Positions 1 through 64,000 of a stretch of 64,000 bases of DNA are shown here, piece after piece. Location of the stretch: positions 1,179-65,178 of the forward strand of contig JANLZB010000055.1 in NCBI GenBank assembly GCA_031366005.1, given 5' to 3'. This stretch comes from Bacteroidota bacterium. GTDB taxonomy: Bacteria > Bacteroidota > Bacteroidia > AKYH767-A > OLB10. Every line of letters begins with the position of its first letter. Position 1 is the stretch's first letter. The notes below the pieces were generated by a model that ran no database searches, was not told where the DNA came from, and saw only the letters and a program-made list of their open reading frames with translations. The translations under genes and the position numbers were made by a program.

Positions 1-721
1 CCAGCATATACCAGGTACCGATGGCACCAATGTATCCTAACACAAGTTGATCATCTGTTAAAGATAATTGGGCCCTTTTTTTTCTTGCAGCTTCCTGATC
101 AATTTTTGCAGGATCAAAATGATGAGTATCCACACAACATGGAATAACAGTGACAGGAGGGAGGGATTTATAATTCCATGATTTAATTATTTCACGTGCT
201 GATTCTGTGAGCGTGATAATATGATCAGCTGCCAACAACAACTGTTTCTCTTTTCGTTTAAAGAAATGATAGATGACAGCATACAAGGGATTATTCAAGT
301 TCCATATTTTTCCTTCTATACGTTCATCTGCCCAAAAACCACGCATATCAAAAATAAATTTGACGCTGAATTTTCCTTTTAATGATAAACCCACCAATGC
401 AGTTATGTAACTACGGCAATGTACTACCTCTATTTTTTTTTGCCTGCAGATTTTTTTTGCAGTATTCAATAAATTAACCAAATCCAAAAGAGTGGATAAT
501 ACAGGAGGTGATTTGTGGTAAATCAAGGGAATCCATTCAATATTATTTGCTGTTAATAATTGTGCTGTTTCAATTCTGTGTTTGTCAAATTGTATTTTTT
601 TTTCAAAGCTTATGATGGTAAATCTATATCCTTCATTACTTAATTTTATCAGGTAAGGTATTACCTGCGACTGACCGAGCTGATCAGTCATTCCATCATA
701 AGAAAGATAAAGGGATTGCAT
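1..721 (-). CDS. Glycosyltransferase family 4 (partial; runs off the left edge; not in the ORF track)
   Basis: Manual translation from ATG at 721 is stop-free to the edge: MQSLYLSYDGMTDQLGQSQVIPYL...VVHCRSYITAL...FIFDMRGFWADERIEG...VTVIPCCVD...LGYIGAIGTWYML, a typical GT4 N-terminal domain. Confidence 0.85.
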   Translation of the reverse strand, partial: MQSLYLSYDGMTDQLGQSQVIPYLIKLSNEGYRFTIISFEKKIQFDKHRIETAQLLTANNIEWIPLIYHKSPPVLSTLLDLVNLLNTAKKICRQKKIEVVHCRSYITALVGLSLKGKFSVKFIFDMRGFWADERIEGKIWNLNNPLYAVIYHFFKRKEKQLLLAADHIITLTESAREIIKSWNYKSLPPVTVIPCCVDTHHFDPAKIDQEAARKKRAQLSLTDDQLVLGYIGAIGTWYML

Positions 722-809
722 AATGAATGACGGCTGTAAAGTAAATCAATAAATTTGTCAGGCAATATGTTGCATAAAATATGGTTATCCTAAAGAATAA
801 AAATTTATA

Positions 810-2204
810 ATGCAATATTTTTCTATAGCTGATTTTATAATCGGCCCATTATTTATTGTTTTTGTTTATTTCTACGCACGCACCGTTCAAAAGCGCAAGA
901 TTGCAGATCATCCTGAATATCGCTACTACTTAAAAGGCTTATCAGTTAAAATTTTTGGAGGCCTTGCATTGGGTTTTATTTATGCTTTGTATTATGGTGG
1001 AGGTGATGCAACACAATATTATCATGATGCAGTTTGCATGGTTAAATTGCAGTTTAATAATCCAACCGCATTTTTCACGGTAATGACTGACGGGCTTAAC
1101 CCTGATAACCTGATGTATTTTAATAATGATACAGGTTACCCTACTTATTTTCGCGACTCCTATACTTTTTTTGTTGTGCGCGTTGTATGGCTGGCTGCAT
1201 TGCTGGGTTTAACAAGTTTTATAGGAGCCACCATCATGATGGCGTGGCTTTCATTCGAAGGTATATGGCGCTTGTACAAGGTCTTCATTTATGAATTTCC
1301 AATGTTAAGCCGCGAAATGGCCATTGCAGTACTTTTTATTCCCTCTGTATTTTTCTGGGGATCAGGAATTCTTAAAGACACCATAACATTAAGTTGTATC
1401 GGATATTTTACCTACAGCTTTCATGCATTGTTTATCAAAAGGGAGAGATACCTGAAAAATGCACTCATCATTTTTATTTCTTTTTATTTTATTTTATCCA
1501 TAAAGCCTTATCTCGTATTCGGGATTTTGCCGGGAGCTTTAATCTGGGTTAGCAGTGATCTTGTTGCGAGGTTAAAAGGTACAATGTTAAAGTTTGGTTC
1601 GGCTCCGCTGCTTTTAATAATTGCAGGAGTTTCTGGTTACCTGATGTTACTTTATCTTGGACAGGATTTAGGAAATTTTTCTCTTGACAAAGTGATGGAT
1701 CGCGCATTGATTACACAGCGCGATCTTAAAAGCGATTATTATCGTGGTAACTCATTTGATATTGGTGATTTCGAGCCTACAATTTCAGGTATGCTTTCAA
1801 AAGCACCAAAGGCAATTGCAGCTACACTTTTCAGACCTACATTGCTGGAAGTAAGAAATATTGTAATGGTTTTTTCAGGATTAGAAAATCTGGTTATTCT
1901 TTATTTTACAATCAAGTTGCTAATCAAGTTAAGAGTAATTGGTTTGTTCAGGTATTTTACCAAACATCATCTGCTCACATTTTCACTCTTATTCAGTTTG
2001 TTCCTTGCATTTGCCATAGGTATTTCAACTTCTAATTTTGGCAGCCTGGTGCGTTATAAAATACCTGCAATGCCATTTTATATAGCAAGTCTTTTTATTA
2101 TCAATTATTACGATAAACAGAGGGATAAAAAATTATTTAAAACAAAATATCTTGAAACACCAGAGGAAGAAAAAATTATTGAAGAAGAATCTATTGTTGC
2201 ATAA
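810..2204 (+). CDS. Polytopic membrane protein, putative polysaccharide polymerase (Wzy-like)
   Basis: About 10 hydrophobic segments; GGGDATQYY and FFWGSGILKDT motifs; C-terminal NFGSLVRYK; flanked by GT4 and asnB. Confidence 0.55.
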   Translation: MQYFSIADFIIGPLFIVFVYFYARTVQKRKIADHPEYRYYLKGLSVKIFGGLALGFIYALYYGGGDATQYYHDAVCMVKLQFNNPTAFFTVMTDGLNPDNLMYFNNDTGYPTYFRDSYTFFVVRVVWLAALLGLTSFIGATIMMAWLSFEGIWRLYKVFIYEFPMLSREMAIAVLFIPSVFFWGSGILKDTITLSCIGYFTYSFHALFIKRERYLKNALIIFISFYFILSIKPYLVFGILPGALIWVSSDLVARLKGTMLKFGSAPLLLIIAGVSGYLMLLYLGQDLGNFSLDKVMDRALITQRDLKSDYYRGNSFDIGDFEPTISGMLSKAPKAIAATLFRPTLLEVRNIVMVFSGLENLVILYFTIKLLIKLRVIGLFRYFTKHHLLTFSLLFSLFLAFAIGISTSNFGSLVRYKIPAMPFYIASLFIINYYDKQRDKKLFKTKYLETPEEEKIIEEESIVA

Positions 2205-2214
2205 CAAATAATAA

Positions 2215-4131
2215 TCAGTTAACATGTTTTTTCAGCCAGCGATGCAGCACAATCAACAACCATATCCTGTTAAATAGATATTCACTTCCATTTTCAAAAC
2301 GATAGAGTATGTCTTTTACAAAAGAATAACTCACCACCTTAAACTGGTTTATTACTTTTTCAGATAAATAGTCATCAATAAGATAATGCAATTCGTTAGA
2401 TAACCATTTATTGAGCGGGATGGCAAAGCCTTGTTTAGGACGGTCAAAAAACTTTTTTGGCAGATACTGATAAAGAATTTCTTTAAGTATGTATTTTGAA
2501 ATTCCGTTTTTAAATTTAAGAGCAGGTGATACGTTCAATGCCAGTTCAACCAGGCGATGATCTAAATAAGGAACACGTGTTTCAAGTGAATAATGCATAC
2601 TTGCCCGATCTACTTTAGTGAGCAAATCATCCTGCAAATAATATTCAAGATCAAACAAAGCCTGTGATTCCATTGGAGTGAGGCTGCGTTCTTTTACATT
2701 AAGAAATTCAGCAGGATCAGGTGTATCATGCGCACGAAGAAATTTTGGCATTTCTCCTTTTTCAAATGTGGCAGATGATTTATAAGGATCAATCAGCAGG
2801 TTTTTTAATTCAGAACGGCTGAAAAAATATTGTTCCTGTGAAAAAATATGACTCTGTAAAAAATCTTTCTCAGAATAATTAAGAAGCATACCCACACGCT
2901 GATAACGGTTAGCCAACTGTGATAACAAAGTAGAAACAGGTTTTCTGACTGCATGTAAAACAGGATTATTCATTCTCCGCGCCCAGCGATAAGCACCATA
3001 TCCAAAAAATAATTCATCTCCGCCTTCGCCACTTAGTGTAACGGTTACATATTGTTTTGCAAGCTTGGATACCAGCATGGTGGGGATGGATGACGAATCA
3101 CCAAATGGTTCATCATACATATCAAGTGCGGTATCAATCAGGTTGATGGCATCTTTATACGATACAATAAATTCATGATGGTCAGTTCCTAAATAACGTG
3201 CAATGGCTTTTGCATATTCTGATTCGTTGTGCGTATTTTCTTCGAAGCCAATGGAGAAGGTATTCACCTTAACACTGGAAAGTCCTACAGCTTGTGCAGT
3301 CACCAGGCTTGAGTCAATTCCACCACTGAGAAAAACGCCAAAGGGGACATCGCTCTTTAACTGGTATTGTACGGAGCTCATAATAAGATCGCTCAGCTTA
3401 ACAAGTGCCTGTTCTTTATCATGAATAACATTGTTATGTAATTTGCTTTTAAGATTCCAGTATTTACCTTTTTCAAGCCCATCGTGTGTAATCTTCATCC
3501 ATCCACCACTCTGCATTTTAAAAATATGCTTGTAAATAGTGTTGGGAGTAGGGATATAGCTCAAATGCAAAAAATCTGCGACAGCATCGGTATTAATTTC
3601 TTTTGGAATAGAATTAATTTTCTGCAGCGCTTTCAGTTCAGATGCAAACAAAAAATTTTTTCCATCCCAATAATAAAAAAGTGGTTTGATGCCAAGGCGA
3701 TCACGAAAGACATAAAGCTCATCTAACAGCTTATCATAAATTACAATTACGAACATGCCGTTGAGCTGATGAACAAAATCAACTCCATAATGAACAAAAG
3801 CTTCCAGAATTATTTCTGTATCGCTGGATGTTTTAAACTGAACTTCGTGTTGTTGCGATGTGATATTTTTTATTCGTGCACCAATCTCTGTGAAATTATA
3901 AACCTCACCATTAAATATTATTACATAACGACCGTTCAACGAAGTCATGGGCTGATTTGCACGTGATGAGAGATCAATAATACTGAGTCTTCTGTGACCA
4001 AAACCAACTGACTGATGTTCAAAATAACCATCAGCATTCGGTCCTCTGTGCTGCATGCAGGAGGTCATCAAATCTAAATCCGCACGGTTAAATTTTTTTT
4101 CTGTTGAATAATATCCGGCTAATCCGCACAT
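2215..4131 (-). CDS. asnB: Asparagine synthase (glutamine-hydrolysing), glycan-locus amidotransferase type
   Basis: N-terminal MCGLAG, HRGP, GHRRLSIIDLS, FNGEVYN, LSGGIDSS, SGEGGDELF, LTKVDRASM. Confidence 0.93.
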   Translation of the reverse strand: MCGLAGYYSTEKKFNRADLDLMTSCMQHRGPNADGYFEHQSVGFGHRRLSIIDLSSRANQPMTSLNGRYVIIFNGEVYNFTEIGARIKNITSQQHEVQFKTSSDTEIILEAFVHYGVDFVHQLNGMFVIVIYDKLLDELYVFRDRLGIKPLFYYWDGKNFLFASELKALQKINSIPKEINTDAVADFLHLSYIPTPNTIYKHIFKMQSGGWMKITHDGLEKGKYWNLKSKLHNNVIHDKEQALVKLSDLIMSSVQYQLKSDVPFGVFLSGGIDSSLVTAQAVGLSSVKVNTFSIGFEENTHNESEYAKAIARYLGTDHHEFIVSYKDAINLIDTALDMYDEPFGDSSSIPTMLVSKLAKQYVTVTLSGEGGDELFFGYGAYRWARRMNNPVLHAVRKPVSTLLSQLANRYQRVGMLLNYSEKDFLQSHIFSQEQYFFSRSELKNLLIDPYKSSATFEKGEMPKFLRAHDTPDPAEFLNVKERSLTPMESQALFDLEYYLQDDLLTKVDRASMHYSLETRVPYLDHRLVELALNVSPALKFKNGISKYILKEILYQYLPKKFFDRPKQGFAIPLNKWLSNELHYLIDDYLSEKVINQFKVVSYSFVKDILYRFENGSEYLFNRIWLLIVLHRWLKKHVN

Positions 4132-4138
4132 AATTTAT

Positions 4139-5041
4139 TTATGCATTTTTTATAAAAGCACCTTTTAACGTATCGCCTTTGCCGGATAGTGTCAATATGC
4201 TGTTAATTATTTTTTTTGCTAATGCAAAAAGTTTTTTACTCTCTGTTTTTTCACGCAGCGACTCATCATTATTGATGATAGTATTCATCCACTCATTATT
4301 ACTGCGCTGTGTGAAACGGTTCATGCTGATTCCTGTTGTTTTTATGAACACTTTATTAAATCCTGTTTGTCTGAATAGCCGCGCTAAAGTAGAAGAAGTA
4401 TAATAACACAAATGTTCAGGGTATTCAATGATACTCCATTTCTCTTTCAGTATTAATCGCGATAAGGAATTAAAATTAGGAGTGGTGAGGTAAACCAATC
4501 CTCCCTTGCGTAATAAATAATTGAAGTTGCTGATTTCTTCAATAGGATTATTTATGTGTTCGAGCACTTCGATAGAGCATATCACGTCAAATTTTATACC
4601 TCCAAAATCTGCAGGGTTTAATTTTCCCTGGAACATATTGATGGCTTTCTTTTTACAAATATCAATTGCAGTGTCAGTATATTCTGTGCCGTAAACATTC
4701 CATCCTTTATTTTTTGCTTCTGTTAAGAAATGACCATTACCACATCCAACGTCAAGGATATTTCCGTTTTCACGATAAGTCTCAAAAAATTCCAGTAACT
4801 CACTGTAACGTTTCAATGTAATAGCAGAAATTTTTTCATTGCGCGGATAGGTATTATAATGGGCAAGTAATTCCTGTTCAGCAGGAATTTTACTACAGAA
4901 GACAAAACCGCAACTGCTGCATTTTACCAGATAAGCGTTTGAGTAACGAATCAGCTTAGTTAATTCAGGATTATTGCAAATTAAACAAAGCTCATGCTGC
5001 TGCATGATTGATTGCGTGGTTGCCTGTAGGGGTGACTGCAT
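4139..5041 (-). CDS. Class I SAM-dependent methyltransferase with N-terminal Cys (Zn) motif
   Basis: CLIC...KCSSCG, ILDVGCGNG, EVLEHINNP, TPN, PEHLCYY. Confidence 0.85.
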   Translation of the reverse strand: MQSPLQATTQSIMQQHELCLICNNPELTKLIRYSNAYLVKCSSCGFVFCSKIPAEQELLAHYNTYPRNEKISAITLKRYSELLEFFETYRENGNILDVGCGNGHFLTEAKNKGWNVYGTEYTDTAIDICKKKAINMFQGKLNPADFGGIKFDVICSIEVLEHINNPIEEISNFNYLLRKGGLVYLTTPNFNSLSRLILKEKWSIIEYPEHLCYYTSSTLARLFRQTGFNKVFIKTTGISMNRFTQRSNNEWMNTIINNDESLREKTESKKLFALAKKIINSILTLSGKGDTLKGAFIKNA

Positions 5042-5097
5042 TAAATAACGGGAAGTATTTTATTACACACAAATCTAAAGAGTGGAATGTTATCTCC

Positions 5098-6090
5098 TCA
5101 AAATAACTTCTCACACAAATCAACAAGACGTGTTGAATAACCCATTTCATTATCATACCAACCCACTACTTTCACCATACGATCTAAAACAGAAGTGAGT
5201 TGAGCATCGAAAATGCAGGAGTGTGTATTACCGATGATGTCAACAGATACGATTGGATCTTCAGTATATTCAAGAATTCCTTTCATTAAGTTTTGAGAAG
5301 CATTTTTAAAAAGCTGATTGATTTCCTGAACAGAAGCAGTTTTTTTTAACATGCATGTAATATCGGTGATAGATCCGTTGATCACCGGAACACGAATTCC
5401 CGCACCGCCTAATTTTCCTTTTAAATGTGGAAACACATCTGCAATGGCTTTGGCAGCTCCTGTGGTGGTGGGAATAATGGAATGTGCAGCAGCTCTTGCT
5501 CTTCTTAAATCTTTGTGTGGTCCGTCATGTAAATTCTGATCACCTGTATAAGAATGTATAGTTGTGATATAAGCAGTTTCAATTCCATAAGCATCATCCA
5601 GAATTTTTATCATGGGTGCCGCATTGTTCGTTGTGCATGATGCATTTGAAATAACCTCTTCAGTTTTATCAATCAAATGATCATTTACTCCTAATACAAT
5701 TGTTTTTAATTCGCCTGATGCAGGAGCAGATATGATTACTTTTTTTGCTCCGGCCGCCACATGCGCTTTCGCATCTTCTGCTTTGGTAAACTTTCCTGTT
5801 GATTCAATCACTACATCAACCATTAATTTTTTCCATGGAAGATTTTTTGGTTCTTTCTCCGCTGTAACCGGCACTTTTATTCCATTCACAATTATATTGT
5901 GTTCATCACTGGTTATCTCCGCCTTGAAAATTCCATGCACTGAGTCATACTTCAATAAATGTGCAAGTGTAGAGGTGATCGTAAGGTCATTGATTGCGAC
6001 TACTTCAAATGATGGATGTATAATTAATTTTTTAAAAACAGTGCGTCCGATTCTTCCGAATCCATTAATGGCAACTTTTATTTTTGACAT
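5098..6090 (-). CDS. gap: Type I glyceraldehyde-3-phosphate dehydrogenase
   Basis: AINGFGRIGR, SNASCTTN catalytic motif, WYDNEMGYS. Confidence 0.97.
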   Translation of the reverse strand: MSKIKVAINGFGRIGRTVFKKLIIHPSFEVVAINDLTITSTLAHLLKYDSVHGIFKAEITSDEHNIIVNGIKVPVTAEKEPKNLPWKKLMVDVVIESTGKFTKAEDAKAHVAAGAKKVIISAPASGELKTIVLGVNDHLIDKTEEVISNASCTTNNAAPMIKILDDAYGIETAYITTIHSYTGDQNLHDGPHKDLRRARAAAHSIIPTTTGAAKAIADVFPHLKGKLGGAGIRVPVINGSITDITCMLKKTASVQEINQLFKNASQNLMKGILEYTEDPIVSVDIIGNTHSCIFDAQLTSVLDRMVKVVGWYDNEMGYSTRLVDLCEKLF

Positions 6091-6147
6091 ATATTAATTG
6101 TTGATGTTTGTGAGATGCTTCCTTCGTAAGCATAATAAAACACTGAG

Positions 6148-7026
6148 TTAAAACAAATGTTTTTCTGCATGATAAGAGGACCTCACCAAAGGTCCGCTTT
6201 CAACATATCTGAATCCTTTTGATAAGGCAATTTCTTTATAACGGGCAAAACGATCAGGATGTACAAACTCTGATACTAATAAATGCTGTTTAGTAGGTTG
6301 AAGATATTGACCAAGGGTTAGAATATCAACACCTGAATTTTTAAGATCATCCAATGTCTCTAAAACTTCCTCATCTGTTTCACCTAATCCAAGCATCACT
6401 CCTGATTTGGTTCTTACTCCGCTTGCTTTTATACGTTTCAATACTTCAAGACTGCGATCATATTTTGCCTGAACACGCACTTGCTTAGTCAGTCTTCTCA
6501 CTGTTTCAAGATTGTGAGAAATCACTTCCGGTTTTTCATCAGTTACACGTTGAAGGTTTTCCCATTTCCCTGCAAAATCAGGAATTAATGTTTCCAGTGT
6601 TGTGCCGGGGCTTAACTCGCGTATAGCACGAATCGTTTCAACCCATATAAAAGAGCCGCCATCTTTTAAATCATCACGATCAACAGAAGTTACCACACAA
6701 TGTTTTACATTCATTAACTTAACTGAATTGGCAACGCGCATGGGTTCATTCATATCCACCGCGGAAGGACGACCTGTAGCCACAGCACAGAATCCGCAGG
6801 AACGAGTACACACATTTCCCAGTATCATAAAAGTGGCAGTGCCAGCTCCCCAGCATTCGCCCATATTAGGACAATTACCGCTTTCGCAGATAGTATGTAA
6901 TTTATTTTCTGAAACAAGATTGCGCACCTTACGGTATTCTTCTCCTGTGGGAAGTTTTACTTTAAGCCACGATGGTTTCTTTGGTTTTTCTTCAGGCATT
7001 GTTGCCACTTCAATCACTTCAGGCAT
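6148..7026 (-). CDS. lipA: Lipoyl synthase
   Basis: [26 protein letters not shown]. Confidence 0.97.
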
Positions 7027-7048
7027 TATAAAAAATTATGCGGTAAAA

Positions 7049-7879
7049 TTACCACTTCCTGCCGTAAATCAGGGTGAAATAAAATGTGAGAAAAAATTGT
7101 TTGTTTGGTTTATGATAGGGATCCCATTTATCCTTACCATCAAGTATTCCATTATTATCTGAATCAACCTGCACTGCCATTATTGGAATTCTCCTGGGAT
7201 AGGCATCTAAAGAAGCTCCCACTTCGATGGCTTTAATGTCCTCATGAAAGGGAGCATATTCAAAGTTGAAACCCACTTTGGCATAACCTCCGGGATGAAA
7301 CTTTATTTCATCCAAACCTTGTGTAAAAGAAGCCCGGCCATAAATATTTTCAGGATTATGATTTTGATTATTCGGATCATATTTCTCTGTGACAACATCA
7401 TATAAACCACTGTTAGGTGGCTCTTCTGTAAGGATTTCAAGATACACAGGTTTAGTGATACCGAGCGAAAGTCCACCCATGTATATAAAACGCACTTCCA
7501 CTCCGGTTCTGTCGGCTTTACTGTACAATGTTTTCCTTGCTCCTGCGGAAGCGCGAATAATATTGAATGTATTAAGCTTACCAAAAAAATAAGATTTTGA
7601 ATTTTCAAAGAACGGATTTATAACTCTCCTTTCCTTAGGATGTTTCATGCTTACAAACTGCGCTTCAAACATCAATTTCTTAAAGCCGGTGATATTCCGC
7701 CCACGTTTTACTTCAAAACCCCATCCACTTGTATGAAGAGTTACACCAAAACTCATTTCCTGCCTGAGTAATATTGGTTTTTCTTCCTGGTATTCATTAG
7801 GATTGGTTTGTGAATATGCGCTTTGCAGAGCAAGAAAAAAAACACTTATTAAGAATAATTTTTGCCAGGAAAACATCAC
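7049..7879 (-). CDS. Conserved hypothetical exported / outer-membrane protein
   Basis: Signal peptide ending AYS-Q; alternating beta-strand pattern; aromatic-rich C-terminus FYFTLIYGRKW. Probable start is ATG 7876. Confidence 0.6.
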   Translation of the reverse strand: MMFSWQKLFLISVFFLALQSAYSQTNPNEYQEEKPILLRQEMSFGVTLHTSGWGFEVKRGRNITGFKKLMFEAQFVSMKHPKERRVINPFFENSKSYFFGKLNTFNIIRASAGARKTLYSKADRTGVEVRFIYMGGLSLGITKPVYLEILTEEPPNSGLYDVVTEKYDPNNQNHNPENIYGRASFTQGLDEIKFHPGGYAKVGFNFEYAPFHEDIKAIEVGASLDAYPRRIPIMAVQVDSDNNGILDGKDKWDPYHKPNKQFFLTFYFTLIYGRKW

Positions 7880-7976
7880 ACAAATATATGGCTTAATACG
7901 AAAATATTATACCATTCATTTTTTAGGTTCGGTAAGTAATCTGTAAACAAAGTAAGTTTGTTTCAAATTTAAAAAC

Positions 7977-8384
7977 ATGGCAACAGCGGAGACTGTTTAT
8001 CTCGGAGAATTAAGAACCAGATCTAAGCATTTACAATCAGGAGTTGAAATTATTACTGATGCCCCACTTGACAATCAAGGTAAAGGAGAAGCTTTTTCAC
8101 CAACTGATTTGTTAGCATCTTCATTGGGAAGTTGCATGCTTACTATAATGGGAATTGCGGCACGCACCCATAAATTTAATATTGAAGGAACAAATATTGA
8201 AATAACAAAAGTGATGGCAGCCAATCCTCGCAGAGTGGCAGAAGTGCATGTTCATTTCACAATGCCTCCGTTAACTTATACTGAACAGCAGAAGAAAATT
8301 CTATACATCGCAGCAACTACTTGCCCCGTTGCTTTAAGCATTCATCCTGATATAAAACAAATAGTGGATTTTGTTTACAAATAA
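7977..8384 (+). CDS. OsmC family protein
   Basis: TDAPLDNQGKGEAFSPTDLLASSLGSC...TCPVALS. Confidence 0.92.
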   Translation: MATAETVYLGELRTRSKHLQSGVEIITDAPLDNQGKGEAFSPTDLLASSLGSCMLTIMGIAARTHKFNIEGTNIEITKVMAANPRRVAEVHVHFTMPPLTYTEQQKKILYIAATTCPVALSIHPDIKQIVDFVYK

Positions 8385-8393
8385 TAGTTTAAT

Positions 8394-8448
8394 AGTTTAA
8401 AGTCTAAAGTCACATGCGCAACCAACTTTAAACTTTAGACTTTAAACT
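8394..8448. repeat. Perfect 17-bp inverted repeat built from ACTTTA(A/G) heptamers
   Basis: agtttaaagtctaaagt (8394-8410) and actttagactttaaact (8432-8448), with a third unit actttaa at 8425-8431. Confidence 0.9.
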
Positions 8449-8464
8449 CATTTATCTTTACCTC

Positions 8465-8941
8465 ATGAATCCTGAACAAATTGAGTTTATGCGTGAAGCC
8501 ATCCGGCTTTCTAAAGAAGGTATGACCAATGGATATGGAGGTCCGTTTGGCGCAGTGGTGGTGAAGGATGGAAAAATTGTTGGTCGGGGATATAACAAAG
8601 TAACTTCAACCAACGATCCTACTGCACATGCGGAAGTAGTTGCCATACGTGATGCATGTAAAAATCTTGAAACATTCCAGCTGGAAGGTTGTGATATTTA
8701 TACAAGCTGTGAACCTTGCCCGATGTGTATGGGTGCAATCTACTGGGCTCGTCCATCCAATGTTTATTTCGGCTGCACACGTGAAGATGCTGCTAAAATC
8801 GGTTTTGATGATTCCTATATTTATAATGAATTAAAACTGGATATTGCAGAAAGAGGAATACCACTTAATAATTTTTCACGAGAAGAAGCATTGATTGTTT
8901 TTGATGAGTGGGAGAGGAAAGAGAATAAAACGAAGTATTGA
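8465..8941 (+). CDS. Nucleoside/guanine deaminase (CDA/TadA fold)
   Basis: GGPFGAVVV, DPTAHAEVVAIR, YTSCEPCPMC, WAR. Confidence 0.9.
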   Translation: MNPEQIEFMREAIRLSKEGMTNGYGGPFGAVVVKDGKIVGRGYNKVTSTNDPTAHAEVVAIRDACKNLETFQLEGCDIYTSCEPCPMCMGAIYWARPSNVYFGCTREDAAKIGFDDSYIYNELKLDIAERGIPLNNFSREEALIVFDEWERKENKTKY

Positions 8942-8943
8942 AT

Positions 8944-10170
8944 TCAATCAAACCGCAACACCTTCACCGGAGAAATTTTTGCAACAACAGCAGAGGGAAT
9001 AATTAACATTAAAGTGCAAATCAAAATTGCTCCACCATTTATCAGTAACCATCCGGTGACAGTAAAATTAATTGGTACCACGGGCATGTAATACGATTCC
9101 TGATCTAATTTAATTAAACCGAAATGATGTTGAATCCAACCTAATCCCAATCCTATCACATTGCCCCAGAAAGCACCTTGTAAAATAATATAACCTGCAA
9201 GATAAATAAACATTTTGCGTAAGCTTTTATCCTTCGCTCCCAATGCTTTCAGCAAACCGATGGAAGTGGTGTTTTCAAGAATTAAAATCAGCAATGTAGA
9301 AATCATGGCAATAGACGAAACCATCACCATTAATGTGATGATGATTACTACGTTGATATTTTGCAACTCAAGCCAGTTAAAAATCTGTGGGTATAATTCA
9401 GTCGCTGTTTTGGTATTGTATTGAAAACCGATGCTTTGATAAATGGCTGCTGCGGTTTCGTTCACTTTGCTGTAATCATCTACAAAAATTTCATAACCAC
9501 CAATTTGTTTTGCAGTCCAATCATTGAGGGATTGAATTTGTCTTATATCGCATAGAATAAAAATATTGTCAAACTCATCTGACAATCCGGTATTGTAAAT
9601 TCCGCTTACTTCAAATTTCCTGATTTTTTTTCCCTGCTGAATAAAAAACACGAGAAAGCTATCGTGCAATTTGAGATTTAATTTACGGCTGATGTTAGCT
9701 GATATGATTACTTTTTTTGTGGAAGTATCATTGGATAAGTGCAACACATCTCCTTCCACCATCTTATCTTTAAAAAAACTCCAGTCAAAATCTTTATCTA
9801 TTCCTTTCAGTACGATACCTTGTAATTCGGTTTGTGTTTTTAGAATACCAGCTTTGGTTGCGTAAGTCTGAATATGTTTTACACCGCTTACTTTTTTAAC
9901 CTGTTGTTCAAGAATATTATTTATGTCTAATGGCGCTTCTTCAAATGAACTGTTGTTATCAAAAATGGTGATGCGGATATGAGAAACAAAGCCGGTGACT
10001 TTCTTTGAAATTTCATTGCGAAAACCGGTTACAATCATCACAGCTACAATCATCACAGCAATGCCCAGGGCAACACTGGTGATAGCTGCACGGATTACAG
10101 GTTTGTTAAACCTGCCAGTATTGCTTCCTCCGCTTATGAATTTTTTGGCTATGTAATACTCGTAACGCAT
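8944..10170 (-). CDS. LolC/E (FtsX-like) ABC transporter permease
   Basis: YYIAKKFI start, TM helix, periplasmic domain, IGLLKALGA, YYMPVVP, ISPVKVLRFD. Confidence 0.88.
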   Translation of the reverse strand: MRYEYYIAKKFISGGSNTGRFNKPVIRAAITSVALGIAVMIVAVMIVTGFRNEISKKVTGFVSHIRITIFDNNSSFEEAPLDINNILEQQVKKVSGVKHIQTYATKAGILKTQTELQGIVLKGIDKDFDWSFFKDKMVEGDVLHLSNDTSTKKVIISANISRKLNLKLHDSFLVFFIQQGKKIRKFEVSGIYNTGLSDEFDNIFILCDIRQIQSLNDWTAKQIGGYEIFVDDYSKVNETAAAIYQSIGFQYNTKTATELYPQIFNWLELQNINVVIIITLMVMVSSIAMISTLLILILENTTSIGLLKALGAKDKSLRKMFIYLAGYIILQGAFWGNVIGLGLGWIQHHFGLIKLDQESYYMPVVPINFTVTGWLLINGGAILICTLMLIIPSAVVAKISPVKVLRFD

Positions 10171-10248
10171 CTCAGTTATTCACAAAAATGGACTAAATTT
10201 TTTTCTTTGAATGTATCTTCAAAAAAAAGTTGTTTAACACTGTAACCT

Positions 10249-11154
10249 TTGCTCCATAACCTTAGTAAAACAGGTTTATATTCTGTTATTCATATATTAA
10301 AGCCAAAACAAAACGTGGAAACAATTGCAAATGTTAATAATACACTACTCAGCAAACAATTGGAAAAATTCATTGGCAACAATCCTGTGCCCGGTTATAT
10401 GGAAGATTTTATCACTGCTGTTGAAAGAACTTATTTTCAATATGAAAGGGAACTTGAACATGTAAGTAATCTTGAAAAAATTAATCGCGAACTCGATCAG
10501 TTTGCTTATATAGTTTCTCATGATCTCAAAGCGCCATTAAGAGCGATGTCAAGTTTGATAAGCTGGATTGAGGAAGACTCAGGAGAATTTATGACTAAGG
10601 ATTCTCAGGAAAATCTTCAAATCATTGTAGGGAGAATTCAAAGAATGGAAAATCTTATTCAAGGCATATTGGCTTATTCAAAAGCAGGAAAAGAAAAAAC
10701 GGAGAAAACGGTAGTGAATGTAAAAGAGTTGCTCAATGAAATCATAGACTCTGTTTCTGTACCACCGCATATTACTATTACAAACAAAGTGGAAGTGTCA
10801 CATCTTCTCACAGAGAAAATAAAGCTGAGTCAGGTTTTTGCAAATCTTATTTCCAATGCAATTAAATACAATGATAAAAGCAAGGGCGAAATAGAAATTG
10901 GTTGTTATGAATATGATAACTGGTGTCAGTTTTATGTTCAGGATAACGGACCTGGAATTGAAAAGGAATATCACGAAAAAGTTTTTATGATTTTTCAGAC
11001 ACTCAATTCACGTGATGAAATTGAGAGCACCGGAATAGGACTATCAATTGTGAAGAAGATTGTAGAAGAACAAAATGGGAAAATATGGGTTGAATCAGAA
11101 ACTGGAAAAGGTTCACGTTTTGTTTTTACCTGGCCTGCTATAAAACAACAATAA
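10249..11154 (+). CDS. Cytoplasmic histidine kinase (HisKA + HATPase); probable start GTG 10315
   Basis: ELDQFAYIVSHDLKAPLR, QVFANLISNAIKY, VQDNGPGI, TGIGLSIVKKIVE. Confidence 0.9.
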   Translation: MLHNLSKTGLYSVIHILKPKQNVETIANVNNTLLSKQLEKFIGNNPVPGYMEDFITAVERTYFQYERELEHVSNLEKINRELDQFAYIVSHDLKAPLRAMSSLISWIEEDSGEFMTKDSQENLQIIVGRIQRMENLIQGILAYSKAGKEKTEKTVVNVKELLNEIIDSVSVPPHITITNKVEVSHLLTEKIKLSQVFANLISNAIKYNDKSKGEIEIGCYEYDNWCQFYVQDNGPGIEKEYHEKVFMIFQTLNSRDEIESTGIGLSIVKKIVEEQNGKIWVESETGKGSRFVFTWPAIKQQ

Positions 11155-11175
11155 CAAATTAAAAAAATAAAAAAA

Positions 11176-11619
11176 ATGGAAGAGAAATTATTACACGTCA
11201 TGCTTGTTGAAGATGATAGCGTTGATGTAATGAATGTGCAACGCGCTTTTAAAAAGAACAATATTAATAATCCGCTACATGTAGCATTTAACGGAGTGGA
11301 AGCGCTAAACATGCTGCGTGGTACAAATGGAAAACCCAAAATGAATCCTTTGCCGGGAGTAATACTTTGCGATATCAATATGCCTAAGATGAATGGCATT
11401 GAATTTCTCAAAGAGCTTCGTAATGACGAGGCGTTGAAATCATGCAGTGTATTTATAATGACTACCTCAAACGATGAACAGGATAAGTTTGAAGCATACC
11501 AATTGAATGTAGCCGGTTATGTTTTAAAACCACTTTCATTTGAAAAATTTGTGAGTGCAGTTTCCATTCTGAACAATTACTGGAAGTTATGTGAACACCC
11601 TGAGTTAGTTGCTTCATAA
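11176..11619 (+). CDS. Single-domain response regulator (Rcp1-like)
   Basis: MLVEDDSVD, LCDINMPKMNGIEFL, MTTS, AGYVLKP, YWKLCE. Confidence 0.9.
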   Translation: MEEKLLHVMLVEDDSVDVMNVQRAFKKNNINNPLHVAFNGVEALNMLRGTNGKPKMNPLPGVILCDINMPKMNGIEFLKELRNDEALKSCSVFIMTTSNDEQDKFEAYQLNVAGYVLKPLSFEKFVSAVSILNNYWKLCEHPELVAS

Positions 11620-11652
11620 AATAAACCGGCTAAACCCACGTCAAAAATCTTT

Positions 11653-13995
11653 ATGACTAAAAATAATTCAGCATTAAATAAAATAAAGGTTCTGCTTGTA
11701 GAAGATGTACAGGCAGATCGCATTATGATTACAAGGGCAATTCATAACGCGGGATTTGACTGCGAAATGAAATATGCTGAGAATATTGATGACGCGCTTA
11801 CACTTTCCTTTGTCCATCATTTTGATTGTATTTTACTTGATTATTATTATCCTACTGCAGGTAACGGCCTTGATTTTATAAAAACATATCAGTCGCGCGG
11901 TGGTCGCACACCCATTGTTATTGTTACTTCTCACAATGAAATAAGCATGGCTGTTGAAGTAATGAAATCAGGCGCCAGCGATTATATATGTAAAGATGAA
12001 TTATCACCTGATCATTTAATAAAAAGCTTTAATTATATCTTAAGATTAAAAATGGCGGAAGAAAGCCGCCAGGCCGCTGAACGTGCATTGATTGAAAGTG
12101 AGATGCGGATGAAAAGCATCATTGAACGATCACCGGTAATTGTATTTACAATTGATGGCGGTGGGTTTTTTAAACTGTTCAAGGGAAAAGGTGTTGATCA
12201 CATTAATATAATACATGAACAGATCATTGGTCAAAACATTCAGGATGTGAGCCATCTTACACCTGTCAGGTACCAGGATTATAAGATAGCATTAACAGGT
12301 AAAGAACTTTCTTTCAGAGTGGAAGTCAATAATCATTTTTTTGATGTGAACTATATACCTGTTCAAAACCATCTTGGAAAAATAACTTCTTTGATGGGCG
12401 TTGCGATTGACATTACAGATTTTAAACGCAGTGAAGTTGAATTGAAAAACGCAATTGTAGTAACAGAGGCTGAGTCAAAAGTAAAGGAACAGTTTCTGGC
12501 CAATATGAGTCATGAATTGAGAACTCCGATTCATGGTATCATTTGTTTAATTGATTTTGTTTTAAAAACTTCCTTGACAGATGATCAGTTGAAATACTTA
12601 GATCTTGCAAAACGATCAGCAGACAGTTTACTTTTTATCGTGAATGATATTCTTGACCTGAGTAAAATACAGGCATCCAAAATGACTTTTGAAGAAATTT
12701 CGTTTGACCTTACAGACACTCTTCAATCCTCAACAGGCGCTTTTATACCATCAGCAATTGTAAAAGGAATTGAATTAAATCTGAATATTAATGAAAATGT
12801 TCCTGCCACAGTTTGTGGTGATCCCGCACGCTTAACGCAAATCATTAATAATATTCTTGGCAATGCAATCAAATTTACAGAGAGGGGAGCGGTAAATATC
12901 ACAGTTTCCTGTAAAGAAAAAAATGAGAGCCATTCAATAATTGTGTTTGAAATTAAAGATTCCGGCATGGGAATTCCAACACATATTTTGCCAACCATAT
13001 TTGAAACTTTTTCTCAGGCCGGTAATGATATCAGCCGAAAATATGGCGGAACAGGCTTAGGTCTTACAATTTCAAAACAATTAGTGGAGCAACAAAACGG
13101 AAACATCACCGTACAAAGCAAAGTAAGTGAAGGTTCAACATTTACTATTAGCATACCATATAAAATAAATAATGCAGTAAAAAAATCGAATAAGAATAAT
13201 ACCCCTCTTACAATGAATAAAACAATTACAAAAAAATTAAATATCCTGGTGGCAGAAGACAATGATATCAATCGTTTCATTATTAAAAAGATGATGGATG
13301 ATTGGGGATTTGATCATGAATTTGCGATTACCGGTTTCGAAGTGATTGAAAAAGCAAAGCAGGCTGCTTATGACTTAATTCTTATGGATATTGAAATGCC
13401 GGAGATGAATGGTTATGAAGCAACCGCACATATCCGTAAAGAGTTATCTGCAGGAAAAAATAATATTCCGATTATTGCTATGACAGGTCATGCAATGAAT
13501 GGCGAAAGGGAAAAATGTATTGAAACAGGGATGAGTGATTATATATCAAAGCCATTTCAAAGTGATGATCTGAGGAGGAAAATTGTTGACTGCATGGAGA
13601 AACTAAACGATCAAAATGTATTTACATTAAATCCACCTGCAACTACTCAACGTTGTACTAACCTTGATTTCCTAAATGAAATATCAGATGGAAACGAAGT
13701 TTTCTTTAAAGAATTTATCACCTTATTTTTAAATAGCGCACCTGTTGCAGTGACTGATATGGAAACTGCATTAAAAAATAAAGATTGGGAAATGATGCGT
13801 CAGGTGGCACATAAAATAAAACCATCATTTAATTATGTTGGATTAAAAGATTTAAACAAAGCAGCTGCGCGTATTGAAGATTTATCTAAAAATCTATCGC
13901 AGCTTGATGAGATACCTGCACTTGTCAATGCAATAAAAACGACTTGTGAAATTGCCTTTCTGGAATTAAGACAAGAAATAAAAATAGCTGCATAA
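11653..13995 (+). CDS. Hybrid histidine kinase: REC-PAS-HisKA-HATPase-REC-Hpt
   Basis: LLVEDVQAD; FLANMSHELRTP; GGTGLGL; LVAEDNDIN...MDIEMPEMNG; AHKIKPSF (Hpt histidine). Confidence 0.92.
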   Translation: MTKNNSALNKIKVLLVEDVQADRIMITRAIHNAGFDCEMKYAENIDDALTLSFVHHFDCILLDYYYPTAGNGLDFIKTYQSRGGRTPIVIVTSHNEISMAVEVMKSGASDYICKDELSPDHLIKSFNYILRLKMAEESRQAAERALIESEMRMKSIIERSPVIVFTIDGGGFFKLFKGKGVDHINIIHEQIIGQNIQDVSHLTPVRYQDYKIALTGKELSFRVEVNNHFFDVNYIPVQNHLGKITSLMGVAIDITDFKRSEVELKNAIVVTEAESKVKEQFLANMSHELRTPIHGIICLIDFVLKTSLTDDQLKYLDLAKRSADSLLFIVNDILDLSKIQASKMTFEEISFDLTDTLQSSTGAFIPSAIVKGIELNLNINENVPATVCGDPARLTQIINNILGNAIKFTERGAVNITVSCKEKNESHSIIVFEIKDSGMGIPTHILPTIFETFSQAGNDISRKYGGTGLGLTISKQLVEQQNGNITVQSKVSEGSTFTISIPYKINNAVKKSNKNNTPLTMNKTITKKLNILVAEDNDINRFIIKKMMDDWGFDHEFAITGFEVIEKAKQAAYDLILMDIEMPEMNGYEATAHIRKELSAGKNNIPIIAMTGHAMNGEREKCIETGMSDYISKPFQSDDLRRKIVDCMEKLNDQNVFTLNPPATTQRCTNLDFLNEISDGNEVFFKEFITLFLNSAPVAVTDMETALKNKDWEMMRQVAHKIKPSFNYVGLKDLNKAAARIEDLSKNLSQLDEIPALVNAIKTTCEIAFLELRQEIKIAA

Positions 13996-14021
13996 AAAAT
14001 AATTGATTTAATAAAAATAAA

Positions 14022-15191
14022 ATGGCGAGAATATTTATTGTAGAAGATGATGTAATGGTGGCTTCGCTGATGAAACAAGCACTATCAAAAAATGACAAGT
14101 ATGAATTGCATCATTTTACCAATGCAGAAGATTGTATCAATAATCTGCATCTCAATCCGGATATAATTACGGTTGATTACAATCTTCCGGGTATGGACGG
14201 GCTTACGCTGATGAGCAGGATTAAAACCTATAATCAGAATATTATGGTGATCATTTGTTCTGGTCAGGGAAGTGTGGAAGTAGTAATCAGCAGTTACCGC
14301 AACGGAGCACAGGATTATATTTTGAAAAATGATAACATGATGGCTGATGTTGAACGATCAGTAAATAATCTTGCTATGAGTGTTGTTCTTCGCAAGGAAG
14401 TAGAGCTTTTACAGGATCAGATTATTGACAGACATCGTTATTCAAACATAATTGGAAATAGTCAGCCCATTCTTAGAGTATTACGCCTGATACAGAAAGT
14501 AGAAAAAAATAATATGATGGTACTAGTGACAGGGCAAAGCGGAACCGGAAAGGAATTAGTAGCAAGTGCATTGCATTATAATTCAACACGTGCACGTAAG
14601 CCATTTGTGATTGTAAACATGGGAGCAATCCCTGATGAGTTGGTAGAGAGTGAATTATTTGGTCATGAGAAAGGAGCATTTACTGATGCACGGGATAAAA
14701 GAATAGGAAAGTTTGAAGAAGCTGATGGTGGAACTATTTTCCTTGACGAAATTGGAGAGATGGACATGGGCCTGCAGGCAAAACTTTTGCGCGTGTTGCA
14801 GGAAAAAGAAGTGACACGAATCGGAAGCAACAAAACAATGAAACTTGATTTCAGACTTATTGCGGCAACCAATAAAAATTTAACACAGGAAGTAAAAGAA
14901 GGACGTTTCAGAGAAGATTTATTTTACCGCCTGCAAGGATTTTTAATTCATCTCCCTCCGTTAAAAGAGCGTGGTGATGATATCATTTTATTAGCCAAAC
15001 ACTTTCTTGAATCCTTTTGCAAACTTAACAAGCTACCACAATTCACTATTGCTAAAGAAGCAATTAAGTTCATGCTTGAATATTCATGGCCCGGAAATGT
15101 TCGCGAGTTAAAATCAATTGTTGAGCGTGCTACTCTTATGGCTGAAAATAATGCAATCACTTTAGAGGATTTGACATTCGTTACAGCATAA
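14022..15191 (+). CDS. NtrC-type sigma-54-dependent activator (REC + AAA+) with no C-terminal HTH
   Basis: GQSGTGKE, GAFTDA, FLDEIGEM, FREDLFYRL, WPGNVREL; the protein stops 26 aa after WPGNVREL. Confidence 0.9.
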   Translation: MARIFIVEDDVMVASLMKQALSKNDKYELHHFTNAEDCINNLHLNPDIITVDYNLPGMDGLTLMSRIKTYNQNIMVIICSGQGSVEVVISSYRNGAQDYILKNDNMMADVERSVNNLAMSVVLRKEVELLQDQIIDRHRYSNIIGNSQPILRVLRLIQKVEKNNMMVLVTGQSGTGKELVASALHYNSTRARKPFVIVNMGAIPDELVESELFGHEKGAFTDARDKRIGKFEEADGGTIFLDEIGEMDMGLQAKLLRVLQEKEVTRIGSNKTMKLDFRLIAATNKNLTQEVKEGRFREDLFYRLQGFLIHLPPLKERGDDIILLAKHFLESFCKLNKLPQFTIAKEAIKFMLEYSWPGNVRELKSIVERATLMAENNAITLEDLTFVTA

Positions 15192-15217
15192 AATAAATTT
15201 AAAAAATCATAAGTCTT

Positions 15218-15709
15218 TTGTTGATGTTTAATAACACTGAAAAAAAAATACAAAGAATGGAGCCTGGTGAATTTCAGTTTAAGTGTGTAATGATTGTTGA
15301 TGATACTAAAATTGACCGTTATATAGCCACTCATGTAATAAGGAATAATCATTTTAGTGAAAATATTCTTGAATTTGATATGGCAACACACGCCATTAAA
15401 TACCTGGAACAAAACCAGGAACATCCTGAATTGCTTCCTGAAATTATTTTATTAGATATAAGAATGCCCGAGATGGATGGCTTTCAGTTTTTAGAAAGAT
15501 TATCCCTCTTGCCACAGTCAGTGAAACATAGTTGTTGTATAGTGATGCTTTCTTCTTCACTTGATCCGCTGGATCATAATCGTGCAGAAAACAGTCTTGT
15601 AGTCAAAAAATTTGTTAATAAGCCCCTCAGAAAAGAAAATTTGGATGAGATTGTTTCTTTATACAATAATTTATACGCTGTAACTCATAGCGAGAAAGGA
15701 ATAATTTAA
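15218..15709 (+). CDS. Single-domain response regulator; probable start ATG 15257
   Basis: MIVDDTKID, ILLDIRMPEMDGFQFL, MLSSSLD, NKPL. Confidence 0.88.
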   Translation: MLMFNNTEKKIQRMEPGEFQFKCVMIVDDTKIDRYIATHVIRNNHFSENILEFDMATHAIKYLEQNQEHPELLPEIILLDIRMPEMDGFQFLERLSLLPQSVKHSCCIVMLSSSLDPLDHNRAENSLVVKKFVNKPLRKENLDEIVSLYNNLYAVTHSEKGII

Positions 15710-15751
15710 TTAGCGTGCAAATAATTATTAAGAGTTATTTTGTAGAAATGT

Positions 15752-17935
15752 ATGTTCAGTTTTAATTTCAATAATCCGTTAGGTTTTTTAATTGCATTTA
15801 TTCCTGCGTTGATGAACCTGGGAATAGTGTGATATATTTATTGGAAATTACCTGAGAACCGTTTAACAAGTGTGTTTGCATTACTTGGTGTTGCTTTGGC
15901 GTGCTGGCAGATTAATGATTCTATTACACGCATAAGTCCGTCAGGGCAAATTACTGATACATGGGATATTATTTTTTGTGCTGCATGGCTTTTTGTGGGG
16001 CCCTTATGTCTTCACTTTGCTTTGTTGTATTCAAGCATTATAAAACAAGAGCGTTCACGTACTGCACTTTTATTATTATATGTTCCTGCAATCGTTTTTA
16101 CTTTACTCTACCAGGCTCGTGTTTATCCTCACTTTTATAAATATGAAAATATTTGGGGATGGGTTAATTATCATGATAAGCATTGGATAGACGTGCTGCA
16201 GATTTATTGGATATCTGTTCTTGTAATTGCTGCTACAATCATTATATTTTATCATGCATATGTTATCCGTAAAGACCTGTTACTCAAAAAGCAAACCATA
16301 ATTATTGCAACAGGAATCGGAATACCAACGGTGATGGGTATTGTAGGGCAGGTAATCATGCCGCTCATTCTTAATAAACCTGCTATACCATTTGCTTCCA
16401 CGTTTATGACTTTTTTTTCAGTAGCCACCGTTCTCTCATTGAATAAATACCGTTTGTTTAATGCAAGTGATACGGTGAGTAATGAAAAGCTGATAGAAGA
16501 CATGCCGCTGATGATATTCAGCATATCAGAAAAAAGACGGCTTACCTATATTAATAATTATGCAGCGGAGATACTTAAGATTAACAAATATGAATTAGGT
16601 ATATTACCCTTAAAGAAATTATTACGCTTTGCATCAGATGATCATTCAAACTTATTTTTCGAATCTTATATCAGCGCTTTGAGAGGAGAAACCATTAACA
16701 ATTTTGAATCAAACATAATTACTCCAAACGGAGAAAAAGATCTGGTGATTTCCTGTAAACCAATTATCAATAATAAGCAAGTGCAGGGTGTGTTATTTGC
16801 CGCACGTGATATTACAGCGTTGAAAAAATCAAACGAATTGATCAAACATAAAGAGATGCTGTTGGCCGATGCACAGGAAATTGCTCATATAGGAAGCTGG
16901 GAATGGAGTGTAAAGGAAAACGCTGTGTTATGGTCAGATGAATTGTACAGGATTTTTGGTTACGAACCCGGTAGTGAGAATATAAATTACAATCGCTTTA
17001 TAGAACTTGTGCATCCGGAGGATAGACAAAGAGTTGGGGATATTGTGATGAATTCATTAACTACACATGAACCTTTTACTTATTATGCAAGAATTATTAA
17101 AAAAGATAAGAGCATTGTGAACATACATGCCCGTGGCAAGGTGATGACAAATGAACACAATGAAGTGATTAAATTAATAGGAACGGCACAGGACGTGACG
17201 GAACAAAAGCTAAAGGAAGAAACTTTACAACGGCAAAATGAAGAGCTCCGGAAGATCAATCATGAGCTGGACAAATTTGTTTACAGTGTTTCGCATGACT
17301 TGCGTGCACCATTACTTTCCATGCAGGGTGTAATTAATATAACCACAGAAATTACACAGGAAGAAATAATTATTGAGCACATGGATATGTTGAAAACCAG
17401 CATCACCCGGCTTGATAGTTTTATTGAGGATATACTCGATTATTCGCGTAATGCAAGAGGTGAACTCAATATTCAGCCTGTGGAATTTAATCAGCTGTTA
17501 AAAATTATTACAGATGATTTAAAACATATTACAACCAACAATGGATTGGTTCAGATTGAGTTTGACACGCTTTCGGAAGAAGTATTTTGTACTGATAAAA
17601 ACCGGTTAAGTATTGTGCTTTCTAATCTTATTTCAAATGCCATCCGTTATCATAATAGAGATTCAAAAAATTGCTTTGTTAAAATACGTGTCAATACAAA
17701 TGAGTTGAATGCAATTATAGAAGTGGAGGATAACGGCATTGGAATAAGCGCTGTAAATCAGGAGAAGATTTTTGAAATGTTTTATCGTGTTTCAGAAAAC
17801 TCTACAGGATCAGGTTTGGGTTTATATATTGTCAAGGAAGCTGTCAACAGGCTCAGAGGAAAAATTGTTGTTGATTCTTCAGAGGGTAAGGGTACAAAGT
17901 TCACAGTTGAAATTCCTAATCTGCTTTATCAGTAA
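15752..17935 (+). CDS. Multi-TM (HisKA_7TM-like) PAS-PAS histidine kinase interrupted by an in-frame TGA at 15830-15832 (ORF track starts at GTG 15872)
   Basis: Frame from ATG 15752 reads MFSFNFNNPLGFLIAFIPALMNLGIV*YIYWKLPENRLTS and continues into VFALLGV...; later PAS folds (GSWEW...VHPED), SHDLRAP, GSGLGL. Confidence 0.85.
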
Positions 17936-18180
17936 ATCCAAATATTCCTGATTTTTTTAAAAGGATGCTTTTACTGTGCCGTGCATTGTGGTGTAAGAAT
18001 GTTTTTTAATCACTGATTTAATTCAAAATCCATCCTTAAGGCATAACTTTTTTTACATCTCGGTTTTATTTTATTTTCAAATTAATTCCAGCATAATACG
18101 AGAATATAAACCATTTAAAAATCAGAAACCTTTTTTAATTAATTCAGTATAATAACCTGAAATACTCCATTAAGAATAAT

Positions 18181-20802
18181 ATGAAAAATATAAAATCGAA
18201 AAGAAAAAGAATGCGACTTGTTCCCCGACAAAGTACAGGGTTACGCTACCGCCTTATTATAGCTAGCTCAGTTGTGGTTGCAATAATATTTGGTACCTGC
18301 ATTGCTATCTTCAATTTTGCTCCAGCCACCAAATCATACGGAGCTATTAATGGTGATTACCGTTCAAAAGTAAGTGGCAACTGGAGCAGCACTGCAACAT
18401 GGGAAAAATACAATGGCAGTGCATGGATTGCCGCAGTGGCTACTCCGACTTCCACGGATGGAGTAATAACCATTCAGAACGGACACACAGTAACTATTAC
18501 AGCTAACGTTACAGTTGACCAGGTAACCATTGATGCAGGAGGAGCCGTGATACTCAACTCTGCAAAAACGCTAACCATCAATAATGGTACAGGTACTGAT
18601 ATTACGGTTAACGGAACTTTTACCAATAATGGATTAATAACACAAAATGCGTCAGCTTCAATTTTGGATGCCGGTTTGTTTTTAACCAACAGCGGCAGCA
18701 CTCATAACTTAGCAGCTGGCTGCACTTTTACTATTGATGCCGGGGGAAGATGCAAGCAAAATGGCGGAGGTGGGAGCGCTGCTTCTAATTACCTGTTTGT
18801 AAACTCTGGCGGTGTTTACCAGCATAATATGGATGGGAGTGGAATTCCTCCCGGAACATGGGCTGTGGGATCTACTTGTGAAGTTACTGGTGTTACCATT
18901 ACAGTGCCGGCTAATATTTCGCAATCATATTACAATTTCACCTGGAACTGCCCTTCACAAACCGGTAACATAGATCTGGCGGGAGGATTAAATACTGTTA
19001 ATGGCGATTTTACCTTAAACAGCACAGGCAGTGGCGAACTACGGCTTTCTACTGCCAGCTCTAATTTAACCATTGCCGGTAATTATATTCAAACAGGCGG
19101 AATATTTAAAACAGTAAATGGAAATAATAATAAAGACACTTTATGTGTTGCAGGCAACTGGACGCATACGGGCGGCACTTTAACCCTGGGAGGTAATCCC
19201 CAATCACGTGCCCAAATCGTTTTTAATAAGAGCGGTACACAAACATTTACTGCAGCTAACAATACTGTTTCGGGCAAGGTTAATTACCTTGTTAAAACAA
19301 ATTCTATACTTGACCTGGGAAACAGTATTGTGCTCGGTTATGATTTTACTACACAAACCGGAAGCGGATTAATTATTAAATCTGTTAATGGAATTAAAAG
19401 CAATGGTTCGCAAGGCAACATACAGGTTTCAGGAACAATAAGCTTAAGCAGTACCACTGATTATACTTATAATGGTACTTCTGCTCAGATCACAGGAAAT
19501 GGCTTGCCATCAACAGTGCGTAATCTTACGATCAATAACAGCAGTGGAGTTACCCTAACGAGTACCGTAGCGATAAGCAATAATTTAACACTTACTGACG
19601 GACAAATAATTACAGGTAATAATGAAATAAGTGTTACCAATACTTCTACTTCAGCTATATCTGGTCAGTCAGACAGCAGCTACATATACGGCTCACTTCG
19701 AAGAAGCATAAGCATTACCGGTATTTATGATTTCCCCATAGGTGCATCTGCAACGTATGAATTAATGCGGGTTACTATTACTGCATCAGCAGGAATTTCA
19801 AATATGATTGCAACGTTTGTTCCCGGCAATCCCACACCTGCTGGCGTAAACAATTGTCATAGTGGTGGTAATGTTAATAATAATACTGGAAGCAATAATG
19901 GTACGAATGGTCATGGTCCACAATTTAACAGTAAGAATTATGACGACATGCTCGATATTGGATATTGGACACTTACTCCTGATAACGCCATTGGCACTGC
20001 AGTTTATGGAGTAGAACTTTTTGCATCCGGACAAACTAATCAAACAGCAACTAATGCTTCTGATTATGTTGTACTAAAACGGCACGATGCCACTTACAAC
20101 TGGGATATCGTTGGGGTTCCTGACTTAGTTGGACAATTAGTTACTTCCAATAAAGTAAAAGTAAAAACCACCGGCTTAACTGACTTCTCACATTTCGGAG
20201 CAGGGCAGGGTGGTGGAAGTGCTTTGCCTATTGAGCTTATTAATTTTAATGTTAAGCCAAAAGATAATATTGTTGACATCAAATGGTCAACAGCAGCAGA
20301 AAAAAATAATGATTATTTTTCATTAGAGCGTTCAGGTGATGGTAAGACATTTGAAGTAATTGAAAAAGTTGATGGAGCAGGTAATAGTAATACTGTTCTG
20401 AATTATCACACCACCGATACTCGTCCCTTGCCGGATAAGTCATACTACCGTTTGAAGCAAACGGATTTCAATGGCGATTTTACTTATTCCCCGGTTCGTG
20501 TGATTGACCGTAATGGTAAATCCAATTTACAAACTGAAACTATTGAAATAAAAAGTGTTGCACCTAATCCTTTTAACAGGCAGTTTTCAGTTACCTATAA
20601 CCTTGAAGCAGCTGGTGAAGTTCAGTTAATGTTGATCAGTATGAACGGACAAATAATGTTCACCGAAAAAATACAGGCTGACGCAGGAGTGAATTATTAT
20701 GATTACAATGAAGAGAAAAATATTCCTATTGGCAATTACATCATCACGCTGGCAAGCGGTGATAAAAAAACAAGTAAGAAAATAATAAAGTTGAGCAATT
20801 AG
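18181..20802 (+). CDS. Large T9SS-secreted beta-rich surface protein
   Basis: GDYRS..SGNWSSTATW start, G/N/T-rich beta repeats, LPIELINF Ig-like domain, C-terminal sorting domain (VAPNPFNRQ...KKIIKLSN). Confidence 0.85.
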   Translation: MKNIKSKRKRMRLVPRQSTGLRYRLIIASSVVVAIIFGTCIAIFNFAPATKSYGAINGDYRSKVSGNWSSTATWEKYNGSAWIAAVATPTSTDGVITIQNGHTVTITANVTVDQVTIDAGGAVILNSAKTLTINNGTGTDITVNGTFTNNGLITQNASASILDAGLFLTNSGSTHNLAAGCTFTIDAGGRCKQNGGGGSAASNYLFVNSGGVYQHNMDGSGIPPGTWAVGSTCEVTGVTITVPANISQSYYNFTWNCPSQTGNIDLAGGLNTVNGDFTLNSTGSGELRLSTASSNLTIAGNYIQTGGIFKTVNGNNNKDTLCVAGNWTHTGGTLTLGGNPQSRAQIVFNKSGTQTFTAANNTVSGKVNYLVKTNSILDLGNSIVLGYDFTTQTGSGLIIKSVNGIKSNGSQGNIQVSGTISLSSTTDYTYNGTSAQITGNGLPSTVRNLTINNSSGVTLTSTVAISNNLTLTDGQIITGNNEISVTNTSTSAISGQSDSSYIYGSLRRSISITGIYDFPIGASATYELMRVTITASAGISNMIATFVPGNPTPAGVNNCHSGGNVNNNTGSNNGTNGHGPQFNSKNYDDMLDIGYWTLTPDNAIGTAVYGVELFASGQTNQTATNASDYVVLKRHDATYNWDIVGVPDLVGQLVTSNKVKVKTTGLTDFSHFGAGQGGGSALPIELINFNVKPKDNIVDIKWSTAAEKNNDYFSLERSGDGKTFEVIEKVDGAGNSNTVLNYHTTDTRPLPDKSYYRLKQTDFNGDFTYSPVRVIDRNGKSNLQTETIEIKSVAPNPFNRQFSVTYNLEAAGEVQLMLISMNGQIMFTEKIQADAGVNYYDYNEEKNIPIGNYIITLASGDKKTSKKIIKLSN

Positions 20803-20842
20803 TCTCTTGAACTTACTATAAATTGAGAAACAAATAATAAAT

Positions 20843-21997
20843 ATGGCAGGATTTAATTTACGCCCAACCCAGAAGTTAAGAACATTTCAGAAGGGAACTC
20901 TTATTGTAGCTGGTGCATCCATTGTCTGCATGATTTGTTATTTTACTTTGCTTATCAATACAGTTGATATCACAAATTCATCAGCAATTAACAGAAATAA
21001 ATTAATGGACACCGATCCCATTAACAATGGAGAAATGCTGTGCATGTTTACATGGAATAAAAATCCTGTCACCAAATCTGATATTGGTCCATTGGCAAAA
21101 GAGGTAAGCATAAATGCTGAGTGTATTGCAGGTGGAAAAGATGAGAGTTTTGGTTTGAGTGCTGGAAAAACGGAGAAGAATATTGATTTAAAAATTGATG
21201 CAACTGATGAATTAAATATACCGGGCATTGACATTAGTGTTGATTACAGGTGCATGGAACCTACAGGAAGTTTTTTCAGCCGTGGAAATTATTTTAATTT
21301 CGGAATTAAAGATCATTTTCTCGTGATACAGTATAAAGTTGAAAACGAAAAAGGAAAAACATATACTGTTGACGAGAAAACACGTTATGAAATTCAAGAG
21401 GATAATATTTTACGCAACTACCGATTTCTTTTTAATCCTGTTAAAGGCCGCGGAGAAATATTTGTTGACAACATTGCAGTGTGGGTAAGTGAAGCTATTT
21501 CTGATGGTTCAGAAGGAAGCAGCTTATGGTGGAAAAAAAATGATGAGGTCACCATTGCAAAAGGAATGAATGGAAACGCTTCAGGCAAAGTGATTATGGA
21601 TAATTTTATTATCCGTAATACAGAGCAGGTTCGTCAGATACCATTCCAGCTCTTAAGTTTTACTGCCGAAATGCAGGGTGGTAATGTGATGCTCAACTGG
21701 TTTACTGCAAAAGAAAAAAACACAGATTATTTTCGCGTTGAACGCAGCATTGATACGCATAATTATGAAGAGATAGGAAAAGTGGCTGCATCAAAAAATT
21801 CTGATCAGTTAAAAGCTTATGCATTGCTTGATACACATCCCATAGCAGGTGTTTCATACTATCGCTTGGTGATGAATGATAACAAAGCAATAAAATCCGT
21901 TTGGATTCCTGTCATTGCTTTTCGTATGTTGCCGGATGCTAAAAACTCTTCTTCAGTGCAGGAGCAAATTATTTCGCATCCTCTTTCTGGTAATTAA
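20843..21997 (+). CDS. Membrane-anchored or exported protein with a LPVELLSF-type Ig-like domain and no T9SS CTD
   Basis: N-terminal TM segment; IPFQLLSFTAE...WFTAKEKNTDYFRVERS...SYYRL; ends without a PNP-type CTD. Confidence 0.6.
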   Translation: MAGFNLRPTQKLRTFQKGTLIVAGASIVCMICYFTLLINTVDITNSSAINRNKLMDTDPINNGEMLCMFTWNKNPVTKSDIGPLAKEVSINAECIAGGKDESFGLSAGKTEKNIDLKIDATDELNIPGIDISVDYRCMEPTGSFFSRGNYFNFGIKDHFLVIQYKVENEKGKTYTVDEKTRYEIQEDNILRNYRFLFNPVKGRGEIFVDNIAVWVSEAISDGSEGSSLWWKKNDEVTIAKGMNGNASGKVIMDNFIIRNTEQVRQIPFQLLSFTAEMQGGNVMLNWFTAKEKNTDYFRVERSIDTHNYEEIGKVAASKNSDQLKAYALLDTHPIAGVSYYRLVMNDNKAIKSVWIPVIAFRMLPDAKNSSSVQEQIISHPLSGN

Positions 21998-22017
21998 CAA
22001 TTTCAATAAATAAAAAT

Positions 22018-22046
22018 GGAGCTTTTGAGAAACGGCTCCTTATTTC
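22018..22046 (+). terminator. Probable intrinsic terminator
   Basis: ggagc(t)...(g)gctcc stem at 22018-22039 followed by ttatttc, about 20 nt after the stop codon. Confidence 0.5.
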
Positions 22047-22121
22047 ATCTCTATTTTTTTTAATGATATAAAAATGTGATCATCTTCAGAGTGGTTTACA
22101 TCTTTTAATTTTTAATTTTGA

Positions 22122-25100
22122 GTGGTGAACACTCTTTCCATTTACAAATCATCCGCAGGCAGCGGCAAAACTTATACACTGGTTCGTGAGTATTTAAAGT
22201 TGGTTCTTCCCTACCCTTCCAATTTCCGACATGTGCTTGCCATCACTTTTACCAATAAGGCAACCGATGAAATGAAGAGTAGGATCCTGCGATCGTTAAT
22301 TGAATTAAGCGAAGGAAAAAATAAAAACTTAGAACAGGAGTTAGCAAAAGAATCTTCGCTGTCAAAACTAAATATACAGGAACAGGCTCAAAAATGCCTG
22401 AACTTTATTCTGCATCATTATTCTGATTTTGCTGTTACTACCATTGATAGTTTTTTTAATTCCATTGTAAAATCATTGGCGCATGAAATGAAATTGCCAT
22501 TACGTTTTGAAATTGAATTAGATCAGGAATATATCAATGAGGATATCTGTGAACGGTTGTTAAACCAAATTGGTAAAGATGAAAAGTTAACCTCATGGCT
22601 CCAGTCATTCGCTTTTGAAAAATTAGAAAATAACAAAGGATGGAAAATAAAACCTGAGTTAAAAAAAATTGGAACCCAGCTTTTCAAGGAAGAATATTAT
22701 AAGCAGCAACGAAATGTTGAACCGGATTATAACATGTTGACGGAACAATTGAAAGCTGCGAGAAAAAAATTTGAAGAGCAGGTACGCACTTATGGAGATC
22801 AGTTTAATGCACATCTTCAGCAGCATAATTTTTTGATTGATGAATTTCATTTTGGTAAAACCGGAGTTGCCGGTTATTTGTCAAAGCTTTCAAAAAGAGA
22901 TTTATCAGGAAAAGATTTTATGCCAGGTATGCGAGTAATGGCTGCACATGATAATGCGAATGCATGGTTAAGTAAATCAAAACAAAATAATGCGTTGCTC
23001 GACCTGATTAATTCAACATTGCATCCGTTGCTTAAAGACCATATTAAATTTTATAATTCTAATTTCCACCATTACTGTTCAGCTTGTGAAGCACTCAAAT
23101 TAATTTATGTTGCAGGTATTATTACGAGGCTTGCAGAACACTTTCGTGATTATCGTGATGAACATGATTTGTTAACGATTGCAGATGCTAATATTTTAAT
23201 TAAAAATTTTGTTGGCACCAATGATACCTCTTTTGTATTTGAAAAAACGGGAAATAAGTTCAGGCATTTTTTACTGGATGAGTTTCAGGATACAAGCGAT
23301 ATACAATGGAAAAATTTATTGCCACTGATAAATAACGCATTGGCTTCGGGCAATTCTGCATTAATAGTTGGTGATGTTAAGCAAGCCATTTATCGTTGGC
23401 GTGGTGGCAATATGAATTTGCTTCAGCAGGAAATAAAAGATGATTTGAAAATGTATTCTTCTTTGATACAAGAAAGAAAGTTAAATATTAATTATCGCAG
23501 CACAAAAGAGGTTATTGAATTCAATAATTCATTTTTCCAATTGTTGCCCGGCATCATTCGTGAGCTTGAACATGCTGACTATAATTTAATAGCAGCAGCT
23601 TACCAGGCTGATGAAATAACGCAGCTCACTCCTGAAAAAATAAAAGAGAATGGTTATGTCAGTATTTCTCTTATTGATGAAAAAGAAATTTCAGAGATAG
23701 AAGAGGACACAAAATGGAAACAGGAGTCGTTGAATAAATTAATTCCAACGATTGACCAATTATTGAATGATGGATATAGCTGGGGCGATATTGCGATATT
23801 GGTAAGAACAAAATACGAAGGAAATGAGATCGCAAGATATTTATACAACAACGGAATTGACAAAATTGTTTCTGCAGATTCATTGTTGATTCATAGGGCA
23901 CCACAGGTTCAGTTTATCCTCAATGCAATTCGTTATTTGCATGATCAGCAAAATGTGTTGGTACGTAAAGAGCTATTATACTTTGCCGCAAAAGAAAAAA
24001 TAGCTAAAGATGAATTGGATAAAATATTTTCTTCTTATGATTTTGAAAAGGATTCTTTGTTCCAGACTTTTTTGCCTCCTTCTTATTTTGCGCTGAGTAA
24101 ATATTTTTTACAATTACCTGTTTACGATCTTACTGAACAATTAATAAAACTTTTTGATCTGAATAATAATCCTGATGCTTATATACAGCGGTTACAAGAT
24201 GTCATTTTAGAATACAGTGAAAAAAACCCCAACGATAGTTTAAGCTTTGTAAACTGGTGGGATGAAAATGCAGAGCGAAAAAGTTTTTCTGTCATCACTC
24301 CTGAACACGGTGATTCAATTACGATAATTACTATTCACAAATCAAAAGGATTGCAGTACCCTGTTGTGCTGATGCCTTATTGCGACTGGTCGTTAAAACC
24401 AAAAGCCGGAGAATTACTTTGGGTTTCGAGTGTTGAATCGCCTTATGATAATTGTAATGATATACCCGTGCCCTTCAGCAAAGCATTGGAACATACTTTT
24501 TTCAATGAGCATTATACCAAAGAAATTCAGCAGTATTATCTTGACAATCTCAACTTGCTTTACGTTGCATTTACACGCGCAGCAGAAAGACTTTATATCA
24601 CCACACCATTTTTAAAAACAGAAAAAATAAGTAAGATCAGTCAGTTAATTCTTCTTGCAATTCAAAGAAACGATGGCTGGAAAGAATGTTATAATGAGAA
24701 TGAAAAAGTTTTGATGTTAGGTAAAGAAATTAAAAAGGAAAGAAAAGAAGTTTCAGCAACTAAAGCAGATATTTTTCATCCTGAACCATTCCCAATAACT
24801 GAATTTCCTGTTCATTCATGGCAGAGTAAACTTGGCATCAAGACAAACAAAGAATATTCTTCTTCATTTATTGAGTATGGAAAAATTCTACACAAAACGC
24901 TTTCATTTATCATTACAGAAAATGATTTAGAATTAGCTTTAAATAAAGCAAAAAACATTTTCATACTTGATGAACATGCATTATTAAAAGTTAAAACTTC
25001 TATTGAAAATATTTTTCAGGCTGTTAAAAAGTATGAATGGTTCACTGGAAAATTTGCAGTAAGAAATGAATCGGATATTTTTTCTGATAAAAATCTTCTT

Positions 25101-25283
25101 CGGCCTGACAGGTTGATGTTTAATGATGAGGAAACAATAATTCTGGATTATAAAACCGGAGTAGAAGATAAATCCTATGACCGGCAGATTTCAGATTACA
25201 AAAATGTTTTGCACGAGGCAGGATTTAAAAATATTAAAGCATTTTTACTTTACATAGCTGAATGTAAGATTGTTGAAGTATAA
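22122..25283 (+). CDS. addA: UvrD/AddA-type helicase-nuclease
   Basis: SSAGSGKT, LAITFTNKAT, LDEFQDT, VGDVKQAIYRWRGG, NYRS, TIHKSKGLQY, LLYVAFTRA, C-terminal RPDRL...ILDYKTG nuclease. Confidence 0.85.
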   Translation: MVNTLSIYKSSAGSGKTYTLVREYLKLVLPYPSNFRHVLAITFTNKATDEMKSRILRSLIELSEGKNKNLEQELAKESSLSKLNIQEQAQKCLNFILHHYSDFAVTTIDSFFNSIVKSLAHEMKLPLRFEIELDQEYINEDICERLLNQIGKDEKLTSWLQSFAFEKLENNKGWKIKPELKKIGTQLFKEEYYKQQRNVEPDYNMLTEQLKAARKKFEEQVRTYGDQFNAHLQQHNFLIDEFHFGKTGVAGYLSKLSKRDLSGKDFMPGMRVMAAHDNANAWLSKSKQNNALLDLINSTLHPLLKDHIKFYNSNFHHYCSACEALKLIYVAGIITRLAEHFRDYRDEHDLLTIADANILIKNFVGTNDTSFVFEKTGNKFRHFLLDEFQDTSDIQWKNLLPLINNALASGNSALIVGDVKQAIYRWRGGNMNLLQQEIKDDLKMYSSLIQERKLNINYRSTKEVIEFNNSFFQLLPGIIRELEHADYNLIAAAYQADEITQLTPEKIKENGYVSISLIDEKEISEIEEDTKWKQESLNKLIPTIDQLLNDGYSWGDIAILVRTKYEGNEIARYLYNNGIDKIVSADSLLIHRAPQVQFILNAIRYLHDQQNVLVRKELLYFAAKEKIAKDELDKIFSSYDFEKDSLFQTFLPPSYFALSKYFLQLPVYDLTEQLIKLFDLNNNPDAYIQRLQDVILEYSEKNPNDSLSFVNWWDENAERKSFSVITPEHGDSITIITIHKSKGLQYPVVLMPYCDWSLKPKAGELLWVSSVESPYDNCNDIPVPFSKALEHTFFNEHYTKEIQQYYLDNLNLLYVAFTRAAERLYITTPFLKTEKISKISQLILLAIQRNDGWKECYNENEKVLMLGKEIKKERKEVSATKADIFHPEPFPITEFPVHSWQSKLGIKTNKEYSSSFIEYGKILHKTLSFIITENDLELALNKAKNIFILDEHALLKVKTSIENIFQAVKKYEWFTGKFAVRNESDIFSDKNLLRPDRLMFNDEETIILDYKTGVEDKSYDRQISDYKNVLHEAGFKNIKAFLLYIAECKIVEV

Positions 25284-25294
25284 TTTTCTTTTTT

Positions 25295-25368
25295 GTCATA
25301 CTGAACTTGTTTCAGCATCTCTATAAAATGTGTACTTAAGAGCGATGCTGAAATAAGTTCAGGATGAC
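25295..25368. repeat. REP-like inverted pair (TGTC/CGTC-tagged type)
   Basis: gtcatactgaacttgtttcagcatc (25295-25319) and gatgctgaaataagttcaggatgac (25344-25368); 23 of 25 complementary. Confidence 0.85.
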
Positions 25369-25416
25369 CACTCACTCAATTTGATTAATTTTGTGACATC
25401 AAATTCAAAGTAATTT

Positions 25417-27045
25417 ATGAATGCAATTTATAATGTTCCTGTAGCTGTTAATGAACCAGTTTTGAACTATGCACCTGGAAGTCCTGAAAGAAAACAATTA
25501 AAAGAAACACTTGCAGCAATGCGTGCAGAAGTTGCTGATATACCAATGTATATTGATGGCAAGGCTGTTCATACAAACAAAAAAGGTGATCTGCGCCCAC
25601 CACATGATCATCAGCATTTGCTGGGAAAATATTCTGTTGGCGATGCAAGTCATGTGCAATCTGCAATTGATGCTGGATTGAAAGCAAAGAAAGCATGGGC
25701 TGATATGGAATGGGAACAACGGCTCTCCATTTTTTTAAAAGCTGCAGATTTATTAAGTGGTCCTTATCGTGCAAAAATTAATGCCGCAACAATGCTTGGT
25801 CAGAGTAAAAATGTTTACCAGGCAGAGATTGATGCAGCATGTGAGATGATTGATTTTTTGCGTTTCAATGTTCAATATGCAAGAGAGATTTACGCTCAAC
25901 AGGTTCTTTCATCCAAAGGAGTTTATAACAGAATTGAGCAACGTCCGTTGGAAGGATTTGTGTTTGCTTTAACTCCGTTTAACTTTACAGCTATCAGTGG
26001 TAATCTTCCGACTTCGGTTGCGATGATGGGTAACACAGTTGTTTGGAAACCTGCCAACACCCAGATTTTTGCTGCTCGTGTATTGATGGAAGTTTTTATG
26101 GAAGCAGGACTTCCGGCTGGAGTAATTAATTTAATGTACGTATCAGGAACTGTTGCTGGCGATGTAATTTTTAATCATCCTGATTTTGCAGGAATACATT
26201 TTACGGGTTCAACAGGAGTATTTCGCGACATCTGGAAAACAATTGGAAATAATATTGCGAAGTATAAATCGTATCCACGTATTGTTGGTGAAACAGGAGG
26301 TAAAGATTTTATTCTCGCACATCCTACAGCAGTTGTTGCAGAAGTGGTGACTGCGCTTTCTCGCGGAGCATTTGAATTCCAGGGACAGAAATGCAGTGCT
26401 GCTTCGCGTGCTTATCTTCCGTCTAATTTATGGCCAAGAATTAAAGATGGTTTGTTAGCTGATCTGAAGTCTATGAAAATGGGACCGACAGAAGATTTCT
26501 CCAATTTCATCAATGCAGTAATTGATGAAAAATCTTTTGACAAGCTTGCTTCTTATATTGATGATGCAAAAAAGAATTCACAGGTAGAGATAATTGCAGG
26601 AGGAAAGTATGATAAGTCAAAAGGATATTTTATCGAGCCAACTATTATAGTAACAAAAGATCCGATGTATGTAACCATGTGTGAAGAATTATTCGGACCG
26701 GTGCTTACTCTGTATGTTTATGATGAAAATAAGTTTGAGGAAATTTGTGATGTTGTGGATAGCACAAGTATTTATGCATTGACTGGTGCTATACTTGCTC
26801 GGGATCGTTATGCAATTGAATACGCGACAAAAAAATTAGTTCATGCGGCTGGCAATTTTTACATCAATGATAAATGTACAGGTGCAGTTGTTGGTCAGCA
26901 GCCATTTGGCGGAGCACGGGCTTCAGGTACAAATGATAAAGCAGGTTCGATGATTAATTTATTGCGCTGGGTTTCTCCCCGAACAATCAAAGAAACGTTT
27001 GTTCCCGCAGTTGATTACCGTTATCCGTTTTTAGAGAAAGAATAA
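25417..27045 (+). CDS. pruA: 1-pyrroline-5-carboxylate dehydrogenase
   Basis: NEPVLNYAPGS, PFNFTAI, FTGSTG, GETGGKDF, FEFQGQKCSA, NDKCTGAVVGQQPFGG. Confidence 0.95.
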   Translation: MNAIYNVPVAVNEPVLNYAPGSPERKQLKETLAAMRAEVADIPMYIDGKAVHTNKKGDLRPPHDHQHLLGKYSVGDASHVQSAIDAGLKAKKAWADMEWEQRLSIFLKAADLLSGPYRAKINAATMLGQSKNVYQAEIDAACEMIDFLRFNVQYAREIYAQQVLSSKGVYNRIEQRPLEGFVFALTPFNFTAISGNLPTSVAMMGNTVVWKPANTQIFAARVLMEVFMEAGLPAGVINLMYVSGTVAGDVIFNHPDFAGIHFTGSTGVFRDIWKTIGNNIAKYKSYPRIVGETGGKDFILAHPTAVVAEVVTALSRGAFEFQGQKCSAASRAYLPSNLWPRIKDGLLADLKSMKMGPTEDFSNFINAVIDEKSFDKLASYIDDAKKNSQVEIIAGGKYDKSKGYFIEPTIIVTKDPMYVTMCEELFGPVLTLYVYDENKFEEICDVVDSTSIYALTGAILARDRYAIEYATKKLVHAAGNFYINDKCTGAVVGQQPFGGARASGTNDKAGSMINLLRWVSPRTIKETFVPAVDYRYPFLEKE

Positions 27046-27055
27046 AATAATAATA

Positions 27056-27138
27056 GAACACTGATTTTTATGATAATTATGATAGTCTCTGATTTAGAGA
27101 ATCTTAATTTATCTTAATAATCATAAAAATCTGCGTTC
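27056..27138. repeat. Imperfect 28-bp inverted repeat (GAACGCAGAT family)
   Basis: gaacactgatttttatgataattatgat versus the reverse complement of 27111-27138, gaacgcagatttttatgattattaagat (24 of 28). Confidence 0.8.
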
Positions 27139-27154
27139 CCTTTAAAAAACACAA

Positions 27155-27928
27155 ATGAAACTCACACTCACAAAACCCCTAGCATTTTTTGACCTGGAAA
27201 CAACCGGTGTAAACATTGGCGCTGATAGAATTGTTGAAATCTGTATTTTAAAACTGATGCCTGATACAACAAGACAGGTTTATACTAAAAGAGTAAATCC
27301 GGAAAAACCCATTCCTGCTGAAGCATCGAAGGTTCATGGGATTTATGATCAGGATGTAGCAAATGAACCAACGTTTAAACAAATTGCCACGGAGATTTAT
27401 CAGTTTATTGGTAATGCAGATTTAGCAGGATATAATTCCAACAAGTTTGATATTCCCATGTTGGTGGATGAATTTCTTCGGGCAGAAGTCGAGTTTGAAA
27501 TGAAAGGCAGAAGAATGATTGATGTGCAAAACATTTTTCATAAGATGGAACAACGCACGCTTGTTGCTGCTTATAAATTTTATTGCAACAAAGAAATTGA
27601 AAAGGCCCATAGCGCGGAAGCTGACATCATTGCAACGTATGAAGTATTTGCCGCTCAGCTTGAGCGTTATGAAAATTTAAAATGCGACATGGATTTTCTG
27701 CATGAGTTCACTTGCATGAATCCGAATGTGGATTTGGCTGGACGCATGGTTTACAATGACAAAAAAGAAGAGATATTTAATTTCGGAAAACACAAAGGCA
27801 AAACCGTAGCAGAAGTCTTTGCCAAAGAACCTTCTTTTTTTGACTGGATGATGAAAGGAGATTTTCCAGCAGAGACGAAAAAGGTTTTGACAGCATTGAG
27901 ATTGAGAGCAATGAATACAAAAGTTTAA
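27155..27928 (+). CDS. DEDDh 3'-5' exonuclease (DNA polymerase III epsilon-like)
   Basis: FDLETTG, GYNSNKFD, AHSAEAD, FNFGKHKG. Confidence 0.9.
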   Translation: MKLTLTKPLAFFDLETTGVNIGADRIVEICILKLMPDTTRQVYTKRVNPEKPIPAEASKVHGIYDQDVANEPTFKQIATEIYQFIGNADLAGYNSNKFDIPMLVDEFLRAEVEFEMKGRRMIDVQNIFHKMEQRTLVAAYKFYCNKEIEKAHSAEADIIATYEVFAAQLERYENLKCDMDFLHEFTCMNPNVDLAGRMVYNDKKEEIFNFGKHKGKTVAEVFAKEPSFFDWMMKGDFPAETKKVLTALRLRAMNTKV

Positions 27929-27932
27929 CTCA

Positions 27933-29906
27933 TTACGCTACTCTTCCCAGCTTCCTCCACCCTTTAAAAATAATCCGTGCATCGTTAAACACTTTATATT
28001 CTTTTGCATAAAGCGCATTCAAACGATCCTGTACAGTTGCATCTTTTATCGAACCATTAAAAATATCCAATGGTGTTAATATTCCTTTGCGGAATTTCAT
28101 TTGTGCATTCGATTTGTTATGCGATATACCAACCCAGTTTTTATTTCCAAGGAAAACATTAACCCAGTTTGTGATAAACCCAAGAGGAGAATTTACTCTA
28201 AACAATAATACCGGTGTCATTGGCAGAAGAATAACACAGGAGATGAGATCAAGCAAACGTTTATTACGCCTGTTAACAGGGTTATTGATGCTTTGAATAT
28301 CTACAAGATAAAGATCGCCACGCTCGTTAATTGAATTGCTTCCGATAATATATAAACTTTCAGGCGGAGCAATTTTATATTCAACATTACTTTGATTAGT
28401 GAGTAACATCTGGTTGATGATTTCCTGTGATGCAAGGTCTTTGGAACAAAAAATTACTTCGTTGATTTCATATAGTTCAATGATATCATTAAGCTCGCCA
28501 TACCTTCCAAGGTGAAATTTTTTCAGCTCGCTCTTTTCATAATTCTCCTGCTGAATCTTTGATGTACTTACAAATCCGATTACATTACTTCGTGCTCCAC
28601 TCAGTTGCAACAAGGAAAGAATACGTTGTCCTTCATCAGCGTCACCCACAATCAACAGGCGTTTTGTTTGTGAATCAGCCAATGCAAATTGTTTTATCCG
28701 CAAAGCATTTAATATTAATCGTGTGATCGTGATAGAAAGAATAGCCCATGTTGTTCCCAATAAAATTAATGCTCGTGAAAAGCGGTAAGTTTCCGGTAAC
28801 AATGCATACACAACGAGAATAAAAACTGCACCACTTAATATTCCACGCACCATTCTTGATATCCTTACTGGTTGATCATATCCACCGCCAAAATAAGCAG
28901 CAGTAATCCAGATAAGGATATAAACCGGAACAGCTATTTGCATAAACGCAGGGGGATAATGCACATCTTTAACAGTTACTTCCCAATAATTTTTTAATGC
29001 AAACATTCCTGCAAAGATTATTAGAGCATCCAGGAAGGGAAGAAAAATTCGTTCTAAAAACCTGCTTACTATTGCCGCTGCTGCACGTAGGTAAATTGCA
29101 ATGTTAATCAGTATTGAAAAAAGTGCAGCATTACTTTTGGCAAAATGTTTCTTTGCAAAAATTGCCATGGCACGATAAAATACAATAACATAATTAACGG
29201 TGCTTTTCTTTGTACTTTCACCCTTATAATGAATGATTCTTGTTTCGGGAAAATAATAATTTTTAAAACCTGCTTTTGTTATTCGGTAACTCAAATCAAT
29301 GTCTTCACCATACATAAAATAATCTTCGTCTAATAAACCAATCTTATCTAAAACACTTTTGCGGATTAGCATAAATGCACCAGAAAGTACATCCACAATA
29401 TGTGTTTTGTTTTTATCAAGATAACCAAGATGATAACGACCAAATGTTTTAGAGTTCGGAAAAAGTTTTGATAGTCCGAATATTTTATAAAAAGCAACAG
29501 CAGGTGTTGGCAATCCACGTTTTGATTCAGGTAAAAAATTTCCTTTGCCATCAATCATCTGCACACCTAATCCACCTGCATCATCATGTGCATCCATAAA
29601 TGCACAAACTTTTTGAAATGTTTGTTCTTCAACAACAGTATCAGGATTGAGCAGTAAAATGTATTTTCCGTTTGCTTGTTTGATTGCCTGGTTATTGGCA
29701 GCAGAAAATCCTTTGTTATCTTTATTGGCAATCAATATTACTTGTGGAAAACGATTGCGAACCATCTCCATCGAATCATCAGACGAGTTATTATCCACTA
29801 CAAAAACTTCGGCTTCAATATCTGCACATGCATTTTGCACAGCAATCAAACATTGCTCTAAAAAATATTTTACATTGTAATTGACAATGATGATGCTGAG
29901 TTTCAT
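27933..29906 (-). CDS. Glycosyltransferase family 2 with TM and nucleoside-diphosphate-sugar-binding-like C-terminal region
   Basis: SIIIVNYN, VVDNNSSD, LLNPD, YGEDIDL, IIHYKGES, then TM helices. Confidence 0.88.
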   Translation of the reverse strand: MKLSIIIVNYNVKYFLEQCLIAVQNACADIEAEVFVVDNNSSDDSMEMVRNRFPQVILIANKDNKGFSAANNQAIKQANGKYILLLNPDTVVEEQTFQKVCAFMDAHDDAGGLGVQMIDGKGNFLPESKRGLPTPAVAFYKIFGLSKLFPNSKTFGRYHLGYLDKNKTHIVDVLSGAFMLIRKSVLDKIGLLDEDYFMYGEDIDLSYRITKAGFKNYYFPETRIIHYKGESTKKSTVNYVIVFYRAMAIFAKKHFAKSNAALFSILINIAIYLRAAAAIVSRFLERIFLPFLDALIIFAGMFALKNYWEVTVKDVHYPPAFMQIAVPVYILIWITAAYFGGGYDQPVRISRMVRGILSGAVFILVVYALLPETYRFSRALILLGTTWAILSITITRLILNALRIKQFALADSQTKRLLIVGDADEGQRILSLLQLSGARSNVIGFVSTSKIQQENYEKSELKKFHLGRYGELNDIIELYEINEVIFCSKDLASQEIINQMLLTNQSNVEYKIAPPESLYIIGSNSINERGDLYLVDIQSINNPVNRRNKRLLDLISCVILLPMTPVLLFRVNSPLGFITNWVNVFLGNKNWVGISHNKSNAQMKFRKGILTPLDIFNGSIKDATVQDRLNALYAKEYKVFNDARIIFKGWRKLGRVA

Positions 29907-29917
29907 AGCGGCAGCAA

Positions 29918-30073
29918 GTCATTCAGGAGGAAACTTGTCATATAGTTGCAGGAAGTTTGGAATCCGATAAAAGTTTATTTGAAAGTATAAAACCCAACTT
30001 CCGTTTTTTAAAATTACTTTGGTGAATATCCAAACCTGGTGTTTTAAACGTGACAAGTTTCCTACTGAATGAC
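29918..30073. repeat. 156-bp element with 23-bp terminal inverted repeats (MITE/REPIN-like)
   Basis: gtcattcaggaggaaacttgtca (29918-29940) and tgacaagtttcctactgaatgac (30051-30073); 22 of 23 complementary. Confidence 0.85.
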
Positions 30074-30090
30074 ATCGCGTGATAAGTTGG

Positions 30091-30711
30091 TTATTTCACC
30101 AAATCATTTTCGTAAGGAACGCGGTTAACGATGGAGCGACCGAGTGTTACTTCATCAGCATATTCCAGTTCGCCACCGATGGCAACACCGCGTGCAAGTG
30201 TTGTAATTTGTATAGCGAAAGGTTTTAGTTTTTTGAAAATATAAAATAAGGTTGTGTCGCCTTCCATCGTTGTGCTTAGTGCAAAAATTACTTCACGAAA
30301 TTTTTGTTGCTCTACTTTGTTGATTAATGATTCAATAGTAAGTTGTGAAGGGCCGATACCGTCCATCGGGCTGATGATCCCTCCTAATACATGATACATT
30401 CCTTTAAACTGGCTGGTGTTTTCGATTGCCATCACATCGCGTATATCTTCCACCACACAAACTACTTCGCTGTCGCGTCTGTGGTCATTACAGATATTGC
30501 ATATTTCGGTTTCAGATATATTGTGGCAGCTTTTGCAATAAGAAATCTGCTGACGTAAATTAATCAATGCTTCTCCAAAACGATTAACGTCTTCTTTACT
30601 AAACTTTAAAAGATGCAACACCATTCGTAAAGCTGATTTTCTGCCGATGCCGGGCAATCGGGAAAACTCATTGACAGCTTCTTCAAATAATTTAGAGGGA
30701 TATGTTACCAT
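30091..30711 (-). CDS. recR: Recombination mediator RecR
   Basis: [51 protein letters not shown]. Confidence 0.96.
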
Positions 30712-30717
30712 GAAATC

Positions 30718-30785
30718 TACGAATACGAATTGGGGTACGAATTTACGAATAAGAAACCTGCGAAACTATTTACAAATGCGTAAAC
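30718..30785. repeat. Tandem TACGAAT-type heptamer tract
   Basis: tacgaa tacgaat ... tacgaat t tacgaat ... tgcgaaa ... tacaaat, filling the gap between the O-methyltransferase and recR. Confidence 0.75.
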
Positions 30786-30792
30786 CATTCAA

Positions 30793-31434
30793 TCATTTCT
30801 TTCTCACTATCATCAATCCGTCACGTATGGGCATCAATACATTCTCTATACGATTATCGTTTTGAACTTTAGCATTAAAAGCGGCTATTGCCTTTGTCTC
30901 TTCATCCATTTCTGATTGGGGTTTCAAAACATTTCCACTCCACAAAACATTATCAGCAATAATGTATCCTCCAGGATTTACCTTATCAAAAACCAAATCA
31001 TAATAACGTGAGTAATTTATTTTATCTGCATCAATAAATACCAGATCAAAATTTGCATGCAAGGTGGAAATGATGGAAGTAGCATCACCGGTTATGTGTT
31101 CAACCTTATGAGCAAGGCCCGATTTCTCTAAGTACGTTTGCACCATTTCCTCCAACTCTTCATTGATGTCAATGGTAATCAACTTGCCATGCTGTTGCAA
31201 TCCTTCGCATAAGCAAATGGCGGAATAACCTGTGTAAGTTCCGATCTCCAAAATAAATTGCGGACGAATCATGTGGCTGATCATACTCAACACACGACCC
31301 TGCAAATGTCCGCTTAGCATACGCGGATTTAATACCTGTGCCTGTGTTTCGCGATTAAGCTCTTTTAAAATTGCATTTTCTTCGGAGGTGTGCGCTTCAG
31401 CATAGTGAAGGAGTTTTTCGTCTATGAAATCCAT
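30793..31434 (-). CDS. O-methyltransferase (family 3)
   Basis: MLSGHLQG, LEIGTYTGYSA, FIDADK, ADNVLWSG, RDGLMIVRK. Confidence 0.92.
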   Translation of the reverse strand: MDFIDEKLLHYAEAHTSEENAILKELNRETQAQVLNPRMLSGHLQGRVLSMISHMIRPQFILEIGTYTGYSAICLCEGLQQHGKLITIDINEELEEMVQTYLEKSGLAHKVEHITGDATSIISTLHANFDLVFIDADKINYSRYYDLVFDKVNPGGYIIADNVLWSGNVLKPQSEMDEETKAIAAFNAKVQNDNRIENVLMPIRDGLMIVRKK

Positions 31435-31535
31435 TTTGTTTATTTATAAATAATTGAGTAATATTTATTAAGAAACGTGATTTCGACATAAGCAATATTA
31501 TAAACAACTGGTATTTAAACATTGGTACTTCCTTC

Positions 31536-31620
31536 TTGAATCACATAGTACATAGTTCACATAAGATAACACATAGTCTATGTGAAATTCTATGTTTCTA
31601 TTGTGCCTATTGCGGTTCAA
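31536..31620. repeat. Degenerate inverted element of ACATAG/CTATGT units
   Basis: ttgaatcacatagtacatagttcacataag...acacatag | tctatgtg...ctatgtttctattgtgcctattgcggttcaa. Confidence 0.7.
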
Positions 31621-31747
31621 AGTAAGAATATTAAGAAGACAACCACATGTATTAACACTTTCGCTTATATCGAACTCACGTTAAGTAGTCAAAAATAGTT
31701 AGCATTAAACATTAATCAAATTACCAATTCCGATAAATCGGAACAAA

Positions 31748-33247
31748 TCATTTACTCAACCTGTTTATTCCTGCTTTTGCTTTCTGGTCAATGCTGTTTT
31801 GATATTCATGATTACGCATTGCAAGGCATTTTTTAAAATAATCCAATGCAACAACTGTATCGCCCGCCTCTTCTTTTAATAAACCCAACATCAACGCACT
31901 GTTTGCTGCAAAATAATAAGGTTTCATATCACCATTATTTAATGTCTGGATATAGTACTGTTCTGCCTTGTCTTTTTTTCCTGTTTTATCAAATATACGG
32001 GCAAGGCGATAAGTAAATTCCAGCTGATCTCGTAGTTTGGGAAATGCACTCATGGGTTTACCTGCAATCTCATTCAGCGATCTTATATAATATCCGCCAT
32101 CAAACAATACTCTGCTTCTCAACAATGGAATATTAGGTACTTCTTTTGTTTGCGCTTCTTTGGTTGCCTGGCTGTCTTCATCAGAAAGCGTATTTATTTT
32201 AGTGTTCTCTAAACAATGATTGATATAAGTCTGATAACCTCTTATGTCTCCCTGTAACAATCTGCACCACGCCAAGCGTTGCCACGCAGAATTAATAAAT
32301 GATTTTCCTTTATAATTATTAACATAAAGAAGGAAACTTTTTTCTGCACTGAAATCTAAATTATTTAACCGCGCAGTTCCTTCCATGTAATTGAGATAAT
32401 CAATCTGGTAAGCATTAGGAATTTGTTTTCGGTTTTCAAGCAAGCTAATGATGCTGTCGTTTTCAGAACAGGCGAGATGGAAAACGCTTTTTGCAAATTG
32501 CAACATTGGTTTCTCATCAAGGTCATTGATATTATAAAAACGCTTTCGCAGAATGTCTTTGTTTTTATCTTTCTCCAGGCTCACTTCAAGAAAAGTAAGG
32601 ATCACGATAATGTCTTCGCGTTCCCATGATAATTCAGGATGCGAATAAGTGGCAGCAAGTAGTTGTTTTAGTTCAGAAAATCCTTGCTTAATACTACCAT
32701 CCATGCCCAGCAGGTTAACAATCCATTGGTAATTTTTAGGGATGGCTCCAATCACTGTATGGATGATCCCTATCCCTCGAAGGTTGGGTTTAAAGTCAGG
32801 ATAAAGTGTTTTGTTTTCAGTTAGTATTTTATAGGCTTTGCGCGTGTCGTACATGGTTCCGATAAACTCTTCAAACTTTACACGGGCAATGGCCATCTGT
32901 ATATACATTTCTCCAATCAGTAATCTTGAATAAGGAGAATGCTCCTTGTTTTTTTCAATCAGGTCAATGCGTGCTTCATTGTTTTTTTTGAGTTTATCCA
33001 ATATCACTTCATCCTCCGAAATAAATGAATGGAGAAAATCCATTTCGCTTTCTATATAAAGAGGAATGAGATTGTCCGGATGCAATTTCTTTTCGTTTGT
33101 CAAAATCTGGTTTGCCTTGCGAAAATTAAGTTTCGAAACTTCGTTATAGGCTTCCACGCAGTTATCATTCCATATAAACTCTGCATGGGCAAACTGTGTG
33201 GATAGTATTAAACAAAATAAAATTATCCTCCATCTTAATCCGGACAA
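31748..33247 (-). CDS. Exported TPR-like helical protein (probable start TTG 33247; the ORF-track extension to 33358 runs through repeat DNA)
   Basis: Signal peptide RWRIILFCLILSTQFAHA-E; helical repeats; C-terminal YFAANSAL...HEYQNSIDQKAKAG. Confidence 0.65.
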   Translation of the reverse strand: MSGLRWRIILFCLILSTQFAHAEFIWNDNCVEAYNEVSKLNFRKANQILTNEKKLHPDNLIPLYIESEMDFLHSFISEDEVILDKLKKNNEARIDLIEKNKEHSPYSRLLIGEMYIQMAIARVKFEEFIGTMYDTRKAYKILTENKTLYPDFKPNLRGIGIIHTVIGAIPKNYQWIVNLLGMDGSIKQGFSELKQLLAATYSHPELSWEREDIIVILTFLEVSLEKDKNKDILRKRFYNINDLDEKPMLQFAKSVFHLACSENDSIISLLENRKQIPNAYQIDYLNYMEGTARLNNLDFSAEKSFLLYVNNYKGKSFINSAWQRLAWCRLLQGDIRGYQTYINHCLENTKINTLSDEDSQATKEAQTKEVPNIPLLRSRVLFDGGYYIRSLNEIAGKPMSAFPKLRDQLEFTYRLARIFDKTGKKDKAEQYYIQTLNNGDMKPYYFAANSALMLGLLKEEAGDTVVALDYFKKCLAMRNHEYQNSIDQKAKAGINRLSK

Positions 33248-33264
33248 GCCGGAGCCAAAAAATG

Positions 33265-33460
33265 GACGCAGATTAACAGATGTGAACAGATTTGTTTGAA
33301 GGCTAATCAGATTAATACGCTTACGATTTGAATGTTCCGCTTTAAATTTAAGTGTCATACCTTAAAACAAATGTCTATTTATTTACAAGGATTATGGCAA
33401 TCATGCCGCAGGCATTAATCTGTTCTAATATTAATCTGTTCCCATCTGTTAATCTGCGTC
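33265..33460. repeat. 196-bp element with 28-bp terminal inverted repeats (ACGCAGAT family)
   Basis: gacgcagattaacagatgtgaacagatt (33265-33292) and aatctgttcccatctgttaatctgcgtc (33433-33460); 27 of 28 complementary. Confidence 0.88.
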
Positions 33461-33569
33461 TTCGTTTTATCACTCTTCAAATTAAACGAAAAATAGTTTC
33501 ATATATCTTATGCCTCAGCTAAATCTTTCATCAGGTTGTTAATGAGAAATAACTCATTTGAATTTTAAT

Positions 33570-33683
33570 TAACCTTAGTAGAAAACTGAAGCAGTAATTT
33601 TTATCTTATTCCTATTTATCCTTGAATCAAAATAAGGTAATAAGGTTTTAATGTGATTGTATTTATTTTTTCTACTAAGGGTA
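33570..33683. repeat. 114-bp element with 16-bp terminal inverted repeats
   Basis: taaccttagtagaaaa (33570-33585) and ttttctactaagggta (33668-33683); 15 of 16; aataagg units inside. Confidence 0.7.
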
Positions 33684-33777
33684 AATGATCACTCAATAAG
33701 TTAAATAAATTTCATACGGCCAGTGATGAATGACACAATTGTTTTTAACTCTTACTTTCGCGATAGAAATTAAACCT

Positions 33778-34956
33778 ATGAATCTTATTCTTTTTGACGA
33801 TGCAAGGCGCGAACATATACTCCCCTTTACTTTCACACGTGCATGCTGCGACCTGCGTGTGGGCATTTCTACCATCAGAGAAAAATGGGAGCAGTTACTT
33901 AGCATCGCTTCTTCCACCTTAACGATAGATTACCTCAGCAAAAAGTTTCCGTTAAAAACTGCAGCTGATAATTTATTTATCAATGGACGATTGCTTCCCG
34001 ACAAGGAATTGATTAAAGCAATTAATACTCTGCAACCACGCCAGCAATTAATTAAAGATAACGTAATGCTGGCTGCACGGATGGGTGAAGACAACACTGA
34101 TTACTTAACTGCTTTTGATCAGCTTGCCAGAATTAATTACGATGGAAACGCAACGCTAGTAAATAACACCTGGGATATTTTTAAATTAAATGATGCAGCC
34201 ATCCGGAGCGATTTTGCACGAATGACACACGGAAAAATATCTGCCTCCATTGATGCAAGCAACCGCTTAATGGAACCCGGAAATATTTTTATTGAAGCAG
34301 GAGCAAAGGTGATGTGTGCTGTTTTAAATGCATCCACCGGACCCATTTACATAGGTAAAGATGCAGAGGTGATGGAAGGTTGCATGATACGCGGGCCTTT
34401 TGCGCTGGGCGAACAGGCAGTGTTGAAGATGGGCGCTAAAATATATGGAGCCACCACCATTGGTAACGGATGCAAGGTAGGTGGGGAGGTGAGCAACTCG
34501 GTGATGTATGCTAACTCCAACAAAGCACACGATGGTTTTTTGGGCAACAGCGTGATAGGCGAGTGGTGCAATTTAGGTGCTGATACCAACAACTCTAATT
34601 TGAAAAACAACTATTCAGAAGTAAAGGCGTGGAGCTATGCTGACAATGATTACGTGAACACCGGTTTGCAGTTTTGCGGACTGATGATGGGCGACCACAG
34701 CAAGTGCGGCATCAATACCATGTTTAACACCGGAACCGTGGTGGGCGTTTGCGCCAATATTTTTGGAACTGGTTTTCCAAAAAAGTTTATTCCTTCTTTT
34801 TACTGGGGCAGTGCCGAAGAAAGCGAAATGTTTTTAATTGATAAAGCCATTGATTTAGCACGCAGAGTTTATGAACGCAGGGGAAAAACATTTGATGCAG
34901 ATGATAAAGCTTTGCTGGAGCATTTGTTTATGATGCAGCTGAAGCCGGGGGTGTGA
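33778..34956 (+). CDS. GlmU-like putative sugar nucleotidyltransferase / hexapeptide-repeat protein
   Basis: ILFDD.RREHILPFTFTR.CCDLRVGI; NASTGPIYIG; KAHDGFLGNSVIGEWCNLGADTNNSNLKN. Confidence 0.85.
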   Translation: MNLILFDDARREHILPFTFTRACCDLRVGISTIREKWEQLLSIASSTLTIDYLSKKFPLKTAADNLFINGRLLPDKELIKAINTLQPRQQLIKDNVMLAARMGEDNTDYLTAFDQLARINYDGNATLVNNTWDIFKLNDAAIRSDFARMTHGKISASIDASNRLMEPGNIFIEAGAKVMCAVLNASTGPIYIGKDAEVMEGCMIRGPFALGEQAVLKMGAKIYGATTIGNGCKVGGEVSNSVMYANSNKAHDGFLGNSVIGEWCNLGADTNNSNLKNNYSEVKAWSYADNDYVNTGLQFCGLMMGDHSKCGINTMFNTGTVVGVCANIFGTGFPKKFIPSFYWGSAEESEMFLIDKAIDLARRVYERRGKTFDADDKALLEHLFMMQLKPGV

Positions 34957-35024
34957 AATGTAATACTAAAGCCATCCAAAGTGACTAGGAATTATTTGTA
35001 TGTTTGTTGTAAACAAAACCAACA

Positions 35025-36248
35025 ATGAAAAAAATTATCACTTTACTAGTTCTATTTATATCAGTAAATGTAAAAGCGGATAGCTGGGTGCAAATGGCGA
35101 GTTTTCCGGGGTTGGGATTAGATAATCCATTTTCATTTTCTATTGGGAATAAAGGCTATGTTGGTTGTGGAAGAAGTTCTGCCCAAGTTGTTCAAAATAG
35201 TTTTTGGGAATTTGATCCTTCAATAAATGCCTGGACACAGAAAGCAAATTTTGGAGGTGTAGCAAGATTTCAAGCTAGTGCTTTTTCTATAGGTAATAAA
35301 GGATATGCAGGGTTGGGATACCCTTTCCCAACATCACTTTCGGCACAAGATTTCTGGGAATATGATCCGAATAATAATTTATGGACGCAAAAAGCAAATT
35401 TTGGAGGAGGTAACAGGTTGCAGGCAGTTGGCTTTTCAATTGGTAATATGGGTTATTTTGGTACTGGTTATAATTGGTCCACAATATTTAATGATTTGTG
35501 GCAATATAATCCCACAACTGATACATGGGTACAAAAAACAAGCTTGCCTGGGCTTGCTAGAAAAAATTCAAGTTCCTTTGTAATTGGGAATAATGGATAT
35601 ATAGTAGCTGGAGTTAATGGTAGTGGCTATTTAAATGAATTATGGGAGTATAATAGTATTTCTGATAGTTGGTTTCAGAAAGCCAATTTTCCTTCCACGA
35701 CACGGATTGATGGGTCTGCGTTTTCAATTTGTGATAAAGGCTATTTTGGGCTAGGAGAAACTTCGTCATCACCTCCACTTTATCTAAAAGATTTCTGGGA
35801 ATATAATAGTGTTTCTAATTCATGGATTCAAAAAGCTATTTTTCCAGGTGTGAAACGAAACGAGAGCGCCCATTTTTCAATTGGATATAAAGGTTATGTA
35901 GGGTTGGGTCAGGGGAATGGCTTGCCTTTTTACAATGACTTCTACGAATACACTCCAGATAGTGCATGTGGGATACCGACTATTATTTCAGATTTAGAAT
36001 CTTCAGATTTAAATTTTACCATTTATCCGAACCCCGCAAGGGAAGAGTTTACAGTTTACGGTTTACAATTTCAAACCTACAAGCTAAAAGTTTTTGATTC
36101 CAATGGAAAAGTTGTTTTAACAAAACCGGTAGCAATCAACAACAATCAACTCTCAATCATCAACTGTAACCTGCTCCCCACCGGAATTTATTTTGTGCAG
36201 GTGAGTGATGGGGAGAATAAGGTGGTGAAGAAATTATCAATACTGTAG
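35025..36248 (+). CDS. Kelch-repeat T9SS-secreted protein
   Basis: Signal peptide; six repeats F.IG.KGY.G.G......DFWEY....N.W.QKA.F.G; C-terminal IYPNPA...GIYFVQV...KKLSIL. Confidence 0.9.
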   Translation: MKKIITLLVLFISVNVKADSWVQMASFPGLGLDNPFSFSIGNKGYVGCGRSSAQVVQNSFWEFDPSINAWTQKANFGGVARFQASAFSIGNKGYAGLGYPFPTSLSAQDFWEYDPNNNLWTQKANFGGGNRLQAVGFSIGNMGYFGTGYNWSTIFNDLWQYNPTTDTWVQKTSLPGLARKNSSSFVIGNNGYIVAGVNGSGYLNELWEYNSISDSWFQKANFPSTTRIDGSAFSICDKGYFGLGETSSSPPLYLKDFWEYNSVSNSWIQKAIFPGVKRNESAHFSIGYKGYVGLGQGNGLPFYNDFYEYTPDSACGIPTIISDLESSDLNFTIYPNPAREEFTVYGLQFQTYKLKVFDSNGKVVLTKPVAINNNQLSIINCNLLPTGIYFVQVSDGENKVVKKLSIL

Positions 36249-36326
36249 GGGTTGAATATTTTCAACCCCTGCATAAATATTTACCTTACCGGACAAATTA
36301 TTTTCAACACCTACATAAATATTTAC
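36245..36326. repeat. GTAG-tagged REP palindrome plus a degenerate tandem second copy
   Basis: gtag ggggttgaa/ttcaacccc hairpin (36245-36272) overlaps the TAG stop; ttttcaac(c/a)cct(g/a)cataaatattta recurs at 36301-36325. Confidence 0.75.
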
Positions 36327-36450
36327 AATTATAATTAACCACATTTAAAATAATCAACGCCTGCGGCAACTTAATTATGTTTGCCGCTGGAAAAAATTAA
36401 ACTTACCATAAGGAACAAATAACATAACGTAAACATAAACCATACACAAA

Positions 36451-36990
36451 ATGAAAATCGTAAAAAGAATTTTAATTGGCTTAACAGTAGTGATTGCTGT
36501 GCTGTTATTAATGGCACTGTTTGTTAAAAAGGAATATGCCGTTGAACGGGAAATCACCATCAATAAACCGGTAGCTGAAGTGTTTAATTACATTAAGCAT
36601 ATCAGGAACCAGGATAATTACAGCACCTGGAACAGGAAAGATCCTAACATGAAAAAAGAATACCGGGGCACGGATGGCACTGTGGGTTTTGTGGCGGCAT
36701 GGGACAGTAAAAATGATGAAGTGGGCAAGGGCGAGCAGGAAATCAAGAACATAAATGAAGGCGAGCGCATGGATATGGAACTGCGTTTCTATAAACCTTT
36801 TAAAGCCACTGATAATGCTTACATGACTACTGAAGCAGTTGGTGAAAACCGTACGAAAGTGAAATGGGGTTTTAATGGCAAAATGCCCTACCCGATGAAT
36901 CTGATGCTTGTGTTTATGAATATGGATAAGATGTTAGGCACTGAAATGCAAACGGGGTTAAACGATCTGAAGGCATTGCTTGAGAAATAA
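36451..36990 (+). CDS. SRPBCC (polyketide cyclase) family protein
   Basis: VEREITINKPVAEVFNY, WNRKDPNM, GTDGTVG, VGKGEQEI, LNDLKALLE. Confidence 0.88.
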   Translation: MKIVKRILIGLTVVIAVLLLMALFVKKEYAVEREITINKPVAEVFNYIKHIRNQDNYSTWNRKDPNMKKEYRGTDGTVGFVAAWDSKNDEVGKGEQEIKNINEGERMDMELRFYKPFKATDNAYMTTEAVGENRTKVKWGFNGKMPYPMNLMLVFMNMDKMLGTEMQTGLNDLKALLEK

Positions 36991-37107
36991 TTTTCAGGGG
37001 TTTATTTACGGTGGCGCATGAGGCGTTGACTGTTGTTTTGTTACACATTGCAACCGCCATCATCGGGATTTAATTTTTCTTTGCATTAATAATTTATAAT
37101 TTTTTAA

Positions 37108-38205
37108 GTGATGGGAAACAACTGGCTGCAGTTTACTTTTTTAGAAAACACCATTGAATCTATTCTGTATGCTATCGCTATTATTTTAACCGGACTTATT
37201 TTTCAGCGTTTCATATCGCGCAAGCTTTCGCAGCTCATCTTTAAAATTTTTAAGAAATATTCTTTTGGCGTAAGCGGTGAAAAATTTGTACAGTTACTAA
37301 TTAAACCGTTCAGTGTTTTTGTTTTTCTCATCACCATTTATATTGCATTTCTGCAACTGCATTATCCTGAAAGCTGGCACCTTGTTTCTGAAAACAAAGC
37401 GGGTTTAAAGATGACGGTGTGGAAATTATTTAAGCTTTCCATCATTTTTTCATTGACATGGATCGTGCTGCGGTTAGTTGATTATTTCAGTCTTGTTATG
37501 TTACACCGTGCATCCGTTACTGAATCAAAGTCTGATGATCAGCTGGTGCCATTCTTAAAAGAATCATTAAAGATCCTCATCATCATTTTCACTATTTTTT
37601 TTATCCTCGGCAGCATTTTTAAAATCAATGTGGCATCACTCATTGCCGGTTTGGGTATTGGAGGTCTTGCATTTGCATTGGCTGCAAAGGATACGCTTGA
37701 AAATCTTTTAGGTTCATTCACCATTTTTCTGGATAAGCCATTTGTTGTTGGCGACACAGTAAAGGTGGGCAACGTAGAAGGCAAGGTGGAGAAGATAGGA
37801 TTCCGCAGCACGCAGATACGAAGTGTTGAAAAATCGCTGGTAACCGTTCCCAATAAAAAGATGACCGAAGCCGAGCTGGATAACCTCAGCGAGAAATCAA
37901 TGACACGCGCGGTTTTTCCTTTGGGCATACACTACACCACTCCTTTGGATGTGCTTCAGGATTTTATGGAAGAGCTGAGGAAATATTTAAGTACCAATGA
38001 AAAGTTAAGGACTGATCCGGTGGTTCGTATCAATCGCATTCAGGAGAACACCATAGAACTGCTGGTTTTATTTTTCGTGATGACCAACGAGTGGGAAATT
38101 TATATAAAGGTGAGGGAAGAGATTTTACTTAACATCTTAAAGATAGCACAGGATAAACAAATTCAATTTGCATATCCGGCAAGGGAGATAAATTATAGGC
38201 AATAA
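37108..38205 (+). CDS. MscS family mechanosensitive channel
   Basis: LIAGLGIGGLAFALAAKDTLENL, DKPFVVGD, VEKIGFRST, VTVPN. Confidence 0.92.
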   Translation: MMGNNWLQFTFLENTIESILYAIAIILTGLIFQRFISRKLSQLIFKIFKKYSFGVSGEKFVQLLIKPFSVFVFLITIYIAFLQLHYPESWHLVSENKAGLKMTVWKLFKLSIIFSLTWIVLRLVDYFSLVMLHRASVTESKSDDQLVPFLKESLKILIIIFTIFFILGSIFKINVASLIAGLGIGGLAFALAAKDTLENLLGSFTIFLDKPFVVGDTVKVGNVEGKVEKIGFRSTQIRSVEKSLVTVPNKKMTEAELDNLSEKSMTRAVFPLGIHYTTPLDVLQDFMEELRKYLSTNEKLRTDPVVRINRIQENTIELLVLFFVMTNEWEIYIKVREEILLNILKIAQDKQIQFAYPAREINYRQ

Positions 38206-38227
38206 TTTTTTTTGATGGTTTTTAGGT

Positions 38228-38599
38228 TTACTTTTTAAAGATGAAATAAACTGCAAGAATCAGGAAACCAAATCCAATAAGATGATTGATCTTGAAAGTT
38301 TCGTTTTTGAAAACAAGAAGTGTGAAAAGCGTAAAGACCATTAATGTAATTACTTCTTGAATAACTTTTAGTTGCCAGATATTAAATGGACCTCCGTTTT
38401 CAACAAACCCAATTCTGTTTGCAGGAACCTGGAATGCATATTCAAAAAGTGCAATTCCCCAACTGATTAAGATGATGCTCATTAAACCTAAATTATTGAA
38501 TCCGTTAATCTGTTTAAATTTCAGATGACCATACCAGGCAAAAGTCATGAAGGTGTTGGAGATGATTAAAAGTAGAATGGTGTAAATTGTTTTTCTCAT
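38228..38599 (-). CDS. DMT family protein (DUF486)
   Basis: SNTFMTFAWYGHLK, SWGIALFEY.FQVPANRIG, QLKVIQEVITL. Confidence 0.9.
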   Translation of the reverse strand: MRKTIYTILLLIISNTFMTFAWYGHLKFKQINGFNNLGLMSIILISWGIALFEYAFQVPANRIGFVENGGPFNIWQLKVIQEVITLMVFTLFTLLVFKNETFKINHLIGFGFLILAVYFIFKK

Positions 38600-38662
38600 T
38601 ATTTATTTTTATGGAGAAGCTAAATTAAATTTTCTCCATAATAATAACCGTAATCTTAAAAA

Positions 38663-39544
38663 TTACCAGCTTCCGCCAGCTCCGCCACCACCAAAGCTTC
38701 CACCACCGAATCCACCGAATCCTCCACCTCCGCCACTGCCTCCTCCGAAACCGCCAAACCCTCCTCCGCCCGAAGTGAAACTGCCCCAGCTTCCACTTTG
38801 GCGTCCGCGCGCTGCGCTTAACAATCCCCATGCAGCCCAAAAGGGAATGCTGTTTAATGCAGAGTAACGGCTTACAGACCTAATGCGGCTGAAAAACATA
38901 AATGCGAAGATAGCTGCCATTATCAAAAGCGCGCGGATGGGCAGGCCTCCTCCTTTTCTCTTTGCGGGAGCCGTGGGTTGATAATCACCGCGTGCCAGAT
39001 TAATGATCTGGGTAGTACCAGCGTCTATACCCTCATAATATTGTTGTTGTTTAAAAAATGGTTTGATGTCTTCTTCAATGATTCTTTTGCAATAAGCATC
39101 GGGCATGGCTCCTTCCAATCCGTAACCGGGAGCGATAAACATTTTATGCTCGTTCATGGAGATCAATAAAAGCACTCCATTGTTTTTTCCTTTCTGCCCA
39201 ATGCCCCATTGTTCAGCCAACTTAAATGAATAGTCGCTAAGCGGATATCCATCCAGCGTTGACATGATTACAACTGCAATCTGTACCGAAGAGCTATCAT
39301 TGAAAGCAACGAGCTTATTTTCCAGTGCCGATAATTCTGACTCACTTAATGTGTTAGTGAAATCTGTTACCAAGCGTGGAGGATTGGGTCGCGGTGGTAT
39401 TTCCTGTGCAAAGAGATTTATTACAGAGCAAGTAAAGATTAGAAACGAAGCAAACAGCTTAAAGATGTTGACTTTGTTGAAAGTGTTTTTGGTGCCGATG
39501 CTCTTAACGGAGGAAGCAGTGGAGAAGGATTTAAGCATCTTCAT
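38663..39544 (-). CDS. TPM domain protein with Gly-rich tail
   Basis: WGIGQKGKNNGVL, GYGLEG..PD, GGFGGFGGGSFGGGGAGGSW. Confidence 0.9.
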   Translation of the reverse strand: MKMLKSFSTASSVKSIGTKNTFNKVNIFKLFASFLIFTCSVINLFAQEIPPRPNPPRLVTDFTNTLSESELSALENKLVAFNDSSSVQIAVVIMSTLDGYPLSDYSFKLAEQWGIGQKGKNNGVLLLISMNEHKMFIAPGYGLEGAMPDAYCKRIIEEDIKPFFKQQQYYEGIDAGTTQIINLARGDYQPTAPAKRKGGGLPIRALLIMAAIFAFMFFSRIRSVSRYSALNSIPFWAAWGLLSAARGRQSGSWGSFTSGGGGFGGFGGGSGGGGGFGGFGGGSFGGGGAGGSW

Positions 39545-39981
39545 TTTCCGAATTCTATATCGTCAGATAATTCATTGCGGTCAGCATCAGTACGTGGAAA
39601 GTATTGCTGAAGTGCCTGTCCTGCTTCCGTAATTCCCTGGATCAATCCATCAGTAAAACGCGAATGTTTAAAATGCGCTGCCATGTTTTCTTTTATCTTG
39701 TTCCAGAAATCATCTCCCACTTTAGCATGTATTCCTGTATCACCAATGATGGCAAATTTTTTATCCTCTAAAGCAAGATAAATTAACACACCATTTCTTT
39801 CAGACGTTTTATGCATCATCATTTCAGCAAAAACAAATGCAGCACGGTCTAACACATCCGTTTTACATTTGTCTTCAATAAAAACCCGCACCTCGCCTGA
39901 AGTAAGCATCTCTGCATCATGCACAGCCTGTTTAATTCTCCCGCGTTGTTCGGTTGAGAAATAATCAATGGCTTTCATCAA
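39541..39981 (-). CDS. TPM domain protein
   Basis: AEMLTSGEVRV, T.ERNGVLIY, FAIIGD.GI, NELSDDI. Confidence 0.88.
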   Translation of the reverse strand: MMKAIDYFSTEQRGRIKQAVHDAEMLTSGEVRVFIEDKCKTDVLDRAAFVFAEMMMHKTSERNGVLIYLALEDKKFAIIGDTGIHAKVGDDFWNKIKENMAAHFKHSRFTDGLIQGITEAGQALQQYFPRTDADRNELSDDIEFGK

Positions 39982-40007
39982 TGAGCTTTATATGTTGAAT
40001 AAGAAAA

Positions 40008-40598
40008 TCAGAACTGAACTTTAGGAGCATGCTCCGCCCCTTTGTCGGATGCGAAATAAGGCTTGGGATGAAAACCAAACATACCTGCAACCATGCTTTG
40101 CGGAAAGCTACGTATGTAAGTGTTAAAGTCGCGTGCCACATCATTGAATTTGCCCCGCTCCACCGCAATACGGTTTTCAGTTCCTTCCAGTTGCGCCTGT
40201 AATTCCAGGAAGTTTTGATTCGCTTTTAGCTGTGGATACTGCTCAGCCACAACCATTAAACGGCCCAGGGCAGAACTCAGTTCTCCCTGTGATGCCTGGA
40301 ATTTAGCTAAAGCTTCAGGAGTTAAATTTTTAGGATCCACTTTAATTTGTGTAGCACTGGCACGTGCCTCTATCACTTTGGTTAATGTGGTTTGTTCAAA
40401 ATCAGCAGCACCTTTCACTGTTGCAACAAGGTTAGGAATAAGATCCAGCCTTCGCTGATAAACGTTTTCTACCTGGCTCCATGCTGAACTTACTGCTTCA
40501 TCTTTTGAAACCATGTTGTTATACGATCCGGCAAACAACCGGTAAATGATAAATATGATTACTACAACTATAATAATTGTTATCCAGGATTTTTTCAT
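40008..40598 (-). CDS. lemA: LemA family protein
   Basis: YNNMV, WSQVENVYQRRLDLIPNLV, YPQLKANQNF, ENRIAVER. Confidence 0.93.
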   Translation of the reverse strand: MKKSWITIIIVVVIIFIIYRLFAGSYNNMVSKDEAVSSAWSQVENVYQRRLDLIPNLVATVKGAADFEQTTLTKVIEARASATQIKVDPKNLTPEALAKFQASQGELSSALGRLMVVAEQYPQLKANQNFLELQAQLEGTENRIAVERGKFNDVARDFNTYIRSFPQSMVAGMFGFHPKPYFASDKGAEHAPKVQF

Positions 40599-40650
40599 GT
40601 TTATATAAAGTTTTTAAGCGAGAGCAAATTTATTTAAATAAAGGATTAAA

Positions 40651-40790
40651 GTGTTGAGATATTGAAGGATGTTAAATTGTTGAATTGTTAAATTGTTGAG
40701 GCTTCAAAGTGTGTATAAGTTTAATATATATAGTACTTCAATACTCCAACACCTCAACACAACACCTCAACACTCTAACACCCCAACACT
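40651..40790. repeat. Inverted tandem arms of TGTTGA/TCAACA units around a short spacer
   Basis: Left arm gtgttgag...tgttgaattgttaaattgttgag; right arm ccaacac ctcaacac aacac ctcaacac tctaacac cccaacac, abutting the trmB stop. Confidence 0.8.
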
Positions 40791-41456
40791 TTATAGCAGA
40801 CGAAAAGCAAGGTAAGATATTTTAAATCCTTTATCAGTAAATATTTTTTCATAAGTAGTTTTGATGCTGAGATCGAAGCCCACTTCAGGATGCGCGTATA
40901 AATCTGTAGTCTGATGAATAAACTCACCGCGAATATTTTTTAACATACTCAGGGTGTAATCAAATAAAAAAGTGCTGTCAGTTTTAAGGTGGAGTGTGCC
41001 ACCGGGTTTTAAAAATTGTTGGTAGATATTTAAGAACTTTGGATTTGTTAAACGTCTTTCTTCCCTTGCATCGGTAGGTTGAGGATCAGGAAAGGTAAGC
41101 CATATCTCATCTATTTCTTGTGGAGCAAAAAAATAAGGAATCAATTGAATGTTGGTTCTCAGAAAAGCCACATGCAGCATATTTTCTTCATTGGCGGTTT
41201 TAGCTCCGCGCCATAATCGTGCTCCTTTTATATCCACACCGATATAATTTTTATCAGGGTAACGTTCTGCTAACCCAACAGTATATTCACCTCTGCCGCA
41301 TCCTAACTCCACTATTAAAGGAGCATCTCTTTTAAAAACATCTTTGTTCCAGTTTCCTTTTAAATCAGGCACATGATCCAGCTTGCTGTATGGATATTGA
41401 AATACGCGTTGCATGGTTTCCAGCTCCGCAAAGCGTTGTAGTTTTCTTTTTGTCAA
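40791..41456 (-). CDS. trmB: tRNA (guanine-N7)-methyltransferase (probable start TTG 41456)
   Basis: IVELGCGRGEY, GVDIKGARLW, IWLTFPDPQ, LKTDS, IKTTYEK. Confidence 0.93.
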   Translation of the reverse strand: MTKRKLQRFAELETMQRVFQYPYSKLDHVPDLKGNWNKDVFKRDAPLIVELGCGRGEYTVGLAERYPDKNYIGVDIKGARLWRGAKTANEENMLHVAFLRTNIQLIPYFFAPQEIDEIWLTFPDPQPTDAREERRLTNPKFLNIYQQFLKPGGTLHLKTDSTFLFDYTLSMLKNIRGEFIHQTTDLYAHPEVGFDLSIKTTYEKIFTDKGFKISYLAFRLL

Positions 41457-41505
41457 AGGGAATTTTTTTGTGGGATGCGAAAATACATAGAGTATTTTTG
41501 TTCCC

Positions 41506-42669
41506 GTGCAATCAGTTAAAAAGCGTGTTTTAGTCTGTCCGCTCAATTGGGGATTAGGACATGCAACGCGATGCATTCCTGTTATCAATGAATTGATAAA
41601 ACAAGAAGTAGAGGTAATCATTGCAGGGGATGGTGATTCATTGGAGTTGTTAAAGAAAGAATTTCCTACGCTCACACTTCACACATTAAAAGCAACCCCC
41701 GTTAATTATTCAACAAATGGAAATATGGCTTGGAAAATGTTAAAATCATCACCCAGGTTATTGCAAAATATTTATGATGAGCATCATCAAATAAAAAACA
41801 TTGTTAAAGAATTTAATATTGATTTAGTTATTTCAGATAATCGTTATGGTTGCTGGAGTAAAGATTGTTATTCCGTTTTCATTACGCATCAATTAAATAT
41901 TCAATGTCCACAGGAATTAAAATGGTTGCAACCAATTCTTAATAGTATCAATCATTTTTTCATTCGTAAATACAAAGAATGTTGGGTTCCCGATGAAAAA
42001 GAATTGCCCGGGCTTTCAGGAATATTATCGCATGGAGATTATTATTTGCCACATTTAAATTTTATCGGAGCCTTCTCAAGGTTTGCAGAATCAGATAATT
42101 CAATTAATAAATCTTATCGAAATAAATATCCGGAGAATACTCCCCTCTACCTTTGGAGAGGGGCAGGGGGTGAGGATAAAACATTTGATTTACTCGTAAT
42201 CCTCTCCGGTCCCGAACCGCAACGAACCATTTTTGAAAATTTAATTATCCAACAAGTTTCAAAGCTGAATTTGCTAACTTTAATTGTTAGAGGAAAACCG
42301 AAGGAAACAAATGTTTCTGAAGTTGCTTTACCCATTACAATCGTAAATCACATAGAAACTTCGTTACTTAAATTTCATATTCAACACGCGAAAAACATTT
42401 TATGCCGAGCAGGATATTCAACCATTATGGATTTAGCTGCGCTCGGTAGAAAAGCAATCCTTGTACCTACTCCCGGACAAACAGAACAAGAATACTTAGC
42501 AGGATTCTTTCATCTCCAAAAAAAACATTTCATGCAATTGCAAAATCAATTTGATCTGGTGCTTGCTTTGAAAGGAATTGAATATTGTGATGAGTTTAAA
42601 TATAACGATGAGGAAAATACATTAACAGCAGCTATCAGAAGAACGCTAAGTAAAATTCCTAAACATTAA
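41506..42669 (+). CDS. GT-B glycosyltransferase (family 28 C-terminal / MurG-like)
   Basis: PLNWGLGHATRC, ISDNRYG, LSGPEPQR, CRAGYSTIMDL, VPTPGQTEQEYLA. Confidence 0.88.
   Translation: MQSVKKRVLVCPLNWGLGHATRCIPVINELIKQEVEVIIAGDGDSLELLKKEFPTLTLHTLKATPVNYSTNGNMAWKMLKSSPRLLQNIYDEHHQIKNIVKEFNIDLVISDNRYGCWSKDCYSVFITHQLNIQCPQELKWLQPILNSINHFFIRKYKECWVPDEKELPGLSGILSHGDYYLPHLNFIGAFSRFAESDNSINKSYRNKYPENTPLYLWRGAGGEDKTFDLLVILSGPEPQRTIFENLIIQQVSKLNLLTLIVRGKPKETNVSEVALPITIVNHIETSLLKFHIQHAKNILCRAGYSTIMDLAALGRKAILVPTPGQTEQEYLAGFFHLQKKHFMQLQNQFDLVLALKGIEYCDEFKYNDEENTLTAAIRRTLSKIPKH
42140..42175. repeat. Palindromic repeat inside the glycosyltransferase CDS
   Basis: ctcccctct(a)cctttggagaggggcagggggtgagg, translated TPLYLWRGAGGE. 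Confidence 0.7.
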
Positions 42670-42823
42670 ACCCCTCCTCATAAGCTTTCCACGTTTGTTG
42701 TCCTTCATCCTGTGTGGGGTAGTCCTGAACCTTTTTGTCGTAACAGCATTCCAGTGTGCCCGCAAGGAATTTCCTTCCAAAAAGCGAGATTTTGTAACGG
42801 GCATCATATTTTTCTCCAGTCAT
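42659..42823 (-). other. Possible 54-aa small ORF or 3' remnant of a gene
   Basis: ATG 42823 gives MTGEKYDARYKISLFGRKFLAGTLECCYDKKVQDYPTQDEGQQTWKAYEEGFNV*; the frame is stop-free back to 42976. Confidence 0.3.
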
Positions 42824-43037
42824 TGCTATCAGCCACTGATCCTGAAGAAAGGCGGTGCAACGAAAGCCCGTTGACCTGGCAATAACCTTATTAAGATGAG
42901 TACAAAATACACACTCTTGCGCTAAAATAAATGTGCTGTGATTTAAAACTAAAGGGTGATGATTAGAAACGAATGTTTAATGCACTAAAATTTGAATGTC
43001 AAGATTTTGGATTTGCTTTGTTTTGTTTGGGTTACAT

Positions 43038-43045
43038 TATCTTTG
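43038..43045 (+). promoter_or_regulatory. Bacteroidota -7 promoter box for the TA pair
   Basis: TATCTTTG with TTTG boxes at 43012-43020; ATG at 43074. Confidence 0.55.
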
Positions 43046-43073
43046 ATGAAGCAAAAACTTAAAACAAATAACA

Positions 43074-43310
43074 ATGAGTTCGTCCGAATTAAAAACAGGA
43101 ATAAATAAAATGCTGACTGATGTAAACGATGAACGATTTCTAAGAACTATGTACGCAATGGTAAGTGAATATACTGACGGAGGAATACTCAACTTATCCC
43201 CTGAACAAAAAAGAATACTTGAAGACAGAAAGAAATCACATAAGGCAGGTCAGTCAAAATCATTTTCAGTAAAACAGATGAAAGCATTAGTGCTGAAGAA
43301 TATTAAATGA
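43074..43310 (+). CDS. Putative antitoxin (addiction-module component-like)
   Basis: 78 aa; LSPEQKRILEDR motif; 4-nt ATGA overlap with the toxin. Confidence 0.7.
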   Translation: MSSSELKTGINKMLTDVNDERFLRTMYAMVSEYTDGGILNLSPEQKRILEDRKKSHKAGQSKSFSVKQMKALVLKNIK

Positions 43311-43606
43311 AGCTAACCGTTAAGGAAGAAGTTTATGATGATTTGGCTGACATTGTAAACTGGTACGAAAACCAATCTGCCGGCTTTGGAGAGAAATTTT
43401 TAAATGAATGGGAGAACACATTAAAATTTGTTGCAAGAAATCCGTCCGCATTTCAAACACAATTCAAAAGTTTTCGTCATGCAAAGGTTATTCGGTTTCC
43501 TTACCTTGTAATTTTTGAAATTGATACTGCCGAAGTTATTGTTTACATGGTCATTCATACCTCACGAAAACCTGGAAAAAGGTATCGAATAAAAAGAAAA
43601 AAATAA
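43307..43606 (+). CDS. RelE/ParE family toxin
   Basis: DLADIVNWYENQSAGFGEKF, NPSAF, RFPYLVIFEI, VIHTSRKP. Confidence 0.88.
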   Translation: MKLTVKEEVYDDLADIVNWYENQSAGFGEKFLNEWENTLKFVARNPSAFQTQFKSFRHAKVIRFPYLVIFEIDTAEVIVYMVIHTSRKPGKRYRIKRKK

Positions 43607-43694
43607 GGGTTGTATATCTAACTATCTTAAATGATAACCATCTCAAATCCGCAATTGAGGTTGGGGATTTTTTTTGGTTTGTTTACATTTGGTG

Positions 43695-43726
43695 CATGTT
43701 GGTGGGAAGGAAGGAACACCAACATG
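43695..43726. repeat. Perfect 10-bp hairpin, REP-like
   Basis: catgttggtg ggaaggaaggaa caccaacatg. Confidence 0.6.
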
Positions 43727-43830
43727 GGAGCATATAGTTTTCGCGCGGATGCTTGAACAGTGGGTAGCGGGATGTTTTGCCGAATCACTAAAACAATATT
43801 TTTTCTTAATGAAAGTTTATAATTACAATT

Positions 43831-45642
43831 ATGAAAAAATTAATCCTCCTGATATATCTTTCTCTTTTTTCATTCAACAGCTTTTCGCAAGCCGGTGAGT
43901 GGACATGGATGAATGGTGACACCATTAATTTTTCGCAAGGACACTATGGAACCAAGGGTGTACCCGATCCGCTTAATTCGCCACCTGCATTATCAGGGTC
44001 ATTGCAGTGGACAGATCTGCAAGGAAATTTTTGGTTATATGGTGGTTCATCTTATATCAATCCGAACATTGTTGGATATGCTGATCTTTGGAAATACGAT
44101 CCTCTTATTAATGAATGGACATGGGTATTTGGATCAGGATTAATTAATGATACTGTTAACTTTGGAATAAAAGGAATAGCATCATCAACTAATACACCGG
44201 GAAGCAGAGGAAGTACCTGTACATGGGTTGATCTTCAAGGTAATTTATGGCTTTATGGAGGTGTTGCACAAGTTTCAATAAATGGGCAACCTGTTGGAGA
44301 ACTTTTCGCTGATTTATGGAAGTATAATATCGCTACAAATCAATGGACGTGGGTTAATGGATATAATATTTTCCCTCCCCAGGTTGAACATCATCCACCA
44401 ACCAATAACCACCCAGGATCCCGAACCGGCTTAACTGCAAACTGGACCGACAATGCAGGTAACCTTTGGTTTTACGGAGGAATTGGGGATGGTTTTAATA
44501 ATTATGGCGACTTATGGAAATATGAAATAGCCTCAGATATCTGGACATTGATGAAAGGTGATACCATACCTAATCATAAAGGTTCTTATGGTTTCAAAGG
44601 AATTAGTAATGTTATTAATAATCCGGGATGCAGATTTGGAAATTTAAGTTGGAAAGAGACCAATGGAGACTTGTGGCTATTCGGAGGGCTGAAGAATGAT
44701 ACAGGCTCTTTTTATAATCAAAAAAATGATCTTTGGAAATACAGTATAACAACCAATATGTGGACATGGATGAATGGTGATTCTATAAAAAATGCTTTTG
44801 GAAATTTGGGTCTTAAATGTATTTCATCTATTGCTAATCAGCTAAGAGGACAATGGTCCACCGATGCCTGCTGGAGTGATGGTTGTGGTAACTTTTGGAC
44901 TTTTGGTGGAGTTACACTTAATCCCATTTATAATAGATCAAATGATTTATGGATGTATAGCACCTCAACTGGTAATTGGACATGGATAAGTGGCAATGGG
45001 TTTATGAATGGAGATGATATATACGGTATAAAAGGAGTATCAACCCCTACTAACAGCATTGGTGCAAGAGATTTTTCCAATGGATGGATAGACTTTAAAG
45101 GCAACTTCTGGATATTTGGTGCAAGGTCAGGTTATGACGGCAGAAATATGCTAGATTATATTCATATTTATGCAAATCCTCCAGTGCCTGTAATTACAAT
45201 AAGTAACGATACACTTAAATGCGTTACAAGCGGGAATGCTTACCAATGGTATTTTAATAATATGATTATCAATGGTGCGACTGATTCATTTTATGTTTTC
45301 AATGTAGCGGGTAATTATTATGTAACGATTGCAAACCATGGTTGCGAAGCTGCGAGCAATATAATTTCAAAACCTGAAATGGAAAATATGATCCACTTGG
45401 TAGTGATGCCCAACCCTGCTAATTTGGCTTTAACCATTTCTTTTATTCAACTGTCAAGTGAAAATGTTGAGTTAAGATTATACGATGCGTTAGGGAATGA
45501 AATTTATTTCTCAAAACACAATAATGTTAAAGGCAGGTTTGAAGAAGTAATAAGAATGAATGATCTTGCAAGCGGCATTTATTTCTGCCAGTTAAAAACG
45601 CAAAATGATTTCTACAATAAAAAAGTAATAGTACAGCATTGA
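43831..45642 (+). CDS. Kelch / galactose-oxidase-like repeat T9SS-secreted protein
   Basis: Signal peptide; repeats W.D..GN.WL.GG.....DLWKY....N.WTW..G; C-terminal VMPNPA...SGIYFCQL...KKVIVQH. Confidence 0.88.
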   Translation: MKKLILLIYLSLFSFNSFSQAGEWTWMNGDTINFSQGHYGTKGVPDPLNSPPALSGSLQWTDLQGNFWLYGGSSYINPNIVGYADLWKYDPLINEWTWVFGSGLINDTVNFGIKGIASSTNTPGSRGSTCTWVDLQGNLWLYGGVAQVSINGQPVGELFADLWKYNIATNQWTWVNGYNIFPPQVEHHPPTNNHPGSRTGLTANWTDNAGNLWFYGGIGDGFNNYGDLWKYEIASDIWTLMKGDTIPNHKGSYGFKGISNVINNPGCRFGNLSWKETNGDLWLFGGLKNDTGSFYNQKNDLWKYSITTNMWTWMNGDSIKNAFGNLGLKCISSIANQLRGQWSTDACWSDGCGNFWTFGGVTLNPIYNRSNDLWMYSTSTGNWTWISGNGFMNGDDIYGIKGVSTPTNSIGARDFSNGWIDFKGNFWIFGARSGYDGRNMLDYIHIYANPPVPVITISNDTLKCVTSGNAYQWYFNNMIINGATDSFYVFNVAGNYYVTIANHGCEAASNIISKPEMENMIHLVVMPNPANLALTISFIQLSSENVELRLYDALGNEIYFSKHNNVKGRFEEVIRMNDLASGIYFCQLKTQNDFYNKKVIVQH

Positions 45643-45794
45643 GGTATCTCAACTATTCTAAAGCATTGACACCACTGCATCAGTCCCATCAGCGTCTCCG
45701 CCTTTCACGGCACTCTGATGTTTGTAACAAAGGTGTTAAATAAGTTCTAATTACTCTCCACAAAAAACATATTAATCTCTCCCATATTCTTCAA

Positions 45795-46778
45795 CTACTT
45801 CACCACATACATCACTTCCTTCACTGCTTTAATTACACGCTCAGGGTTTGGGAGATAAGCTTCAATCAAAGTGGGTGCGTAAGGCAAGGGAACATCACCA
45901 CCCATTACACGGATTACAGGTGCATCGAGATAATCAAAAGCTTCGCGCTGAACTTTAAATGTTACTTCTGTTGCAATGGAACCAAGTGGCCAGCTCTCTT
46001 CAACGATCACCAAACGATTGGTTTTTTTAACTGATTCAATCACTGTTTTATAATCTATAGGCCGAACACTTCTCAAATCAATAACTTCTGCATTAATATT
46101 TTCTTTGGATAGTTCTTCAGCAGCTTTCAAAGCAATCTTCATCATCTTGCCAAAAGAAACAATGGTAACATCAGTTCCTGCACGTTTAATATCAGCAATA
46201 CCAATTGGCATTAAGTATTCGCCATCAGGCACCATTCCTTTATCACCATACATCTGCTCACTCTCCATAAAAATAACAGGATCATCATCACGAATAGCAG
46301 ACTTCAATAAACCTTTTGCATCAGCAGGATTACTGGGAACAACCACTTTCAAACCCGGACAGTTTGCATACCAGCTTTCAAATGCCTGTGAGTGCTGAGA
46401 GCTGAGCATTCCGGCAGCTCCGGTTGGTCCGCGAAACACAATCGGAACCGTAAAATGACCGCCACTCATACTCATCATTTTTGCTGCTGAGTTAATTACC
46501 TGGTCAATGGCAACAAGAGAAAAATTGAAAGTCATAAATTCAATGATAGGCCGTAATCCATTCATAGCTGCTCCCACACCAATGCCTGCAAAACCAAGTT
46601 CTGCAATAGGTGTATCAATAACGCGTCTTGCTCCAAACTCGTCCAGCATTCCCTGGCTTACTTTATAAGCTCCATTGTATTGCGCTACTTCCTCTCCCAT
46701 CAAAAACACACGTTCATCTCTCCGCATTTCCTCGTTCATGGCTTCGCGAAGCGCCTCTCTGAATTGTAATTCTCTCAT
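45795..46778 (-). CDS. pdhB: Pyruvate dehydrogenase E1 beta subunit
   Basis: [43 protein letters not shown]. Confidence 0.95.
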
Positions 46779-46782
46779 AAGG

Positions 46783-46790
46783 CAAAAATA
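46783..46790 (-). promoter_or_regulatory. -7 promoter box 4 nt upstream of the pdhB ATG
   Basis: TATTTTTG on the minus strand, then cctt, then ATG. Confidence 0.55.
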
Positions 46791-46930
46791 GTTATTGAGT
46801 TGTAATGTTGTTTAGGTATTAAGTGATTACGTAATTGAGGTAATTAAGGCGATTGTGGATATTCTTTAGAGGAAAATAATTAGTTTTGCCAATCAAAATT
46901 TAATCAGAAATTTTTACAGGACGGCTTTAG

Positions 46931-46965
46931 CCGTAAACTGTAAACCGAAAACTGTAAACTGAAAA
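46931..46965. repeat. Five in-phase heptamers C(C/T)G(T/A)AAA ending at the etfB ATG
   Basis: ccgtaaa ctgtaaa ccgaaaa ctgtaaa ctgaaaa(tg). Confidence 0.85.
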
Positions 46966-47702
46966 TGAAAATCCTTGTTTGCATAAGCAACGTACCAGAT
47001 ACTACTTCCAAAATAAATTTTACTGACGATCATAAATCTTTCGTTTCCACGGGAATTCAATTTATCATTAATCCTTATGATGAAATTGCTTTGACACGTG
47101 CTCTGGAATTAACGGAAGAAAGTGGTGGAACTGTGACAGTAATAAATGTGGGTGATCCAACTACGGATCCCACTATACGTAAAGCTTTGGCAATTGGAGC
47201 AACGGATGCTGTGCGTGTAAATGCTGCACCACGTGATGCTTATTTTGTTTCAAAACAGATTGCTGCTTACGCAAAAGATAAAGGTTTTGGTCTGATATTA
47301 ACCGGTCGTGAGTCCATTGATTATAATGGTGCACAGGTGCCGGGTATGTTGGGTGAGTTGTTAGAAATGCCAAGCATTACGATTGTAAAATCTTTAAATA
47401 TTGAAGGAAGCAATGCAACGCTTGAGCGCGAAATAGAAGGAGGTAAAGAAATTATTAATTGCCCGTTACCATTAATTGCAAGTGCATCTGAAGGCATGGC
47501 AGAACCTCGAATTCCAAACATGCGCGGAATTATGTCAGCCCGCACAAAACCGCTTACAGTTGTTGAACCTGTTGAAGTTCCAAAACTGCAAGAGGTTATA
47601 TCTTATGATAAACCCAAACCAAGAGGCACTGTTCATCTGGTACCAAATGACCAGGTGAAACAGCTTGTTGATTTATTACACAACGAAGCAAAGGTTTTCT
47701 GA
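46965..47702 (+). CDS. etfB: Electron transfer flavoprotein beta subunit
   Basis: VCISNVPDT, INPYDE, ALAIGA, GRESIDYNG, PRIPNMRGIM. Confidence 0.95.
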   Translation: MKILVCISNVPDTTSKINFTDDHKSFVSTGIQFIINPYDEIALTRALELTEESGGTVTVINVGDPTTDPTIRKALAIGATDAVRVNAAPRDAYFVSKQIAAYAKDKGFGLILTGRESIDYNGAQVPGMLGELLEMPSITIVKSLNIEGSNATLEREIEGGKEIINCPLPLIASASEGMAEPRIPNMRGIMSARTKPLTVVEPVEVPKLQEVISYDKPKPRGTVHLVPNDQVKQLVDLLHNEAKVF

Positions 47703-47704
47703 TT

Positions 47705-47750
47705 ATTCAGAATTAAATTCATAACTCATAATTCAAAATTCATAACTATA
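47705..47750. repeat. Tandem A(T/C)TCATA-type heptamer tract between etfB and etfA
   Basis: attcaga attaa attcata actcata attcaaa attcata actata. Confidence 0.75.
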
Positions 47751-47755
47751 AATTA

Positions 47756-48730
47756 ATGGTTTTAGTTTACGCAGAGCACGCAGAAGGAAAATTTAAAAAG
47801 TCAACTTATGAGGTGGTGTCTTATGGATACGCAATCGCTTCAAAGCTAAATATTCCTTTGAGCGTTATTTCAATTGGTGATGTGAGTAAAGAAGAATTAA
47901 GTTTACTTGCAAAATATGGCGCTTCAAAAATTTTAAATGTAAGTATTGATAAACTCAAAACATTTGTTAACCAGGCTTACGCTGCTGTGATTGCCGCTGC
48001 TGCCAAACAGGAAAACGCAAGTGTTGTTGTTATGAGTGCTTCATTCACCGGAAAAGGACTTGCTCCACGAGTGGCAGTTAAGTTAGAAGCAGGATTAGTG
48101 GATGGAGCTATTTCATTACCGGATATGACAAACGGTTTTGTTGTTCGTAAGGGAGCATTCTCCGGAAAAGCATTTGCTGATGTAACATTAACAAGTGCCG
48201 TTAAAGTAATTACGTTAGTTCCGAACTCTTATAAAGTTGTTGAAAATTCTCAACCCATTCAAATAATTGATTTTGCCCCTACAGTTAAAGACAATGATTT
48301 TGCTGCAATGGTAAAAGATATTGTTCGTGCTTCAGATAAAGTATCATTGCCTGAAGCAGAAATTGTTGTGAGTGGAGGTCGTGGATTAAAAGGACCTGAG
48401 AATTGGGGAATGATTGAAGAGCTTGCAGATTTACTTGGTGCGGCTACAGCCTGTTCCAAGCCTGTGAGTGATGCACATTGGCGTCCGCACAGCGAACATG
48501 TCGGGCAAACAGGAATTGCAGTAAGCCCTAATTTATATATTGCTATTGGTATTTCAGGAGCCATTCAGCATTTAGCAGGAGTGAGTTCTTCCAAAGTGAT
48601 TGTGGTGATCAATAAAGATCCTGAAGCTCCTTTCTTCAAAGCGGCTGATTATGGTATTGTGGGTGATGCATTTGATGTGGTGCCTCAGTTAATTGAAGCC
48701 ATCAAAGAATTTAAAGCAGTTAATGCCTGA
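47756..48730 (+). CDS. etfA: Electron transfer flavoprotein alpha subunit
   Basis: VVSGGRGLKG, HVGQTG, LYIAIGISGAIQHLAG, INKDPEAP. Confidence 0.95.
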   Translation: MVLVYAEHAEGKFKKSTYEVVSYGYAIASKLNIPLSVISIGDVSKEELSLLAKYGASKILNVSIDKLKTFVNQAYAAVIAAAAKQENASVVVMSASFTGKGLAPRVAVKLEAGLVDGAISLPDMTNGFVVRKGAFSGKAFADVTLTSAVKVITLVPNSYKVVENSQPIQIIDFAPTVKDNDFAAMVKDIVRASDKVSLPEAEIVVSGGRGLKGPENWGMIEELADLLGAATACSKPVSDAHWRPHSEHVGQTGIAVSPNLYIAIGISGAIQHLAGVSSSKVIVVINKDPEAPFFKAADYGIVGDAFDVVPQLIEAIKEFKAVNA

Positions 48731-48765
48731 TTTATTATTTTCACATCGGATTAAAAATGTACATG

Positions 48766-48859
48766 AATTCCGCAATTTCCCATTTCGCATTTGATTCGTC
48801 CCGATGTATCGGGATCGTAACATTCGTATCTCATTCGTTAATTAGTAACCATCATTCGT
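48766..48859. repeat. CATTCGT-type heptamer tract with an embedded TCCCGAT-NN-ATCGGGA palindrome
   Basis: cattcgt occurs three times (the last overlaps the GTG start at 48858); tcccgatgtatcggga at 48799-48814. Confidence 0.75.
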
Positions 48860-49481
48860 GAAAAAAATTAAACTCGAAATAATCGGTCTCTCATTCAGTC
48901 AAACCCAATCCGGTGCTTATGCTTTAGTGCTTGGTGAAGAAATTGGTAAACGCAGATTACCAATAATCATTGGAGGTTTTGAAGCGCAAGCTATAGCTGT
49001 TGAGTTGGAAAACATGACTCCGAGCCGTCCGCTGACGCATGATCTTTTTAAGAATTTTGCAATTGAGTTTGGTCTAACCGTTACAGAAATTGTGATTTAC
49101 AATCTTAAAGAAGGAATTTTTTATTCCAAACTAACCTGTACCAATGGCAATGAGACAAAAGAAATTGATGCACGGACTTCTGACGCAATTGCAATGGCCG
49201 TTCGTTTTAATTGTCCTATTTACACTTACGAATTTATTCTTGCATCGGCAGGAGTTGTGTTAGATGAAAGCGGTGAGGAAGTAGGAGCCACACCAAAATC
49301 CAAATCAACTAAGAAAACGCCAGTAGAGAAAAAAGCAATTACCGGAGGAGAAGGCGAATACGCATCACAAACAGTGGAGGAGCTGAAAGAATCTTTGATG
49401 CGCGCCATTGATGAAGAAGCTTATGAAACGGCTTCAAAAATTCGTGATGAATTGAATAAGAGAAAAAAGAGCTCGCAGTAA
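48858..49481 (+). CDS. Bifunctional nuclease family (DUF151) with C-terminal UVR domain
   Basis: RLPIIIGGFEAQAIA, RPLTHDL, IDARTSDAIAMA, YETASKIRDEL. Confidence 0.92.
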   Translation: MKKIKLEIIGLSFSQTQSGAYALVLGEEIGKRRLPIIIGGFEAQAIAVELENMTPSRPLTHDLFKNFAIEFGLTVTEIVIYNLKEGIFYSKLTCTNGNETKEIDARTSDAIAMAVRFNCPIYTYEFILASAGVVLDESGEEVGATPKSKSTKKTPVEKKAITGGEGEYASQTVEELKESLMRAIDEEAYETASKIRDELNKRKKSSQ

Positions 49482-49486
49482 ATTTT

Positions 49487-50752
49487 TTATTTAAACGAAT
49501 CATATACCGTTTTGTATTGTTTCGCTATAATAGAGTAGGAGTATAAGCTTTTAGTTTTTTCTCTTGCTTTTTGCTTAAGTGTATCATAGCGTTCCTTGTC
49601 TTCTAAAATCCATTTAATTCCATTAGCAAAATCCTCAGCATTGCAGTAATCTGCCAGATAACCGTTTTGCTGATGGTCAATTAAATCAGGAATACCTCCA
49701 ACGTTAAAAGCAACCGAAGGTGTACAACAAGCCATGGCTTCCATAATGGTGTTAGGTAAATTTTCTTCTAACGATGGAAGCACAAACACATCGCTTGCAT
49801 TATAATAATCAGCCATTAACTTTTCATCCGATATATATCCCGGTAAATGCACAGGAAATTCTACTTCTTCATAACCTTCATTCTTCACCTGACCAATCAC
49901 AATCAACTCAATATCGTAAGCAATTTGCTGATCATGTAAAATTTTTAATGCATCCTTTAAATAAGAAATACCTTTATAATAGGTTGAAACATTTGCAGCA
50001 ATAAAAGAGAGATAACGTTTGTCAGGATTCAATCCCAATCGTTTTCGTGCTTCAGCTTTATCTGTGGGTTTATATAATTCTAAATCCAGCGGGTTTGGTA
50101 TCACATGAATTTGTTTCTCATTGAACAGATTACTTTCCAATGCACATTTTGCAAGCCATTTGCTGGGAGTTACAATTTTGAGATTTGCATTTTTATAAAT
50201 CTTATGCTTGAATAGTTTAATACGATTGCTTAAATCATTTGCATGTGGACTTTTCAAAAAAGGACAATTGCCACATACGTTTTTAAAATGATTACAACCA
50301 CGGCTATGATGACAACCACCTGTAAACATCCACATATCATGCAAAGTCCACACCACTGGTTTGCCTGATGCAAATATTTTTGCTAATCCTTTCAGGGAAA
50401 TAAAACCATGGTTGATCCAATGCAAATGCAAAATATCGGCTTCATTAATCCATGGTTGATTGGTGATATTACATCCAACATTAGCTGGAGAAAAATTAAA
50501 ACGAATGTCTTTATTTCTTTCATAAGGAAGAAATAAAAGCCGCTCAAGATAAATTCTTGCAAAAGCAATTCTTCGATTTGTTACTGCGGTATAATCTTTA
50601 TCATTTGCGATGGATTCATCCGGGTAATGAACAAGATGATGAACTTGTAAATCATTTTCTTTTATTAATGCTTCTGACAATCGCCTGCAAGCAACAGCTG
50701 CTCCACCTTTATTGTGATGAGTATTGACAAGCAGAATTTTTTTTGAAGACAT
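49487..50752 (-). CDS. Glycosyltransferase family 4 (WcaC-like)
   Basis: GGAAVACRRL, HLHWIN, WTLHDMW.FTGGCH, PSLEENLPNTIMEAMAC. Confidence 0.9.
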   Translation of the reverse strand: MSSKKILLVNTHHNKGGAAVACRRLSEALIKENDLQVHHLVHYPDESIANDKDYTAVTNRRIAFARIYLERLLFLPYERNKDIRFNFSPANVGCNITNQPWINEADILHLHWINHGFISLKGLAKIFASGKPVVWTLHDMWMFTGGCHHSRGCNHFKNVCGNCPFLKSPHANDLSNRIKLFKHKIYKNANLKIVTPSKWLAKCALESNLFNEKQIHVIPNPLDLELYKPTDKAEARKRLGLNPDKRYLSFIAANVSTYYKGISYLKDALKILHDQQIAYDIELIVIGQVKNEGYEEVEFPVHLPGYISDEKLMADYYNASDVFVLPSLEENLPNTIMEAMACCTPSVAFNVGGIPDLIDHQQNGYLADYCNAEDFANGIKWILEDKERYDTLKQKAREKTKSLYSYSIIAKQYKTVYDSFK

Positions 50753-50770
50753 TTTTTTGACGTTATTTTA

Positions 50771-50914
50771 GAACGCGGATGACGCTGATAAAATGGATTT
50801 AAAAGGGATTAAATCTGCTGTTGTCATTTTAATGGAACGCGGATGACGCTTATAAAATGGATTTAAATGGATTAAATCAGTTCTTATCCTTTCCATCCGT
50901 TTCATCCGCGTTCC
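50771..50914. repeat. Two direct ~46-bp copies (period 64) plus one inverted partial copy, GAACGCGGAT family
   Basis: gaacgcggatgacgct(g/t)ataaaatggatttaaa at 50771 and 50835; atccgtttcatccgcgttcc at 50895-50914. Confidence 0.88.
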
Positions 50915-50921
50915 AATCATT

Positions 50922-51917
50922 TCAACAAGAATAAAACTTTTTCAATTGCTCTTTAAACTCATTCAAATTCCAATCACGCACCAGTACACGTGGCAAAGCA
51001 TGTAAGTTACTCCAACTATGCACCTGGTTATGATAATTGGCACAGGTCATTTTAAAATTTAATGCTTTGCAAACTTCAATGCTATCAGCATTAAAATCTT
51101 TTTTTGAGCCGAAAGGATAAGAAGCATGTTCAATTTTTGTATTCAGTAATTGTACTAAAAAATCTTTCGACATTTTCATTTCATGCATTTGCACATCTTT
51201 ATTAAACATTGACATAGGAGAATGAGAATGTGTGTGTGCACCAATTACTGCAGATTTTGAAGCATGCAATTTTTTTAGCTCTTCAAAGGTGAGTAAACGA
51301 TGTGTAGCTCTGCCCGTTACATTTACTCCAACGTGATTACGTAATTCAAGTAATAAGTTTTCACGATGTAAAGGCAGTTGCCATTTCAAAAGCGGATGTA
51401 ATATAAAATAAGTTTCATTTCGCTGTTCATCAGTTGAGGTTGGAAATGAAAAATCTTTTCCCTTAATTTTTAAGTTAATTACCTGAGGAAGTTTTTTGCC
51501 GGTTAATAGAATTCGTTCAAGCTCATCCCACCATAATTCATTGGTTGTATTAATGTGTGATGTGGTGATATAAAAAATTGCTTCAGCATTATTGCTTTCT
51601 AATATTGGAATAACTTCATTATAATTATCTGCATAACCATCATCAAATGTTATTAAAGCAGTGTGCTTTGGAAATTTCTTTTTGGATTGTATAAGATGTG
51701 CAAATTCATCAGCTGTTACCACATTATAATTCTTCTTTAAAAATGAAACCTGCTCATTAAAATTATCTGGTGAAACAGCAAGCAGTTGTGTATCAATTTC
51801 AAGTTTTGTTACACGATGATAAATAAAAATTACTGCTGGGGTGTCAATAAGATTGGAGATGTATCTTATTGGAGTGGAGGCAGTGTTGAAGAGAATGGAT
51901 TTAAGAGATAAATTCAT
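50922..51917 (-). CDS. Polysaccharide deacetylase (probable start ATG 51917)
   Basis: IFIYHRV, LITFDDGYADN, WWDEL, IGAHTHSH, SYPFG, LPR. Confidence 0.9.
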   Translation of the reverse strand: MNLSLKSILFNTASTPIRYISNLIDTPAVIFIYHRVTKLEIDTQLLAVSPDNFNEQVSFLKKNYNVVTADEFAHLIQSKKKFPKHTALITFDDGYADNYNEVIPILESNNAEAIFYITTSHINTTNELWWDELERILLTGKKLPQVINLKIKGKDFSFPTSTDEQRNETYFILHPLLKWQLPLHRENLLLELRNHVGVNVTGRATHRLLTFEELKKLHASKSAVIGAHTHSHSPMSMFNKDVQMHEMKMSKDFLVQLLNTKIEHASYPFGSKKDFNADSIEVCKALNFKMTCANYHNQVHSWSNLHALPRVLVRDWNLNEFKEQLKKFYSC

Positions 51918-51971
51918 GCTGAAAATCGGATCTCTTTCGTGCTGGGCATTTGTGAAGGTCGGTGTTGTCAA

Positions 51972-52415
51972 TCAACTTCTTGCTGTTCTCAAAGCAAGCA
52001 ATTCAGTGGTATTATAAACTCGTTTGAAATTTTTTCGTTTGAGTCCATTGAAGAGTTCCTTGTCACCTGTCCACAAATGACCTTTGAGGTGTTTCGTGAG
52101 TGCTACAAAATCAGAATCATCAATGTCAATGCTTCCAACAATTTCTTCTGCCGTTTTCCATGTCTTACTTGGAATAAGTTCTTCATTGATGAAATTTATC
52201 TTTGTAAATAATCTGAATTTTGAAATCTGTAATTCGCCTTCAGATAAGTTGGAAATTCGTTTGAGTTTTTCCCAATGTTTTTCAATTTCATAGCGCATGT
52301 AGCCGCAACTATAAAATTGAAAAACATTGTCCGAATTAAAAAGCAAATCACCAATTGTTCCATTAGTATTCAGCATTGCACTGAAAACAATATTTGTGTC
52401 AACAATAACTTTCAC
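51972..52415 (-). CDS. PIN domain toxin
   Basis: VIVDTNIVFSA, IDIDDSDFVAL, LWTGDKEL. Confidence 0.9.
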   Translation of the reverse strand: MKVIVDTNIVFSAMLNTNGTIGDLLFNSDNVFQFYSCGYMRYEIEKHWEKLKRISNLSEGELQISKFRLFTKINFINEELIPSKTWKTAEEIVGSIDIDDSDFVALTKHLKGHLWTGDKELFNGLKRKNFKRVYNTTELLALRTARS

Positions 52416-52615
52416 TTGATAAATCGGCTACGGTTTTTTTTCCACCAGCCTTTCTTAACTTCTCTGGCAAGTTTGTCCACAGCAGTCTGTTTTGCTTTTG
52501 ATTTGGAAGTTGCTTCCTTATAGCTCAAATAATCCACTATCCGTTGCAAACCTTCTGTGTCCACATAGGAGGGAAGCCGAATTATCACTTCATTATTTGT
52601 TCTCTCTATCAACAT
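52412..52615 (-). CDS. Cognate antitoxin (probable start ATG 52615)
   Basis: MLIERTNNEVIIRLP...KGWWKKNR; 4-nt overlap with the PIN gene; the ORF-track TTG start lies inside a TATCTTTG -7 box (52634-52641). Confidence 0.75.
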   Translation of the reverse strand: MLIERTNNEVIIRLPSYVDTEGLQRIVDYLSYKEATSKSKAKQTAVDKLAREVKKGWWKKNRSRFIK

Positions 52616-52898
52616 AAGTTCTATTTCTTGTTTCAAAGATAGCTAATGAAAAGCTAAATTGTTTTAGTCAATAATACGGTCACCTAAACGATCAAAATAT
52701 TGACAGTTCGCTTTTAAGCAATCTGCTCATTAAATTTCAGACGATATGGCAAGTTGTTATGTGTCTATTTTTAATATCGGTTACGCGATGGTAAATTAAA
52801 ATTACAGAGGGCGTAGTATCTACAAGATTTGAAATATATCTTGCAGGTGTGTTGATTGAATTGTAAATAAAAGATTTAACAGACATTGCTATTCATCG

Positions 52899-53702
52899 CT
52901 ATCGATAAGCATAAATATTCAACTGCATATCCATTACTTTTTCTTTTACTTTTTTTAGAAATGGTTGTCTGAGTTTATAATTATTTTCCATGTTATAACG
53001 CAAACCGTTTTTTTCAAAAATACCTAATATAGCTGACAGGTTTTGTTTACTTTTTGAATAAGAATGATACTCCAGGAATACATGTTGCACATGTCCGAGG
53101 CTGTTTTCACAATCCAACATCACTTCTGATTCAGCTCCTTCAATATCCATTTTTAACATGTCAACCTGATTTTCTTTTTCAAGCCAGTCACGCAATCTTA
53201 TTGCCTGTACTAATTGTTTATTTGCTGAGTTATTCATCAGTGAACCACCATCAGCACCTTCACTGCTAAAATTAAGTTGTTCTTCATTGATCCAAACAGC
53301 TTTATTAATCACCTCAGCATTATTAATATTATTTGAATCTAAATTATTTCGTGCAATCTCACTGATTTTTTTATCCGCTTCAAAAGCTAATATTTTTGCA
53401 TTAGGAAATTTGTTTGCAAAGAATAAACTTGCTAACCCAACATTAGCACCACAATCATAAATGACTGGTTGTTTTGCATCAGTTTCAAAATCATAACAGC
53501 GGTCAACCATTATTTCTTTATACTGCCACACAAACGATATTGCATCAGGAATGGAGAATTGATAACCGTTAAATGAAATTTTTCTTTCAATAAATCTGGG
53601 ACTGTTCCCATATTTCAACAACATCCACAAAAACTTACGATAATTCTTTTCTGATAAAATATCATAAGGCACTTTCATTGTTTGCTGAACAAATGCTTTC
53701 AT
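52899..53702 (-). CDS. FkbM family methyltransferase
   Basis: IYDCGANVG, AFEAD, LKMDIEGAE, LEYH. Confidence 0.9.
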   Translation of the reverse strand: MKAFVQQTMKVPYDILSEKNYRKFLWMLLKYGNSPRFIERKISFNGYQFSIPDAISFVWQYKEIMVDRCYDFETDAKQPVIYDCGANVGLASLFFANKFPNAKILAFEADKKISEIARNNLDSNNINNAEVINKAVWINEEQLNFSSEGADGGSLMNNSANKQLVQAIRLRDWLEKENQVDMLKMDIEGAESEVMLDCENSLGHVQHVFLEYHSYSKSKQNLSAILGIFEKNGLRYNMENNYKLRQPFLKKVKEKVMDMQLNIYAYR

Positions 53703-54400
53703 CGGTTAATTGGTTTTGTTGCAACAATTGTTATCACTACCTGGTAATCGTTGTCTTGAAATATTAATTCTTCCTTTGTTAATTCCTCCACTGTAATTCC
53801 CTGAAGCAATGCTGTGGCACTCAAAACATTTCCATAAGAATTTACTTTTACTTCTTTACCAAAAATTTCTTCAAAAGATTGCTGAATTGATTTGGTTGTA
53901 AATCTCCAGTAATCTCCCCAGCGATCCATATCATAACGCGAAATCTGACATATACCCGCAACGGTACATAACATTACTCCGCCAGGTTTTAACAAATGAT
54001 AAGATCCGTTTATTGCTTTTTTAAAATCATAAATGAAATTAAGCGTTTGTGTGCAGATGAAACAATCTATATTATTTTCAGGAAGCGTTTCCAGTTTTGT
54101 TAAATCACCAATGATTGTAGCTTTTTTATTACTTGCATCATAATGTAAAATTTCAAAAGACGAAATATTATTTCCAAACTTTCTGCTATAGGTATTATCA
54201 GAAATTTCTAGCACATTTCCGCTAATAAATGATTGATTTGTTTTCAAAAATTCTTCAATGTAAAACCGGTCAACGGAAGTTCCTCGGTGAAAACCAAATT
54301 GCTTAGATACAGGTTGCTTGTTACGCAAATCATACCATTTAACCGGAGACGTTTTCCTGGTGATACTTTTTATTAACTGAATAAAAATTTCTTTTAGCAA
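53699..54400 (-). CDS. Class I SAM-dependent methyltransferase (glycan locus)
   Basis: FGFHRGTSVDRFYIE, DCFICTQTL, LKPGG, DYWRFT. Confidence 0.82.
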   Translation of the reverse strand: MLKEIFIQLIKSITRKTSPVKWYDLRNKQPVSKQFGFHRGTSVDRFYIEEFLKTNQSFISGNVLEISDNTYSRKFGNNISSFEILHYDASNKKATIIGDLTKLETLPENNIDCFICTQTLNFIYDFKKAINGSYHLLKPGGVMLCTVAGICQISRYDMDRWGDYWRFTTKSIQQSFEEIFGKEVKVNSYGNVLSATALLQGITVEELTKEELIFQDNDYQVVITIVATKPINR

Positions 54401-54475
54401 CGGTTTATATTATTGATTTGTCAGAAGAATTTCAGAAAATATTTTAATTGAAAAATAATTTATCATTAAGCGGAT

Positions 54476-55426
54476 TTATTTTGCTGTATTAATAGACAAA
54501 TATTTCTTAATAATTTTTTTCATCTTATGCTTAATCTTACTTTGAATATTCATTCCTGCATTATGATGCAAAAAATTTCCAAACAATTTTTCAATCTGAT
54601 AATTATTTTTGACTTGTATTTTATCTAATTGAACGGGCTTGTTTGAAACATCAGTATGTAAATAATCAATTGCTGTGTTATGATGTGTTGCTTCAGGATC
54701 ATTACCTTCATGTTTTACGAGTGAATAAGCAGGATATAAAGTTAACTTATTATGAAGGTATGCAACCGCTCGCCAGTTAATCGCCCATGAATCAGTTTTA
54801 CCTGTAATCTGTTTTTTCATTTGTCGCATAAAAGGATAACCACCATAAAAATTAAATTCTTTTTGTAATCCTTTTTCTTTTAATTGATCATACAGTTTTG
54901 AAGTATTACTGTCAAATAATTTCCATGTCCTCTTCCATGTTGCCCAACCTAAACAACCGGGATCATGGATAAAAAATGTTGTGCCTTCAATAATTTTTTC
55001 AACGCCTGCAGGATAAACATATCCATGAATGGCTATTACATCTTCATCATCTTTATAGAGATTCAACGCATCGTTGAAATACTGTAAAAAATAATTTGAT
55101 AGTGTAAGATCATCTTCGAGGATAATTGCTTTTTCATGTTTTTCAATCACATCAGTAACTCCTTTAATGATAGATTTTGCTAATCCTTTATTGAATTCCG
55201 ATTCTTCGATAATTATTTCCTTACACCATTGTTCACTCTTAATAATTTTTCTTGTTTCTTCAATTTTTTTTAGTTGCGGATGCGAAGCATTTGGTTTTGG
55301 CCCATCACAAAAAATATACAAAACACTTTCTTTTGCTTCTTTGTTTTTCATCAGACTTTGAAGCGTACGTAATGTGTGTTCAGGGCGATTGTAAACAAAA
55401 AGAATTATTGGTGCTAACTTATCCAT
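54476..55426 (-). CDS. GT-A type glycosyltransferase
   Basis: APIILFVYNRPEHT, NKGLAKSI, IILEDD, WATW, DSWAINW. Confidence 0.8.
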   Translation of the reverse strand: MDKLAPIILFVYNRPEHTLRTLQSLMKNKEAKESVLYIFCDGPKPNASHPQLKKIEETRKIIKSEQWCKEIIIEESEFNKGLAKSIIKGVTDVIEKHEKAIILEDDLTLSNYFLQYFNDALNLYKDDEDVIAIHGYVYPAGVEKIIEGTTFFIHDPGCLGWATWKRTWKLFDSNTSKLYDQLKEKGLQKEFNFYGGYPFMRQMKKQITGKTDSWAINWRAVAYLHNKLTLYPAYSLVKHEGNDPEATHHNTAIDYLHTDVSNKPVQLDKIQVKNNYQIEKLFGNFLHHNAGMNIQSKIKHKMKKIIKKYLSINTAK

Positions 55427-55485
55427 AGAGTAATTTCAAAATTCAGCAAAATTATTGAGATCAACCGTTGCTAAAATATTTGAAT

Positions 55486-56982
55486 TCATTTTTTAAATTT
55501 CTTAAATATCGTTGTCGTAACATTATTTAAATCCTCCGAAATTCTCCATTTCAAAATGATTCCAATAAATAAGACTGAAATTATAATTGATTTTATTGAT
55601 AGCAAAAGCAGACTCGTTAATATACCTGATTCCCGATCGGGAAAAATCAGCGTGACTGTATAGGTGATGAGTACAGTTAACAAAATCAATAACGTTTTTT
55701 TGGAGTAAGGTTGTATTCTAAATTTCATCCATACATAAATCAACTTGATAAGTGTGTAAATAAATATGGAAGATGCGGCTGCAAATGCGGCACCGTTAAT
55801 TCCATAAACAGGAATAAAAGCCAGGTTAAAACAAATGGTTAATAATGCAAGCACAGCGATGGATGTAAGTCCGAAGCGAAAGAATTTTGAGTTTAAAATA
55901 ATTTCAGTATTTACACCGGATGCCATATCAATTAAACGGGCAAGAGCGATAAAAAACACCACATATTTACCTTGATTATAAATAGCAGTGTTGGGCATTA
56001 TTGCAAATATTGCATCAATGTTACACCATATTATCAGAAACAAAAACGCTCCTGCTATTAACTGGTTGAGTGCAGTTTTTTCATACAGTTCTTTAACCTG
56101 TGGCAAGTCATTTTTATTTAATGCATTTACAAGTATGGGTGTTGATATCTGCGTTATGGATCGTTTCGGTATTTCAATTACTGTAGCAATAAATAAAGCC
56201 ATTACATAAATACCTGTTGATTTTAAATTAGTCATTGCAGGAAGCATCAGCACATCAATCTTTGTAGAAAGCATGTGTCCCAATCCTCCTAATACTATAA
56301 ATAATCCATACACTATCATTTCTTTTAATGTACTTTGATTTAAAAAAGAAAAATTTTTATTCAGATCAAGCTTACCAAGTTTTTTTAAATAAACAATTAA
56401 TAAGATCGGAGCGCCACCAATTGCAACAATCATAAATATAAGATACCAGTCGAAGCTGATAATTTGTGCAGCAAAAAGAAGTATCAGTATTGAGTTTGTA
56501 AGTTTGAGAAAAATTTCGCGTACGATTGAAGAAGCAACGATGCGTTCATTCACCTGGCAATAGGCTTCGAAAATATTCAGGTATATTGAGAATAAAACAA
56601 TGGGAAGAAGATAATAATAGTATTCAATGAGTTCAGGTGCGTTTGCCTGATAATAATGCACAAAGATTTGTTTGGAAAAGAAATAGAGAAAAAGAAAAAG
56701 GATGAAACCAACAAGTCCGTACGTTAAAAGAAAGTAAAGGAACCCGTGATTATTTTTCTGCTGCTGTTTGAAGTGAGAAAAATATTTAATGGCAATATAT
56801 GGTATGCCAAGTTGAGCAATAGATGTAAACAACAATGCATTTTCAAATATTACTCTGCTTAAACCTACCTGTGAGGGTGAAAAATATTTTGCAGCAAGAA
56901 AAACAATATTAAAAACACCAATGGCAACACCTACGTAAGAAACGATGGTGCTTTTAATACTCTGCCTGATTACTATTCCCAT
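55486..56982 (-). CDS. Wzx-like oligosaccharide flippase
   Basis: MGIVIRQSIK start, about 12-14 TM segments, KIDVLML, YGINGAAFA. Confidence 0.88.
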   Translation of the reverse strand: MGIVIRQSIKSTIVSYVGVAIGVFNIVFLAAKYFSPSQVGLSRVIFENALLFTSIAQLGIPYIAIKYFSHFKQQQKNNHGFLYFLLTYGLVGFILFLFLYFFSKQIFVHYYQANAPELIEYYYYLLPIVLFSIYLNIFEAYCQVNERIVASSIVREIFLKLTNSILILLFAAQIISFDWYLIFMIVAIGGAPILLIVYLKKLGKLDLNKNFSFLNQSTLKEMIVYGLFIVLGGLGHMLSTKIDVLMLPAMTNLKSTGIYVMALFIATVIEIPKRSITQISTPILVNALNKNDLPQVKELYEKTALNQLIAGAFLFLIIWCNIDAIFAIMPNTAIYNQGKYVVFFIALARLIDMASGVNTEIILNSKFFRFGLTSIAVLALLTICFNLAFIPVYGINGAAFAAASSIFIYTLIKLIYVWMKFRIQPYSKKTLLILLTVLITYTVTLIFPDRESGILTSLLLLSIKSIIISVLFIGIILKWRISEDLNNVTTTIFKKFKK

Positions 56983-57630
56983 CTAAATTCCAAGGCAGTT
57001 ATGCTGCCTGTAAAAAATGGAAGTGCAACTGTTAATGTTTGAAATAGGAACCATCCCTGTAAAATCTATTCGTTTAAATCCGGAAGAAAGCAACAGTTGA
57101 TAAGAACTATCGTAATCCTCACGGTCAGTATTGTCAAACACAATTATTCCATCATCAGTAAGTTTCAGCAAAGCGTGTTTAAGGCAGTTATTTCTGTCTT
57201 CTCCATCATTAATTATGATATGATAGTTTTCAGTTGCATTTAAGACTTCTCTAGCATAATCTCCGTTTTCCTGTAGTTCTCTAAAAATAATTGTAGAATT
57301 AGTTGGAACCTTCTTATTCATTTTTTCATACCAGCTCTTATTATGTTCTACTGATTTTATGGATTTAATTCTCTCTGCATACCATAATGTAGAATTACCA
57401 CAGCCAAATTCAAACGCAATAAAATTTTTCCTAAGTCGTGGTTCAATAAATTTGATAAACGGATAGGTACACCAGGGAATTGGTTGTCCATTTTTGTCAA
57501 TACTTTCTTTTGTGTAAAAGCTATTGTACCAGCCATCATCTATTAATGCTCCATTCAGCATAAGCTGTATCGGTCCGCCAATTTTTAGTGTATTAAGAAT
57601 AGACCAAATAATTTTTTTTATTTTTTTCAA
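56983..57630 (-). CDS. Methyltransferase-fold protein (probable start TTG 57630)
   Basis: PIPWCTYP, FEFGCGNST, SVEHN, IINDG, VFDNTDR; its stop abuts the flippase ATG. Confidence 0.7.
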   Translation of the reverse strand: MKKIKKIIWSILNTLKIGGPIQLMLNGALIDDGWYNSFYTKESIDKNGQPIPWCTYPFIKFIEPRLRKNFIAFEFGCGNSTLWYAERIKSIKSVEHNKSWYEKMNKKVPTNSTIIFRELQENGDYAREVLNATENYHIIINDGEDRNNCLKHALLKLTDDGIIVFDNTDREDYDSSYQLLLSSGFKRIDFTGMVPISNINSCTSIFYRQHNCLGI

Positions 57631-57750
57631 AGGGAATACAATATTTATGATGCAAAGAAAAGAAAAGCGGGTGATACTCATTTTTACATCCCAATAGTTG
57701 ATTCAAATATTATTGCTATTAAAGTATTTTTGCTTTACCTGTTATTATTA

Positions 57751-58509
57751 ATGCCAGACACATTCACTCCCCTTATTTCCATCATTACTGTTGTTTACAA
57801 TGCAAAGCAAGCATTGGAATCTACTATCAATAGCATCGTTTCGCAAAACAACCAATCATACGAGTACATTGTTATTGATGGGGGATCAACAGACGGAACT
57901 CTTGAAATAATTAAACAACATGAATCTCATATAGCATATTGGGTAAGTGAACCAGACAAGGGATTGTATGATGCAATGAACAAAGGATTACGTGCTTCAA
58001 AAGGAAAATACATCTGGTTTATGAATGCTGGTGATTTGATTTATGATAACTATGTAATTGAAAACATTGCTAATATTTATTCACCTAATTCAGATATTTT
58101 TTATGGAGAAACGGTGATGATTGATGCTCTGGGAAATATATTGGGAGACAGAAGACTGAAAGCACCGGAAACACTCTCTTATGAAAGTTTAAAACAAGGT
58201 ATGGTGGTATGTCATCAGTCATTTATTGCAAAAAAATCATGTTGTGCATTTTATGATACGCAATATAAGATTGCAGCAGATATTGACTGGATGATTAAAA
58301 CATTAAAGAGCAGCAGGAATATTGTGAATATGCATCAATACATTACCCGTTTCAAAGATGATGGATTATCAAAGAAAAATATTCCAAGAAGTTTGAAGGA
58401 ACGCTTTAAAATAATGGTGCATCATTATGGAATTATATCAACAGTGCTAAATCACTTTCGCTTAGGAACCAACTTTTTTCTTTACGTTTTGCGAAACGGG
58501 AGGTTCTGA
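57751..58509 (+). CDS. Glycosyltransferase family 2 (WcaE-like; probable start ATG 57751)
   Basis: ISIITVVYNA, IDGGSTDGT, EPDKGLYDAMNKG, FMNAGD, CHQS, AADIDW. Confidence 0.9.
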   Translation: MPDTFTPLISIITVVYNAKQALESTINSIVSQNNQSYEYIVIDGGSTDGTLEIIKQHESHIAYWVSEPDKGLYDAMNKGLRASKGKYIWFMNAGDLIYDNYVIENIANIYSPNSDIFYGETVMIDALGNILGDRRLKAPETLSYESLKQGMVVCHQSFIAKKSCCAFYDTQYKIAADIDWMIKTLKSSRNIVNMHQYITRFKDDGLSKKNIPRSLKERFKIMVHHYGIISTVLNHFRLGTNFFLYVLRNGRF

Positions 58510-60918
58510 CTGTGACTGTTTTTTTAAACCAATAATTGAAAATCCAACTATCAGAATAACAATTAGTGATGAACCAGCCAACGCAATTTTTTGTGTTAAA
58601 TAATAATCCTGTGGTTCAAATTTAAATTTTATTTCATGCGTACCTGCAGGTACACGCAACGCACGCAATACATAATTAACTCTGAAATGATCAGCTTTTT
58701 TTCCATCTACATAAGCCTGCCATCCGTTAGCATAATATATTTCTGAAAACACAGCAAGCTGTTCACTGTTCGTCTGTGTTTTGTAATCAGCTTCGTTTGG
58801 TTGAAAATGTGTGAGTGTAATGCTTGCATTAGAATCAGGTTGAATCTTAAATCCATTCAATTGATTTTTGAATCTTTCATCAATTATTGCAACGTTTTTT
58901 GGATCGAAATTGCTGAGCGCACTCATTTCACTATCAGCATTGGGAACCCATTTTATATCACTTACAAACCAGGCATGTCCTAATGCACCAGGGTTCATTT
59001 GTGCAACAGGTTGTTGTGCGCCTTGTGGCTGAACAATAAAATATTTTGTATTCAGCATATTCAACACCTGCATATTGTTTTTGCTGATCTGGTATTCTAT
59101 CAGTTCCTGGTAGCGTTTCATTTTTGCACCATGATATCCACCGATTGATTTATGAAAATAAGAAGTGCTCGCATCATTGAAAGTACTTACAGTAGTATTC
59201 ATTACTCTGTAATCCGGATCGGGATCTTTTAAAATCTGTTCATCAGCTGCTGAGGCAGTAAACGGAACTTCTACTTTACCTTTTGCAACAAAATGTGTGT
59301 TGTTAAAATAACGCTTGTTCACTGTCCACATATCCAACAGCAATAAGCCTCCAAGTGACAGGTATAAAATCTTTTTTTGAATTTTATTCTGTATGGTAAA
59401 ATAAATTAGCAGCGCTGCAGCAACAATAAAAAATAATGAGCGGAATGCGTCAACCCTTAAAGCGTTAGCCCGGTCTTCTTTTATTGCATCAAGCAACCAT
59501 GGATATTGTGTAAAGTTTGAATCTACTTTACCACTTAATCCCAGCAAGCCGGGTAATATTAAAAACAAGAGACAAATTCCACCGGTGATATAGGTGGAGC
59601 GAAGAAGAGCTTGCTTTCCCTGATTTAAGGGAATACTTCCATCCAGTATTTTTTTCAATCCCAATAATCCTAAAAACGGCATTGTGAATTCAGCGATAAT
59701 TAATGTCATACTCACAGCACGGAATTTATTGTAACCCGGAAAATAATCGAAGAAGATATCAGTAAACCACTGAAAGTTACGTCCCCATGCCAGAAGAATT
59801 GATAACACAGTTGCTGTTAACAACCACCATTTATCTATTTCTTTAATCAACATTAATCCTAACACAAACAGAAAAAATATAATTGCTCCTACATAAGTAG
59901 GTCCGTTGGTGATGGGTTGGTCGCCCCAGTATAGCGGAACACTTTTAATAAACTGTTGTGCCTGTCCTTCACCTGCATTTTGCACTAATGCCTTGTAAGT
60001 TGCCGAATTGCGGTCAAGCTGTGTTTGTGAAGCACCACCCATAAAATCAGGAATAAGCAAAGTCATCGTTTCTGCAATTCCATAACTCCAGTCAGTAGCA
60101 TAATCTTTATCAAGACCAGTCGAAACTTTTTTCTCTGTCAGTTCAGAAGGACCACGCGTACTGTATTTTCCATAATCGTACACTGAATAAAGCGAAGTAA
60201 TATTAGGCAACACAGCAAGGAGTACCGCAGCACTCACCATTCCGGTGCTTTTAAAAAATATAATTATTTGTTTCTTTCTGATTGCATCCACCAGGTACAT
60301 GATAACCATAATGAGCAAAGCCAGTGCTGTGTAATAAGTGATCTGGAGATGATTACTGTAAATCTCAAGGCCCATTCCCATTACCGTTAAAATAAAACCG
60401 GTAACATAATTTTTCTTATATGAAGAAAGTACACCTGCTACCATTACAGGTGCAAATGCAAGTGCCATTGCTTTAGTAACATGACCTGCCTGTATGATGA
60501 TGAAAAAGTAGGAGGAGAATGCATAAGCAATAGCTCCCACTATTGCCAGCCGCTGATCAAATTTTAAAACACATAGCAAAATATAAAAGCCGATCAAATA
60601 AAGAAAAATTAATTGAGCAGGATCAGGTAATCCAAGGGTGGAGATTCTAAATATGTATGCAAAAATATTTTCATGAATAACATTGGAGATTAAATAAGCA
60701 GGCATTCCACTGAACATACTGTTTGACCATAGCGGATCAATTCCGGTTTTTTCACGAAAGTCAACAGTTTCTTTTGAAGATCCCCGCGTAACATTCATAT
60801 CATGCTGATCTACTTTTTTACCACTTAACACAGGAGCACAATAGACTAAAGCAATTAATGCAAACAATGCAATTGCAATCAGATGTGGTATTGATTTCTT
60901 TAGAAGGGATGAGAACAT
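58462..60918 (-). CDS. YfhO family membrane protein (putative GT-C glycosyltransferase)
   Basis: WSNSMFSGMPAY, AGHVTK, NHLQITYY, SIGGYHGAK..RYQEL, FSEIYY..GW, NYVLRAL.VPAG.H. Confidence 0.88.
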   Translation of the reverse strand: MFSSLLKKSIPHLIAIALFALIALVYCAPVLSGKKVDQHDMNVTRGSSKETVDFREKTGIDPLWSNSMFSGMPAYLISNVIHENIFAYIFRISTLGLPDPAQLIFLYLIGFYILLCVLKFDQRLAIVGAIAYAFSSYFFIIIQAGHVTKAMALAFAPVMVAGVLSSYKKNYVTGFILTVMGMGLEIYSNHLQITYYTALALLIMVIMYLVDAIRKKQIIIFFKSTGMVSAAVLLAVLPNITSLYSVYDYGKYSTRGPSELTEKKVSTGLDKDYATDWSYGIAETMTLLIPDFMGGASQTQLDRNSATYKALVQNAGEGQAQQFIKSVPLYWGDQPITNGPTYVGAIIFFLFVLGLMLIKEIDKWWLLTATVLSILLAWGRNFQWFTDIFFDYFPGYNKFRAVSMTLIIAEFTMPFLGLLGLKKILDGSIPLNQGKQALLRSTYITGGICLLFLILPGLLGLSGKVDSNFTQYPWLLDAIKEDRANALRVDAFRSLFFIVAAALLIYFTIQNKIQKKILYLSLGGLLLLDMWTVNKRYFNNTHFVAKGKVEVPFTASAADEQILKDPDPDYRVMNTTVSTFNDASTSYFHKSIGGYHGAKMKRYQELIEYQISKNNMQVLNMLNTKYFIVQPQGAQQPVAQMNPGALGHAWFVSDIKWVPNADSEMSALSNFDPKNVAIIDERFKNQLNGFKIQPDSNASITLTHFQPNEADYKTQTNSEQLAVFSEIYYANGWQAYVDGKKADHFRVNYVLRALRVPAGTHEIKFKFEPQDYYLTQKIALAGSSLIVILIVGFSIIGLKKQSQSEPPVSQNVKKKVGS

Positions 60919-60980
60919 GGTTGAACTGTTTATAGTTTGATTGTTGATTGTTGAATTGTATGATTGAATAGGTGAGATGA

Positions 60981-61217
60981 TTATTTTATTTCTTCGTAAT
61001 CAATATATTCACCTGTATCATTATTACTACTTGAATTCGGTTTATTATTACTCCAAAAAGTTTTCTGATTATTTGTTTGCCTGGTTGTCTGTTGATTTGA
61101 CCTATTGAAATCCTTTACCATTTTTTGAAAATATTTCTGGATGCCATAGAACAAGATTCTCTTTAATAAACCTGAGGCAATTATAAGAACAATAATAATT
61201 AAAAGGATGTCGCTCAT
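60981..61217 (-). CDS. DUF4834-like small membrane protein
   Basis: N-terminal TM helix and C-terminal GEYIDYEEIK. Confidence 0.7.
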   Translation of the reverse strand: MSDILLIIIVLIIASGLLKRILFYGIQKYFQKMVKDFNRSNQQTTRQTNNQKTFWSNNKPNSSSNNDTGEYIDYEEIK

Positions 61218-61222
61218 TGAAC

Positions 61223-62014
61223 TTAACTTTTAGGAGAAACCAAATAATAACAGGTGGTTACTAAAAAATTTCTGAGATATGGAATAGATGTTATAACTTT
61301 TGATTGTAAACGCGGCTTTAGTTTAAATTTTATTTCATAATTAGGATTGATGAAATAAAATTCCTCGAGATCAATCTGATAATTCAATCGGTTCATTAAA
61401 CTTTTAAATTGACCGATCGTAATTCTTGTTGAACGAATGTTGAGTAATTCCTCAATTGAACCTTTTGATTCTCCAAACACTTTTAAAATTCCGGTATAAA
61501 CAGATTGTGGTAACAGATGAAAAAATGGAATTTTAGACAGGATTTTACTCTCTGCAATCTGCTGATGTCCGCCAAAAGGATTTTGCCATGGAGGAAATCC
61601 TAGAAATATTTTTCCATCCGGTTTTAAAAACTGTTTTACATCGTTCATAAATTTTTCATGTCCGTGAATATGTTCTAAAGTATCACGAATGATTATCAAA
61701 TCAAACGTACCACCCAACTCACCCACACGGTTAAAAATATCATCAACAATTAATGTCAATTTCTTTCCTTCTTCCCGCTTCGAAAAAATTTCCTTTGCAA
61801 TATTTACTTTAAACTCTGACATGTCAATCCCGATACATGTACAACCCATTTGCAGAAACGGAAGAAGATTTCCTGCTTCACCACAACCAATTTCCAGAAT
61901 ATGCATACCTGAATGAACAGGTTTTATTTTATTGATAAAAGGAATCACATACTTTTCGGTGGTGTAAGCCTGCTCATCAAAATATTGTAAACGGTTTATG
62001 TGGCGTTCCTGCAT
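61223..62014 (-). CDS. Class I SAM-dependent methyltransferase
   Basis: ILEIGCGEAGNL, RDTLEHI, FPPWQNPFGGHQQ. Confidence 0.85.
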   Translation of the reverse strand: MQERHINRLQYFDEQAYTTEKYVIPFINKIKPVHSGMHILEIGCGEAGNLLPFLQMGCTCIGIDMSEFKVNIAKEIFSKREEGKKLTLIVDDIFNRVGELGGTFDLIIIRDTLEHIHGHEKFMNDVKQFLKPDGKIFLGFPPWQNPFGGHQQIAESKILSKIPFFHLLPQSVYTGILKVFGESKGSIEELLNIRSTRITIGQFKSLMNRLNYQIDLEEFYFINPNYEIKFKLKPRLQSKVITSIPYLRNFLVTTCYYLVSPKS

Positions 62015-62056
62015 AAATTATTTGTTGTTCTGTTTCTTTGCTCCATTAATAGCAAA

Positions 62057-62431
62057 CTAATTAGTTGCTAAGGGTAACTTTCTTATCCTGATATTATGTG
62101 CTTCAATAACTACCAAAGCCCCCTTATTTAAAGGTTCTTCTATCGTATTCCAGTTTTGTTGAATAAGTGAATAAAACAAAGCGGCATTAATATGATGTAT
62201 TCGGAATAATATCACTGAAGGCTTATTATTATTATCAAATGCAAGCAATTCGCCAAAATCAAGATCGTGGGTAATAATAACTTCACCAGCTTCTTTCGCA
62301 ATCAACAGAATAGAACGATCAGTAAGAGTGCCGTTTTCAATTGTTGAAGCAAGCCTGAAAGTGTGTCCATTATTTTTTAATAGAGATCCTAAAACAGGAC
62401 TAATATTTACATCTAAAAGAAAGTTCATCAA
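62057..62431 (-). CDS. DUF5615 family PIN-like (Mut7-C-like) toxin
   Basis: FLLDVNISP, DRSIL..A, IITHDLDFGEL, IRIRKLP. Confidence 0.85.
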   Translation of the reverse strand: MMNFLLDVNISPVLGSLLKNNGHTFRLASTIENGTLTDRSILLIAKEAGEVIITHDLDFGELLAFDNNNKPSVILFRIHHINAALFYSLIQQNWNTIEEPLNKGALVVIEAHNIRIRKLPLATN

Positions 62432-62437
62432 TATAAT

Positions 62438-62683
62438 TCAGGACGCTTTTTTTAATTCAAAAAACTGGTCCTGCATCATTAAAGATGAAAAAGCAAGCGC
62501 TTCATAAATATCATCTTTTTCGAGAAAATTAAATTCTTTTAGCAAATCATCAATACTCATTCCGCTGCTCAGATAATCAAGAATAGTTGCCACAGGCATG
62601 CGCATTCCTCTTATACATGGTTTCCCAAAACACATTTCAGGATCAATAGTTATCCGATTATAAATATGGTGGTGCTGCTGCAT
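62438..62683 (-). CDS. DUF433 domain antitoxin
   Basis: RITIDPEMCFGKPCIRGMR, EDIYEAL-like C-terminal motif; TATATTTG -7 box at 62704-62711. Confidence 0.9.
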   Translation of the reverse strand: MQQHHHIYNRITIDPEMCFGKPCIRGMRMPVATILDYLSSGMSIDDLLKEFNFLEKDDIYEALAFSSLMMQDQFFELKKAS

Positions 62684-62753
62684 GAGATATATTGAATGAT
62701 ATACAAATATAATGTGATTAATTTCCTGTTCAAAATTTAGTTGAATCCAATTG

Positions 62754-64000
62754 TCATCTGCTCAAATACAAATTTCGCTCTCCATAAACCTGTACAAAGA
62801 AATCGTCTTCCAAATCATCAATAAAATAAATGGCTTCGCCTGTTGATTTCATTTCGGGTCCTAATTCTTTGTTTACATCCTGAAATTTATCAAATGAGAA
62901 CACAGGAATTTTTATCGCATAACCTTGTATACGCGGATTGAAATTAAAATCTTTTATTTTCTTTTCTCCTAACATTACTTTGGTCGCGTAATTAATGTAC
63001 GGTTCGTTGTACGCTTTGGCGATGAAGGGAACGGTGCGTGATGCACGTGGATTTGCTTCAATCACATACACCACTTCATCTTTTATCGCAAATTGAATAT
63101 TGATTAAACCTTTTACCTGCATAGCGATTGCAATCTTGCGGGTGTGCTCGTCAATTTGTTTTAGCACATCATCACTTAAATCAAACGGAGGTAAAACCGC
63201 ATTGCTATCACCACTATGAATTCCTGCGGGTTCGATGTGCTCCATCACACCGATGATATAAACATCTTCTCCGTCACATATTGCATCTGCTTCCGCTTCA
63301 ATGGCACGTTCTAAAAAATTATCCAGCAACACTTTGTTGCCCGGAAAATCTTTCATCAAATCTACCACATGCGTTTCTAACTCTTGTTCGTTGATTACAA
63401 TTTTCATGCTTTGTCCGCCTAACACATACGAAGGACGAACGAGCAGCGGAAAACCTAATTGTCGTGATAAGCCAACTGCCTGGTCAGCATCTTCAATCAC
63501 ACCAAACTTTGGATAAGGAATTTTCAAATCTTTTAGCAGCGTTGAAAAACTTCCGCGATCTTCAGCTAAATCCAATGACTCATAACTGGTGCCGATAATT
63601 TTTATTCCGTACTTGTTTAATTTCTCTGCAAGCTTCAAAGCAGTTTGTCCACCCAACTGAACAATTACACCTTCTGGTTTTTCGTGTTGAATGATGTCAT
63701 AAATATGTTCCCAGAAAACAGGTTCAAAATATAATTTGTCTGCGATATCAAAATCTGTTGACACCGTTTCAGGATTGCAATTGATCATGATGGTTTCGTA
63801 GCCACATTCTTTTGCAGCCAACACACCGTGAACACAACTGTAGTCAAATTCAATTCCTTGCCCGATGCGATTAGGTCCGCTTCCTAAAATAATTACTTTC
63901 TTTTTATCACTTGCAACGGATTCATTTTCCATTTCAAAAGTGGAGTAGTAATAAGGAGTTCGCGCTTCAAATTCTGCAGCACAAGTATCCACCAATTTAT
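62754..64000 (-). CDS. carB: Carbamoyl-phosphate synthase large subunit (3' part; 5' end lies beyond the window)
   Basis: VDTCAAEF, GSGPNRIGQGIEFDY, LVRPSYVLGG, GIHSGDS, LGPEMKSTGE. Confidence 0.96.
   Translation of the reverse strand, partial: KLVDTCAAEFEARTPYYYSTFEMENESVASDKKKVIILGSGPNRIGQGIEFDYSCVHGVLAAKECGYETIMINCNPETVSTDFDIADKLYFEPVFWEHIYDIIQHEKPEGVIVQLGGQTALKLAEKLNKYGIKIIGTSYESLDLAEDRGSFSTLLKDLKIPYPKFGVIEDADQAVGLSRQLGFPLLVRPSYVLGGQSMKIVINEQELETHVVDLMKDFPGNKVLLDNFLERAIEAEADAICDGEDVYIIGVMEHIEPAGIHSGDSNAVLPPFDLSDDVLKQIDEHTRKIAIAMQVKGLINIQFAIKDEVVYVIEANPRASRTVPFIAKAYNEPYINYATKVMLGEKKIKDFNFNPRIQGYAIKIPVFSFDKFQDVNKELGPEMKSTGEAIYFIDDLEDDFFVQVYGERNLYLSR

Follow-up and report, generated by a model that had tools for sequence, protein, structure and literature searches.

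Gene-junction repeats of a Bacteroidota contig are probably gene-less copies of several small palindromic elements

Results

Based on the comparisons described below, the repeats at the gene junctions of a 64,000-nt stretch of contig JANLZB010000055.1 (hereafter the window) are probably non-autonomous copies (gene-less, one-armed or decayed) derived from four or more separate families of tiny selfish palindromic elements. Each family in its full form carries a single small gene that is enclosed by arms peculiar to the family, and the sites colonised would be the spacers between stop and start codons in this Sphingobacteriales-like genus. In family H, 7-8-nt units form inverted arrays on the two sides of a four-helix-bundle (4HB) S23p/IVS-protein gene (PF05635/TIGR02436), and in family W inverted short-word arms, irregularly spaced by 8-12 nt, lie around a GxxExxY PD-(D/E)XK nuclease gene. 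In family G, (C/T)GTCAT- or CCGAT-type hairpins surround a gene for a GIY-YIG nuclease of ~100 aa, and family T is represented by element ends of the IS200-like Y1/HUH transposase type.

Repeats at the gene junctions

The first-pass annotation had listed 21 sites in the window, and all 21 coordinates carried the repeats described (Table 1). Inverted repeats of 23-41 nt with 71-96% complementarity were found in the elements starting at 25295, 27056, 29918, 33265, 33550 and 50768, and period-7/8 arrays at 46931-46965, 47719-47751, 40670-40790 and 60920-60966. The sites of the three designs originally distinguished (heptamer arms, long terminal inverted repeats and compact palindromes) were thus real, but the designs did not map cleanly onto biological classes; those at 30718, 31536 and 48766 were phased-word arrays of the GxxExxY type and not heptamer arrays.

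Such repeats were in excess throughout the genome. Period-7 arrays found by TRF numbered 385 in intergenic and 180 in coding DNA, when intergenic DNA made up only ~10% of the genome. Spacers held 164 arrays of an exact 6-mer repeated three times, against 2.2 in shuffles, and ungapped inverted repeats scoring at least 13 were present in 324 spacers, against 1 of 549 shuffled spacers. Most window elements were found again in 7-44 other spacers of the same genome, and the families were multi-copy, in line with the first-pass annotation. The density in the window was unremarkable when scored automatically on a single criterion (occupied spacers of at least 40 nt, 10 of 35 in the window and 445 of 1910 elsewhere; p 0.43). 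The compact hairpins at 33239, 36248 and 45687 were single-copy and were placed in none of the families; the one at 36248 was not terminator-like by a simple scan and had no other copy in the spacers of the genome.

Table 1. Junction elements of the window and the number of other spacers of the genome that they match
Position	Strand	Element	Other spacers	Context
6112..6133	.	Lone, degenerate hairpin arm of GTCAT type GAGATGCTTCCTTCGTAAGCAT	2 (site 6115; 22 nt matched)	Between lipA stop and gap start
8394..8448	.	Heptamer-array palindrome, AGTTTAA/AGTCTAA units, 21-nt loop	18	Perfect 17-bp (100% complementary) inverted repeat; most of the 80-nt osmC-deaminase spacer
25295..25368	.	Head-to-head TGTC/CGTC-tagged hairpin pair GTCATACTGAACTTGTTTCAGCATC	20	GIY-YIG-linked family
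27056..27138	.	Phased-word palindrome, CTGAT/ATGAT words	7	GxxExxY-type arms
29918..30073	.	Gene-less miniature of GIY-YIG element	14	23-nt arms GTCATTCAGGAGGAAACTTGTCA, 96% complementary; 110-nt core
30718..30750	-	One-sided ACGAAT word array		Adjoins recR start codon; 33 ACGAAT x3 arrays in genome
31536..31615	.	CACATAG/CTATGTG word palindrome, GxxExxY-type	3	C/A-rich arm first
31728..31744	.	Compact hairpin TTCCGATAAATCGGAA		YCCGAT-N-ATCGGR family; 55 genome copies, 37 intergenic
33239..33253	.	Small hairpin TCCGGACAAGCCGGA	0	Single-copy
33265..33460	.	Phased-word terminal inverted repeats GACGCAGATTAACAGATGTGAACAGATT	14	GxxExxY-type words; 28 nt, 96% complementary, 140-nt core; 16 CAGAT x3 arrays in genome
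33550..33703	.	Gene-less miniature of IS200-like Y1-transposase element		TTAACCTTAGTAGAAAA ... AAGGTAATAAGGT ... TTTTCTACTAAGG
36248..36328	.	GC-rich hairpin GGGGTTGAATATTTTCAACCCC and 21-nt x3.5 tandem repeat	0 (site 36245)	After T9SS Kelch gene
40646..40793	.	7/8-nt word palindrome GTGTTGAG/ATTGTTGA ... CAACACCT	12 (site 40651)	lemA start to trmB stop
43695..43726	.	Hairpin CATGTTGGTG-GGAAGGAAGGAA-CACCAACATG, low-copy family	1	~10 GGTGG-AAGGAA-CACC hairpins in genome
45687..45720	.	Imperfect hairpin	2	Convergent spacer; match to one paralogous 3' region, confined to the adjoining 74 nt
46931..46964	+	One-sided C/A-rich heptamer array CGTAAAC/TGTAAAC	34	Adjoins etfB ATG
47705..47751	+	One-sided C/A-rich heptamer array CATAACT/CATAATT	44	Adjoins etfA ATG
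48766..48857	+	Composite: TTCCGCA/TTTCGCA words, CCCGAT-ATCGGG hairpin (48799-48814), ATTCGT x4 arm with TAATTAGTAACC	35	TAATTAGTAACC end adjoins start codon
50768..50916	.	Phased-word element GAACGCGGATGACGCTGATAAAATGGAT, low copy	1 (site 50771)	Two arms in direct orientation on the 5' side, one on the 3' side
60920..60966	-	One-sided 7/8-nt array TTGATTG/TTGTTGA (on +)	1	Adjoins yfhO-like start codon; sense-strand leader C/A-rich

Pairing of arms with small genes

In the source genome, 46 small genes had inverted flanks scoring at least 36, against 6 in the control, and they belonged to 4HB, GxxExxY, GIY-YIG, RAYT and IS200-like families. It had been expected that small genes would be bracketed elsewhere in the genome by the same arm types, and this was seen for the 4HB, GxxExxY and GIY-YIG genes. 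Arrays of 7/8-nt units accompanied 10 of 10 4HB genes and were inverted at 9. The GxxExxY (PDDEXK_3) genes had inverted phased-word arms in 7 of 9 cases and inverted period-7 arms in none of the nine, with a lag of 7 or 8 ranking top in single flanks of four. Among the eight GIY-YIG genes of ~100 aa, GTCAT arms were found at five and CCGAT hairpins at three. The 4HB and GxxExxY genes were co-oriented with both neighbours in 16 of 19 cases (baseline 0.47; p 8e-4).

The same pairing was recorded in other genomes. Lag-7 arrays were present beside 38 of 58 4HB genes in Bacteroidota (2 of 231 controls) and beside 49 of 68 in about 15 phyla (6 of 272 controls), by a comparatively loose criterion that may overstate the array-bearing fraction. 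The best lag of the 4HB flanks was 7 in 34 and 8 in 9 of 56 (43 together), when lag 7 was best in 0 of 29 GxxExxY flanks, 19 of which were inverted. Each arm design was therefore paired with one gene family, and since this mapping was one to one, the genes belong to their arms. The junction repeats had first been regarded as empty or degenerate cassette sites; this reading was supported in part, but the one-to-one pairing contradicted generic sites of one system.

Several window elements could be linked to full copies directly. The arms of the 25295 pair also flanked the GIY-YIG gene C57_10689, full copies of the 29918 element carried the GIY-YIG genes C71_7296 and C6_16357, and a near-identical counterpart of the 31728 hairpin flanked the GIY-YIG gene C22_20254. 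The arm at 6112 was similar to the reverse complement of GTCATGCTGAGGTACGAAGCATCTC arms. For the phased-word class, arms resembling those at 27056 (GAACGCTGATTTTTATGAT...) flanked GxxExxY genes on C23, ACGAAT arms matching the sites 30718 and 48766 flanked C24_122077, and the CACATAG/CTATGTG words of 31536 flanked C74_60909; CGCAGAT/CACGGAT words, similar to those of 33265, flanked GxxExxY genes in the source genome and others. The words CATAACT/CATAATT of 47705 also flanked the 4HB gene C9_7457. The end architecture of the 33550 element was that flanking a 149-aa PF01797 gene (C24_86593); DUF559, named earlier as possible cargo, was tied to no window family.

The words of gene-less heptamer arrays lay within one mismatch of the word of a resident 4HB gene in 53% of cases, which did not differ significantly from a shuffled-word null (36%, maximum 73%). 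The commonest heptamer unit of the genome, AGTTTAC (49 arrays), was borne by no resident 4HB gene.

Turnover at orthologous junctions

The presence, absence and replacement of elements at orthologous junctions, anticipated by the first-pass annotation, were observed in two congeners, G001 (EtfA 96% identical) and G002 (88%), the osmC-deaminase, lemA-trmB and etfB-etfA alignments included. Six elements were common to the window and G001 with changes and two were replaced by another family; of the further sites, one held a toxin-antitoxin module, one was absent and one had a nested insert. In G002, four junctions were plain and short.

The 8394 palindrome was present in G001 with compensatory changes in its arms and missing from G002, and among 14 relatives the osmC-deaminase junction was occupied in G000 and G001 only. 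The 6112 arm was found in G001 and not in G002, and the 31728 hairpin was kept in G001. A different GTCAT family occupied the 25295 site in G001 and a GTCAT hairpin pair the 30718 site, when the 27056 site held a PemK/DUF2442 toxin-antitoxin module without such arms in both congeners. The 29918 site was an empty 20-nt junction in G002, and the 31536 element was missing from G001 (spacer of 98 nt versus 313 nt). At the lemA-trmB junction, G001 had the same element with unit changes and G002 other words (GAGAATT/TAATTACC). The etfB array was common to G001, with other words in G002; at the etfA site a nested ACGAAT array and a hairpin were present in G001 and a longer array in G002. The 48766 composite was found in G001, the G002 spacer being plain at ~45 nt (59 nt between alignment anchors). 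The 43695 hairpin and the 50768 element sat in segments of 3.2 kb and 2.1 kb, respectively, that were missing from G002. Among 80 Sphingobacteriales, most etfB-etfA junctions were plain and five carried unrelated arrays or hairpins.

The empty orthologous junctions carried no arms, hence the arms arrive with the element. Comparison of the filled and empty junctions showed neither a target-site duplication nor a footprint of clean excision, and no movement was observed.

Alternative explanations

Bacteroidota start translation without Shine-Dalgarno pairing, which would fit host-serving RNA or DNA signals in place of mobile elements, the hairpins being intercistronic terminators or mRNA stabilisers. 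Arrays lying no more than 25 nt from a start codon were G-poor in the sense strand (144:29) and those just 3' of stop codons were G-rich (120:33), as such a function would likewise predict, and elements spanned entire stop-to-start spacers; TAACTGA repeats are placed alike in MacGregor 2015, where binding of S1/Csp/Csr was proposed (PMC4679880). However, the polarity intrinsic to the heptamer class (G/T-rich arm 5', C/A-rich arm 3') was kept where the spacer was convergent (5:1) and at distances above 30 nt from a start codon (8:1), G.U pairs were not in excess over A.C mismatches on the sense strand (57:62), and none of the listed hairpins was terminator-like or matched Rfam. The junctions were plain in G002 and, in a set of 24 relatives, nearly all plain outside the genus, families replaced each other at one junction, and the downstream genes had no common theme. 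A host function is therefore considered unlikely.

Ordinary slippage tracts and chance hairpins arisen in place, with no mobility, were judged very improbable. Congeners did differ in unit number at the same junction, as do Coxiella strains in heptamer number (PMC4990558), and an excess of bacterial heptamer repeats is ascribed to polymerase slippage in work cited in passages of PMC4679880 and PMC4692102. Yet slippage yields no complementary array across a loop or gene, and the genome held 68 period-7 palindromes of strong polarity (56:5), the G-rich arm lying 5' in 56 of the 61. Slippage also explains neither the link to one gene family, nor the sharing of words and related loops by tens of unlinked junctions, nor the non-periodic hairpin families that occur as near-identical copies, such as CGTCATTGCGAGGAACGAAGCAATC. 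Palindromes of the same heptamer words had a loose loop consensus in common (TCGTGCGT.AGC; GCTTGCGCA), a sign of descent by copying. The least probable reading is that a single trans-acting insertion system uses the repeats as generic cassette or attachment sites that were there beforehand, with 4HB, GxxExxY, GIY-YIG and DUF559 genes as interchangeable cargo. Such arms do enclose small genes at other places in the genome, and different inserts reuse the same junctions (25295 and 30718 versus G001; 27056 in the congeners), but the strict pairing of gene family with arm design, the armless empty junctions and toxin-antitoxin module, and the lack of a window family for DUF559 argue against it. 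No transposase or recombinase, as noted before, and no integrase-like or common enzyme was found among 46 Pfam-scanned ORFs of the window (six without a match at the cut-offs; about ten further ORFs unscanned).

Proposed mechanism and known systems

For the preferred explanation by miniature copies of selfish elements, it was proposed that proteins encoded by full-length copies would produce or move the gene-less ones in trans, acting on hairpins in single-stranded DNA. Action in trans on hairpins has been demonstrated for relatives of family G (Ssn) and family T (IS200/IS605, RAYT), and Ssn nucleases cut single-stranded DNA beside their flanking hairpins (PMC11893778). We infer a similar action in trans for family W. 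The mechanism of the heptamer class was likewise inferred: a non-catalytic, pentameric 4HB protein would bind the periodic arms and depend on host enzymes, and replication slippage would then alter the unit number. The 4HB protein of the source genome matched the S23p pentamer 2GSC (E 5.6e-22) and had no catalytic domain, and no RVT_1 reverse transcriptase was found in the genome. The elements may persist at junctions because insertions are tolerated there, the C/A-rich 3' arms possibly serving as acceptable G-poor leaders in this phylum.

The link between 4HB genes and heptamers agrees with the 23S rRNA intervening sequence of Coxiella, in which the S23p ORF is enclosed by a stem that RNase III cuts and the number of tandem heptamers varies (PMC4990558). 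Through one kind of element, 7-base repeats that had long lacked an explanation would thereby be tied to the protein family of the "23S rRNA intervening-sequence". The initial premise that GTAG- and CGTC-tagged REP/REPIN elements are mobilised by RAYT enzymes was imprecise in its CGTC-tagged part, as CGTC-tagged REPs were reported without RAYT (PMC3733652) and are now tied to Ssn GIY-YIG nucleases (PMC11893778).

Repeat elements in the window and in the genome

The repeats lying between the genes of the window were characterized by their families and copy numbers, by the pairing of small genes with repeat arms, by the turnover at orthologous junctions and by the polarity of the heptamer units. 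It was concluded that the window contains gene-less representatives of several families of small selfish elements. Class H comprised arrays of 7-8-nt units accompanying a four-helix-bundle gene (4HB; S23p/IVS, PF05635), class W the phased-word arms of GxxExxY genes, class G the GTCAT/CCGAT hairpins of ~100-aa GIY-YIG genes, and class T the ends of IS200-like elements with a Y1 transposase. Two of these families have published relatives, namely Ssn/CGTC-REP and the IS200-like elements. As far as searched, neither the heptamer/4HB (IVS-like) nor the GxxExxY phased-word family is in print as an element between protein-coding genes.

The window (contig C84, positions 1179-65178) was part of a genome (3.68 Mb, 36% G+C, 99% complete, 97 contigs) that had Sphingobacteriales MAGs, Mucilaginibacter and Pedobacter as its closest named relatives. 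Housekeeping and envelope functions made up the gene content of the window: gap, lipA, osmC, a deaminase, two-component systems, a UvrD-like helicase, an aldehyde dehydrogenase, recR, lemA, trmB, etfB, etfA, glycosyltransferases and T9SS cargo. The first-pass annotation had described repeats at the junctions of these genes in a stretch lacking any transposase or recombinase; all coordinates that it listed bore the feature described, and neither type of gene was detected among the Pfam-scanned ORFs of the window.

Period-7 arrays found by TRF were intergenic in 385 cases versus 180 coding ones, when the intergenic share of the genome was only ~10%. Exact 6-mer ×3 arrays numbered 164 in the spacers versus 2.2 in shuffles, and an ungapped inverted repeat with a score of at least 13 was present in 324 spacers versus 1 of 549 shuffled spacers. 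Most window elements were shared with 7-44 other spacers of the genome. The window itself was not a hotspot, as by a uniform criterion 10 of its 35 spacers (29%) were occupied versus 445 of 1910 (23%) elsewhere (p 0.43). Such elements occupy about a quarter of all spacers of at least 40 nt in the genome and show turnover among congeners, which makes them a major and unannotated cause of variable junctions in Bacteroidota operons.

Genes associated with the repeat arms

Across the whole genome, 46 genes had inverted flanks with a score of at least 36, versus 6 in a mismatched-flank control. The small genes so flanked encoded four-helix-bundle proteins (TIGR02436, PF05635; n=10), GxxExxY proteins (TIGR04256, PF13366 PDDEXK_3; n=9), small GIY-YIG proteins (n=8), IS200-like Y1 transposases of 149-152 aa (n=2), RAYT-like proteins and DUF559 proteins.

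Arrays of 7-8-nt units accompanied all ten 4HB genes of the genome, none of which was inside the window, and the arms were inverted in nine. Seven of the nine GxxExxY genes had inverted arms of short words at an irregular 8-12-nt spacing, the words including GCAGAT/ATGAT, ACGAAT, CTCTGTG, CACATAG and CGCAGAG; inverted period-7 arms were found at none of the nine, yet lag 7 or 8 was the best in single flanks of four. The GIY-YIG domain proteins flanked by class G arms were 98-139 aa long and had UPF0213 proteins as their best PDB matches; five of the eight genes had (C)GTCAT... arms and three had CCGAT-ATCGG hairpins. The IS200-like gene had ends of its own type. The window elements agreed copy for copy with the arm types of these full gene-bearing copies, and the window words CAGAT, CGGAT/CTGAT, ACGAAT and CACATAG fitted the word types flanking GxxExxY genes. 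No solved structure related by sequence to the GxxExxY protein was found, and no paper was found in which phased-word palindromes are described as housing GxxExxY genes.

The pairing was also observed in other genomes. A lag-7 array was present in the flank of 38 of 58 4HB genes from other Bacteroidota (2 of 231 control segments) and of 49 of 68 from ~15 phyla (6 of 272 control segments), the latter set being collected with a back-translated PANIAEG pattern. The best lag for the 4HB genes of other genomes was 7 in 34 of 56 and 8 in 9 of 56. For the GxxExxY genes of other Bacteroidota it was 7 in 0 of 29, and inverted flanks were still present in 19 of 29.

The small genes thus belong to their own arms, with arm design and gene family paired one to one. 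The first-pass annotation had interpreted the repeats as empty or degenerate cassette sites of a single trans-acting system carrying small cargo genes. Its interpretation was partly supported. The association with small genes was borne out by the 4HB, GxxExxY and GIY-YIG genes lying between like arms elsewhere in the genome. Arm design tracked gene family here and in other genomes. This one-to-one pairing was the main argument against an empty cassette site with cargo, and the notion of generic cassettes of a single system was wrong: there were several families, each with its own genes and arms.

Of the 19 4HB and GxxExxY genes, 16 had the same orientation as both neighbours (baseline 0.47, p 8e-4), which suggests a reliance on read-through transcription. 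GxxExxY genes, like small GIY-YIG genes, act as the residents of the palindromes that enclose them. Class W elements were piled up locally at C23:31000-35700 of the genome, where GAACGC(A/T)GAT...ATGAT word arms separated each of two GxxExxY genes and one deaminase-like gene.

Orthologous junctions

The junctions were compared with two congeneric genomes over ~41 kb of the window for G001 (EtfA 96% identical, ~87-92% nucleotide identity) and ~19 kb for G002 (EtfA 88% identical).

Repeat elements and segments of the window and their state in two congeneric genomes
Window position	Feature	G001	G002
5042-5097	Junction	~2.8 kb of extra DNA	
6112	Repeat element	Common to both	Short plain junction
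8394	Heptamer array	Common to both, with compensatory arm changes	Short plain junction
21998-22121	Junction	~1.1 kb of extra DNA	
25295-25368	Head-to-head pair, both arms TGTC-ATACTGAA-CTTGT-TTCAGCAT	Another GTCAT family at identical boundaries	
27046-27154 (element at 27056)	aldDH-exonuclease junction; 109-nt palindrome-bearing spacer only	PemK/MazF-DUF2442 module: 76-aa ORF, PemK/MazF toxin and DUF2442 (L356:2051-3027)	PemK/MazF-DUF2442 module: DUF2442 and another small ORF (L359:8095-8714)
29918	Repeat element	Common to both	Short plain junction
30718	ACGAAT array	GTCAT hairpin pair in its place	
31536	CACATAG element	Absent; spacer 98 nt vs 313 nt	
33239	Compact hairpin, single-copy		
33550-33703	Miniature of an IS200-like element; TTAACCTTAGTAGAA and AAGGTAATAAGGT in common with the flanks of the Y1 (PF01797) gene C24_86593		
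36040-36070	AGTTTAC/GGTTTAC heptamer array within the stretch encoding the C-terminal T9SS sorting domain of a Kelch protein (35025-36248); weak inverted partner at 36148-36178		
36248	Compact hairpin, single-copy		
38610-38645	10-bp-stem hairpin TTATGGAGAA ... TTCTCCATAA between a TPM-domain gene and a DMT_6 gene; absent from the first-pass list		
40646	Repeat element	Common to both	Other words
42600-45794	3.2-kb segment with a 78-aa ORF, a ParE-like toxin, hairpin 43695 and a 603-aa T9SS Kelch protein		Absent (73 nt)
45687	Compact hairpin, single-copy		
46931	Heptamer array	Common to both	Other words
47705	Heptamer array		
etfB-etfA junction	Array	Nested ACGAAT array and hairpin	
48766	Repeat element	Common to both	Short plain junction
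50744-52902	2.1-kb segment with a repeat element (50768-50916), a polysaccharide deacetylase, a PIN_2 protein and a 74-aa ORF		Only 22 nt

Presence or absence of an element and replacement of one family by another were both observed, in agreement with the mobility-type behaviour predicted for these sites. Multi-copy families and filled/empty polymorphism were found, the opposite of what the first-pass annotation took to tell against its reading. The empty state was not a vacant cassette site, as an empty orthologous junction had no arms at all. No convincing target-site duplications were seen at the filled/empty pairs (29918 and 48766 against G002, 31536 against G001) because the flanks had diverged.

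Outside the genus, these junctions were almost always plain in 24 family- and order-level relatives. The etfB-etfA junctions of 80 Sphingobacteriales were mostly plain spacers of 25-35 nt; unrelated arrays or hairpins were present at five, one of them a GTTTAC hairpin (locus L034). No small gene was located at the etf junction in the 80 etfA loci, and one locus (L066) had a GIY-YIG gene 1.8 kb downstream.

The aldDH-exonuclease junction repeatedly receives small selfish modules, since the congeners carry modules where the window has a palindrome spacer. Gene-sized insertions and deletions likewise concentrate at junctions, because the extra DNA of G001 (loci L357 and L356) sits at two of them.

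Polarity and units of the heptamer arrays

Among 68 period-7 palindromes, the 5' arm had more G than C in 56 and less in 5 (p 6e-12). The polarity is an intrinsic 'G/T-rich first' rule, because a palindrome reads alike on both strands. It was kept in convergent spacers (5:1) and at more than 30 nt from a start codon (8:1), and the arms around 4HB genes across phyla followed it as well (5' arm 24:5, 3' arm 22:6).

Arrays up to 25 nt upstream of start codons were G-poor in the sense direction (144:29) and those directly after stop codons were G-rich (120:33), both as a result of the polarity of the heptamer palindromes. The same two ratios would also be expected from a host-beneficial role of the arrays as G-poor leaders, which is a live secondary possibility; such a role, however, fails to explain where the elements came from, how they are distributed or why one family takes the place of another.

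The units were skewed to AGT(T)NNN, with AGT present in 195 of 379 units versus 87 expected, and the commonest were AGTTTAC (49 arrays), AGTTATG (39) and AGTTTAA (33). Palindromes of the same word had a loose loop consensus in common, which argues for copying over independent origin. Gene-less arrays matched the word of a resident 4HB gene in 53% of cases versus 36% (maximum 73%) in a shuffled-word null, a non-significant difference given that AT-rich shuffles matched almost as often. No resident gene for the top word AGTTTAC was present in the genome.

Comparison with known systems

A close parallel to class H was found in the intervening sequences (IVS) of 23S rRNA. The IVS of Coxiella burnetii has been described as a 'selfish' element with an S23p ORF within an RNase III-cleaved stem and with a strain-dependent number of tandem GACAGAT heptamers (PMC4990558). 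The IVS of Coxiella burnetii and Leptospira have in common with class H the protein family PF05635, an ORF between long inverted arms, adjoining tandem heptamers of a number variable between strains, and the status of a selfish, possibly mobile element (PMC4990558). The 4HB protein matched the S23p pentamer of PDB 2GSC (E 5.6e-22). Unlike the IVS, class H was located in the spacers of protein-coding genes rather than in rRNA helices, and most of its copies, counted in hundreds, were gene-less or one-armed. RNase III processing is known for the 23S rRNA IVS, whereas a wobble test of the heptamer palindromes on the sense strand gave no RNA-pairing signal (57:62 for G.U against A.C mismatches).

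Heptamers without a named gene have also been reported. TAACTGA units directly precede start codons in Beggiatoaceae, Cyanobacteria and five Bacteroidetes, no mechanism being given (PMC4679880), and GGGAATC (Xanthomonas) and GGGGAYT (Nostoc) units form many convergent inverted pairs (PMC4692102). As in class H, these are 7-nt units repeated in tandem within spacers, often a few nt before starts in the 'forward' orientation, with the unit number shifting in 7-nt steps between strains (PMC4679880, PMC4692102); the many convergent inverted pairs of Xanthomonas are a further likeness (PMC4692102). The window units TAACTCA and TAAACTG were one or two bases off TAACTGA (PMC4679880). Neither paper named an associated gene, and their full text contained no 'S23' or 'four helix' (PMC4679880, PMC4692102), whereas the arrays studied here were tied to 4HB genes. 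A 4HB gene of a Xanthomonas MAG had GGGAATC-type units in its 3' flank. The PF05635 four-helix-bundle protein is thus a concrete, testable partner for heptamer repeats that several papers left unexplained, and the repeats are thereby tied to rRNA intervening sequences.

CGTC-tagged REPs were reported without a transposase (PMC3733652) and have since been linked to Ssn GIY-YIG ssDNA nucleases (PMC11893778). Class G resembled them in its (C/T)GTC tag, an AT-starting stem of ~8-9 bp, a 4-5-nt loop and head-to-head dimers (PMC3733652), all found at 25295; the tag-stem feature was less clear at 29918. Ssn units have the same arm-gene-arm order with a ~100-aa single-domain GIY-YIG protein (PMC11893778). 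Unlike CGTC-REP/Ssn, some class G arms (GTCATTCAGGAGGAAACTTGTCA) had no obvious sub-hairpin. The published degenerate SRM motif had 2 matches in the genome versus 4-7 in shuffles, with none in the window, and was unusable in this AT-rich genome.

Many non-autonomous palindromic doublets and few protein-coding masters are a likeness to REPIN-RAYT and IS200/IS605 miniatures, and the action of Y1/HUH enzymes on ssDNA hairpins without target duplication was listed as another (PMC3116915, PMC2817692). The differences were that the dominant classes here use 4HB, PD-(D/E)XK and GIY-YIG proteins, and that the arms of classes H and W consist of word arrays instead of a single conserved hairpin.

Proposed mobilization and alternative explanations

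We proposed that hairpin-directed ssDNA enzymes would move the copies of classes G and T in trans, an activity demonstrated for the Ssn and IS200/IS605/RAYT relatives. Class W copies may be moved by a PD-(D/E)XK nuclease recognizing its own words. In class H, a non-catalytic pentamer would bind the periodic arms and use host functions, and slippage would afterwards alter the unit number. Together with their cognate arms, the four small proteins are compact candidate tools for recognizing DNA by sequence or structure.

Several other explanations were considered for the window elements. Intrinsic terminators, expected as a GC-rich hairpin with a T-run at the 3' end of a gene, gave no call at the listed sites in 30000-49999, and terminator-like calls overall numbered 11 versus 15.2 expected; no known RNA families were detected in the window. 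Such repeats should not be taken in annotation for terminators, promoters or attachment sites. Integron-like cassette sites were rejected, as the Pfam-scanned window ORFs held no recombinase and genes were paired with arms one to one. RAYT genes (NF047646) with their own flanking hairpins were present in the genome, but none of the RAYT-associated hairpin motifs occurred in the window, and the elements were not assigned to REPIN-RAYT. A reverse-transcriptase or telomerase-like origin was dismissed, since RVT_1 was absent from the 99%-complete genome.

A wider interpretation, which we consider possible and rather doubtful, is that of one superfamily of selfish elements built around a non-catalytic four-helix-bundle (S23p/Avd-like) pentamer. 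It would cover the long-noted bacterial intergenic heptamer excess, the cyanobacterial STRR-type repeats, the Beggiatoaceae TAACTGA and Xanthomonas GGGAATC units and the 23S rRNA IVS, and the gene-less palindromes and one-armed arrays of the window would be its abundant offspring. The fixed polarity (G/T-rich units 5', C/A-rich units 3', whichever strand is read) would in that case be a trace of the way the arrays were made; possibly, the G/T-rich strand was synthesized reiteratively from the two 3' ends of a break.

Units within open reading frames

The heptamer array at 36040-36070 may be an in-frame array within the Kelch gene. In three Bacteroidota genomes (G099:C1:1297252, G103:C9:91044 and G115:C22:338277), a full-length GxxExxY match was located within a stop-free 883-aa open frame and may be an in-frame insert in a larger gene. 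A DUF559 (Vsr-like endonuclease) match within a 1405-aa ORF at C17:9556-13773 of the window's genome was consistent with an in-frame insertion of such a unit into a large gene.
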